Assembly (NCBI GenBank): GCA_038087875.1
Contig: CM075991.1
Span: forward strand, 13,084,001-13,148,000
Direction of reading: 5' to 3'
Origin: Malacoraja senta
Lineage: Eukaryota
DNA length: 64,000 bases
A program made the translations under genes and the position numbers. Under the pieces are notes generated by a model, which was not told the origin of the DNA, did not search any database, and was given only the letters and a program-made list of their open reading frames with translations. Positions within the stretch are counted from its first letter, which is position 1; every line of letters begins with the position of its first letter. Of the stretch, positions 1-64,000 are shown piece by piece.

Positions 1-695
1 ACCCAATCATCCCTGTAACTAAAGTCCCACAGTTTAGGCAACACCCTAATAATTCTCTATACTCTGTCCCAGGGCTGTCAGACTATAGTTCGGCAATTAG
101 TTGTGATACGTTGTGATTCACGGGACCTTGCTGTGATAAGGCATGGTCTCTGAATTGCAATATTGTACTTGGGAGCATATCACAAGATGACTACACTAAA
201 TCAGTTTATAATTGTTATCAGTGTAATTGCTAACAGTCTGCATGTTATAATTTTATTTAACCTTTAAATTAGCAGATTTGAGAACTAATTCTTTACCAGA
301 CTGGCTATAAACCATGTCTTCAGCAGAAGTAATGGCACGTCTTGTAAATCTGAAAAATGTGCAATACGGACGAGGTCAGACACGTGGAGTGAGGAGGCCG
401 CTGCCGAGGGAATGAACAAAGGAGGATCCGGCGTGGGGGGACCAGCATGAGGTAGGGGGAGAACAATGGACAATGGGGACCCGGCGTGGGGGATCGGTGT
501 GGGTGGGTGGGGGAAGGGGAGAACAAAGAGGGACCTGGCGCAGATACTGTGTATAGTTTGTAACTTTGCCAGCACCCTTATATGGCGACTTTTGCATACC
601 GTGCGTATGCAAGGAAAGAATTTCACTGACTTCACTAAAGTATTAATTAATTCATTCAAAACATTATTGTGGAAATTATTGTGTAACGGACGTAC

Positions 696-874
696 TTCTT
701 TTCTATGTAGGGTGCAATATCCGTCTTCTTAAATCCATCCAGATGGTAGAGTTTGTAAGCCAAGTTAATGGCAACTTCTTGGTCTGGTTTATCCCCATTA
801 GCCAGTAGAGCTTCAAATTCCATTGTTTCACTTGTGATGCTTGTTTCTGGCAGAATTTGAGGTTGTTGCTTTAT
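696..874 (-). CDS. PSD4: PSD4 exon encoding the start of the Sec7 domain
   Basis: IKQQPQILPETSITSETMEFEALLANGDKPDQEVAINLAYKLYHLDGFKKTDIAPYIEK(N), donor AA|gtacgt (phase 2). The exon starts either at 874 (phase 0) or at 887 (phase 2). Confidence 0.9.
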
Positions 875-3800
875 CTGAATGACATCACTGTATCAAGGCA
901 AATAAAATAACAGTCTGTTAAGAATACAAAGCGCTGTAATCACGTGGTATTCTCCTCTTCCACCATCATTTCAGCAGGGGACTGGAATAACCCCACAAAT
1001 CATTTTAGGAATAGGAAACATCTTTTAGGCCTAACAAACCTATCCTTTTGAAACATCAGCTACATATTCTGTAATTCCTTTCTTCCCACAATAAGATCTC
1101 TAAGGTTGCTTTATGCCAGCCCCTTCACTTACCTTCTCATCGGTATCCTTACTTCCAACTTCTTTCAGATTTCTCATCTGCAGATTGGATCTGATGTGAA
1201 TGGATCACAGCTCGTCATTCTCCCACTCAGTATTCATGCAGAAAATAGACACAAAAAGCTGGAGTAACTCAGCGGACAGGTAGCATCTCTGGAGATAAGG
1301 AATGGGTGACATTTCAGGTCGAGACTCTTCTTCAGACTGAGTCTGAAAAAGGGCCTCGACCCACAATGTCATCCATTCCTTCTCTCCAGAGATGCTACCT
1401 GTCTCGCTGAGTTACTCCAGCTTTTTGTGTCTAGCATCGGTTTAAACCAGCATCTGCAGTTCCTTCTCACACAGTATTCATGCAGAATAACTAGCAGTAA
1501 GTAGCCTTGCATTGGCTCAAATGGGCTAGCATATAAGTAGCTGAGACTATTTGATTATTATTAAGGTTTTGACATGATCCTTACTTTGGTTTCTGACCTC
1601 TGACACGAAGGCTGGCCCTGAAGTGAATTTCCCTTTGGCAGCGTGCTAAAAGAACAGCTGACCAGAGCAGAGTGAAGCGACTGCTTTAATTACTATTTTT
1701 GTAAGTCGCTGTTGTATTATACTTGTTAAAAGTACCATCTATGACGACTATATTATTGATACAAAATAGCATTGTAATTAGTTCATCAAATATTTTAAGA
1801 TTAAAACCTGAATCACTACACACTGAGTCACGTATCCTTGCTTGACATCTGCCACCGGGTGCCAAATACTATTAACAGGAATACCACAGCTTTGTTTTAA
1901 TCTGAGTAGATGTCAGAGTTGTAGAAGCTTGGACTTTTGCAGCTTTGTGGCTGGCAGCCTATTAATTGCACTAGATGCAGTCAAGCAAATGAATAGGAAA
2001 CCTCACAGTTTGTCTTCAAATGGCCCTCTGGCAGCAAGATCAAGGAGAGCAAGATAAATGGCACAACACCAACATGAGAATAGTGCCCAAAAGCTTCCAT
2101 ATAAAGGTTATGTGGAAGCCGCTGTTATGATCTTAAGATTTCTATGCCCAAGAAACAAGTAATGGCTTCAAAGCTGTTGGGGGGAAAGGTGAAGAGGGGC
2201 AGTTAGGCTAGAAATAAACAATTGGACAAGCAGCTGAGCATACAGGTGCCAGCATGGATATAGATAGATAGGACATTGCATACTGTAATTGCTTCAGATT
2301 TAGGAAATCCTGGCTGTTATAAATGCAAAGCCAGATAATTCAATATGCAACTTGGAGCATTGCTGAGGAAATTTTGTTCAGTGAAGAATGGGTGGTAGCC
2401 AAATGTCCTTATAAATAAAACACAACATCATTTTTCATGAAGCTCAATTAAAGATAAATCATAAAAGTAAATTTTAAGAATAAAACAAAGTAAAATATAT
2501 CGTTGGTCTATTTGCATCGATAAACAGGAGTACTGAATATTATTTGAGGAAGAGATTTTTTTCTTTCGTTGCACATGTGTGAATTGGACTAATGCCAATG
2601 TATATATGCCTATCTCCTATTATCCTTGAGAACATGACGTTGAGCCACTTTCTTCAACACTGCAAACCATGTGATGAAGATATTATAGACAATAGATAGT
2701 AGACAATAGGTGCAGGAGTGGGCCATTCGGCCCTTCGAGCCAGCGCCGCCATTCAATGTGATCATGGCTGATCATCCACAATCAGTACCCCGTTCCTGCC
2801 TTCTCTCCATATCCCCTGACTCCGCTATCTTTAAGAGCTATTACCACTATGTTGTGAATTCAACAATTTGGTCTAAATGATGGTGAAGGGATGGCATTGT
2901 ATTCCTGGTCACACTGATATGTGATGTGGGAAGCTGCAATCCTGCAGGTGTTATAATTTGTCTTCTGTGTCATAGAGGTTGGACATTTATTGTGTGGCAT
3001 CAATCAAGCTTTGGTGAGCTGCTTCAGTTTATTTTGTGGAAATTGCACACTGCAGTCATGGTACAACAGTGATAGATGGATTGATTGTTTGAAATAGTGG
3101 ATGGGGTGCTAATCAACTGGACTCTTTTTTTCTAGATGTTGCCAGACTTGAGTGCTGCCAATTGGAGAGTATTCCATCACAATGGTTGAAAAACGTTGCC
3201 AAGTTAGGAGATGAATCATTCACTGTAGAACACCTGCCCCGACCTGCTCTTATAACCACACAGCATGTGCCTTTTCTGATCAGTGATGCAAGAATGTTAA
3301 TTGAGGAGATGGTACCTCCTCTTGTCTATATCCCATCAGTTAAGATGATGGAGGAGTTCGAGGCTTTGGCTGATCATTGTGGTTTTGAGCCCATGGCTAT
3401 GTCAGCAGATTTGTACTTGTCTGAGGAATAACTAGTTCCATTTTTGGACAAGTCCTTATCTAAAAGAACTAGAAACTTGTCAGGAAACTCTTCTGCAGCA
3501 AGTGGTTGGTGTTTAGAATCCAATATCAAATAGGTTGATGGACTCGGATTCAGTGAAACCCACAAATTAGATTGATATTTAATGGAGAAAAATAAAGTGC
3601 AATTACATGAATCTAACACAAAGAGCTGGGATAGACCCAGTGGGTGAAATTATTTCCTTCTATTATGTGTAGGAAGGAACTGCAGATGCTGGTTTAAACC
3701 AAAGGTATGCACAACATTAAGGAGTAACTCAGCGGGACAGGCAGCATCTTTGTGAAAAGGAATGGGTGACATTTCGGGTTGAGTAATTATAAGTTCTAGG

Positions 3801-6800
3801 AAGAAGAGTCTCGACCCGAAACATCACCCATTCCTTCTCTCCAGAGATGCTGCCTGTCCTGCTGAGTTACTCCAGCATCTTGTATCCTCCTTCTATTATG
3901 TACTGTTCTACATTCTCAATTTATGGTTATAATTTATGTTAAATTACACATACCTTCAGACATATATTGTTTGTTACTCAGCTCATTTCACAATGGTAAA
4001 AGGTAATTATTTTGTGCTGATCAATAATTATCCAGCATTGCTAAGTGCTACCGTGCTACCAGTGCTTGAGTGAGAATGTACTTACTTTTCAATGATGAGG
4101 TCTGTGATTTCTTCATTCTCATCTTTCTCCTGTTGTCGAGGTGAGTCACTCAGTTCCATCCCTTCAATGTTTGGATCAACATTATCATAGATGTTATTAA
4201 TTGGTCCTTTCTTTCCAGTTATTGTGCATTCTAAATGTTCTTGGTCTATGTGCAACACTGTATGATTGTTCATGGTTTCGCTCCATATCTCCCGATCGGT
4301 CATAGGAGTTGTTTGGTTCATTTCCTGGCAATCGCGGAGTGGTGATTTGGTCTGCGTCTGGCTGGCTTTTTCTGTCTCAGTAGAAGCATCTTGTTCTTGG
4401 TAGACATCATCTGTGTGATCCATGAAAGTTTCTATCATTGATGTATGCTGATTGTCAGAGAAAAGCACTGCTTCAGAGATCGCTGTGATGCGGCTGGTCT
4501 GGGTGGTCTCTTTTATACCTCGAGAGAAAAAGAGAAATAATTAGAGGCTGCTGGGAAGAACAAGGAGTATGAAAACAGTTCAGATGAAAAAATAAGAACC
4601 AGCGGGGTAGGATGCAAATACTTACCAGGAAAGAATGCTTCCTTGGCATTGAAATAATTGGGCAAGGATTCGTCATTGCTTGTTATTTTCAGCTCTTTGG
4701 AGGGTGATTGATTTCCAAATGAAAAGTAGCTGGAGTCCTACAACAAGAGAAAAGGCCATTAGTTACATGTGACCAAGTTGTATCTGTGACTTAACAAGCT
4801 CCAGAATCCTGTGCTGTACATGTTCTCTTTATGGAAAATCGATCAAATTTTGTAAAAGAGTAAGGTGTCAATTGACATAAATATTTAGAGAAGACTCTGA
4901 TAATTCAGTGAACTGAACCACAAAGACCTGGAATGATGCAGGTGGATTATCTATCTGTGCTGTTGTACAGGGCCAGCTCTGAGCACTCTGGCCACTAAGT
5001 GGAGCAGGGATGGGGGGGGGGGGGGAGGGGGACTTTTGATTGTTTTCCTTTATCTCCTGGTGAAACGAGTTTCCACCATGACACTTGCAGATACATTTCA
5101 CTTAATCGTCTAGTTTTATGATCTATGCTTAGCTAAGACACAAAGTAAGAATTGGTTCTAAGAATGGACAGATTGGGATTATTGACTCAAGGCGAGTTTC
5201 TGTTACAGAACGGCACAGATGAGTTGATTTCCTGCCTGAGCAGGTGGAAGGTGGGGGTAATTTTAATCACTGACTGATTCACTTCTTGGAGGGCATGAAG
5301 AATCAATAGGATAAATAACAAATTATTTGTGAGGAATTATTTCCAACCATGTTTGAAATGTATCTGTTCTTCCTAGCCGCACAATGAAGAGCTGCAATCT
5401 TGCAAGTGAAGGCCTTCTTAAACCCAGAAGCATATTTGCTTCCGACTAGTTCGAGAGCCATCTGGTCTCACCTTAATAGAAATATTTCCTTCATTCTATC
5501 CATCTCTCTTCCACCTTTTCAGCTACCTAAAAATAAAGTTTTCTCTCTCCTTAGTTCTGATAAAACTTTAACTGCTTCCCTCTTCACAGATGCTGCCCGA
5601 CCTGCTGAATGTTTCCAGCATTTTCCTTTTTAAAATAAATGTAATTTGGTACTTTATGCTTTAATTGCTATTTTCTGACGCATATTATCTCTTAAATAGG
5701 AAAACAGGTCAGTCTAGGTTTTCATTACATGAAATTTGTGCTCTTAAATTATATTTTGGCAACAAAAGCAGAAATGTTCAGGCATAACCCTACCGCCATG
5801 CGGTCGGTCTGCCTGTTCCTGTTTCTTGTTTCTCATTGGCTTTAATTGGTCACGTTCTGTGCAAACAAACACTAACCCATGGTATATTATACCAGCAAGA
5901 TCTTAATGTAAAATGAACCATGATGATTTGGTGTTTGATCAAATGTTACATTTTGTCACTTCTTTACAAATATAGTTAAAGAACAAAACACTCAACGACT
6001 CAATGCTGAGATACTGAGAGGCCAAATATCAACACCCAAGGGTGAAATCTCACTCCAACCTGTTTACCTACAACGTTGTGCAAGACTGCTCTAAACTGTG
6101 GTTTATGGTGCTTAGTGGTTTCTGGATCAGTTACACAATTCCTTAAATTCCTTCAAATACATCCTTCACGATGATAACATTCTAAGCCCAGCACATTTAT
6201 CTGGCACAAATTACACACAACACTGATTTAGACACAAAAAGCTGGAGTAACTCAGTGGGACAGGCAGCATCTCTGGAGAGAAGGAATGGGTGACATTTTG
6301 GGTCCAGACCCTTCTTCAGACTGAATCTTTCCCATTCTTTTTTTTTATATAGGACCAACTATAATCATAATACACAAATGAAAAATAGCTGATTCAGTTC
6401 CTGAAATGTCTCACTCCAAACTGCTTTTTTTGTAGTTGATCTACCTTGTGAGGATGTGAAATTTGTCTCTGATAGAATGAGTGAGGATTCTCGAGTCTGG
6501 AGGAGATGCTGGGGCCACTTCCTACAGAGGCCCCAGTGGATTTCCTGTCCCTCCCTTCCCCTAGTGAACAGGGCCACCACCCTGGTGTTTCTCCCAGCGA
6601 TCAAACGCTCACCAAAGTTTATATTTCACTAAAGGGGCCAGCAAGAACAAAGTGGGACCCGGCATGAGGGACTGGGGGGTGGGAGGAGGAAGAGTACTTT
6701 TTGAATACTTTAGTAACTTAGTAGGCGCTCTTTACGTGACAACTCTTGCATACTTGTTCTGTGTGCAAAGAATCTCACTGTACCAAGTACACATGACAAT

Positions 6801-9800
6801 AAAGTATCAATCAATCAATCAATCAAATCTGGGGGCTCTCTCCATCTCTCCTGGATCCTCATTCTCCTTCACACTGGTGTCAGGTTGCCACATAGAATGT
6901 GCTTTAAAACTAACTTATAATAAACTGCATGCAATTGAGTCTATTCCTGTTAACAACGCCACAGGTCCTATTTTTAACAAACACATTGTAAATGTAACCC
7001 TCTCGCCACTTTTCAACGTATTTTGGCCAAATAGATTACTTTTCGTGAAGGATCAGATTGAGTGACAATGCTGCAAGCACATGTTCAGGATTAAGTCTGA
7101 TTTCTAGTCGGTGGTTTATAAACCTCTTGCCTCGTAGACCTCTGCTGTAAATATTCTCATTGACAAACCACAGCATGAAGAACTATTTGTTTTAATCATC
7201 TGCTTCCTTCAGAATAATCTCAGAATATTCAACATTTTTGCAACATTAAAAGCTCTTTAGCCAGAAACAGATTGGGAGCAGCTTGATGTTATTTTTGACC
7301 ACAATGAGCTTTAATCAAACTCTGTGCCTTCACTCAACCACCTGTTTCCATCTCCATAACATTGAGATATCGAGGCTGAATAAATGGGGAAAAATTAATC
7401 ATATTGGCAAAGGACTGTAGACTGGGGAGGCCCGACAGGAGTGGTACAGGGAGGGGGTACTTGTAAATTAAATTAAGAGGCAAAGATGGTCATGGATTAT
7501 CACTGGCAGACAAGATTAGGGAAAATACCCAAGCATTTTAAGTACATTAAGAGAAAGAGACTAACCATGAAAAGAGTAAGAGGTACGGCGACAAAGGGAC
7601 AAACTACGCATGGAGCCAGAGAATGCATGTGAATACTTCACATCTGCTGAGCAGCTTTGCAACATTAAAACCTCTATATAAATGGAAATAGTCATTGTAA
7701 CTATCAGCCTATTTACAAAGAAGACGAACGTTTTAAAATAACAAAAACAGGTTACCCAGTCCATTAAGTCTTGGATGGTGTTTTTTACAAGTTGGAGATC
7801 TAATTCTATCACCCATTCTTCATACCATTTTACTTCATTGCTACCTATGATCTATTCAGTTCATCCTTAGATACTGATATCTCTCCTTCAAACACAAAAT
7901 ATGTATTCAAGACCTCTCACCTTTGTGAAGAGGTTTCTGCAACTCTGATTCATCTATTATTTTTATTCCCGATCCTCCAGCCTCAGCGGTCTATATCTAT
8001 CAAAATTACTTCAAAATTCTTCTTTCATAATCCTTCACTACTTGAACTCCCCATAATCTGTGTCAGTGATGATCACCCAAGGTTTCAAGGTTTTCTTTAC
8101 ATTAATCTTTCCTCAGTATTATCTCTGTTCTGTGTTCTCGATAACACCTCAACATCCTTCCTATGATGTTGAGACTAAAATGCACTGCCTCTGTGGTTTT
8201 ACATTGATGTAGATTCACCGTTGCATCTCGATTCTCAATCATTTCCTGCATCTATTTCTCCATTTTGCTTTAGGCTGGCAAATAAGAACTGAAGAAGTAA
8301 GGAAGTAAAGAATTGAACATGAGCAATGTGGTTAGAATATTACAAAATGGAAACTATCAAGGGGGTGAAATCGACCAAACCTGCTCGACCAGTCTGTAGG
8401 GCTTACCACTACATTTTCCAAGACATAAGGTGATCAGAACACTTCAAATGATTTGTTTAACAAAATGTTCCATTCTGAATTATCAATAAAGAGATAAATA
8501 ATGAACAATTCACAAACTGGAGTTCGTGCTGAGCAGGTTTGGGGTATTGGTCTGCAAATCTAAAATCTTCCCTCCAAATGGGTGCCAGCTAACTCTGCAG
8601 CAGTGTCTAAAGCATAAGCATATTATGATCTTAACAAAGTTGCATAAAATTCAGTAAGTGCAGTTTAAAGTTCTATAAGTGTGTAAGAGTAACGCATAGC
8701 CAGTAACAGAAAGCAGTGAAAATACCCACAGGGACTGGGTAGTCTGGGACTTCCCGAATGGTAAGAAACTCACAATTATGGATCTTTGACAGCTTATTCA
8801 TTACGGATTATCTGCCTGTTTAATTCAGAAGCTGCTGGTGTGAGAATCATGTCCATGTTCACTCTGTGATGCTGCGTTGGATATGCTTCTGACAGACGGT
8901 GTCCAGGTTCATGTTGTGGTCTCGGGGCTTTTGCAGTTTATTGGGGAGATTATTCAAGTGGCTGTTGTCAAATGCTAGTCCCACTATCAGGCTACCGCAA
9001 AACCGTGCAACACTGGCTGCTGCCTGAACCCAGTACAGACCGCTTTGTGCTGCTACAAATCCACACTAACATCAGCTCGTAGCCCCAAACACACAGTGCT
9101 GCCAGAAATTAGCACCATTTTTTGTTTTCTGACAAATACAGCATTGTTCAGATGTCACAGAACCCCAACACTGACAGATGCTCCCGGTACCGACCCCTGG
9201 TACCGTTTCTCCCAGCATGCCCGCTGGTACAGTTTCTCCCAGCACCGACTCCTGTTACAGTTTCTCCCGGCATGACCCCTGGTACAGTTTCTCCCGGCAC
9301 CGACTCCTGTTACAGTTTCTCCCGGCACCGACCCCTGGCGCAGTTGAATTGAATTTAATACTTTATTGTCACATGTGACAAGTCAGTGAAATTGTTTGCT
9401 TGCATAACCAAGGTATGCAAATAGCCACCACATAAAGGGCGTTGACAAAATTACAAAGTATCCTGTGCCAGGTCAACCCTTGACCCCCCCTTCACAGCCG
9501 TCCCCCCACGCCGGGTCCTCTATTGTTCCCAGCGGCACGTCCACCAACTCCCACGTGGCCCGTCCTCAACCGCCAGTGCCCTCAACAATCGACCTGGACG
9601 ACCATCTCTCCCCGGCAGAGACCCCTGACACAGTCTCTCCCGACACCAGCCCCTGGTACAGTCTGTCACTAGCACCAACCCTGGCGCCAGCAGAGGATAA
9701 TTTTCAGTCACCTACTAATACTCAATCCACCAATGATAATTCTAACTTACCAATTCATAAAAACGTAAACTCCAAAGTTTGAGGAGCAGTTGTTCAGGTG

Positions 9801-11050
9801 GACTGTCGCTCATGCTTATATTTTCTGGCACCTAAAATCTGCAAACTTCAACTATACTTCAATTCCCACTATACTTTGGTCCAATATCACCAGAGATCTA
9901 ATAGCAAGAAACAACATATGGAACGGAGGGCTCAGTTGAGAAGGGATGATAGGGAACTCAGTGGTCAATGTCCATCTTTATGTCTCCAATTATAAAAAGA
10001 TTCAATTACCTCAGTCTCCGTTAGTTGGTTATTCCATCCCACAAGCTCCTTGTGCACTGAAGGAATGTATGAGGGTAACGTGGATACAGAATCCTCTGTG
10101 CTTATTGCACTGCAACTCTCTGCAATTACTTCCTCGACCATATGGATTTTCAGTTCACTGCTCGATAGCTCACAGTTCATGGGCATTACCACTGGATCAG
10201 TGTTACTCCTTTCACCCAACTCCTCCTCAGTCGTGGCAATATCTGTGGTCAAAATTGGAATAAATGCTTGGTTCTGATGCCACACGTCTTGTTGCAAAAA
10301 AACAACATCTGATGGATCCATAATAATTTCATCAGGAGTTGTGGCTGCATCAGAAACCTGGGTGATATCTTCAGATTTATCCCTCAGCATTTCTTCATCC
10401 ATTTCTTCATGGACAGAGGGCGTTAAAGGCTCCGACAGACCAGGACTCTCAATCGTCATCACATCAGAATTATTAAATAGATATTCAGTACTTTCCTCAG
10501 CACAGTTTCCTGTTTCATTGGTCCTTTTGGTCAGTAATACAGCTTGCATCCATGGTGTTGATCCATTACTTTCCAATGAACTTGTGCTTTCTGATCGATT
10601 AGAAGCCTCTAATTTGTCTTCTACATCCTCAATAAACGCCATATTTGTTAGCTCAGTAGAAAATGATTCAATTTGTCCTGAATCTAAATTCTCATTCGGG
10701 GCAAATGTGCTTTTGTTTTCCAAACTAAAATTCAAGAATGAACCTTCGGCAATAACATTATGATTTTTATGTTCTTCATCAACATCCTCCGCATATCTGA
10801 TGTTACCTGGCTCCATTTCATTACCCAGATTGGCTGAGATCTGAAATAGGTTTCTTGCAAAGACTGTATTGTCATCTTGTGTCCTTGGCTCTGCAAACCT
10901 TAATAAGTCAGAGTTATCGCTATGGAGAGGAGCTACATCTTCTGAACTGATTCCATTGTCTTCTTCAATGTTGTCATCGCCTTCTGCAGCGTCTAAACCT
11001 TTTGAGCAAGATGTTTGTTCCATGTCAATCAGGAAATCAAAATGATCCAT
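696..11050 (-). CDS. PSD4: PH and SEC7 domain-containing protein 4-like (EFA6B-type Arf6 GEF), 5' partial; coding exons 11050-10010, 4737-4626, 4518-4086, 1617-1585, 1190-1133, 874-696; continues beyond the left edge
   Basis: Six GT-AG exons join in frame (intron phases 0,1,2,2,0,2), giving about 618 aa. The last exon encodes LLANGDKPDQEVAINLAYKLYHLDGFKKTDIAPYIEKN, the start of the EFA6/PSD Sec7 domain. PSD4 rather than PSD1-3 is inferred from the NLA..LY.L.GF.K...A.Y..KN pattern and its position next to IL1B. Confidence 0.85.
1133..1190 (-). CDS. PSD4: PSD4 candidate small exon (SNLQMRNLKEVGSKDTDEK)
   Basis: Acceptor ttcacatcag, strong donor AAG|gtaagt; 58 nt, phase 2 to 0. Confidence 0.65.
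1247..1472. repeat. Inverted pair of Penelope 3'-tail repeats; similar pairs at about 3668-3890, 16585-16770, 17685-18030
   Basis: gctggagtaactcagcgg...cttcttcagac is followed immediately by its reverse complement. Confidence 0.85.
1585..1617 (-). CDS. PSD4: PSD4 candidate 33-nt microexon (ASLRVRGQKP)
   Basis: Acceptor ttcacttcag, donor AA|gtaagg; phase 2 to 2, frame-preserving. Confidence 0.55.
4086..4518 (-). CDS. PSD4: PSD4 coding exon (GIKETTQTSR...EITDLIIE)
   Basis: Acceptor ttctctttttctctcgag, donor AA|gtaagt; 433 nt, phase 1 to 2; contains ORF 4082-4468. Confidence 0.82.
4626..4737 (-). CDS. PSD4: PSD4 coding exon (DSSYFSFGNQSPSKELKITSNDESLPNYFNAKEAFFP)
   Basis: Acceptor ttttctcttgttgtag, donor G|gtaagt; 112 nt, phase 0 to 1, open frame. 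Confidence 0.8.
9183..9690. repeat. About 28-29 bp minisatellite split by an interspersed repeat
   Basis: Units like CCCGGCACCGACTCCTGTTACAGTTTCT at 9183-9343, with diverged units at 9605-9690. The insert (about 9345-9550) is the reverse complement of the repeat family at 376-630. Confidence 0.8.
10010..11050 (-). CDS. PSD4: PSD4 first coding exon (acidic, probably disordered N-terminus, 347 codons; exon begins at 11137)
   Basis: Lies within the 363-aa ORF 9965-11056. Acceptor tttttttcacag at 11138, ATG at 11050 in strong context (aagATGG), donor GAG|gtaatt at 10010 (phase 0). Confidence 0.85.
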
Positions 11051-12424
11051 CTTCAAATATTAAAGGGAAGTTACAACAGATCCGTTCTAATTTCAATGGA
11101 TTCCGCAAAGTTGTAGTCAGCTATTTGCCATGATGATCTGTGAAAAAAATAATTTAAATGATTGCAAAATGACTGGTAAATGTTTCAATTTGTCCTGAAT
11201 TATGGTTGCATAAATTTTGCCAAAAATTCTCACATTTTAAGATTTTGCACAGGTTCTAGTAATAAGATCTGCATAATAAAGCGTGGTTAAAATGGAAGCT
11301 CACAGAGGATTCTGAGGGTGCAGGGTTCTAAAACTTAATTCGGCTCATCGAGTCTACGCCGCCTTTCAACCTTGGTTGATCTATCTTTCCCTCTCAACCC
11401 CATTCTCCTGCTTTCTCCCCGTAACCTTTGACCCCTTATTAATCATGATCCAGTCAATCTCTGCTTCAAAGATACCCAAGGACGGCCTCTACAGCCACCT
11501 ATGGCGTTGAATCCACAGATTCACCACCCTCTGGCCAAAGAACTTCCTCCCATCTTCTTTCTTTACGTCTTTTTATTCTGAGACTGTGCCCGCTGGGCCT
11601 AGACCCTCCGACCAGTGGAAACATCCCCACCACATCTACTCTAGTGAGGCCTTTCCTTATTCAGTGGGGTAAGATTTAAGAGGGACATCAGTGGCAACTT
11701 TTTCATTGCATATCTGGAATTTAGCTGTTATGACGTTTGAACAAATCTATGGATAAAAAGGGTTTAATGGACTATGAACAAATAGCACAAGCCCAATATG
11801 TCAACTTGATTGGCGAGGATAAGGTGGGCTGAAGTACTTTAAAGATCTATCATTCTATGAGAAGAATGATAAAGGACAACTATCATATTGTTGTATAAGT
11901 CTTTCGTGAATGAAATTTGATTGTAAATTGTTCTATTTAGTGCAATTCAAGATATAGGCCACATTTTATCCTGACCTTGTGGTTAAACAACTCCCTTCTT
12001 AAGGCAATGACTGTTTGTACCTATATATAATCTGATGAAAATAGCCTTGGGAGGACACACAGCTATTTTATTTATTTGCTCAGTATATGGTACATATTAA
12101 GTGACTTTCTGTCTAGTGTTAAATAGGTGCACCACAAAGCTTTGTCCTAACTCATCAGCATCTAAACATCTGCTCCTTCAAACACATTTTACAGCAGTTG
12201 TTGAATATTTTAATTAAAAAATTAATGTATGACAAGCACAAAATGAGTTCCAGCATTTGACTGCAGGCTGGGTCCAAACTGCACAGAAAGAAGTCACAAA
12301 TAATGTGGAGATCAATAATGGCAGTAAAATAGTGAGGTAAAAGTAGATGCCTTTCTGCTGACTGGATAGCATCTGACAAAAGCTTTTCACTGTACCTCGG
12401 TATACGTTACAATAAACGAAGCTA

Positions 12425-12745
12425 GTTTAGTTTAGTTAATTTAGAGATACAGCGCGGAAACAGGCCCTTTGGCCCACAGAGTCCGCACCGACCAGCGATC
12501 CCCGCACATTAACACTGTCCTACACAAACTAGGGACAATTTACGCATACACCAAGCCAATTAACCTATATACCTGTACGTCTTTGGAGTGTGGGAGGAAA
12601 CCGAAGATCTCAGAGAAAACTCACGCGGTCACGGGGAGAATGTACAAACTCCGTACAGACAGCACCCGTAGTCGGGATCGAACCTGGGTCTCCGGCGCTG
12701 CAAGCGCTGTAAGGCAGCAACTCTACCGCTGCGCCAACGTGCCAC
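12425..12745 (-). mobile_element. tRNA-derived SINE (HE1-like); further copies at about 30245-30420(-), 34805-35110(+), 45600-45880(+), 56375-56660(-), 60500-60705(-)
   Basis: tRNA-like head with A-box/B-box (GGTTCGATCCC), conserved body and (CTAAA)n tail. Confidence 0.8.
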
Positions 12746-14933
12746 CCAAAAATAACTAAAAATATATATTTTTTAACTTTAAATAATAACTTGCATAAAT
12801 TTACATAATATATTTCACAGCCTTAGGTTGGTCTGATGTCCTGACAATTAAGTATTTTAGAAATGCAATCAAAATTGCAATATAGAAATCTTGTATGCTT
12901 TAAAGGAATGATACAATCTTTGTTGATGAATGATTTGTAATAACATTAAATGCTCAGTTAAGAAACACAAGTACAGATGACAGAAAGGCACCATTGGATC
13001 TTAGGTATTAAGACCATATCTGACCTGGTTTATCTTGTTGATATTGTATTGAACAGTTTTTATTTTATCAGACAGAGTTAGTGCTAGATAGTGTAAAGTT
13101 GTAGTAAATTAAAAATACAACAAGCTACAGAATATTTAATTTAATTGTGGTACGGAATATTCAAATAAAAATATTATATCATCAATTTCCTTCTGGAATT
13201 ACTTCAAATAATGTCTTGATAAAACTTACAGCACAGAATTCCTTGCATTTTCTTCACCTGGTGAGCTCTGCTCTCATCCTATTTCCCTGCCCTTGCCCCT
13301 TACCTTTCGGTATTCTTTCATTTCAAATATTTATCCAGTTTTTGTTCAAATGATGTCAACCTCTGCTGCAATAGCATTTTATTATGAAACATTCTGTTCC
13401 TCTAGAGCAAATTCTACTAACTGTTTATTTATTGTTAACTCAGTCTCTGCCTTGTTGTTACTGATTCATCAGTCTGTGGAATTGCCTCAAAAATTATAAA
13501 ATCCCCTATTAAATAATCCCCAAAGTTTTATTTTAAGAGTTCTGACTTTTATGTTATCTTTATACTTACCACTAATATTTATATTCTCAATATTGTGTTT
13601 AGTTGGGGTTGTATTTTAATCTTAGTTAATCTTATTGATCAATAATATAATTGTATGTTAGAGAAAGAATGTTGCTGATACAAGTACGTAAAGTTTATGC
13701 TTTATTAAGATTCAATGAATGTAGGGTATTTGGGCCTTTGCTTGTATTATCAGTAGCAATGGGCAGGAAGGTTTAGGGGACTACGTGCCAAACTGAGGCA
13801 AATGAAATGAGCTGAATAATAAAACCTGATCAGCATGGATGAATTGGGCCGAAGTGCCTGTTTCCATGCTGAGTGTCTCTGACTTTATGATTCTGGCATT
13901 AGAAGTAAAAGTGCTGCTCACTTGATTGATTATGTGGACCTGTTTTAGGAACAGGGGTAATAAAGTTCCCATTGTTGAGGTACCGTGACTTTCTAGCATG
14001 TACCTCTAACAAGGTACTAGTAATAACATCACCCCACAATATAAAATAATCTAAAATCACACCCCTTTATAAATGATAGGAGATTGTAAAAAAACGTATT
14101 TTCAGTCTACACCACATATATCCTCTTGTTTGGTGTTGACAAGGTGTTATTTCTCTTCCTGTTGAAGGTAGCCTCCATTTCTGTGCATTGCTTCAGCATT
14201 GCCATTAATACCAGAACAAGTTAAGATTGCACTTGGATTGCAAATGCAGTAAAGATAAGGTTGGTTATTGGTTACTGTGTTAGTTATATTTTCTCGGTCT
14301 GAAGAATGAATGAAATGTTTTTTATACAATGGTCATTTCTAATCATTGTATCAAAATATTAATTAAATGTCTGATTTTAATAACGTCATTTTTAGTTTGA
14401 TAGCATTGTCTTTATGCTTGAGAATTTTAAGAAACACAGAAAACATTTAACTGAGAATCCCAGACAGAAACTGGACTGTGTAATTAAGACATAATATTTG
14501 ACCATTATGTGTTTGAGAAGTACTTGAATGGCAAGGACTTGTTTCAGTTCTGACTGTGTTACACGGGGATTTACTGAGCCTGAGCCTGCATACATTCAGC
14601 CTCCTGACATGGCACCTGTACATAGGGACCACCTGTCTCAAATGATTAACCCATATGGTTGGTGAAAAGTGGCATGGAGAATGCCTCTCTGTTTGCAATA
14701 AGCCAACTTGAACACAAATGAATTCTATTTTTACATCTAGCATCATCTGTGTTCGGTCCACAAGGAATTGGATGAGATATGTTTTATTAGCATTGATACA
14801 GACTCCACAAAGAGTATTTAAGCTGAGGCTGCCTAAAATAAGCAAGACAACTAAACCACCTATAGCAAACAGGCCTTGCTTTTGCATGAACTCACTGATT
14901 CGATCAGGTTTGAAGTAAAGTTTGTGAACTTAC

Positions 14934-15200
14934 CCGTCAGGCTTCCCATATGTCACTGCCTGTGAATGAAGCCAGTTCCTTGAGAAGTTGGCCAGTGTTG
15001 CTATCCACAGGGGGGGCGTGGGTGGGGTGGTGGGGGTGGCCTGAGTTAGGACACGAGAGCTTTTTATTCTGCCATATTTTCCAACAAACTCTATTTTCTT
15101 CAAAGTCTCTGCTCAAGTTGACACATGCTCACTTCCTTCCGCAAGTTCAACGTTTGACAGAAAATGAGTGAAGTGGGAGGATCCACAGTAACCAATAAAG
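14934..15200 (-). promoter_or_regulatory. Candidate PSD4 non-coding first exon and promoter
   Basis: Strong donor CGG|gtaagt at 14934; nearby CCCACCC boxes and tandem ETS-like GGAAGGAAGTG (about 15130-15142). The 5' boundary is unknown. Confidence 0.45.
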
Positions 15201-18200
15201 ATAAAGGAAAGTTTAAATGATTTATTTCTGCTGCTGAACAACTACCAGGAAGGGGAGATTCAAAGGGAAATTTGAACGGGTGAAATGCTTTGTTATGTGT
15301 TGTCCTTCAATCTATGATCCAGAGCATGTACATTCTCCTAAACAATTCTGCGGCTCCCCCATTTAAAAATGGTTCGTACCAGCAATGACAATCTAAGAGG
15401 CTTCCGTTGTCCTGATATGATCAAATGCCCTTGCATGCAAGACATAGGAGAGTGAATGTAACTCTGACAACCCAACACCTGCTGCCGTGGAACATTACAC
15501 TACTTCAAACAAAATGTATTTAAATGAATCAGCACCCTCATCATTTGCCTTGAGCTGACATGTCAACTCAGCATTTAACTCTTTCAAACCTAGTGCCAAA
15601 TATTGTGCGAAATAGTTCATCTTGTTACAGTTTTGCAGATATTTAAATATGTAAGAATCGTAATTTTTGGGTGCAATTCTGAATGGATGATTGTTGCAAA
15701 TGGTAGGTCCTGTGGTCGTACTTTATTTTAAATTTAGCCAGTAAAAATGTGAAATACAAACTTAGGAATTGCATCAGTACTTGAAAAGAGAAATGAAAAT
15801 TAATATTTTAGGGTTGGATTCTTTGTTGGAACTTCAGTTTTCACATAATTGAATCGATGACCATGCTATGGAAATTTCCTATTGTAATTTCTAGCTCCTA
15901 TTAACTCCTTAAAATCTGCCACTTTCACTTAGCATGGACCCAGTCCACATTACTATCATCGGAACCTTGGAACAGCACAGTACAGAAACAGGCCCTTCGG
16001 CTGATACTGTCTGTGCCAGACATGATGCCAAGTTAACCTAATCTCCTCTGCCTGCACATGGTTCATATCCCTCATACCCTGCATATCCAAAGCCTCCTAA
16101 ATGCTACTTTCATTATCAACCTCCTCTGACAGCACATTCCCATGCACCCACCATTCTCTGTGTAAAAAAACAACATCTCCTTTAAATGTCACCTTACAGC
16201 TATGCCCCCTATTCTTTGACACTTCCACCATGGGAAGAACGTTCATGCCACTCATCATTTTATAAACTTATATTACGCCTCCTGTCAGCCTCCGATGCTC
16301 TAGAAAAAATATTCCAAATTTGTGCACTCTCTTTAGAGTTCACCCTCTCTAATCCAAGAAACATTCTGTAAAGCTCCTCTGCGCCCTCTCCAAAGCCTCC
16401 ACATCGTTCCTGTAATGGGGAAACCAGAACTACACACAATACTCCATATACAACCTGACCAATGTCCTAGAAAGCTGCAAAATGACTTCCCAACTCAATT
16501 CCCTTACCTATGAACATATGACAGAGAAGGAGATAGAGCGTTACGCCAATAGATTTAGTTGAAGAAAGATAGGAATATCTTTGAGGGAAGGAACTGCAGA
16601 TGCTGGTTTATATTGAAACTAGAAACAAAATGCTGGAGTAACTCAGCGAGACAGGCAGCATCTCTGGAGAGAAGGGATGGGTGAGGCTTGACCTGAAACG
16701 TCACCCATTCCTTTTCTCCAGAGATGCTGCCTGTCACGCTGAGTTACTCCAGCATTTTGTGTCTATCTTAGGATCTTTGAGTGGGGAGACTGTTTCTGCC
16801 ACATATGCTGTGAGTAGTGGGCTGTGCAGTGAGTTGGGCGACTATTGATTAGTTGGGGAATGATGGTGAGTGTTGTCCAGTCCTGGTAACCAATGCCATT
16901 TGTGAGGAGTTTTCAGTGGGTATGGCTCCAGTCCAATTTAAAACTTTCCCTTCTCGCCCTAAACCTATGCCCTCTAGTTTTCAGTTCCATACCAGCAGGT
17001 TCAAGAGCAGCTACTTTACACAATTATCAGATTCTTGAACCAACCTGCATAAGTGTAATCCTACCTGGACAATGGAATACTATTGACCACAGTTTAAGCT
17101 GAGAGAGGAAAGATTTAGTAGGGGCCAGAGGGGTAGAGTGTATATGGAATGATCTGCTAAAGAAGGTAGTTGAGGCAGTTACAATAATAACATTTATAAA
17201 ACACTTGGACAGGTACATGGGGAGGGAAGGTTTAGAGGGATATGGGTACAGGATAACTAGCTTAGATGGGGCATTTTGGTCAGCATGGACGAGTTGGGCT
17301 GAAGGGCCTGTTTCTGTGCTGTATGACACTATGTACTACCATGGACATGTATGCTGTTGCACTACTAACATGATATTTTTTGTGGTAGTCCTTATTTTTT
17401 TTTACTGTCATGCAGAATTTGAACGTGTGCTTTATACATAATTTATGTTCTCGTATGTTTGCCTGAATCTATGTTGCTGTGATGCTGCTGCAAGCAAGAT
17501 TTTCATTGTACCTGTATCTCAGTGTACGTGCATGTGGCTAGGGATCTGACTCTTTATTCTGGGCCCTGGCTAATGAAAGCAAGTATCCAATATGCTTTCT
17601 TTACCGTCTTATTTAGATCTGCTGCCACCTTCAGGAATTCTCTGATTTGTACATCATTGTCCACAATTATACAAATGACAAATATAGACACAAGAGTGCT
17701 GGAGCATCTCAGCGGATCAGACAGCATCTCTGGAGAACAAGGATAGGTGACATTTCACAGAGTGCTGGAGCATCTCAGCGGATCAGGCAGCATCTCTGGA
17801 GAACAAGGATAGGTGACGTTTCACAGAGTGCTGGAGTAACTCAGCGGGTCAGGCAACATCTCTGGAGAAAAAGGATGAGTGATGTTTCGAGTCGGGACCC
17901 TTCGTCAGCCGTGTCTGACCCAAAACATCACCCATCCATTTTCTCCAGAGTTGCTGCCGCAACTCCGCTGAGTTACTCCAGCACTTTGTGTCTATCTTTG
18001 GTATAAACCAGCATCTGCAGTTCCTTGTTTCTATAAAAAAGACAATCCCCACTGACAGTCATATAAACTCCAGCCCCCACCCTAATTATTAAAACTTCAA
18101 TTTTTTATGCACCACTCACCCCCAACTAACTGATCGCAATAACGTTCTTATGTCAAATGACTCAAACCCAGTGGCCCCTGGCGCCATCCACAGCAAATCA

Positions 18201-21200
18201 CATTGGCAAGCCTTCACTGCCAACGGCTCAGCCTCCGGCCCCCACCAGCAATGACACAAATCAACCCTCCCTCACGATTCAGAAACCACAACCGCACGCA
18301 CAACTATCCAACCCACACCCCACAGTACAAAGGACACCTCAATAATCCAAATGTTATTAGGGGATACAAAATTAAGATTGGGGTAGATAAGGGAAAAAGT
18401 AGGAATATAGAGTGAGAACCCCTTTTTTGGTCTGTCTAAAACAAGGCTTAGGTATAACATGAGAGGCAGGAGGTTTAGAGAGGACCTGAGAGGGATTTAT
18501 GTTCACCCATATAGTGGTTGGAGTCTTGAATACATTGCCCAGTGCGGTGATGGAGATAGTCTCATAACATGTAAGAAGCATCTGGAAAATCAAGAACTGG
18601 AGTCGGTGAGAGGGAAAGATTTAGTAGGAACCTGAAGTGCAATTTTTCCACACAGTGGGTGGTGTTTATGTGCAACAAGCTGCCAGATGGAGGATTTGAG
18701 ACAGGTATAAGAACAACATTTGAAAGACACTTGAACAGGTTATGGATTGGAATGATTTAGAGATAAGGGTGAAACATGGGCAAATGAGACCAGCTTAGAT
18801 GGTGCATCTTGGTCAGCATGGACAAGGGCTGAAAGGCCTGTTTCTATGTAGTATGGCTCTATGACACTAAGGTATAGAAAGCTATGGAGCAAATGCAGGT
18901 AAATGGGAGTTGTATAGATAAGTATAATGATGGGTGGAAGAGCTGTTTCTGTGACTGCCTCTTGCCCCCCAGTGACCACAGTTCAGGAACCACCTCACAA
19001 CGTTACAAACTTGAGGCATCCACCAAACCTGAGCCTCTCACTCAACGATTGAAACTTAAGACCTCACCCCCAATAAACAACTTTAACCCACCTACCCCAA
19101 CTAAACAAAAGTTAATCTCCACTAACAGTCTCAAAATGTAAACCCCACCATCATGATTTACACTTCAACCGAGAGAGGAGAACTTCTTCATAAGAGAAAT
19201 GAGAGATCGTCCTCTCTCCGACAAGAGTCTGAGAGTGAGATTCCCCTCTTATCCTTCAGCAAGTACAGACCCAGAGCCATCAAACATTCCTCATACGTTA
19301 AACCAATCATCCCCAGGACCATTGTCGTAAACTTCCTCTGGTCCCTCTCCAACGGCAGCACGTCCTTCCTCAGATATTAGACCCAAAACTGCTCACAATT
19401 ATCCAAATGTGGCCTGACCAATTCCCTATAAAGCCTCAGCATTACATCCTTGCTTTTATATTACTTTTATATAACAGCAGGGGTCAAGGAAAGAGTGTTC
19501 ACGTTGCAGCCGTTTCCACCAATCTTTCCATCACTACGCACAAGTACAAGAAGCTCAAGACGCCATTGTCTGCAGATGCCGAGAAGTGTGTTCAGCTCTG
19601 GCTGAACAATTTCAAATCTTATGATGTGGACTCGATACGAAGAAGATATAGCAGCATTTCATATTTCACTTGGGCAGCTTACAGCCCAGTGGTATGAATA
19701 TTGAAGGTACACACAAGATGCTAGAGTAACTCAGTGGATGAGGCAGCATCTCTGGAGAGAAGGAATGGGCAATGTTTTGAGTCGAGACCCTTCTTCAGAC
19801 TGAATATTGATATGAATATTGATTTCTCTCATTTCAGGTAGCCCCGGCATTCCTTCTCTCTCTATGCCTCCCCCACCCAAGTCACACTAGCGTCTCATTT
19901 TTACCCAACAAACAGCTAACAATGGCCTGTTTCCTTTATCATTGTTACTTTTTTGCATATCTTTCATTCATTGTTCTTTATATCTCCACATCACCATCTA
20001 TATCTCTCGTTTCCCTTATCTCTAACCAGTTTGAAGAAGGGTCTCGACCCGACCCGCATTTCTACACATGTAGATATGAGTTCTTATTTCTGCACACCAG
20101 TAGACTGGCCACCTATTCAGTGATAAATGTAATATTTCTGCTGTGGAGCGGACAAAATGTGTAGGAAAGAACTGCAGATGCTGATTAATACTGAAGATAT
20201 ACACAAAATGCTGGAGTAACTCAGCAGGTCAGCCAGTATCTCTGGAGAAAAGGAATAGATGACTTTTCGGTTTGAAATCCTTTTTCTTTCTGCTGTTGTG
20301 TTACACATTTGTACACTTCTTAAATAACAGAGCAAATGTGAGTTTGCTTTGTTGGAATTAATTAAAGTTTCCCAAGCATCAGAGAAGGCAATAATTGAAA
20401 GTAATGTTGAGGTAGGTATAAGCCACAGATGATAAATCCAGACATAACTTCATTTGCGTAGAAATTGCTTCACGGTATTTTTCCCTCTGTTTTACGTGAT
20501 TGAAAATCGATATACTTCTAACTAACTATTCTATGTGCCCTAGTTATCACCCTACCAAGGAAAACATGTCCTTCCTTTCCACCCTCTCATAATTACTGTA
20601 ACGTCAGACAAGGCAGTCTCTCATCATAACTGTAACATACATTGTATTTGCATTCATTCCAGTGTCAAATCATGTCAGTTGAGAAACTCCAGCAGGCACG
20701 TCCTGCCATGAGTCACCCATGCGATTCCAACGTGGCTCCTTGTGGAGGCTGCAGCTGATGATGACACTTCCTGGGCAAGACTCACTTGGAACATTTCAGC
20801 AGAGTTGAGACCATGTTATCATGGGATGCCTGGTGTGGGCACAACCAGGACAAAATGTAGTGCTGGAAGAACTCAGCAGTTCAGGTGATGAGAAAGTGGG
20901 TTGCAGCAAATATAAGCAAGGAGAATACAACGATCTGCCCCAAACTACTCTCCAGCAGAGTGCAGCAGTGAAATCATTGAGTAATAAATAAATAACGTGA
21001 GATAAATACAAAGAATTTATTAATGAACAAATCAGTATTCATCACAGAAATGTCCCCCTCCTACCCCCACCATCCATCAGGCATTGTTATACTTTAATCC
21101 CATTTCCTTTTGGTGTTATATTCTCTGCCACGGCTAATGAAGGCAAATATCCCACACATGTTCTTTACCATCTTAACAACCTCTGCTGCCACCTTCAGGA

Positions 21201-21349
21201 ATCCTTAAATCAGTGTCCTTTTGTTTCACCATGTTCCCAAGACCCTAACATTCACCCTTATTAGTCCTCCGAAATGCATCACCTTACACTTACCAGGATT
21301 AAATTCCACTTGCCATTGCACTGCTCATTTTATCAATCAATCATTCTTT

Positions 21350-21392
21350 AACCTAGCTGAAGAAGGGTCTCGACCCGAAACGTCACCTATTC
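21350..21392 (+). ncRNA. Minimal hammerhead ribozyme-like motif in a Penelope-derived repeat
   Basis: CTGAAGA-A-GGGTC(TC)GACCC-GAAA-CG-TC; similar motifs at 26672-26700(-), 37586-37613(+), 17881-17908(-), 24318-24345(+). Confidence 0.6.
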
Positions 21393-22805
21393 CTTCTACG
21401 GAGTTACTCCAGCAATTTGTGTCTACCATTCTTTAACCCACGACTACCCTCCTCATTGTCAGCAGCATCAACAATCTTCATGCCATTTACAAAGTTATTA
21501 ATTATAACTCCTACATTTACATCCAAGATTAATGTACATAACAAACTATTAAGGTCCAAACACCACTCCCTGTGGTGATCCAAAATTCACAAAAATAATC
21601 CTACACCATCACTCTCTGCCTCCTTTTCTCAAAACTACAGTATTCTCTACCTTACCTCCCATAACAGCCTGTAATATATCTCATTAAATGCTGGGATTTA
21701 TTCACATTTAAACTTGCTAAAACATCAATTGTAAACCTCCTCCTTTTTGATGGGAATTGATTGTAACATTTCACTAACTCTAAATCCTCCAGCCACAATG
21801 ACCTTCTCCTTAGTGAATAAAAACCAGCAAGTATTTAATTAAGCCTGTGTTCTCTGGCTTCTTTGTGAGTCTCTAATGGCTCTGTACTTTTCCTGGTTAC
21901 TCTCTTGCCCTTAATATACATAAAATGTTTTGGAATTTTCCTTATCATAACCACCAATACTCTTTTGTGCAGCCCTCGTTGTCCTTATTTGTACTATTTT
22001 TCTGTTATACACCTGCACATTCTACATTGCTGGAAGGCACCTCCAGTTATAAACTTTCTAAACATGACATAAGCCACCATTTATTAAAATCCAATCCTCG
22101 ATATCTCTTGATATCCTGGGTTCTGACCCCTCACTATTTCATTTTTGATTGAATATGAGAGGATGCGGAATTGGACTCTGCTCAAACCTTCTCACTTCTC
22201 AGCACATTGTCCTCCCCCATCCCTCCCCTAAAACCTAATCACTATTCCACATAATATCAATCCCGTTCATTATTTTTACATATACAGCAATTGTAGGAAG
22301 AATTGACATTGCAATTGAAACCCTTTTATGAAAGAGTATCGGCGTGACACATGAGCAGTTTCCATCTTCATGCAAATTCCATTGGCACGACCATTAACCA
22401 ATTCCATTTCAGCAGTTACATCAGGGTTTTTTGTTGGGCTAGACATTGGAAATAAGATCAAGGTCACGTTGAAACTGTATTAATTGTTCATTGGGCCACA
22501 ATTAGTTTCTGTCGTCCTACTCACAACACTACAGGAAGGGTGTGATAGTTCCAGAGAGAAAGCAGAGATTTATGAGGAGGATAATGAAGGATGCGAGACT
22601 TACAGTTATGATGAGAGACTGTCTTCTCTGACGTTACTGTAATTATGAGGGTGGACAGGAAGGACATGTTTTCCTTCGTAGGGTGATAACTAGGGCACAT
22701 AGAATTATTAGTTAGAAGGAAGAAATAGTTTTTACTGAACAAATCAGGGCGGGGTTGAAAACTGACTGCTTGAAAGAGTTGTGGAGGCAGAAACTAATAA
22801 ATGTA

Positions 22806-22962
22806 CAGTGCCCTCCATAATGTTTGGGACAAATACCCATCATTTATTTATTTGTCTCTGTACTCCACAATTTGAGATTTGTAATTTAAAAAATGACATG
22901 TGGTTAAAGTGCACATTGTCAGATTTTATTAAAGGGTATTTTTATACATTTTGGTTTCACCA
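22806..22962. mobile_element. Solo terminal fragment of the same Tc1 family, abutting the Penelope copy
   Basis: TA+CAGTGCCCTCCATAATGTTTGGGACA... matches the termini of 48789-50347. Confidence 0.85.
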
Positions 22963-22964
22963 TT

Positions 22965-24450
22965 ACATTTACCGACATTTACTACAATGCTACTGACTCC
23001 CGTAGCTATCTTGACTACACTTCTTCCCACCCTGCTTCATGTAAAGACACTATCCCCTGCTCCCAATTTCTCCGTCTATGCCGCATCTGCACCCAGGATG
23101 AGGTGTTCCAAACCAGGGCATCGGCGATGTCCTCATTCTTTAGGAAACGGCGGTTCCCCTCTTCCATTATAGATGAGGCTCTCACCATGGTCTCCTCAAT
23201 ATCCCACAGCTTCGCTCCTACTCCCCCTCTCCCCATTCGCAACAAGGACAGTCCCCCTTGTCCTCACCTTCCACCCCATCAGCCGTCGCATACAACATAT
23301 AATCCTCCAACATTTTCACCACCTCCAACAGGATCCCACTACTGGCCACATCTTCCCATCTCCACCCCTTTCTGCTTTCCAGAGACCGTTCCCTCCAAAA
23401 CTCCCTGGTCAACTCATCCCTTCCGACTCAAACCACCCCCTCCACAGGTACTTTCCACTGCAACCGCAGGAGATGCAACACCTGTCCCTTTAAAACCCCC
23501 CTCAACTCCATCCAAGGACCCAGTCTTTCCAGGTGAGGCAGTGGTTCACTTGCACCTCCTCCAACCTCATCTACTGTATCCGCTGTTCCAGGTGTCAACT
23601 TCTATACTTCGTCGAGACCAAGCGCAGGCTCGGCGATCGTTTCACTGAACACCTCCGCTCAGTCCGTCATAACCTACCTGATCTCCCGGTGGCTGAGCAC
23701 TTCAACTCCCACTCCCATTCTCAATCTGACCTTTCTGTCCTGGGCCTCCTCCATTTTCAGAATGAGGCCCAGCGCAAATTGGAGGAACAGCACCTCGTAT
23801 TTCGCTTGGGTAGTTTACACCCCGGCGGTATGAACATTGACTTCTCTAACTTCAGATAGCCCTTGCTTTCTCTCTCCATCCCCTTCCCCTTCCCAGTTCT
23901 CCCACTAGTCTTAAGGGCCTGTCCCACTTTCCCGAGTTATTCACAAATTCTCCCTAGTTTTCCCCTTGATTCAAACTCGCAGAATGTTCGTAACGGGTCT
24001 TTAGGAGTCCGTAGATATGTCGTAGCGGCTCGTTATGCCAGCCGTAGGCACTCGGGGCATCAGGTAAGTCGGGACGTTTTTTCCAGCTTGATAAAAAATG
24101 TCCACGAGTAAACAAATAGTCGGGAGGATGCCCCGAGTACCTACGGCTGGCATAACGAGCCACTACGATATATCTACGGACTCCTACGGACTCGCTACGA
24201 ACATTCTGCGAGTATGAATCAAGGGGAAAACTCAGGAGAATTTGTGAAAGTGGGATAGGCCCTTTACTGTCTCCGACTACATTCTATCCTTGTCCCGCCC
24301 CCTCCCCTGACATCAGTCTGAAGAATGGTCTCGACCCGAAACATCGCCCATTGCTTCTCTCCAGAGATGCTGCCTGTCCCGCTGAGTTACTCCAGCATTT
24401 TGTATCTACCTTTGACTTAAACCAGCACCTGCAGTTCTTTCTTACACACT
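22965..24450 (+). mobile_element. 5'-truncated Penelope-like element (RT thumb, GIY-YIG, 3' tail) interrupted by a MITE
   Basis: NLIYCIRCSRCQLLYFVETKRRLGDRF...EEQHLVFRLG; colinear with the 36.6-37.7 kb copy; frameshifted. Confidence 0.9.
23914..24263. mobile_element. PIF/Harbinger-type palindromic MITE
   Basis: Termini AGGGCCTGTCCCACTTTC / GAAAGTGGGATAGGCCCT, long internal inverted arms, TTA duplicated on both flanks (23911-23913, 24264-24266). Confidence 0.88.
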
Positions 24451-25145
24451 AGCCATTTCTACTATAAGTGATGCAGTGATCTGTTTGTCATTCTGGCTCA
24501 GTCTTTCTCGCTCCACTAGTACAGGCCGATTTGTTGGGCATGTCCTACATTTCACATCTTTTATGATTGCCCTAATTTCTTTACTTTAGTTCACTTTCTC
24601 TATCTAACTGCCTCCACTAACCCAGTCATTGAATGACTTCTACAATGTATCCTCATGGCAATCCCGGCCTCTTTCGTAGATTTTTCTCATCATTCTCTCC
24701 ATCCTTTCTTTATCTGCACCTTATTCCCTATCTTTCCCAGTTTGAGCCAAGAATCTTTGACCCGAAATATTGACTCTGTTTCTCTTCCCACAGATGATGC
24801 CTGATCTGCTGCTGAATGTTTCTAGAACGTTCTGGTGGTGTCACTCATGTCTCCATTTTTCCTCCTCTTGCCCACAGGTGGCTCCAATCCCACATTGTGC
24901 AATCCCCTGCCAGTCGCAGAAACCCAGATTGTCAAAGAAAAAGCAGGCATGCATTTTTGCAATAATCTTGCATAACTACAGAATCTCTGCAAATACTTTA
25001 TAATAAAGTAAGTAGTTCCTGAATGTATGCCCATAATTTACTGTTGAAATGTAGCAATCAATTTGTGCACATGAAGCTTTTCACAAACAGCAGTTAATCA
25101 AGTGTTCTACCAATCGTTTTATGATGCTGATTGAAGGACATACTT

Positions 25146-27866
25146 TAGGTATGTTACAAAACTTACCTTCAGCGGCGCTGCAGTTCTGTCACTGCCCGTG
25201 TGCGTGACTTTGGCGCCTTTGAGAGGGGGGAGGGTTTAAAATGCCTTGTTTCTCCAGCCTATTCAAATCGATGTCTGTCAGGCTGTGTAGCTGCTAAAGA
25301 ATAATCGCTTCGACTGCCGTTTTATTAAGTTTCTTTTAAACCAAAGATACTGGAGGAGCTCCTCTAGTATCTTTGTTTTAAACTGCACTGGATATTTTAC
25401 GAACAGGAGTAAATTAAAAATAATCTTCTAAAGCCGTCAACGCCGACAAAGGGGACGGATTTCATGTACGGGACAGGTAAAGGAAAGCCGTTTATTTTAT
25501 ATATAAACTTGTTTCTAAGGATGCCTTTAATCAAAATTTCACGTTGCGAAAATGTCATTATGTAAATATACGAACCGGCAGTATTTTTCCTGCCGATATG
25601 AAGTTTAAATTCACCGCAAATGCAATGTTCCAAACCAGCGCGTTCCACAAAAACCCACTCGCAAGATGATTAAAATGGCCATTAATTTACGGGAATTAAA
25701 CACTAAATTCCTTCCTTTTTTTTTTTGTTTTTTTTTTTGTTCTTATTTATTGAACATGTTAAAAAAATAAAAATACAAATAAACTTATAAGCAATAAAAA
25801 AGAAAATAAAACACAAAGGAAAACAAACAAATAAGTAACTCAAATAATACAAATAATATTAGGTATGTTACAAAACTTACCTTCAGTCGCGCTGTAATTC
25901 TGCCACTGGCCGTGTGCGCGATTTTGGCGCCTTTAAGGGGGGGCGGGGTTAAAACGCGGGTTTCTCCTCCCTTGTCCTGGTTAATATTTTGTTGGAGTAC
26001 AAGCCTTGGCTGACAAATCGTTCCTAGTGGCGATTTGTGTATTTTTTATTTTTATTAAATCGTCAATGTCAGCGCAAGAGTAATTTTAAAATCAGCTCCT
26101 GAAGCGTCAACGCCGATAACGGGGACGGATTTCACACACGGAACAGGTAAACGAAAGTGGTTTCTTTAAATGTATAAAAGTGCTTCTTAAGAAGCCTTTA
26201 ATTCACATTTTTTCATGCGACTCGGTGATTTTATTCCCCGAATTAACGGCAGTATTTTTCATGCCGATACGGGGTTAAATTCACCGCAAATGAACGTTCC
26301 AAAAGATCGCGTTCCAGAAATCCTCACTCACAAGATGAATTAAATGCCCATTAATTTACAGGTATTAAACATTCAATTCCTTCCATTTGGCCTGTAAATT
26401 CATGAAAATTAGATTTAAAAATTATGTTATATTGTGAATTATTGTGTGAATGTTATTTGGACACTTAGGCTATTTAAAAATGTTAATCTATTCTTAAGAA
26501 ATTGATAGATGTTTAGATCTAGTAATTGAATTTTGCAATTAGCTACAATTAGGTAACTAACTAATTATATGTGTTAAAGAAGGAACTGTAGATGCTGGAA
26601 AATCGAAGGTACACAAAAATGCTGGAGAAACTCAGCGGGTGCAGCAGCATCGATGGAGCGAAGGAAATAGGTAACGTTTCGGGCCGAAACCCTTCTTCAG
26701 TACCTAACTAATTATATGCTTTACTTTCATGTCTTCGAAGTAAGATTGTTTTATATTTGTTTCAGAATGCTTCAATCTATAATAACTGAAAATTTATTTC
26801 AGTTATCATAATTTTTAAGAAAGTTATGGGCTTTTAACTGTCCTCGATCACAGCTTTTGTGTTAAGTCAATGGAAAAGCAATAGGGAACTAGATGCTAAT
26901 TTCTGAGTATGATAATGGCCATAACTTTTTTAATACTGAAGATATGAAAGTGAATTAAGGTTCAAATTAAACTTCTTTTTATGCTTTATCTGATGGGATA
27001 AATTGCAGACTTTATTTTTAAAATCTCAAAATTTTGTAACATTGCTAATAATATCGTTCATGTTCAAAAGGGGTAAGAAGAAGTTCGAAAACTTTTCTGG
27101 TCCTACCCCCTCTTATTTTCTATACATTTTCATGGAAAAACAAAATAATGGGAACAAATGGACCCAAAATCTGTTGAACAGTCCACAAACAAGAAATAAC
27201 CAAACAGAAAAGAAAATCACTGGTCCAGCTCATAACCATTCAATCTTTTATTTCTGAAGAGTGTTTTTAGTTTGAATAGAGTCTTACATTTTTTCAGCTC
27301 ATCATGGCTGTTATTCCAGAGACTAACACCCTTTGCTGTAACACAATGGAGTTTGGCCTATAAATTAATGACAATGAGATTTTAAAATCATGTTATATTG
27401 TGAATTATTGTGTGAATGTTATTTGAACACTTAGGCTATTTAAAAATGTTAACTTTTTCTTAAGAAATGGATAGATATTTAGATCTAGTAATTGAATTGT
27501 GTAATTAGCTACATTTGGGTAACTAACTAATTATATGCTTTAATTTCAGGTCATACAAATAAGATTGTTTCATATTTGTTTCAGAATGCTTCAATCTATA
27601 ATAACTGAAAATGTCATTCAGTTCTCTTAATTTTTAAGAAAGTTATGGGCTTTTGACTGTCCTTGATCACAGCTTTTGAGTTAAGACAATGGAAAAGCAA
27701 TAGGTAACAAGATGCTAATTTCAGAGTATGAAAATGGCCATAACCTTTTTAATACTGAAGATATGAAAGTGAATTAGGTGTCAAATTAAACTTATTTTTA
27801 TGCTGTATCTGATGGGATAAATTGCAGGCTTGATTTTTTAAATCTCAAAATTTTGTAACATTGCTA
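25146..27866. mobile_element. Non-autonomous DNA transposon (outer copy) containing nested insertions
   Basis: Ends TAGGTATGTTACAAAA / TTTTGTAACATTGCTA, with CATACTT duplicated at both flanks. Confidence 0.8.
25860..27047. mobile_element. Second copy of the same DNA transposon family, nested in the first
   Basis: Same termini, ATAATAT duplicated at both flanks, colinear with the outer copy. Confidence 0.82.
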
Positions 27867-30800
27867 CATACTTAGGCCAGAATACTGAGAATTCCTCTGC
27901 TCTTTTTGCCAAGTTATCATTTATACCAATTGTCAGAACAAAAATAAATCCTTTGTAGAATTTTTCATTTGGGGGAAATATGGTATTACATTTGGGTAGA
28001 AAAAATAAGTGGCAATGTAAACTAGAGGAAATATTCTAAAAGGGGTGCAAGAACAGAGAGACATGTGCACAGTTTCCCATGAGGAACAGAGCAGGCTGTG
28101 ATAGTGGTTTCAAAATAAAAGCATGTTGGATCATAAGCAGTCAGTGACGAACCTTTATAAAATACTTGCTCAAGCATAGATGGAAGATTGTCATGTTTAA
28201 CGCTCTGCATTGTTGGCATGGTGGTCTTCACTATACTTGCTGTTCTGTGCTTCTGTACTCTCTGCTGTGAGATAAATAGTTCCTGTTCTGAACTTTACTC
28301 TCAGCTCTTTACTGTTCTGGTCTTGAATCTCCACATTGAGCATCAGCTTTCCTGCACTCTGTGCTTGCTGCAATGCATTTAATTCTTATTGCTCTGCACC
28401 ACTTTCCCCCATTCTCAGCTTTCTTGCTGTTCTATGTGTTATTCCCTGGTTTGTACTGTGTTTGTATTTTATGTGTTAGTTCCTGGTTTGCACTGTGTTT
28501 GTGGTCTATGTTATTCCCTATATACAGTGTGTTTGTGCTGTGCTTGTGTCTGCAGTCGGTGCTTGCTATTCTGCATCGTGTGATTTTTGTACTTTAGTCA
28601 GTTGTTCTCTGTTATTTTGCCACATTAACTCGCTGTTTTGTGATGTGCACTTGCTGTTTGACATCGCACATTTATTATTCTACATTTCTTCATGTTTTGG
28701 GGTTTGCTGCTTTTTTTAATTCTCCGCCTGACTTCTCTAATCTTTTTGTATAATGATGATACCACCAGCAATTTGATCCTAATTGGAGCGAGCCGAAAGA
28801 TTCTTCGTGCATCCTCTGAAACCTTCTGATTTTGTTTCACCTCCATCTCAGTATCATCCCCACCATTCTCTATCCAATCCACTGCCCTCTTGCCACAAGC
28901 TGTCCTAAGACGTACATTAAACTGCTCCAGGTGCAATTTGCTTCATCATTGAGCAACAGCTTGGTGAGTAGCAATGATTTTCTAGACGTCACATTCCACT
29001 CGTTGGTCATTCGGTGCTGATTATTAAAGTACATGGGCTCCTATCTGTGCAGTTATTACACTTTACAAACAATGTGTTCAGCTACCAATGCATTGTGATG
29101 GATCTTATGATTAGCCTGCTGTCTCTTATGACTCTCCTGCAATTAAACAGATTGATTTCATCACCAGAGAATATTTGGGCAGATCGCCAAAGCCTGTTGG
29201 GAAGATAATATGAGCTGCGTGATGTATTTCCAGAGGATGTGGAGAGAACAGGATATTAAAACAACATGACAATACATGTGGAAAACCCTTCTATTGAGCA
29301 ATATAGCGACAATAATTAACCTCTTGTTAAACAGCTGATGTGTAGTGTTACTCTCATTCCTTCTGAAGTTGGTCAATGAAAGAATGAATGGATAGGTTTA
29401 TTGGCCAAGTATTCACATACAAGGAATTTGACGGTGCTCAGCTCGCAAGTAACAACACGACATACAATAAACAATTAAGAATAAAACATAAAACATTAAG
29501 AATAAAGCATTATAGTTTAAACATGTGAATTAAATGAAATACCAGAGCAAAAGGAGGCTACTTTTGGTTATTGAGTAGAGCTACTGCTCGTAGATAAAAA
29601 CTGTTTTTATGTCTGGCTGTGGCGGCTTTGACAGTCCGGAGTCGCCTTCCAGAGGGAAGTGCTTCAAAGAGTTTGTGGCCAGGGTGAGAGGGGTCAGAGA
29701 TGATCTTACCCGCTCGTTTCCTGGCCCTTGCAGTGTACAGTTCGTCAATGGGGGGAAGGTTGCAGCCAACAACCTTCTGAGCTGATCGAACAATTCACTG
29801 CAGCCTCCGGATGTCTTGCCTGGTGAATATTGTTGACTACAATTTTATAGGGCCTACCAGTCTATCTTAACAATAAAAGCTGGTTAATCTTACCATGAGT
29901 GAGCTGGTATCAAATTATTGTAAACCCCCAGGTAGTTTACTAATATCCCGTGGAATTAGAATGTACCAGGCCTAGCCCAACAGCTGGCATGAGATTCTGA
30001 CCCTGCACCAACAAGGTTGAACCAGCACTCTCGAGGCAATACTTACTTCTATTCCAGCAGATCATCTTCCAGGAACAAATCAAGCTCAAATGGCAGGCAG
30101 TGGAATCAATGGTGTATGTCAGTCTGGAGAATTCACTGTCCGAGCCCGACTGATCCACAGCTGATGTACACGAGGAAGGGGGGCACTGCGTGACAGCCTT
30201 TTTTTTTAATTGAAAAATACAGCATTTTTTAAAATTGAAAAATTAAGAACCTACAAACCTGCACATCTTTGGGATGTGTGAGGAAACCATAGCACATGGA
30301 GAAAAAATACGCGGTCACAGGGAGAAAGTGCAAACTCCACATAGACAGCCCCCAAGGTCAGGGTGGAACCCAGGTCTCTGACGCTGTGCGGCAGGACTCT
30401 ACCCGCTGCCTCACTGTGCTGGCCCATGTTGTAGCATTTGATTTTGAAGCTTTTTTTCTTTGTGTTTCATGTGGGGGGGTGAACTTCTTCATTGAGCTAG
30501 CAGATGATATAAAATACCAGCGGACTCTATTCCTTGGAGCACAGGCGGATGAAGGGTGTCCTTAAAGATGTGTACAAAATCTTAAGTGGAATAGATCGGG
30601 TAAATGCACAGTTTCTTGCCCTGTTTTAAGCCTAAGAAATTGGCATAGCATGACTAAAGTTCTACGTCTTTGTCATAAAATGAAAGCTGTGGATGTTACG
30701 TATGCTACCAAAACATCCTGAGTAATTTTCCCGTTTCTGAGTTCAGTTTCACTGTATATGAGCTGCTCCAACTCGACACATCATTCTAATTATACAATAA

Positions 30801-33800
30801 AGATGTCAATAAAGATTACATAGCTCACTACATCAACAATCTATTGTCCTAATTGCAATGTTGTAACTCGTAGGCGTTTTAAATTGCTGTCACAGCTTGT
30901 CTTCCTATGTTTTCCATTAACTTCCTCTTAATTCTGAGATTGAGTTTTCTTGCAGAAAGTTCAATTGAATCCATATTCTCTGCCATCAGTTTAAGGGGAA
31001 GGAAAGTTTCTGCCCAATATATCCTACTCAGGTACAAAATCCGTGTGTTTGATCTATTTAATTACTGAAGAAGATCAATTATTAATCGGGGATGGTATGG
31101 CAACAGTCTATTGGACTGTTTGTAAGAAACTAATGTCACTACACATCGCACATGTGAAAATAAAGCACATTGAACCATTGAATAAGGCAGATGAGCTAAG
31201 GGTAGACAAATGGAAGCACAATATCTGAATTATTATTGTGGAAGGTAAGCACTAGGGGGACTCTGTCTCTGTTGCGACTAGGGGGAGAGGGAGCAAGGGC
31301 GGAGCTGCGGTGTACCGAGGAGAGGGCCTCATCTATGAAAGGGCTTCATCTATGAAACTTTTAAAGTTAATGCCTTTGAGTCCAAAAGACATATGAGATT
31401 TAGTGTTTATTTGTTATTTTCTGCTGCCATTTATTTGAGTTTTCATTGTTGCTTTAACTGAAGTTGTATTGCTATCTTCTCTGTCATTGGTTGGTGCTTT
31501 AACGGTTGCTTCAATGACTTCTTGTGCTTTAAATTTTATATTGTCTGAATTTTCTTCCTCCATCATTAATCTGAATAATTGAAACCTGTTATTATACCGT
31601 TACAGACCTGAAACAATTAATTAAATCCCTGCCCACCATTTGCAACTCTTATTTGAATTCTTCTTGCCTTGAGCTTCAGACTACCTTTACATGGCGACAC
31701 TTTTTTCCACTCTGGCCCTGTGGTTGCCACAGCTCATTGGCTGCTGAAGCTTTAATCCATGTCTTTGTTTCCTCTTGATTATCCCAATGTCCTCCTGGCA
31801 ATCCTCCCCAGTTCTATCGTTCAACAACGTGACATCTTCAGAACACTGTTGTTTCTGATCACCATCATCACCTCTGCTCACGGTTACGGCCTTCATGAGC
31901 TGCAATTTAACTATTTAAAAATGTTTGTCCTTGATTCCAAATCCCTCTTTGGCCTAACCTGACCGTATCTCTCTAATATCTTCCAGGCTTACAACTCTGT
32001 TATCTTCACTCCCCCAGTTCTCGGAACCTGACTGCCACTAAATTAATCAGTTCACCCAAGATGGAACTGTGGAATTTCCTGCCTAAATCTCAACACCTCA
32101 CTTTCCTCCTGTAATTCCTCCTTGATAAAAATTTAAATCAACTGCTCATATAAGAACTTAAAAAGCTCTATGTTTAACTTTGTTCACTTTGTTTAAAAAT
32201 AAAACCAGAAGGTGCTGGGAATGTTCAGCACACCATACAACAGCTGCGGTGGGATTCAAAATTAATATTTCAGATCTAAACTGTTAACTGTTTCTCTCTC
32301 CTCAAACGACCTGGCCCATGTTTTTCCAGTATTTTATGTTTCATTTTAAATGTCTAGAATTTTCCATAAGTTAAATACATTCTTTTATTGTGCAACTGAT
32401 GACATGCCTCTATTTAAGGTGAATCAATTTTTACACTAAAATTCAAAAGTGGCGTTGAAGAAATGTCCTAATTTGAAGTCATGTTTTGGGCAGAAAATGA
32501 GGATGTGAGAGGCAAACCTCATTTCCTCTTGATGCTTTTCAGTGGACTTTACGTGGGTTTCACTTCCTTTTGATTTGTTTTGTCAAAGGAGGTTAACTGC
32601 TAACCCTACCATCAAAAACAAGTGATTAATCCATCAATAAGCTGCTTGTTTGTACCATTTGAGCTGTGACCTTCATCTCTAACCGTCAAATCCCCTTCTT
32701 ATCAAGAACTGTTTCAAAACTACTGGAATTACCCAGATTCTTTTATAGGCAACAAAATGGGAGCAGGAGCAGGCCCGCCCGCATTCAGTACTATCATGGC
32801 TGATCTGCCCCAGCTTGCTTCTGTTCCAGTTGCACATCCTCACTATTCCATAATATTTTAAAAATACAACTATGTACTGTATTTTGATACCTTCTGAAGT
32901 CAACCCTCAATATACATGAAATCTGAATGTCATACCCAATGTTCAATTGAATTCTAACTCATTTCCATTTCATTGTGCAAAACGCAGACTAAAATCTCAT
33001 ATACTGTAATGGCTGCTATAACTGACATCCACATATTTGGCAGCTGGCTACACCATGGAGGTGAAGTTGGACACATAAGCATCATGTGAGCTCTGAAACG
33101 GTCAGTAGTCGCATGAGTCACCCGTATAACATGTTAATGAGGCCATTAGCCAACCATTAAACTAGCCATTCATTCTATAAGATCAATGGAAGTATGCAGA
33201 GAAGGTAGGTCATGACATTATTTGACACAACTTCAGTGCTCCGTAACCACTAATATTCTTCTGCAGCACCATGCCTGGGCTGATGCACAGAACTCGTCAA
33301 GATATGACTCCAGAAGACACAAGGAACTGCAGATGCTGCTTTACAAAAAAAAATAAAAAAAATGCTGGAGTAACTCAGCAGGTCAGGCTTCAAGATTCAA
33401 GAATCAATGTAATTGTCACGTGCACCAATTAAGGTACAGTGAGTCTCCATACAGCCATACATACTAAGTAAAAAGCAAAAATACACACAGCACATACAAT
33501 AAAGTTTAACATAAACATCCACCACAGTGAAATCATCATTCCTCACTGTGATGGAAGGCAATAAAGTTCAGTCATCTTCCTCCTTTGTTCACCCGTGGTC
33601 GAGGCCTTTGAACGGGGCCGTTGCCGACTGTCCGCTGTTCAGGCCCTCTCGTCGGGATGATCGAAACTCCGACTTCGGAACTGATCAGAACACTCGGCGG
33701 CATGGAGCACCCGAGTCGGCCGCAACTTACCGGCGACCGCTGCTTCACGGTGTTAACGTCCACAGGCCCCGACACTGGCAATCTTTGGCAATACACCATA

Positions 33801-34804
33801 GACAATTGGCAAAAGATCGCAGGCTCCGTGATGGTAAGTCCACGCCGCACCGTGCCGTTCTATGCTCCGAGCCGGTCTCTCGGAAAGGCTGCACCACTCC
33901 ACGTTGTAGGCCGCAAAGGAGGGGGGGGGGCGGAGATGCAACACGGAGAAAAATCGCATCTCCGTCGAGGTAAGTGACTAAAAAAGGTTCCCCCCGAGCC
34001 CCCACCCCCACCCCCACCACACACATAAAACATACCAAGAGACAATAAAACAAACATTCAAGACATACTTAAAATAAAAACAGAGAAGGGACAAGACAGA
34101 CTGCTGGCGAGGCGGCCATTACAGGCGCCACCCGGTGGTGAAATTCAAAGGGATCTATAGGAAGTGCTGTCTCTAAAAGGCAGCCAGCGTCTCAAAGACC
34201 CACACCACCCTGGCCATGCTTTCATTTCCTCTTGCCATCAGGAAGAAGGTAGAGAATTGTAACTAATGTCGTGGGTTGACCAACAGCTTCTTTCATTCAA
34301 CCATCACCCTACTGAATACTACGAATTTGAACTAAACTCCAAACTATCTTGGTTTTACACAAGGGACTTTGTACTTTGTTTTGCACTATATTGGGTTTTT
34401 TTATTTATTGAACTTGTTTTTTGTTTGTTATCTTCTAAGTACTTGGAATCTAGAACCAGAGGACATAGGTTTAATGTGAGTGGGGAAAGATTTAATGGAA
34501 TCCTGAGGGGTAACTTTTTTACACCAAGGGTGGTCGTTGTATGGAACAAGCTGCTGGTGGAGGTAGTTGGGGCAGGTACTATTGCAACGTTTTAGAAACA
34601 TTTAGACAGGTGCATGGATAGGGTAGGTTTAGAGGAATATAAGCCAAAAGCAGGCAGACGAGACTAGTTTAGATGGGGCATGTTGGTTGGCATTGGCAAG
34701 TTGGGCCGAAGGGCCTGTTTCCATGCTTTATCACTCTATGACTAGACCGTGCTTACAAACTTGATGTGCTGCTGCAAGTAAGAATTTCAATGTATCATTT
34801 CACC

Positions 34805-35110
34805 ATCGCGGCACAGTGGCGCAGCAGTAGAGTTGCTGCCTTACAGCGCCGGAGACCCGGGTTCGATCCCGACTAAGGGTGATGTCTGTACGGAGCTTGT
34901 ACGTTCTCCCCGTGACCTGCGTGGGTTTTTTGTCTGAGATCTTCGGTTTCCTCTCACACTCCAAATACATACAGGTATGTAGGTTAATTGGCTTGGTAAA
35001 TGTGAAAATTGTCCCTAGTGTGTGTAGGATAGTGTTAATGTGCGGGGATCGCTGGTCGGCAGACCCGGTGGGCCGAAGGGCCTGTTTCCGCTCTGTATCT
35101 CTAAACTACT
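34805..35110 (+). mobile_element. tRNA-derived SINE (HE1-like)
   Basis: ggcacagtggcgcagcagtagag...gggttcgatcccgac head, ending ...ctgtatctctaaacta. Confidence 0.82.
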
Positions 35111-35374
35111 TTTCGGGACGTATGACTCTTTCTTGAAGACATGGATAGGTGTGGGTGGATGGGCAGCATGTACAGAAAGAGAAACAGTTAATTTTTTTAT
35201 TTTAAATCTGCATGAACAGCTGAGTGTTTCCAGCATTTTCAACTTTTATTTTCATTTGTCCAGAATCCCTTTTTCTAAAAGAATTGATTTTTGTCACAAG
35301 ATTGAAGAAGTGGTGCAGAAAAGAGTACTTCCTCTTTTTGTCACAAGATTGAAGAAGTGGTGCAGAACAGAGGT

Positions 35375-37682
35375 CTTACCTTTGTCCCCCCCCCCGTCCC
35401 CACCTCAATGAGTTCCGCGCCCTCCATGACTTGGAACGCTTCTACCGTCGCCTCCGCCTCACAGCTCACTTCCATGGGAAGGAGTCCTCGCTCCTCACTG
35501 ATGACCCCTTTTCCCGTCTCCAACGCACCCCCTCCTCATGGAACCCCCCTCGTGGCCTTCCGGCTTTAGAACTCTTCATTCAAAACTGCCGCCGTGACAT
35601 CAACCGCCTCAACTTCTCCACTCCCGTCTCACTCCAATCTCTCCCCCCCTGAACGCACTGCCATCGACTCACTCCGCAACAACCTAGATTGGGTTATCAA
35701 ACCCGCCGACAAGGGAGGTGCCGTGGTAGTCTAGCGCGTCGATCTCTACAAAGCTGAGGCCACGCGCCAACTCTCGGACACCTCCTCCTACTTACCCCTG
35801 GACCATGACCCCACTGACGAGCACCAGGCCACCATCTCCAGCACCATCACCGACTTCATCCACTCCCACGCCCTGCCCGACCGAGCCTCCAACCTCATCG
35901 TTCCCCAGCCCCGCACAGCCCGCTTTTACCTTCTCCCCAAAATCCACAAACCTGACAGTCCCGGTAGACCCATTGTCTCTGCCTGTTCGTGCCCCACCGA
36001 ACTCATCTCCACCTACCTCGACTCCATCCTATCCCCCTTGGTTAAATCCCTCCCTACCTATGTTCAAGACACCTCAGACACTCTCCGTCATCTCCGCGCA
36101 TTCCACTCTCTAGGCCCTCACCCCCTCATCTTCACCATGGACGTCCAGGATGGTCTCGAAGCCCTCCATTTTTTCCTCGACCGTAGAAGCAACCTATACC
36201 CGGCCACTGACACCCTCCTCCGCCTAGCGGAGCTGGTCCTTACACTTAATAACTTTTCATTTGACTCCTCCCATTTCCTCCAAATACAAGGCGTAGCTAT
36301 GGGCACACGCATGGGCCCCAGCTACGCCTGCCTCTTTGTCGGGTACGTAGAACAATCCTTGTTCAATGCGTACCAGGGCCCCATCCCCGACCTCTACCTC
36401 CGCTACATCGATGATTGTTTTGGTCCCACATCATGCACCCACACACAACTGACTGACTTCATCCGCTTCACCACCAACTTCCATCCGGCACTCAAATACA
36501 CCTGGACCATTTCCGACACTTCCCTACCATTCCTTGACCTCACTATCTCCATTGAAGGTGATAGACTCCTTACCGACATCCACTACAAACCCACCGACTC
36601 CCATGGCTATCTGGACTACACTTCTTCCCACCCTGCTTCCTGTAAGGACTCCATCCCCCACTCCCAATTCCTCCGTCTACGCCGCATCTGCTCCCAGGAT
36701 GAGGCGTTCCACACCAGGGCATCTGAAATGTCCTCATTCTTCAGGGAACGGGGGTTCCCCTCCTCCACCATAGATGAGGCTCGCACCAGGGTCTCTGCCA
36801 TACCCCGCAACACTGCTCTCTCTCCCCATCCCCCCACTCACAACAAGGGCAGAGTCCCCCTAGTCCTCACCTTTCACCCCACCAGCCGTCACATACAACA
36901 AGTGATCCTCCGTCAGTTTCGCCACCTCCAACGTGACCCCACCACTCGCCACATCTTCCCATCTCCCCCCATGTCTGCCTTCCGCAAAGACCGCTCCCTC
37001 CGTAACTCCCTTGTCAATTCTTCCCTTCCCTCCCATACCACCCCCTCCCATTGTACTTTCCCTTGCAACCGCAAAAGATGCAACACTTGTCCCTTCACCT
37101 CCGCCCTCGACTCCATTCAAGGACCCAAGCAGTCGTTCCAGGTGCGACAGAGGTTCACCTGCATCTCCTCCAACCTCATCTATTGCATCCGCTGCTCTAG
37201 ATGCCAGCTGATCTACATTGGTGAGACCAAGCGGAGGCTTGGCGATCATTTTGCCGAACACCTCCGGTCGGTCCGCAATAACCAACTTGACCTCCCGGTG
37301 GCTCAGCACTTCAACTCCCCCTCCCATTCCGTATCTGACCTCTCTATCCTGGGTCTCCTCCATGACCACAGCGAGCAACACCGTAAATTGGAGGAAATGC
37401 ACCTCATATTCCGCTTGGGCAGTCTACATCCTGGGGGCTTGAACATTGAATTCTCCCAATTCTGCTAGCCCTTGCTGTCCCCTTCCCTTCATCAGCCCTC
37501 TGGTTGTCTCCTCCCCTACCCCAGCCCTCGGGCTCTTCCTCCGCCTTTTTCCTTTTTTCCTTTCTTCTCCCCACCCCCTATCAGTCTGAAGAAGGGTTTC
37601 GGCCCGAAACGTTGCCTATTTCCTTCGCTCCATAGATGCTGCTGCACCTGCTGAGTTTCTCCAGCATTTTTGTGTAACTTCC
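35375..37682 (+). mobile_element. Penelope-like retroelement, near full-length but defective (RT + GIY-YIG endonuclease)
   Basis: ORF 36038-37468 has GVAMGTRMGPSYA, LRYIDD and NLIYCIRC..C...YIGET. Upstream coding region is broken by a frameshift and a stop; 3' tail carries a hammerhead-like motif. Confidence 0.93.
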
Positions 37683-37689
37683 TTTTCTA

Positions 37690-38740
37690 TGCCACACTTG
37701 CCACCAATGCTGGAACACTGAGGAACTGCAACGTGCAAGTGGGTTCAATTTCCACCAGATCCATATTAGGGTGGTCATAACAACTCTATCTCCCCCTGAA
37801 GCCCAAAAACCAATCAAATCTGCTTAACCTTACCCACTGCCTCGAGGATATAAAGTGTTGGATGGCCCAGAACTTCCTCCAACTAAATGAGAGTAAGTCT
37901 GAGGTCATCCTTCTCGGCCCCTCGGACTCAATCAAAATGATAGCAGGCAGCCTTGGAAGCCTTACCCCACTACTCAAACCTCACGTCAAAAACCTTGCCG
38001 TGATATTTGACTCAGCACTGAAATTTGACAAACAAGTCAATGCCGTGGCAAAAGCTAGCTTCTTTCAGCTTCGGACGATAGCTAAAATAAAACAATTCCT
38101 CCAGTTTGATGACCTCGAAAAGATCATCCACACATTCATCTCCTCCCGCCTAGATTACTGCAACTCCCTTTACACTGGCATCAGCCAATCTTCCCTGTCC
38201 CGCCTGCAACTGGTCCAAAACGCCGCAGCGAGACTCCTGACGGGCACCCGAAAAAGGGACCACATCACCCCGATCCTGGCCTCTCTCCACTGGCTCCCTG
38301 TGCGGTTCCATATAAACTTCAAGATCCTCCTCCATGTCTACAAAGCCCTCAATGGGCTTGCCCCCACCTACATAAAAAGTCTTCTCACCAACCACTCCAC
38401 CTCCAGGCCCCTCAGATCGGCCGACTTGGGGTTACTGAATATCCCACGGTCTAGGCATAAGCTCAGGGGCGACCGCGCCTTTGCGGTTGCAGCCCCTAGA
38501 CTGTGGAACAGCATCCCCATTCCCATCAGAACTGCCCCCTCCATCGACTCTTTTAAGTCAAGACTAAAAACTTATCTATACTCCCAAGCCTTTCCTGACG
38601 TCCTCTGAGTGAGGGCTACATGTATATACGTATGTAGTTTGTTTTGTTTATGCTATTCTTGTAACAAATGTAAAGCACTTTGGCCAACGAGTTGTTTTTT
38701 AAATGTGCTATATAAATAAATGTGACTTGACTTGACTTGA
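37690..38740 (+). mobile_element. L2-clade LINE 3' fragment
   Basis: ORF 37862-38608 (SRLDYCNSL, LQLVQNAAARLL, LHWLPV, DRAFAVAAPRLWN) and (GACTT)n tail. Confidence 0.92.
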
Positions 38741-40177
38741 TAAGATCTTTCAATAGATGCTGCCTGACCTACTGACTTCTTCTTGCATTTCCTGTTCTTT
38801 ATTTCAGATTTTCAATTGCAGTTTTTCTTGATTTTCAAGTTAAATAACAGTTCTTAAACAAGGAAAAGGGACTGAATAGAACAATAATGAAAAATTATGC
38901 TTTAGGGATTACAGGCAAAGAACAAACATTAAAATTAAAAATAGTCATAAAATCAAGAGAAATGTCAGAATTCTGTGAGCATACATTAGTGGGGTAGAGG
39001 TTTTAGTATATGCTTAAGCCAATAGCTTCTGATAAATCAGATGAAAGAGCATTGTTACATATGGGAATGGCACCTTCTGTGATTTCAGTCACACTATTGG
39101 CACAGCATCAGCAACATAAAATATGTGGTGGCCAGCACCATATCCTCCATCAAGTCTAGGGCATAGAGACACACTGCCATCCAGTTTTATGTGACTTAAT
39201 ACAAAAACCATGTTTGTGCAACATTTTGGCATGGGAGAAAAGATGCCAAAGTGTACAAAATATTATGCAAATGTGCAATTTGCAACAGTGTTCAATACAT
39301 ACAGGTGTGGTGAATATTATTACATGATCTCTTTGCACGAGTTCATTAATAAGTGAATTGCGGGAGAATGTGATGAAATAACAGTGCCTGAGGTGAAGGA
39401 TTCATTTGGTAGGATATGATGTTTTTTATTCCCTCACAGAATGTGGGACGTCATTGACATATCCTGTCTTCATTGCAATCTCTTCCTGAACTTTTGCAAT
39501 TTATGTGACACGGGTACACGCACAATTCTGGCAGGTGATATGTATGTTTCTCGCCCACTGTTGATGAAAGAATATCTCCATGTCAAGAGGATGTCTGACT
39601 TGGAAGGCACTTGCAGGCCAATCCTTATCCCATCTGCCTCCTGGTTTAGTTTGGCTTAGATAAAAGGTATAATATTTAGTGCCAGATAAAGTCCAGTAAA
39701 GTCTGATTAAAGGTAACTACTCCAATGAGGTAGATGGGAGGTCAGAACCGCTCTCTAGTTGGTGAGAGGACGGTTCAGTTGCCAGATGACAGCTGGGAAG
39801 AAACTGTCCCTGAATCCAGAGGTATGCGTTTTCAAACTTCCGTACCTCTTGCCTGATGGGAGTGGAGAAGAGGGAGTGACTGGGGTGAGACTGCTCAGTG
39901 ATTATGCTGGTGGCCTTACCCGCGGCAACAAGAAGTGTAAATGGAGTCAATGGAAAGGAGGTTGGTTTGCGTGATGGACAATAGACAATAGACAATAGGT
40001 GCAGGAGTAGGCCATTCGGCCCTTCGAGCCAGCACCGCCATTCAATGTGATCATGGCTGATCATCCCCAATCAGTATCCCGTTCCTGCCTTCTCCCCATA
40101 TCTCCTGACTCCACTATTTTTAAGAGCCCTATCTAGCTCTCTCTTGAAAGCATCCAGAGAACCTGACCACCCTCTGA

Positions 40178-40882
40178 GGCAAGGCAAGGCAAGGCAAGGC
40201 AAGTTTATTTGTATAGCACCTTTCAACCACAAGGTAATTCAAAGTGCTTTACATAAAACAGTTACAGCATTTGAAAGAAACACATATAAAATGACATTTA
40301 GATATAAAATGATTATTAGATTATTGAGATGAAATAATTACAAAATTAAAAGCAATCAAATAAAATATTTAAAATAGAATAAAACCAGGAATAGAAGTTA
40401 CAGTGCAGTATAGGTAATTAATAAATTGTATTGTTTACTGAAAGGCAGCGGCAAACAGAAAAGTCTTCAGTCTAGATTTAAAAGAGCTGAGAGTTGCAGC
40501 AGACCTGCAGTTTTCTGGGAGTTTGTTCCAGATATGTGGTGCATAAAAACTGAATGCTGCCTCTCCATGTTTAGTTCTGACTCTGGGGACACAGAGCAGA
40601 CCTGTCCCAGACGATCTGAGAGGTCTGGGTGGTTCGTAGCTAAGCAGAAGATCAGAAATGTATTTTGGCCCTAAACCATTCAGTGCTTTGTAAACCAACA
40701 GTAGTATTTTGAAATCAATTCTTTGACAGACAGGAAGCCAGTGTAAAGACCTCAGAACTGGAGTAATGTGATCTACTTTTTTGGTCTTAGTGAGGTCTCG
40801 AGCAGCAGCGTTCTGAATTAACTGCAGCTGTCTGATCTACTTTTTAGGGAGACCTGTAAAGACACTGTTATAGTAGTCGAGG
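40178..40882 (-). mobile_element. Different L2-family 3' fragment inserted into a CR1 3' end (about 39978-41040, minus)
   Basis: VYKALNGLGPKYISDLL...FKSRLKT with a (GCAAG)n tail on the plus strand; CR1 sequence resumes on both sides around a GAGGCA duplication. Confidence 0.8.
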
Positions 40883-41629
40883 CAGAGAATTCCACAGACT
40901 CACCACTCTCTGTGAGAAAAAGTGTTTCCTCGACTCCGTTCTAAATGGCTTACTCCTTATTCATAAACTGTGGCCCCTGGTTATGGACTCCCCCAACATT
41001 GGGAACATGTTTCCTGCCTCTAGTGTGTCCAAACCCTTAACTGGACTTGGCTGTGTTCCAGGAAAACACCAGGTGTTTTTATTCCAGGTGGTAGAGATAG
41101 TGAATTTGGGATGAGTTCATAAACAGGCCTTGGTGACTGTGCATTAGGTAGATCCTAACAAATGTGATGAAATAATGATCCAAATAATGCAGCCACCACG
41201 AGCCACTGTGAACGGGAGTGACATGGCAGTCATGAGGCTACTTTCCTCCTTGTTGCTTTTAGGTAACATTGATATTATTCAGTCAAATTCATTCGTAAAA
41301 TGGGAATATTCCAAGTGATTTACATTTTATTGATGTGAAGAAAGTCTTTGGGCAGTCAGTAGATGAGTCACATCATAGCATTCTCAACATCTGTCCCCAG
41401 TGTGTGCAGGGTAGTGTTAATGTGCGGGGATCGCTTTCGGTGTGGATTCGGGGGGCCTAAGGGCCTGTTTCCACGCTGTATCTCAAAACTAAATTAAACG
41501 ACAAAGATGTTGCCTGACCCAGTGAATTAATCCAGCACTTTGTGTCCCTTTTAGAAGTCACCTTTGTTGATTTTGGTGAGTAGCAGAGATGGAACATAAT
41601 GATTTAGCAAAATCTGGATATTAGAGAGA

Positions 41630-42345
41630 AGTCAATTCAAGTCACATTTATTTATATAGCACATTTAAAAACAACTCTCATTGACCAAAGTGCTTTACAT
41701 ATGTTATAAGAATAGTATACACAAGCAAACTACATACATATATACAAATAGCCCTCGCTCAGAGGACGTCAGGAAAGGCTTGGGAGAACAGATAAGTTTT
41801 TAGTCTAGACTTAAAGGAGTCGATGGAGGGGGCAGTTCTGATGGGAAGAGGGATGCTGTTCCACAGTCTAGGAGCTGCAACCGCAAAGGCGCGGTCGCCC
41901 CTGAGCTTATGCCTAGACCGCGGGACATTCAGCAACCCCAAGTCGGCCGATCTGAGGGACCTGGAGGTGGTGTAGTGGGTGAGAAGACTTTTAATGTAGG
42001 TGGGTGCAAGTCCATTGAGGGCTTTGTAGACAAAGAGGAGGGTCTTGAAATTTATTAGGAACCGCACAGGGAGCCAGTGGTGAGAGGCCAGGATCGGGGT
42101 GATGTGGTCCCTTTTTCGGGTGCCCGTCAGGAGTCTCGCTGCGGCGTTTTGGACCAGTTGCAGGCGGGACATGGAAGATTGGCTGATGCCAGTGTAAAGG
42201 GAGTTGCAGTAATCTAGGCAAGAGGAGATAAATGTATGGATGATCTTTTTGAGGTCATCAAACTGGAGGAATTGTTTTATTTTAGCTATCATCCGAAGCT
42301 GAAAGAAGCTAGCTTTTACCACGGCATTGACTTGTTTGTCAAATT
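41630..42345 (-). mobile_element. L2-clade LINE 3' fragment, same family in opposite orientation
   Basis: ORF 41759-42322 is nearly identical in protein to 37862-38608. Confidence 0.92.
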
Positions 42346-43865
42346 GTGTTCAGTTCTGGGCACCATGTTATTGGAAAGATATTGTCAAGCTTGAAAGGGT
42401 TCAGAAAAAAATTACGAGGATGTTGCCAGGACTAGAGGGTGTGAGTTATATAGGGAGAGGTTGAGTAGGCTGGGTCTCTATTCCATGGAGTGTGGAGGAT
42501 GAGGGAAGATCTTCTAGAGGTATACAAAATCATGAGAGGAATAGATCGGATAGATGCACAGAGTCTTTTACCCAGAGTAAGGAAATCGAGGACCAGAAGA
42601 CATAGGTTCAAGGTGATGGGGAAAAGATTTAATAGGAATCCAAGAGGTAACTTTTTCATACAGAGGGTGGTGGGTGTATGGAACAAGCTGCCAGAGGAGG
42701 TAGTTGGGGCTGGGACTATCCCATTGTTTAAGAAACAGTTGGACAGGTACATGGATAGGACAGGTTTGGAGGGTTATGGACCAAGCGCAGGCAAATGGGA
42801 CAAGTGTAGCTGGGACATTGTTGGCCGGTGTGGGCGAGTTGGGCCTGTTTCCACAATGTATTAATCTATATTAATATATATTAATGATTTGGACGAGGGA
42901 ATTGGATGCAACATCTCCAAGTTTGCGGATGACACGAAGCTGGGGGGCAGTGTTAGCTGTGCGGAGGATGCTAGGAGGCTGCAAGGTGACTTGGAGAGGT
43001 TGGGTGAGTGGGCAAATGCATGGCAGATGCAGTATAATGTGGATAAATGTGAGGTTATCCACTTTGATGGCAAGAACAGGAAAGTAGACTATTATCTGAA
43101 TGGTGGCCGATTAGGAAAAGGGGGGATACAACGAGACCTGGGTGTCATGGTACACCAGTCATTGAAAGTAGGCATGCAGGTGCAGCAGGCAGTGAAGAAA
43201 GCGAATAGTATGTTAGCATTCATAGCAAAAGGATTTGAGTATAGGAGCAGGGAGGTTCTACTGCAGTTGTACAGGGCCTTGGTGAGACCACACCTGGAGT
43301 ATTGTGTACAGTTTTGGTCTCCTAATCTGAGGAAAGACATTCTTGCCATAGAGGGAGTACAGAGAAGGTTCACCAGACTGATTCCTGGGATGGCAGGACT
43401 TTCATATGAAAAAAGACTGGATAGACTCAGCTTGTACTCGCTAGAATTTAGAAGATTGAGGGGGGATCTTACAGAAACCTACAAAATTCTTAAGGGGTTG
43501 GACAGGCTAGATGCAGGAAGATTGTTCCCGATGTTGGGGAAATCCAGAACAAGGGGTCACAGTTTAAGGATAAGGGGGAAGTCTTTTAGGACCGAGATGA
43601 GAAAAGAAAAATCACACAGAGAGTGGTGAATCTGTGGAATTCTCTGCCACAGAAAGTAGTTGAGGCCAGTTCATTGGCTATATTTAAGAGGGAGTTAGAT
43701 GTGGCCCTTGTGGCTAAAGGAATCAGTGGGTATGGAGAGAAGGCAGGTACAGGATACTGAGTTGGATGATCAGCCATGATCATATTGAATGGCGGTGCAG
43801 GCTCGAAGGGCCGAATGGCCTACTCCTGCACCTAGTTTCTATGTTTCTATGTCTATGTTTCTATG
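42345..43865 (+). mobile_element. Two tandem CR1-clade LINE 3' fragments (about 42345-42860 and 42880-43865)
   Basis: ISKFADDTKLGG, LVRPHLEYCVQFWSP, SRTRGH motifs; (TTTCTATG)n tail. Confidence 0.92.
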
Positions 43866-46800
43866 ACCCCAACCACAGAAATATGAATAAAATAGAGAAA
43901 CAAGAGAAAAAGTATAAGCATAGAGGAAAGAATCATTTGTGGAAATATGAAAGCATAGTGTGAAGGGATTATAATCTGAAGGTTCTAAAACCATGGGGGC
44001 ATGGGACTATTCCAACAATACAAACTGCTCTCACGTATCTCCCAATGAGTTTGCACTCTATAGCAGATGCCTGAAAAACCTATTTGTATGCTTTTACTGA
44101 ACTTTATCACGTCTGATGGCCAGTATTTAAATTCCAACCTTAATCTGATATCAGTAATGTAGAATCTTTTGCATTCATCATTTTAACCGATATGAATCCC
44201 CCATGTAGAACGAACCCACCCTGAAAAGATATAGCGTGGGGGTGGAGCTGGTAAAAAGTGATGAATATTTCTTAGTGCAACTCCAGGTCAACATAAATCA
44301 TTATGATACTAATACTCTTCTTATCATTGTGTACTGATTTACCATGCACTATGCCCCGCTCTTTACAGCTTTAACATACATAACATACATAGGGTGCATT
44401 CTGTACTATTTGCCAAGCTAATTATCATTAGCTAACAAAGCTTGTTTCCCATGTTCAACCAGTTGGTAAAGCATGCTAAATTAGCAAATTGCATGAACTT
44501 GTTTAATAAAGCTAAAGTCTTGTCAGAAAAGGTGGTAAAGTCCAATTACTGATACTATGATACTCTCAGAGTATTAGTGAAATAAAATCATTCTCATCTT
44601 GTTTCTGTCAGTTTTCCTTATAAGGCAAACCACTTTGCTTTCAGTGAACTGCAGTCATTGAACATAAGGATCGAGCAACTCTAGATGAATCAAAGGAAAA
44701 GTGCGGAGAGTCAAGGACCACAGAAAAGGAACAAACACCCAAGACACAAAGCAAATGTGTGTGGTTATACATTGGCATAACGTGAAAGGGCTATAATCTG
44801 ATGGTACTTCATCAAATTACCTTGGAAATGAAATGGAATTTGTACTGAACAGTTTGACCGAAAATTTCCAAAGCGCCCAACCGCTTCCTTGTTTCAAAGT
44901 TTGCTCTGGTTTCAGTTCTTAATTCACATGACCCTCGGAAGTAACAAACCCTGTGCTTCGTCTATTCTGCATGATTAAAACATAGTGAGCTTTTGATCAA
45001 ATTATCTCACATTATTAAACTATTTTACCTAAGCCTTTTCAATGACTAATAGTTTCTGGGAGAAAACGGAGCAGTTTTATTTGCATTTGCGGATATTCCA
45101 GTGCCCATACATTCATAGAGTCATGTACTATGGAAACAGGCCCTTCAGCCCAACTTGCCTATGCCGACCAATATGCCCCATCTATACCAGTCCCACCAGC
45201 CTGAGTTTGACCCATAATCCACTAAAACTATCCTATCCATGTACCCATCCAAATGTCTGTTAAACCTTGTGATGGTACCCACCTCAACTGCCTCATATGG
45301 CAGCTTGTTCCATATACCTACCACCCTTTGTAGAAAAAGGTTTCCCATCAGGTTCCTATTAAATCTTTCCCCCCTTCCCTTAAACCTATGTCCTCTGGTT
45401 CTTGATGCCCCCACTCGGGGTAAAAGACTCTACATTTACCCTACCTATACCACTCAGGATCTTATACACATCTTCTTTGGATCTAGTATATTTATTGCTC
45501 ATCCACATTCTTGGGAAAGTGGTGGTGAGCTTCTAGTGAAGTTGCTCCCACAATGCTGTTGGCCAGGGAGTTTCAGGATTTAAACCTATGGCGACATATT
45601 GGACGGCACGGTGGTTGCTGCCTCACAGCGCCAGAGACCCGGGTTCGATTCTGAGTATGGGGGCAGTCTGTACAGAGTTTGTATGTTCTCCCTGTGACTG
45701 CGTGGGTTTTCTTAGAGTGCTCCAGTTTCCTCCCACATTCCAAAGACATGCAGGTTTGTAGGTTAATGGCTTCCGTGAATTGTACCAAGTGTGTAGAGTA
45801 GAATCAGTGTACAGGTGATCGCTGGTCGGAGTGGATTCCGTGGGCCGAAGGGCCTGTTTCCACTCTATATCTCTCAACTAAAACTAATATTTTCAAATCA
45901 AGGATTTGTGAGATATGGAGTAGAACAGCAGCTTTCCTGATAGCAGAATTCAAGGGCTTGGGATGTGCTGTATAAAGAGAGACAGAGCTCATGATGTGTC
46001 ATCTGAAATGTTAACTGTTTTTATTTTCCTCAGCGGATACGACAATGCTGAGTGTGTTTTCTCTGTTTTTATTGCTGTTGGAAGTAACAATGCATTTTGT
46101 AAAAGGAACAAGCTGCAACCACTGTACACTGGCAGTGTAAGGAATTTTCGGGTGGTTGATGTGGTCCCAGTCAAGCTTTCATCTGGATGCTGCTGAGTCT
46201 CTTTGAAGGTGTTGGTACCACACATGGAGAGTAATCTGTCCTGCTCCTGATGTGTGCACAGAAAATAATGGAAAGGCCTTGGGTGATTATGTAAATCATT
46301 TGCAACCGATACCTTATTGTCGTGGTATTTATATGCCTTTACAGTTGAGTTTCTGGTCAATAAAGACCCATGGGGTATTGATGGTTGGGCACTCTTGACT
46401 GTGAATGGTGCCATTGACTGTGAAGGGGGAAATTCAGAGCAGAGAATACTGCTCCTGTGGACATTCTGCTTTTCATCATTACAGTCATCCTGATACCCAA
46501 CTGTGTGAAACTGTAAATCATTGACGTTAGGCAAAAACTTGCTCATTAGAAACTAGATTGAGGCCACATGCAAAAACATAGTATCACTCCATCATTTTGG
46601 GTTACATTTGAAGAGATATTTTTTACTGTTATCAGGTTAACAATATGAAATCAATTATCTGATCTTTACCACGTCAGGAATAATAATCAAACACTGCCCT
46701 GCTCCATACTCTAATTTTCTATCTATTATTGTGCTAACAGACAATTATTTCACCATTGGGAAGTAATGAGAACACAAATGGGAAATCTTACCCAAACAAC

Positions 46801-48788
46801 TGAGTTCCAGACATACCCCTTGTTTCAGTAATACTCAATGATGCAATGCCAGTTCCAATCTAAGACCTATCTCCAGCTAGATTAGCAGTAAAAATTGTCT
46901 CAGAATAAATAAATGTGAAACATAAAAGGGGAAGGAATTCTCTGGAATACTTCCATACTAAATACTAATCTGTGCCGAAGGTGAAGAAATCTGATGTATC
47001 GACTGTATTAAAAAAAGTGTTCAGCTTTAGTCTCAAATTGTATCAGATTCTTGAGGATGTCATACAGAGATACAGCACAGAAACATGTCCATCAATTCTA
47101 CAACATCCACCAAACACCATTCATACTAAATACCAAACACCGCATTCATCCCATTTTTATTCTCCTTTTATCTCAATGGATCAATGGTACTTTATTGTCA
47201 CAGGAAAGTGATTATTTTTTTGTATACAGTTCAGTAAAAGTATTACCATCCATAAGCACAAACTTAGTTAAGTACAAGTGTATAGGAATAGCACACTGAG
47301 ACTGTATACAACAGTCGCTACTTTTAGCACCATTCTTCATGAGTCAAGTCCAAGTTGTAAATGGACTTGACTCATTCTTAAGTTGGCTGTAAAGGCCTGC
47401 TGTCCTGCCGTAATTGGAGGTTCGGCCTGGCCAAGCAAAGTTGTTGGTATCCTCCACCGCTGCTCCATCACTCCATGTCAGAGCTGGTCATGTCCAATCT
47501 GTGCGCTCAGCCTTTTAGTGTGGTGCCTGATCCAATCGAGCTCCCGGCTGCTGCAGGATCTGCAGCGACCCACTCCACCGACGCCTTGATCTAGACTCAT
47601 TGACTCCGGAGGTAAGAACCGAATCCATTTACAAGCATCCTTGTTTCCCTATTCCGCTGCGGCCACCATCTTATGTCATCGGTTGCTTCCCTAGATTCTG
47701 TGACTCACCAACAAAGTCAGGGCAATTTATGGTGGCCAATTAACCTGCATACCACATGTCTTGTGGATGGAAAGGGGACAAAGCTCCCAAAAAGAAACCC
47801 ATGCATTCACAGGGAGAATGTGCGAATTTCCCACAAACAGCAGTCAAAGTCAGGATTGAACCCAGGTCTCTGGAGCTGTGAGACAATGGGTCTACTTGCT
47901 GTATCTCACAGATTCATGATTTTTCTAAACCTTTATTGAGTTGTGTATCCTTTACAAAATCTGCATCACAAAATTTTACGTTGTATCGTCTTGGTAGAAT
48001 CCAAAACCAGATTAATTGGGTGTAAAGTTTTCAGACAGGCATCAAACTTGCGTCAGAACCAATGGCCTCCTCTGATTCTTGTATCCAAGAACTTCACCAT
48101 TTCCACCCACTCTGCAATGGTAATCTGGTGTTCTGCAAGATTTATTTCTGATAAAAATGAATTTTGCCCCTTAATCTTTCTTCCTGGGTTCCATGTTTTC
48201 CAGTCTTTCCTATACTTTCAGCAGTTTGGAGAGCATGGTCCCTACAGTAATTTGTGTATGTGAGCAAGAATAACACTTGAGGTCCAGAAGCTTTCTAGTG
48301 GCTTATTTCACAGAATATCACATAGAAGATCAGTCACTGAAGAGCAATATGCGAGCCCGAGAGGAACTACAGAATCCCTGTATGCCACTGCTCCTGTTTT
48401 ACATCATCACCCTGTCCAATTCAGTCTTATTATCTTCGCTATATAGAATAGGTGACCGTAAGTACTCCCGTGTTCATTGTGAGCTCGCAATGTTTACTGT
48501 GAATGCAGTTACTGAGATAGTGAACTGATATGTCACTACATCCTGAATTTCGTTTGTATTGTTCACTTTCATGATCGTTTGCATTTTCATACTTTACTGA
48601 ACAGTTCAGCCATACCTTTTGTTGGCCTGCACATTCATTATTTTCCTTGTTTTTTGTTTGTCTTCAGAGTTAGTCTAAAGGAAAGGGCAAAGAAATTTCA
48701 GAATATAACTTAGATTTCTCCCATTTTGCATATGACAGCTCTTTTAAAGAACAATCTGGAGTCTGTTCTTTTCCCTTAACACAACATA

Positions 48789-50347
48789 CAGTGCCCTCCA
48801 TAATGTTTGGGACAAAGATACATAATTTATTTATTTGTCTCTGTATTCCACAATTCACCATGTAGAAACTACAGCAGTGTTTATACATAGTCCCCCCCAT
48901 TTCTAGGGCACCATAATGTTTGGGACACAGCAATGTCATGTAAATGAAAGTAGTCATGTTTAGTATTTTGTTGCCTATCCTTTGCATGCAATGACTGCTT
49001 GAAGTCTGCGATTCATGGACATCACCAGTTGCTGGATGTCTTCTCTCGTGATGCTCTGCCAGGCCTGTATTGCAGCCATCTTTAGCTTATGCTTCTTTGG
49101 GGGCTAGTCCCCTTCAGTTTTCGCTTCAGCATTTAAAAGGCATGCTCAATTGGGTTCAGATCGAGTGATTGACTTGACCAATCAAGAATTAACCATCTTT
49201 TAGCTTTGAAAAACTCCTTTGTTGCTTTATCAGTTTGTTTGGGATCATTGTCCTGCTGTAGAATGAACCACCAGCCAATGAGTTCTAAGGCATTTGTTTG
49301 AACTTGAGCAGATAGGATGTGTCTATACACTTCAAACTTCATTATTCTACTACCATTAGCAGTTGTATCATCAATGAAGATAAGTGAACCAGTACCAGCA
49401 GCCATACATGCCCAGGCCATAACATCCTACCACCGTGTTTCACAGTTGAGGTGGTATGCTTTGGATCTTGGGCAGTTCCTTCTCTCCTCCATACTTTGCT
49501 CTTGCCATCACTCTGATATAAGTTAATCTTCGTCTCATCTGTCCACAAGACCTTTTTTTCCAGAACAGTGTTTGCTATTTTAAGTACTTCTTGGCAAACT
49601 GTAACCCGGCCATCCTATTTTTGCAGCTAACCAGTGGTTTGCATCTTGCAGTGTAGCCTCTGTATTTCTGTTCATGAAGTCTTCTGCAGACAGTGGTAAT
49701 TGACAAATCCACACCCAACTCCTGAAGAGTGTTTCTGATCTGTCAGACAGGTGTTTGGGGGATTTTTCTTTATTATAGAGATAATTCTTCTGTCATCAGC
49801 TGTGGAGGTCTTCCTTGGCCTGCCAGTCCCTTTGCAATTCGTAAGCACACCAGTGCTCTTTCTTCTTAATGATGATCCAAACAGTTGATTTTGGTACGCC
49901 TAAGGTTTGGCTGATGTCTCTAACAGTTTTATTCTTATTTCTCAGTCTCATAATGGCTTCTTTGACTTTCATTGGCACAACTTTGATCCTCATGTTGATA
50001 AACATCAATAAAAGTTTCCAAAGGTGATGGAAAGACTGGAGGAAAGATTAGATGCTGAGAGCTCTCTCATACTGCGTTAAGGAGGCATTTAAACACACCT
50101 GAGCAATTACAAACGCTTGTGAAGCCATGTGTCCCAAACATTATGGTGCCCTGAAATGGGGGGACTATGTATAAACACAGCTGTAATTTCTACATGACGA
50201 AACCAAAATGTATAAAAAATACCCTTTAATAAAATCTGACAATGTGCACTTAACCACGTGATTTTTTTTCTATTACAAATCTCAAATTGCGGAATACAGA
50301 GGCAAATAAATAAATTATGAGTCTTTGTCCCATTATGGAGGGCACTG
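48789..50347 (-). mobile_element. Tc1/mariner DNA transposon, full-length, decayed transposase
   Basis: TIRs CAGTGCCCTCCATAATG... at both ends after TA (right TSD reads TG). Fragments WTDETKINLYQSDGKSKVWR, TVKHGG, QQDNDPK, LNPIEH and an N-terminal HTH fall in different frames. Confidence 0.93.
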
Positions 50348-52059
50348 TGGTTCCTCTTGAGATTTTCCAAATTTTGCTTTGAAAATGTTGCTACTAAATC
50401 TACTTCCACATTCTTTTGTGCAGTGCTTTCAGATCTAAAGGGGGGGTGGGAGATTGCAACCTTCACGTGGTCCACCCTGTTTCGATTAATGCAATCAACC
50501 CGATGTGCACAAACAAGATCAAATAGAACAAGTTAACCTACAATTTTAGGCTGTGCACACCATACGCAAGAAGAAGATCCAAAGGAGCCTTGATTAATTG
50601 CTGAGGCACATTTTTTAAGTTGATGGTACTTATTGTAACCACACTAACCCACTGAAGGTAGAGCGAGTGTTTAAGGTGGGCCCCTGATCAAGCTCTTTAT
50701 GTGCCAGTTGAGAGCAGTTTCCCAATATAATCCCACCTTCCAGGACTGGTCAATGGCCTTGTAGGTTATGGCTCTTCAACAACACATCCGAGTACAGTTT
50801 AAACGTGATGAGCATTGACACCAAGAGCCGTGTCAAGTCAAGAGAATTTAATTGTCAAATGCACTGCGACCAGAACAATTAAGTTCTTACTTTTACAATG
50901 AAATACGGTACTTATAATGAAACACTCAGGTATTTTTCCTTCACTCCACTTAATATACTCACATTGATTGTATATTCTCTTATCACGTTGCACCTGCCAC
51001 CTCACACTTCTATGACTTAAAATTCCCTTTTCCATCTTTCTGTCCAACTGACCAGACCATCCAGTTTGTTGCAGTATAAATCTTTCCTCCACACAATCAA
51101 ATTTTCTGTCATGTGCAAACTATTGATCATGCCTGTATTTTTAAATCATTTATAAATATTGCCCAATGTAAGGCACTTTTCTTAGCCCTGTGGAACCCTA
51201 GAGGGAGCAGTTTTCCAGCTACAAAAATACCCGTTAACTTTTACTCTTTGCTTCCTGCCACTAGACACGAATTGAATCCAATTTTGGGGGAATTTGGATC
51301 CAATTTTAGATCCAATTTCTTTCTCTCCTTTGTATCCCATGGGTTTCACTTTAATGATCAACCTGTTATATGGCCTATTTTCATACTGTCAAAAGCTATC
51401 ACTCTTATATTTCAAATTCAACTTTTTAATGGCTGACTATTGGACCTTATAAGGAAGCTGAGATGCATAGTTGACTGGGAACTTAATAATAATTCTAAAC
51501 ACTTGGGCTTGCCATTATTGAGCATGGAAATATCCATGAAACCTCCTTGTCCCATTTAACTACCCACATTCATTATTGCCTACATGCAGTGGCTTTGATT
51601 TGACTGTCCTCCTACACGAGACATCACTTCTTCATGGAACAAATCACATTCATCACAAGCTCAGCTCGATTTATTGATCTGCAGCCACTGGCTTTGAGAT
51701 GGTTTGGATACAGAGCAAAAAATTCCAAAAATCTGGAAAAAAGATGTAATGTTTAGCAGATTGGTGGCTTTAGGGGGGAAACTAGACCATTGAAATAGAC
51801 CAGGCTGGATAGAGAGCTGCATATCAGGTCTGTAACAAGACACATTCTCCAGCATTGTCACCATACCAATGAGGTTCTCGGTCTCAAGATAATTATGTAA
51901 CAGTATCAAATTGCTGCTGCAGAGATATAGTCAATAATAGATATATAGAATGGAGATTTATTTGTAATACTTTTGCAGCATAGCATCAGTAATACGATTT
52001 CGATTGAAATGTTAAAAACTCCACGACAGCATTGTAATTTTGGCAAGGTTAACAAGCTG

Positions 52060-52190
52060 AGGAAGGACAAGGAAAACTTACAAATACGTGCAATCATAAA
52101 ATTTCCAGCCACAGGGACACACCCTAGAGGGAGGAGCATATGGAGACGAGTGCGCTTTAAATAAGGGCTGGAGGCTGTTTGTCAGCACAG
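52060..52190 (+). promoter_or_regulatory. IL1B proximal promoter (candidate)
   Basis: TATA-like TTTAAATAAG at 52156-52165, C/EBP-like TACGTGCAAT at 52085-52094, kB-like AAAATTTCC at 52098-52106. Confidence 0.55.
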
Positions 52191-52265
52191 CACCATTCAG
52201 AACTCTAGCAGAACTATCCTGACAATCTTTTGGTTGTAGTCTGATATTCGGAGAGCTTCGTGAAA

Positions 52266-52321
52266 ATGCGGACTGAGGTTGGAACCATATCTATTCCAAT
52301 GGCTGAGAGTGAATCCCTGAG
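52266..52321 (+). CDS. IL1B: IL1B coding exon 1 (MRTEVGTISIPMAESESL)
   Basis: aaaATG about 110 nt after a TATA-like box; donor AG|gtgaga; in frame with the next exon. Confidence 0.8.
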
Positions 52322-55300
52322 GTGAGACCAGTTTTCTCTACTGTAATTTTACTTAACATTTTTTACTTAACATTAAACCCAAGCTGCACTATCACAATGG
52401 AGCTCTTTTTGAATTATAGATATGTTTACAACTGCTAGATATGTCAGATCCCTGGCCAAAACAACCTACAGAATGATTTTCTTATCATGAAAAAATAGAA
52501 ATACCATTTGAAATAATCTAGTTTCAATTGTCTCTGCAATATTTGAGAGGGAAGTGGACCTTGGATTAAATGTATGGCAGAGTCTATGTTACAGTTAAAC
52601 AAAGAGATTTACTTGCATATCCATTATCAAATGTGGCGATATTCACACTGAATTCACACTGGTTATGAAGACACCTGTAAGGATTTCTTAGATACATTTT
52701 CTGATTTATGGCATAGATGTTTAGCTGATAAGTATTGGTGGTGGTTAGCATGGATCTTAATGCTGAGAGATTATACCATTAACACAAGATTGAGTACTTT
52801 TAAGATAGAAGTACGGACCAAATGCTTATACCACGTGAAGTGTTTTCTGTTCACCATCTGCTAGAACTCCCATTTACCCTTTTTCCCATAAAATGATTGT
52901 AACAATTCTTCTGTCCTCAGAACATTGCATTACCAGCATAGTGTGGATTTTCATCTCACCTCTCCTACTTCTTGCCCACGTGTCAAGGTAAGACATTTGA
53001 GATTACACCAGAATATATTTGGGGGAATTATTTCACTTTGTTAAAATTAGAGCAAACTTGAATCGACAAATATTCAGCTGCTATGCATGACCAGAATTCA
53101 TGATGATAAAATATGACGTTAGGAACTTCACAATAAATACTTGCTAAGCGCAGAGCTTCAATTCTTAAACCTGCCTGATATTTAGCCTGCCTGTCCGAGG
53201 TTGTAGAGTTCCCTGGGTATCAATTATGCTACATCGAACTATCAGCCCCTCTGGCATTGTTCTCCAATACTGTAGCCACTGAGTGATGGATTTAATGTTG
53301 GTTTCTCATTTTGCAGAGCCCATTTCAAAAATGTTTATCAAGTCCAATGGAGTCGAAACCTGCCTGTCTCGATGCAGAGAGTTACCAATTGAAAATCACA
53401 GGGAAATCTTCATCCATTACCGCATCCAGCTCTGTCAAGTTCACTCTGGAAAAGGCCGTCATGTTAGCCCTTGCTGTTGAAAGATTCAAGAAAAAGCTGG
53501 GGCAGCCATGGCGAGATGGCTTGGGCAGTGAGGCCAGTTGCTTTCAGGATACCGACTTGCTCGGGAACTTCAATGCACTCATAGAAGGTGAGCTGAATTT
53601 TCTTTCTGGTGTTACCATTCTGTTAGCAGTAATTGGTTACAACTGATAGCAATGTGTTTATTGTTTAGTCTGAAAGCTGGCATTTTGCTGTTAATCCCAG
53701 TGGTTCTGTTGACACTGAATTCTAACTGTTGCTCATTCAGTGTCGTGAGATTACCTACCAAACGCAGCCAATGCCTTGTCCTAAAGATCTGCGTAGAAAG
53801 ACCATCGATAGTCATCGAAAAGAGTCAATAAACACAGATTTGCCAGCTGCCAATATCCAGAGAACAATTCATAAGGAAACATTATGGTCCAAGATTTTAT
53901 TCCAGTTTAAACTCTGTTAATTTGTAAATAATTCATTCTGAATTGTGCCAACAGAAGCTATCAACTACACCAGCTACGATGATACTGAAATGGCAGTCGG
54001 TTCTTACAGGTTCATGCAGAGTGAATGTCAACAGGTGAGGGATGATCACGACAAATCCCTGAAGTTGTCAGACAACCTCCAGCTCACGGCCATGTTCTTG
54101 CAGCAGTCAAATGATGAAGGTGGGTAAAGCATATAACAGAGTGTGGAAAGTAAGGCAAGATTGTAAAAAAGTATCAAAATCTTAAAGATATTAAGGTGAA
54201 TGGAAGAGAACACCTCACAGGAAAAGGAATTATCTTCAATTTTCCTTCACTTTTGATCCTGGACATGTGCTGATCCTTGTCTGGAACATTTCTTCACAGG
54301 ATCATGTAACTTCCAGTATTGTCATGCTTGTCTAACATGAGTGGCATATGAAGCCAAGCCAAAATATGCATACCTGCAGGACAACTGGGTCAGGAGCAGT
54401 TACAGGAGCCTGGATAGTCTCTCTGTCCCCTGTTGTTTAAATTAGCTATTTGTCTAACCTTGACCCCATGGCCATAGATGGCTTGGTTATGATCCTGTTA
54501 AAGCATTTACCCTGAAAAACTGTATTGCAGTACTTTTATCGACATGAACATTTATGCATTTTGGTTACAGTGCTAAAATATTCTTCCTTTTGCTTACAGT
54601 AACACTCAATGTGAGGTACTACAAGGCGACTGTCAGTGAAAATAATCATTTGCCAGTTGTTCTGGGAATCAACAATGAGAATCTGTTTGTCTCTTGCACT
54701 GGGCCACAGGACAGTCCCAGGATGAAGGTGGAGGTAAGAGATCACACATGTGCACATGTTTAACTGATAGTTATACAGACCCTTATCATTGCTTTCTGCA
54801 GAATTTGCTTCTCCTTCCGCCCTGTCCTCGTACTTTCTACAAACTGTTTAGTTTAGTTATTTGATCCATGTTTTGTAATGATTCCCTCACTTTGGATTTG
54901 GAAACCTATATGTACACCAAAGTCCCTTATATTCTAGTTCCACAGCCTCAGTGAAATGTCTTCACATAACTTTCAGCACACCTGTAATCCCCTTGAACAA
55001 CTTCCATTCCAAGGGACTGACCACCCTCCAGTATTGGCATGAGTTTCCTCAGGTGCTCTGGATTCCTCCCATATCCCAAAGATTAATTGGCTACCGTAAA
55101 TTGCCCCCAGTGTAGATGGATGGCAGGAGGGAGGTAAAAGAGAACAGGCTACAGAGAAATAAGTGGGAAATGGGTTCATTCCATGGGCCGAATGGCCTCT
55201 CTCTCTCACTAGTATAAGAACAGTTGCAAAAATACATTCTCCCAAGAGCTCATCCTTACCTAATGCACCAAAAAGCTTTTCAGCAGGATTGTTGGGAGAT

Positions 55301-55887
55301 TAGAGTGTGATTCACTACTGAATCCTCACAATCCTCACCTTTGTGCCCAATCCTGAAATCCTGAGGTGTATGTCCCCTTCCTAGCCAAGGTGAGCCAGGT
55401 CAGCATAGTTCCAAAATTGAACTGCAAGCTATTTATGAATTTGCATATAGTTTATGAGGAGCCTAAACAGTGTACCAGCCCTCCACAGAGCAGAATTCCA
55501 CAAGAAGGGTATAAACACTAAAAGATTTGGCAATATTAGGGGTGAATGTAGATATCTGTAACTGGCACGTATCTGCTCTAGTGTGGTCAACAGGAATTGA
55601 AATAATATTATTTGCAGTTTTCAAATTTGAAATACAAATCTGTTTACATTTATTTTTGCCATTTATTTGCACAGAAATGGGATCAGACTCTGCACAATAT
55701 CAGTTGTGCCACTGACCTGCTTCGCTTTGTGTTCTTCAAGAAGGTTTCGAATGCTGGCCACACCTTTGAGTTTGAATCGGCTATGTACCGTGGGTGGTAC
55801 ATCAGCACCTCCTGTAAGAATAAACAGCCTGTTGAAATGGATGTGAAAGAGCACCACAAGAGAATCACGATCTTCACAACTAAATGA
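52266..55887 (+). CDS. IL1B: Interleukin-1 beta, complete; exons 52266-52321, 52921-52987, 53317-53587, 53955-54119, 54600-54733, 55675-55887 (906 nt, 301 aa)
   Basis: All introns are GT-AG with consistent phases (2,0,1,1,0). IL-1 family signature FEFESAMYRGWYISTSCKNKQPVEM, beta-trefoil motifs VRDDHDKSL and PVVLGINNENLFVSC, propeptide motifs AVMLALAVERFK and FQDTDLL. Confidence 0.96.
52921..52987 (+). CDS. IL1B: IL1B coding exon 2
   Basis: Acceptor ttcttctgtcctcag, donor AAG|gtaaga; 67 nt, phase 2 to 0. Confidence 0.85.
53317..53587 (+). CDS. IL1B: IL1B coding exon 3 (propeptide)
   Basis: Acceptor tttctcattttgcag, donor G|gtgagc; SPFQK...NALIE. Confidence 0.93.
53955..54119 (+). CDS. IL1B: IL1B coding exon 4
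   Basis: EAINYTSYDD...LTAMFLQQSNDE; phase 1 to 1; acceptor ccaacag, donor G|gtgggt. Confidence 0.93.
54600..54733 (+). CDS. IL1B: IL1B coding exon 5
   Basis: VTLNVRYY...SPRMKVE; acceptor ttttgcttacag, donor GAG|gtaaga. Confidence 0.95.
55675..55887 (+). CDS. IL1B: IL1B coding exon 6 (IL-1 signature, stop)
   Basis: KWDQTLHNIS...RITIFTTK*; acceptor tttatttgcacag. Confidence 0.96.
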   Translation, partial: KWDQTLHNISCATDLLRFVFFKKVSNAGHTFEFESAMYRGWYISTSCKNKQPVEMDVKEHHKRITIFTTK

Positions 55888-56240
55888 GGCAATTTTGATT
55901 TCTGTGCAGTTTAGAACCGAAATCAGGAATTGTTGGTTTAGAGAGTGTGTGTATGTACTGAGTACAGACTTTTACATTTACCATTGATACGATTTATCAC
56001 TGATAGAGTTGTCTTCAAATTACTGAGATGTCCAGGTAGCAATATTTGTTCCTGTTTTACTTTTTATTATTTGGAGTTAAATATTAATGAAAATATGGTG
56101 TTGTGTTTTGTAACTTGAAAACTAATTATTATAATTGTTCAATATTTTATTACTATTTAATTTTTTTTAATTATTTAATTAATTACTGTACTGGAGAAAA
56201 CTTTTCCTTGGTTGAATAAATATTATGTTCTTTTCAAACA
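55888..56240 (+). terminator. IL1B 3'UTR with AU-rich elements and polyadenylation signal
   Basis: ATTTA at 55976, 55992, 56155 and 56173 in a U-rich tract; AATAAA at 56215-56220. Confidence 0.8.
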
Positions 56241-57606
56241 AAATAGTTTACTTCATTTCACACATATCTGTGAATTAACTGTGACAAAGGTGAAGCACTC
56301 GTAGTCCTGTTGTCCAATAAGCTCTCCCATTGCCAAACCATGTTTCAGTATTTCCACTGACACGTTGAATTTAAACGAAACTAGAGATACAGCGTTAAAA
56401 CAGGTCCTGGGCCCACCGAGTCCACGCCAACCAACAATCACATATACACTAGTTCTATCCTACACACTAGGGGCAATTTACAGAAGCCAATTAACCTACA
56501 AACCCGTACGTCTTTGGAATGTGGGAGGAAACCGGAGCACCCGGAGAAAATCCACATGGTCACAGGGAGAATGTGCAAACTCGGTTCAGACAGTACCCAT
56601 TGTCAGGATTGAACCTGGGTCCCTAGCGCTGTAGGGCAGCAACTCTGCCGTTGCGCCAATATGCCGGCCTAATATTGGTCTGTTTCAGTTTGTCTCCATT
56701 AAATATATGCAGGATGCCTGCTCCTTATCATCGCCCTATATTCATGGCCTAGGGATGCCCAAAAGCATTTCACAACCCAGAATTTTTTTTAAAGTTTGTC
56801 ACTGTTATAATAAAGAAAAATGCAAGATGATTTATAAGTAAATTAATACTTTTCAGTGAATGTATTTACAAGTACATAAGTTTTACAAACCTACTAGCCA
56901 GTGAAAATTAAATATGGCCAACCTTTATAAATGAAGGTTTTTCATTTTAGTTATCAATCTGACATACATATTTAAGCATGTGAAGCATAAAACCAAACAT
57001 ATATTCTCATTCATATTTATGGGTATTCTCATACTTGAAAGATCAAGGTTTCATAATGCAGGAATTGATTTTGAAATCTACTGGCAACAAACTTGGAATA
57101 CAGTAAACTGTGAAGAATTAGAAAGGCCAGTAGTGGAGAGAGACAGATGGCTATTGAAAGTGAAATATAAGAAATGTTAGTTAAATTCTATTATTTATTG
57201 TATAACCTGACTGTACAGATACATATCCAACTGCACTTACTCAAACAGTGTCAATCAGACACAAAATCCTATAATCCTCACACTAAGGAAAATAATTAAT
57301 CATATCTTAATATTTAGTTATGTATTTCAGTTTTAAAGGAACATAAAGAAATATTAACTTGCTCAAACCTGAAGTCCAGACTTAAATAATCATGGGAACT
57401 TTACAAATCAGGACAGGAATTGTAGAGGCTCTGAAGAAAATGTCCTTTCCATTTACAAACAAGATTTACCTCTAGACAATTTATGTTGTCTGCATTCTCC
57501 AGTCAGATTGTCTACGACATTTCAGAACTTTTAAAAGTGCTGATAAACTCAGAGCTCTTCCCCATCCAAAAAAAGTTACAAGTCAATGGCACATGACTAT
57601 TGGTTA

Positions 57607-57938
57607 AAGCCCTGTCCCACGATACGAGTTCATTCCAAGACTTCTCCCGAGTTTGCCCTGATTCGAACTCGGAGATTTACAATAATGGCCACTCGTCAGT
57701 ATTCGGGGCTCTCGTGGACATTTTCCAACATGTTGAAAAATCTTCACGAGTCTTCCTGTGCTTACCTGCCGTTAGCGAGTCTTCCTGAGTACCTGCCGTT
57801 AGCGTTACGAGCCGCTAAGAGACGTCCCCGAGCTCCAACGTACCCGCTACGTTCATTCTCCGTGCTCACCACGAGTTTGATATTTTTTAAAAACTCGGGA
57901 GAGCTCTTGGAATGAACTTGTATCGAGGGACAGGGCTA
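57607..57938. mobile_element. PIF/Harbinger-type MITE, related family
   Basis: Inverted termini AGCCCTGTCCCACGATACGAGTTCATTCCAAG / CTTGGAATGAACTTGTATCGAGGGACAGGGCT flanked by TTA. Confidence 0.82.
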
Positions 57939-60900
57939 TTAGTATGCAGCATCCTATAAGGAAAAGAGGATTGATGAGGGAAAGGCTGTGTGTGCTTAGA
58001 CTTTAGCAAGGCTTTTGACAAGGTCCCATAAGTCTGCTTGTCTATGTTAGGATCGAATGGAATACAAGGCGAGCTGGCCAATTCGATTCAAAATTGACTT
58101 GAAAGAAAGAGTCAAAGGGTAGTGTGTTGCAGGGTTGGGTGCTGGTTCTCCTGCTGTTTCCCATGTACATTATCAATTTGGATGACAATAGACAGGCATA
58201 CCACTGTATATTCTGTGGTTAATTGACAGTAATTATCTTATTCATATATAGTATTAAATTATGATTTTATACTATAATTTATCTATATACTACCTGAAGA
58301 GACAACAAATGTGATGTGATCCTTTCATACATGGCCCTCGGGATCAAAGGAGGGACTGCAATAGTCAGGGGATTAAAACAATTATCACATAATAGAAAAA
58401 TTAAAAGTATATTCAGTTTAAACCAACATCTGCAGATAACTACGTATAAAGGCGAGTAATGGTCTGCAAGAAGATTGCTATCATGGAGTTAACCTCCTGC
58501 AACACCGAAAATGCTGGAAACATTCAGCAGGTTAGGCTGCATTTGTGGGAAGAAAAGCAATTATTCAGGTCAGAGATCAGAGTCATAGTGTGTGGAAACA
58601 GGACATTAGGCCCAACCGACCCACGTCAACCAACTAGTCCCTTCTACACTAGTCCCACCTGCCTGCGTTTGGACCATATCCCTCTCAGCCTATCCTATCC
58701 ATTTACCTGTCTAAATGTTTCTTAAACGATGCAATAGTACCTGCCTCATGATTTTGTACACCTTTATAAGATCACCTCCCATTCTCTTGCACTTCAAGGA
58801 ATAAAGTCCTAACCTGCTTAACCTCTCCTTACAGCTCAAGCCCTCGAGTCCTGGCAAGATCCCCATAAAATCATTTGTCAAAATTGCAGTATTTTTTTTA
58901 TTTTAACTTACTGAGTGAACCTTCTGAATTGTATGATCTAATATTTCGAATCAGCGACTGATCTGAGGATCAATGGCAATTAAGAACTAACAGTGTATCA
59001 TTAGGATGTGGGAGAAAACCTGAGCACCCTGGGGGAATTCCATGTGGTCACACGAAGAACATGGAAATTCCATACACACAGATCTGACATCAGGATCAAA
59101 CCTGGGTCACTGAAGCCAGATGGCAGCAACACTACTTGCTGTGACACAATGCCACCCTACTGGAAACTGGCCCGATTGAAAAAAACATAATCTGAGGGGA
59201 AAATTAGTTGTCTGGAATTACCTTCTTCAGAAGGGAGAAGTGCAAGGTAGGGTCCAATTGAAATGTATAAAATGATAGGCATCTTGAGAATGATTCCAAA
59301 ATCAGTGGGCAGAGAATTAAAGTATTCACTCCAAGGATTAATAATGGGGAAAACACTTGTCACGTAGAGGTGTCTGCAACTCATTGGCTGAAAGGGTTGT
59401 ACCAGCAGATACCATTAATGAGGCTACTGAGAGCAAAGGTCATACTTTCAAGAACAATGAATTCCTCATTTAAGACAGGGATGAGGAGGAGTTTCTTCTC
59501 TCATAGTTGTGACTCTGGAATTTTCTAGCAGAGAACTGTGGACATAGAATCACTGAACATATTAAAGGCAGAGAATGAAATGGTAGAACTACAAGGGAAT
59601 CAATTAGGAGTGAGTGGGGAAAGTGTTGATGGAGCTAAAGATGGGATGATTTTTGATGCCATTGAATGGTGAAATACACTCTGCGGGCTCAGTTAGCTTC
59701 ATCTTGTTTATTACATAAGCCTCTATGCCTTTAAGTAAGTATGGGCCGTGAAGAGCCTGGCCTGGGCTAATGTATCAGTGTCGGTACACGGAATTAGGCT
59801 GCAAAACTCTTTTTCAACTGCACATACATTCACTGGACTTAATGCCCATCTTTTGTTTATAGATTCTATCATGAAATTCATTTCAATGGTTCCAATGATT
59901 ACAGCTATTGGAGAAGCTGAAATTGATTCTGAAGATTGGATACATGGTTAAAATCATGAAACGTTTAGATAGATTAAAGGAATGGAAAATTGTTTCAGCT
60001 GAGAAGTTCATAACCTGTTAAAAATGAGATGGCTCAGACATAAGGTAAATGGTAAATCATCCAAAAGCATTATCAGGAAAAAATGCTTGCTGCATCAAGA
60101 GGATTTGGAATACACTGTCTGAAATGGTTCAGGACACAAATTCTATAGGAGCTTTTCATTTAGATATTGGATAAATACTCAAAGGAATAACAAATCATAT
60201 GAATATGGGTGAAGAACAGGGAATTAAACCAACTGGATTGCTCCTACGAAGATCTGTTCTTTTGAAATCTACACTCACAAACCTGATGCACTTGGCAGCA
60301 TGCAGTGCCACCTAGTGCCAAGTCTTATGCTAAATTATACAGTCATAAGTAATAGAAGCAGAATTTGGCCATTCGGCCCATAAAGTCTACTCCGCCATTC
60401 AATCGCAGTTGATCTATCCTTCTGAACCTTCTGAATTTTGTAGTCGGCAGGGCAGTACTCTGCATATCTCCAACTTCGACAATTTTACATTTTTTATCAA
60501 GCCAATTAATCAAGCCAATTAACCTGCAAACCTGTACGTCTTTGGAGTGTGGGAGGAAACCGAAGATCTCGGTGAAAACCCACTCAGATCATGGGGAGAA
60601 CGTACAAACTCCATACAGACAGCACCCGTAGTCGGGATCGAACCCAGATCTCTGGCGCTGCATTTTGCTGTAAGGCAGCAACTCTACCGCTGTGCCACCG
60701 TGACTGCCCCTATCTTTCCCTCCTATCCCCATTTTCCTGCCTTCTTCCCATAACCCTTGCACCCGTATGATTATAGAATCATAAAACGATGGAAATCATT
60801 TGGCCTGTGTGTCTATGCTGGATTTTTGAAAGAATTATCTAAATAAGTTTACTTCCTAGCACTTTCCCTATAATATACTTTCCACAATGTTTAAGTGGAA

Positions 60901-63346
60901 TCCTTCTTCATCCTCTGCTGGATCTACACTTTCCACCTGTGGTTTAAGGTGTTCTTCACTTAGACGATTGCGAATCTCTGGAATTCTCTGCTCTAGAGGG
61001 TGCTGGAGGCTGGTTCATTTGCTGAAATTTTGTTTTCACTGATGACACTGGACCACACATAAAGGAAATTGGGAAAATTACAAAATAAAGTACTTGTAAG
61101 TTTAAGTCACTATTAATCGGCATGGTGGTGCAGCAGCTGATCTATCTCTCCCTCCTATCCCCATTCTCCTGCCTTCTCCCCATAACCCTGACACTCGTGC
61201 CAATCAAGAATCTATCTATCGCTGTCTTAAAAAGATCCATTGACTGCCTCCACAGCCTTTTGTAGCAATTAATTCCACAGATTCACCACCTCTGACTAAA
61301 GAAATTCCTCCTCATCTTCTTAAAGGAACCTCCTTTAACTCTGAGGCTACGACCTGTGATCTGTGTGATGGACTGGGCTACATCTACAACTCTCTGCAAT
61401 TTTTTGCTGTCATGGGCAGAGCTGTTCCCAAACCAATCTATGATGCAACTCTACAGAATGCTTTCTATAGTGTATCTGGAGACATTTGTAAGAGTCAGTG
61501 GAGTTATGCCGAATTTCCTCAGTCTTATCACGAAATAGAGGCGTGTGCCTGTCACAGCAATGTGGCTGGTCCACCACAGATCATTGGTAATATTAATACC
61601 AAGGAACCAGAATCTCTCATCCATTTCAACACCTTTGATGCTGATTGGGGCATATGGCCCATCCTGCTTCCTGAAGTCAATAAGTTACTCCTTTGACTTG
61701 CTGAAATTGAGGGAAATGTTGTTATTCTGACACCATATCACTACGTTCTCTATTTCCTTGCTGAGTTCGCCATCTCCTTCATATACTCCCTGCACATGCA
61801 CCTGAATTCATTGGAAGAACATGATAGAGAGAATCAACAACTTCAAGTTCCTGGGCATGCACATCTCTGATGACTTATCTTGTTTTTTTTAGTTTAGTTT
61901 ATTATTGTCACGTGTTCTGAGGTACAGTGAAAAGCTTTTATTTGCATGCTATCCAGTCAGAACGATTCTACATGAATAGTCAATCCCCCACAGTGCACAG
62001 ACGAAGGATAAAGTGTACAACATTTAGTACAAGATATAACATTGAAGTCTGATAAAGTCCAATTAAAGATCATTCAAAGGTCACCAATGAGGTAGATGGG
62101 AGGTCAGGACCACGAACTTGGGCAGAGCTCATTGATGCAAGTACAAAAAAACCTCACCAACATCACAACTCGCTCTTCGTACAGGTGAGCGGTGAAGAGC
62201 ATAATAACTGGTTCCATCATGGCCGAGTTTGGAAATTCAAATGCCCCAGAATTAAGGAGGCTGGAGAAAGTGGTGGACGTTACCCGGTCCATCATGCGAA
62301 ATGACCTCCCCGTCTTTGAAGAAAACTACCAGAATCCCAGCCACTAGAAGGCAGCTAATATCACGAAAGACCTAGCCATACTGTCACCACGCTGCTGCTG
62401 TTACCATCGGGAAGAAAGTTGTCCTCGGGTTCAAGAACAGCTTCTTCCCGTCAGACTCTTGAACTGCACAACCTTAACCATAACTCTACCTCAGCACCAA
62501 AATATCATGGGCTGTATATGTAGGAAGGAACTGCAAATGCTGGTCTACGCCAAAGATAGATACAAAATGCTGTAGTAACTCAGCGGGTCAGGCAGCATCT
62601 CTGGAGAAAAAGAATAGGTGATGTTTCGGGTGGAACCGTTCTTCATACTGAGAGTCAGGGGAAAGGGAAACTGGCTGTATGAAAAGGTTCTGCAGGAGGA
62701 ATCACAGAGGAGGAGCAATGAGAGAGGGTGTTGCAGAACTCCTGACGGAGAGAGAACGTCTTCAAAGTAGGCATACCTCAAGGAGATTTTCCAGTGGTGC
62801 AGACAAAGTGTGTAGGAATGAACTGCAATGCTGGTGTAAGACTGTTTCTCTGCGTACTTAATCATGGTCTGGTTTACCCAGTAATCTGATATTTTATTTG
62901 TTGTGTGGTTGAGTTTAATGTTCCTGTGAAGCTGCAGCAAATAAGAATTTCATTATTGTGGTCCCAGTACATATGACAATTAACCACTCTTGACGTTACA
63001 ACCCTTCAAGGAGGCTTTGAGTACATCGTTGAATCTTATCTCTGTCGACCTGGTAATTCCTTCCCCGCGATAGAGCATGGAACGGAGTCACGGAGATTGT
63101 AGATGCTGGAAATTTGAGCAAAACACTAAATGCTGGAGGAACTCAGCAAGTCAGGCAGCATCTGTGGAGGGAATTACACGGTCTGGATCCGACCCGAAAC
63201 GTCGTCTGTTCATTCCTTCACCGAATGCTGTATCATGGCCCGCGTGCAAGAGAGTGTCTGTCCTACCTCCTGGGCTGAGGTATTCCATGCCACACACGCT
63301 GAGACGGGCTGAACTGTTCCATGCCAGTGATGCCACACACGCTGAG

Positions 63347-63520
63347 ACGGGTTGAGGTGAGGTGGTCCACGTTAGCCGGGCCGGGTTGAGGTGATGTGGT
63401 CCACGTTAGACACGCCGGGTTGAGGTGAGGTGGTCCACGTTAGCCGGGCCGGGGTGATGTGGTCCACGTTAGACACGCCGGGTTGAGGTGAGGTGGTCCA
63501 CGTCAGACACGCCGGGCCGT
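63347..63520. repeat. About 30-34 bp GC-rich tandem repeat, roughly 5 units
   Basis: Recurring GGGTTGAGGTGAGGTGGTCCACGTTAG(ACACG)CC. Confidence 0.88.
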
Positions 63521-63830
63521 CTCTTCCTTGCTCTAGCATCTTTGGTCCCTTCACTGGCGCCGCCGATCCCGGGCTCCGCCGCCAGGGGGGCGTGGCCAGC
63601 GCCATCGTCATCGCGGCTGCCATTGGCGGATTTTGAATCGCGTCGTGTTGGCGCCGCGGGCGCGAGGGGCGCGAGCGGCGGTTTGAACGCGGCGGCGGTT
63701 GGGAGGCGGCGGCGGCGATGATGATGGAGGCGAGAGCGCGGAGCGGCCGCGTTCGGATGGCGGAGTCAGGTGAGGCCGGGCCTGGGGGGGGGAGACAGCC
63801 GGCAGGCAGGTAGCGGGATCACAGCGCCCC
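63520..63830 (+). promoter_or_regulatory. CpG-island promoter with CHR, inverted CCAAT and GC boxes
   Basis: Very GC- and CpG-rich; GGGGCGTGGC 63587-63596, ATTGG 63622-63626, TTTGAA at 63632-63637 and 63682-63687. Confidence 0.75.
63718..63769 (+). CDS. CKAP2L: First coding exon of the next gene, probably cytoskeleton-associated protein 2-like (MMMEARARSGRVRMAES)
   Basis: In-frame ATGs inside a CpG island, followed by donor CAG|gtgagg (phase 1). Identity is inferred only from synteny, orientation and CHR promoter motifs; the peptide itself is not diagnostic, and the start could be the ATG at 63757. Confidence 0.55.
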
Positions 63831-64000
63831 TTCTGTCCTGGGCCTCCTCCATTGGCAGAGTGAGGCTCAGCGCAAATTTCAGGAACAGCAGCTCATATTT
63901 CGCTTGGACAGCTTACACCCCAGGACATTGACTCCTCCAACTACAAGTACCCCTTGCTTTATCTCTATCTCCATCCCTCCCTATTTCTCCCACCAGTCTG
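63828..64000 (+). mobile_element. Penelope-like 3' fragment in intron 1 of the right-hand gene
   Basis: tctgtcctgggcctcctccattggcagagtgaggctcagcgcaaatt... matches 23733-23900. Confidence 0.85.

What the first reader, a model, noticed from the sequence alone, without database searches (positions are those of the whole stretch)
1247..63210. Dispersed Penelope-derived short repeats carrying minimal hammerhead-ribozyme cores
Seen: about a dozen copies of CTGA(A/C)GA-A-GGGTCTCGACCC-GAAA-CG-T(C/T). Best preserved are 21357-21384(+), 26672-26700(-), 37586-37613(+) and 17881-17908(-); degenerate copies lie near 1310-1370, 3800, 6295, 19775, 20035, 24318, 62625, 63190. Stem II varies while keeping pairing (GGGTC/GACCC versus GGGTT/GGCCC), and stem III is the palindromic ACGT. 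Known: Penelope-like elements carry minimal type I hammerheads thought to act as dimers. Inference: most copies here lack any ORF, so they may be an abundant non-autonomous ribozyme-bearing family. Caveat: stem I is only about 2 bp and there is an extra A after the core.
Basis: partly seen in the sequence, partly recalled or inferred. Interest (0 to 1): 0.7.

Follow-up and report, generated by a model that had tools for sequence, protein, structure and literature searches.

The report
Penelope retrotransposon stumps with hammerhead motif
These short repeats are stump-sized insertions of the end of a Penelope-type jumping gene in a cartilaginous-fish genome; they carry that element's known minimal self-cutting RNA motif, mostly decayed, and they tend to begin just in front of the motif rather than at its cut site.

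Summary
The motif is real (6 strict matches vs 0.055 in shuffles; 29 family arms) and fits the published minimal type I hammerhead of Penelope-like elements (PLEs), extra A and palindromic stem III included (PMC4209133). Short copies are separate insertions of about 70-350 nt with 9-19 bp target-site duplications, single or head-to-head, with or without the known 30-40 nt tail. They do not look like a selected ribozyme family: 3 of 12 keep core, stem II and ACGU, 1 also stem I; no compensatory changes; short copies mix with ORF/UTR-attached ones. One unexplained point: 5' junctions cluster at -5..+2 of the core, not at the cut (+28), in the window (9 of 15; 9 of 21 with old fragments) and in three contig runs. 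Best guess: run-off cDNA to the RNA's 5' end. Polyadenylated RNA reads showed no pile-up at the cut. The scan found the same before on other (shark) DNA. Known kind, new lineage.

The parts
35390..37680 (+). 5'-truncated, broken Neptune-like PLE: RT, Cys linker, GIY-YIG endonuclease, pyrimidine-rich 3' UTR, hammerhead, short 3' end (no tail). 5' bound approximate
   Evidence: open stretch 35735-37468 (577 aa), stop and frameshift upstream, short in-frame gap in RT; no TSD found
37586..37613 (+). Minimal type I hammerhead; only copy with core, stem II, ACGU and the 2-bp stem I; predicted cut after 37613
22969..24448 (+). Second 5'-truncated PLE (RT thumb, endonuclease, UTR, degenerate hammerhead at 24318, tail), with a palindromic insert at about 23915-24263 in its UTR
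1244..1471 (.). Head-to-head palindromic insertion; both arms start at about -3; + arm has the tail; TSD of about 16-20 bp (1224-1243 / 1468-1487)
3669..3887 (.). Head-to-head insertion; - arm (from +12) with tail, + arm (from +2) without; exact 14-bp TSD
6228..6324 (-). Single arm from about -5, no tail, G12 lost; no TSD found
16586..16772 (.). Head-to-head insertion lacking CUGANGA; - arm (from +26) with tail, + arm (from +15) without; 9-bp TSD (moderate)
17682..18031 (.). Head-to-head insertion; + arm (from +15) with tail; - arm from 0 followed by a 66-bp tandem (3 copies, 17693-17888) that lacks CUGANGA and stem II; weak 14-bp TSD with 2 mismatches
19705..19803 (-). Single arm from about -2, inserted in reverse into the endonuclease end of an older PLE; exact 12-bp TSD
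19650..20052 (+). Older PLE remnant: endonuclease end, UTR, partial hammerhead at 20030 (C3 lost, cut short)
   Evidence: 5' bound approximate
20145..20286 (-). Single arm from about +2, with tail; 10-bp TSD
21354..21426 (+). Single arm from 0, intact core but no stem I, internal deletion; exact 12-bp TSD
26572..26700 (-). Young single arm from 0 with tail, 96% identical to the 37586 end; intact core, no stem I; TSD 15-19 bp
62516..62720 (-). UTR-attached arm with tail, C3 lost (62646); 5' bound approximate
63096..63232 (.). Older head-to-head pair (- arm with tail remnant, + arm cut short)
63832..64000 (+). PLE endonuclease end and UTR running off the window at the first core letters
24749..24831 (+). 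Old, diverged arm with pyrimidine-rich upstream (one of the older subtype; others at 5573-5624 +, 58499-58561 -)
33321..33389 (-). 3' fragment with tail abutting another repeat; similar short fragments at 20851-20885 -, 35208-35239 +, 38747-38793 +, 41502-41547 +

Best explanation
The repeats are dead, independently inserted copies of the hammerhead-bearing end module (pLTR) of Neptune-like PLEs, made by the autonomous element's RT and GIY-YIG endonuclease. Shown: PLE origin, TSDs, two 3' ends about 35-40 nt apart, head-to-head pairs, 5' junctions at the upstream edge of the core, neutral-looking decay. Inferred: the endonuclease cuts AT-rich DNA; RT primes inside the RNA at the short site or the tail site (as shown in vitro for an Anolis PLE, PMC11167929); when it uses the sites in the 5' pLTR the cDNA runs off the RNA's 5' end after only 90-130 nt, which gives stumps beginning 0-3 nt before the core (the context TCAGTCT fits the recalled initiator consensus). 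When both target strands prime, two such cDNAs are joined head to head at self-complementary bits in and beside the hammerhead, giving palindromes with a tail on one arm. The template was uncut, so the ribozyme does not set the boundary; it works, if at all, in the master transcript as a dimer or with protein help.
For: Closest named relatives of the RT/endonuclease stretch are shark and ray proteins at 61-71% identity; DKG, YIDD, CX4CXXC linker and GIY-YIG/CCHH residues present. TSD scores 12-17 at five sites, none of 150 random pairs reached 11. 9 of 15 TSD- or palindrome-bounded arms start at -5..+2, none at +28 (nearest +26); rough binomial 3e-4 after window correction (offsets read by eye). 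In one search depth jumps at the core's 5' edge (run X18 2.6M to 11.6M to 20.7M), and the best-supported loose ends with unrelated AT-rich flanks (agreement 0.34-0.45) lie at 37584-37585 (X18), 37583-37585 (X13), 37585-37586 and 37591 (X4); listed strand-switch or go-back joints concentrate at 37624-37627 to 37583-37597, where CCTTC matches GAAGG. In 3 of 3 clean asymmetric palindromes the tail is on the more truncated arm, which a simple fold-back copy of the longer arm cannot give. Core CpG sites 18 of 58 mutated; 0 of 8 pairs with two-sided change. Inverted 5'-truncated copy plus one-sided tail are textbook PLE traits (bioRxiv 2021.04.23.441226 passages; PMC3846280 passages).
Against: No RNA 5' end was seen: the one raw RNA run (X24, another organism, 6% read, fragmented poly(A) library) listed no start pile-up at -3 and its top six loose ends did not include -3..0. 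Only 24 of 1,762 loose-end rows and 15 of 169 joints were displayed. Depth of contigs is not copy number, and other subfamilies with different UTRs inflate the step (loose ends at 37580, 111 contigs, are as frequent as at 37584, 117). Six old fragments that start downstream of the motif were left out of the 15; with them it is 9 of 21. No full-length tandem element is in the window, so the pLTR-ORF junction and ORF start were not seen (one search found no match). Non-CpG core sites are somewhat less variable than flanks (4.1% vs 9.4%, p=0.059), though flank counts include subfamily differences. n=3 for the tail asymmetry.
Confidence: 0.62

Rival explanations
1. The stump is itself a re-mobilised non-autonomous unit: a 90-130 nt copy carries its own start, hammerhead and internal priming sites, is transcribed, and is copied in trans without its flank.
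For: Stumps outnumber ORF/UTR-attached arms (15 vs 6 of 29 arms, the rest fragments). Fixed 5' edge and two fixed 3' ends are what such a unit would give. pLTRs suffice in cis for mobilisation in trans (PMC3846280 passages). Tandem retrozymes are argued to derive from pLTRs (bioRxiv 2026.07.22.740005, parts 1-3).
Against: No stump-only clade: 4 attached rows need 4 changes, shuffled mean 3.8, on a short and poorly resolved tree. Reads over the module are nearly strand-symmetric (2319 vs 2089) and 89% run on into unrelated sequence, as for passengers in host RNA. No selection on the core in stumps.
Confidence: 0.2
2. The boundary is a 3' splice site: a pLTR intron ends at the YAG just before the core, as in D. 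virilis Penelope, and splicing-related processing or RT stalling there ends the cDNA.
For: All six UTR-attached copies shown have a pyrimidine tract and CAG directly before T-CTGA although their UTRs differ. In D. virilis the intron end maps to the 5' end of helix I (PMC4209133; intron in PMC2377424 passages). One remnant has AG-GTAG at the stop codon. A start at T plus a cap-derived G would read as 37584, the commonest loose end in X18 and X13.
Against: No splice joint among the displayed joints of the RNA run (UTR depth there only about 16-20). A spliced template should add a common exon 1, but loose ends are unrelated flanks. Donor-like site is absent in 2 of 4 ORF ends.
Confidence: 0.12
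3. Ordinary random 5' truncation, sharpened by RT pausing or microhomology at the structured, self-complementary motif (TCAG-N-CTGA palindrome, stem II, purine core pairing with the downstream pyrimidine block); the RNA start is elsewhere.
For: Palindrome centres and joints sit on such complementary bits. Core pairs with +30..47 at probability 0.5-1.0 in 7 of 10 arms.
Against: Arms do not fold better than shuffles (z -1.0 to +1.0); shuffled downstream sequence weakens stem II about as much. Single arms with clean TSDs also start at -2..+2, past the structure.
Confidence: 0.15
4. The copies are active dispersed ribozymes that cut host transcripts or yield circular RNAs.
For: Three copies keep the full core and ACGU. 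Similar min-HHRs cut weakly as dimers (PMC4209133) or with PLE protein (PMC11167929).
Against: Only 1 of 12 has stem I; paired arms lie on opposite strands and form -114 to -160 kcal/mol hairpins; the only tandem lacks the 5' core; no begin/end pile-up at 37613-37614 in RNA reads; no strand bias among arms (14 +, 15 -).
Confidence: 0.04

Closest known systems
[quoted passage not shown]
   Same: CUGANGAH core, G10.1-C11.1, extra base after A9, palindromic 15.2-16.2 without loop, thousands of single motifs attributed to truncated PLEs; the Acropora Neptune and Crassostrea rows have the same layout.
   Different: No cartilaginous fish among the 56 aligned motifs; helix I here is 2 bp (as in D. 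virilis, Culex, Oikopleura) while most listed have 3 or more; the paper parts read do not map 5' junctions.
Neptune/Nematis-type endonuclease-positive PLE insertion units with inverted 5'-truncated copy and one-sided tail (Craig et al., bioRxiv 2021.04.23.441226; Arkhipova et al. 2013, PMC3846280; passages read)
   Same: C-terminal GIY-YIG, Cys linker, head-to-head pLTR, 30-40 nt tail on one end, TSDs, solo pLTRs.
   Different: Here most insertions are reduced to 90-130 nt per arm with no ORF, and start at the hammerhead edge.
Poseidon_Ac of Anolis (Frangieh et al. 2024, PMC11167929; parts 1-2 read)
   Same: Two internal RT start sites that define the tail; AT-rich targets including its own ORF-pLTR junction (cf. 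19705-19803); no RNA-seq ends at the ribozyme cut; cleavage not needed for insertion.
   Different: Other clade (no Cys linker); its ORF starts inside the hammerhead, whereas no start codon lies in the core here.
Non-LTR retrozymes (Li et al., bioRxiv 10.64898/2026.07.22.740005; parts 1-3 read)
   Same: ORF-less, type I hammerhead, pLTR-related; one chondrichthyan genome was sampled.
   Different: Defined as tandem repeats with a complete motif in at least two consecutive units; not met here.

Membership tests
PLE min-HHR (type I) | Core CUGANGA, extra base, G10.1-C11.1 stem II, GAAA, palindromic 15.2-16.2, UH | tested here: met
   Complete in 3 of 12 aligned arms and in the majority letters; matches consensus
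PLE min-HHR (type I) | Helix I closing the core | tested here: inconclusive
   2 bp in the majority sequence, 70.8% of cells paired; present in 1 of the 3 core-intact copies
PLE min-HHR (type I) | Located in the pLTR of an RT+GIY-YIG element | tested here: met
   118 nt after the stop of 35735-37468; also after endonuclease ends at 23856, 19840, 63950
PLE min-HHR (type I) | Compensatory variation in stems | tested here: not met
   0 of 8 pairs with two-sided change in 12 window arms; small, related sample
PLE min-HHR (type I) | Self-cleavage as dimer or with protein | not testable with these tools
   No end pile-up at the cut in run X24, a weak test
Neptune/Nematis EN+ PLE | DKG motif, RT core, C-terminal GIY-YIG with CCHH | tested here: met
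   (PF00078, PF01541 on relatives)
Neptune/Nematis EN+ PLE | CX2-5CXXC linker between RT and endonuclease | tested here: met
   C444, C449, C452 of the 577-aa stretch, conserved in relatives (definition)
Neptune/Nematis EN+ PLE | RT phylogeny with reference clades | not tested
   No labelled reference set fetched; Neptune versus Nematis not separated
Neptune/Nematis EN+ PLE | Inverted 5' copy, one-sided 30-40 nt tail, TSD | tested here: met
Non-LTR retrozyme | At least two consecutive tandem units each with a complete hammerhead | tested here: not met
   Only tandem (66 bp x 3, 17693-17888) lacks CUGANGA and stem II
Non-LTR retrozyme | Circular RNA of unit length | tested here: inconclusive
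   No such joint displayed for the poly(A) run X24; library unsuited
Distinct non-autonomous (SINE- or MITE-like) family | Own subfamily sequence and fixed structure separate from the autonomous element | tested here: not met
   Attached copies interspersed with stumps, 79-96% identity; palindrome centres all differ; tree poorly resolved

The most novel reading that the evidence does not exclude
The PLE RNA starts 0-3 nt before the hammerhead core and is primed at two internal sites 90 and 130 nt downstream, so the pLTR stump is a complete, self-renewing miniature retroelement (start, ribozyme, priming sites) that has spread through shark and ray genomes in trans, and palindromes arise from two such cDNAs made by a dimeric enzyme on both target strands. 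The stumps would then be a genome-wide record of the PLE insertion mechanism, and show that the ribozyme cut is not used to define the template.
Probability: 0.22. Interest if true: 0.55.

Novelty: new member of a known kind. Interest (0 to 1): 0.3.

Why it matters
The hammerhead-PLE link and the mass of single motifs from truncated copies have been in print since 2014, so the finding as written is a known association in a lineage that the 2014 alignment lacked. What could matter is the junction pattern. The role of the PLE hammerhead is an open question; thousands of stumps that begin at the motif's upstream edge, not at its cut, argue against cleavage defining the template, and make RNA start, intron and twin-priming models testable by counting junctions in an assembly. 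Searches for this pattern in print found no description for cartilaginous fish; subscription papers, Repbase entries and Lunse et al. 2017 could not be seen.

Tried and rejected
No whole genome is held for this window. Rfam: no hammerhead model matched, only chance microRNA-hairpin matches on the palindromes, all under gathering score. Pfam missed the broken PLE protein (0 families for it); its identity rests. Pattern scans found nothing in viral contigs or metagenome contigs. No RNA holder was listed for 35380-37700; X4 and X13 are contig runs of uncertain type, X24 is raw poly(A) RNA of another organism. Lunse et al. 2017 is not held; only its summary in PMC6765202 passages was seen. ORF start downstream of the hammerhead: no relative's N-terminus matched the arms. 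'Core sequestered by a designed anti-ribozyme fold': not better than shuffled controls; two rows were off by one base and were redone. A longer stem I with a distal pairing was considered by eye and dropped as inconsistent between subtypes. Host gene not identified (Atlas lead at 0.76 only; no receptor motifs), so orientation to the host transcript was not tested. Retrozyme and palindromic-MITE-master readings rejected. No TSD was found for 6228-6324, the two ORF-bearing copies, and only chance-level ones for 63096-63232, 62516 and 33321. File 1 of the PMC4209133 supplement and bioRxiv supplements could not be read; they may list chondrichthyan families.
Full report
Observation. The four named copies and the eight degenerate sites are all in the sequence. 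A strict pattern gives 6 matches against 0.055 in 200 shuffles, and an HMM seeded on 7 arms finds 29 arms at 8 bits or more, above the best of 10 shuffled windows (6.2 bits); they cover 2,490 bp, 14 on + and 15 on -. The repeat is not the 28-nt motif alone but a module of about 90 nt, or about 130 nt with a further 35-40 nt tail. Below, positions are given relative to C3 of the core (0); the predicted cut falls before +28. Rfam does not see the motif.

Origin. The copy at 37586 lies 118 nt after the stop of a 577-codon open stretch (35735-37468) whose closest named relatives are shark and ray proteins at 61-71% identity, then coral, sea urchin and snail proteins near 50% (120 of 2,119 hits listed). 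[quoted passage not shown] By the definitions in Craig et al. (passages) the linker places it with Neptune or Nematis rather than Penelope/Poseidon; I built no RT tree. The copy is 5'-truncated and broken. Further PLE ends carry the same module at 24318, 20030, 62646 and at the window's right edge.

The motif. Cervera and De la Pena (PMC4209133; main text parts 1-2 of 4 and supplement parts 1-2 of 3 read) give the consensus CUGANGAH-G...C-GAAAN-palindrome-NUH, note the extra base after position 9, report a 2-bp helix I in D. virilis, and say most motifs are single and probably come from truncated PLEs. No cartilaginous fish is among their 56 aligned motifs.

State of the copies. Of 12 arms aligned over the motif, 3 keep core, stem II and ACGU (21357, 26700, 37586) and only 37586 also has the 2-bp stem I. 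No pair of 8 shows a change on both sides (shuffles 1.4), and the 15.2-16.2 pair is broken in 6 of 12. Among 17 arms of the commoner subtypes, the two CpG pairs in the core are mutated in 18 of 58 cells; over all sites the core is no better kept than the next 60 nt (13.0% vs 9.6%, p=0.15). Without CpG sites the core varies less (4.1% vs 9.4%, p=0.059), but flank counts include subfamily differences, so this points at most to conservation in the masters. Folding gives no stable hammerhead: z-scores -1.0 to +1.0; the core often pairs with a downstream pyrimidine block, but shuffled downstream sequence weakens stem II about as much.

Anatomy of the short insertions. Five have TSDs beyond any of 150 random pairs (1244-1471, 3669-3887, 19705-19803, 21354-21426, 26572-26700; 12-19 bp), two have 9-10 bp and one a weak 14 bp; six other sites tested gave none or chance level. 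Four clear sites, and an older fifth, are head-to-head palindromes, each with a different centre, the tail on one arm only; a transcript would fold them into hairpins of -114 to -160 kcal/mol, so they cannot act as dimers. One stump sits in reverse inside the endonuclease end of an older PLE. Inverted 5' copies, one-sided tails and solo pLTRs are known PLE features, and Frangieh et al. show that the tail lies between two internal RT start sites, that targets are AT-rich and include the element's own ORF end, that cleavage is not needed for insertion, and that RNA-seq shows no ends at the cut (PMC11167929, parts 1-2 of 4). The only tandem (66 bp x 3) lacks the 5' core, so the retrozyme definition of Li et al. 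(parts 1-3 of 5) is not met.

Separate family? In a tree of 21 arms (8 of 29 left out as too short or deleted) the 4 ORF- or UTR-attached rows need 4 changes, the same as shuffled labels (3.8); 26700 is 96% identical to the ORF-attached 37586; other young stumps are 79-94% identical to 24318 or 62646. The tree rests on 69 columns and most forks are weak. No stump-only lineage is seen, but the window is too small to exclude one.

The boundary. Of the 29 arms, 6 continue into a pyrimidine-rich UTR, 2 are tandem units, 6 are old or interrupted fragments, and 15 have a readable 5' junction. Nine of the 15 start at -5..+2; the other six (+12, +14, +15, +15, +26, about +45) are all palindrome centres; none starts at +28 (read by eye; rough p 3e-4 for a 7-nt window; 9 of 21 if the six fragments count as misses). 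Public data agree: on 36500-37700 at 88% likeness, contig depth in run X18 rises from 2.6M to 11.6M and 20.7M at the core, and the best-supported loose ends with unrelated flanks lie at -2 and -1 (X18: 117 and 66 contigs), -3 to -1 (X13) and -1, 0, +5 (X4). Limits: 24 of 1,762 loose-end rows were shown; loose ends at -6 (111 contigs in X18) mark subfamilies with other UTRs, which also inflate the depth step; the raw RNA run X24 did not list -3..0 among its six. X24 showed near-equal depth on both strands over the module, 89% of reads running on into unrelated sequence, one end pile-up (37483) and none at the cut, and no displayed splice joint: passengers in host RNA, and a weak test of cleavage.

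Mechanism. Best reading (0.62): RT primes at one of two internal sites and runs off the RNA 5' end, which lies just before the core; the context matches the initiator consensus as I recall it. Priming on both target strands gives two cDNAs joined at complementary bits; listed joints gather where CCTTC (+36..+40) matches GAAGG (+5..+9), and in 3 of 3 clean asymmetric palindromes the tail is on the shorter arm, which copying of the longer arm could not supply. The RNA start, the twin priming and any ribozyme activity are inferred, not shown. Rivals: self-renewing stump (0.2; overlaps with the best reading in its first steps), splice acceptor (0.12; every attached copy has a pyrimidine tract and CAG there, as in D. 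virilis), structure-biased truncation (0.15), active dispersed ribozymes (0.04).

Earlier notes and print. Three earlier reports of this scan, on other shark-like genomes, reached the same readings; I had noted palindromes and boundary clustering before seeing them, and they are not independent support. Six literature searches found the general association but no account of these stumps in cartilaginous fish; Lunse et al. 2017 and Repbase were not available.

Verdict. Real, correctly recognised as PLE-derived, and mostly known. The non-autonomous family is unproven and the copies look dead. The junction pattern is a modest, testable clue to PLE insertion. New member of a known kind; interest 0.3.

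Noticed in passing
window 23915-24263: A palindromic insert of about 350 bp (inner arms 23940-24061 and 24127-24248, 92% complementary) with TTAA-like ends inside the UTR of the second PLE; looks like a MITE of a TTAA-targeting DNA transposon (class recalled, not tested).
   Followed up: no
window 9965-11059 (-): 364-codon acidic open frame, probably a large last exon of a host gene; Atlas lead to the growth hormone receptor intracellular family at 0.76 only, no receptor motifs found elsewhere.
   Followed up: partly
window 36500-37480, run X24: Over the PLE ORF the first mates lie about 2-4 to 1 on the + strand, which in most stranded libraries means RNA antisense to the ORF; over the pLTR the ratio is 1.1. 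Library orientation unknown.
   Followed up: no
window 37781-38644 (+) and 41723-42349 (-), 40435-40836 (-): Young LINE 3' fragments; two are 94% identical over 623 nt in inverted orientation 3 kb apart. A different LINE (RT match) lies at 42469-43629 with many 3' fragments elsewhere.
   Followed up: no
window 12488-12738, 30228-30424, 34809-35059, 45614-45780, 47807-47880, 56473-56669, 60501-60662: A dispersed SINE-like family of about 250-300 nt, often ending in a LINE-type tail (families D8, D11, D16, D17).
   Followed up: no
window 26386-26999 and 27352-27818: Local duplication at 91% identity; the young stump 26572-26700 sits in one copy only, so the other copy is a natural empty site (families D7, D20).
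   Followed up: no
window 63311-63516 and 9174-9345: GC-rich minisatellites (34-bp and 28-bp units); the first lies beside a GC-rich stretch at 63.5-63.8 kb that may be a promoter island.
   Followed up: no
window 17909-17914 (-) and 63176-63181 (+): The same six letters precede the motif at two palindrome centres; could be chance or a trace of another upstream sequence or first exon.
   Followed up: no
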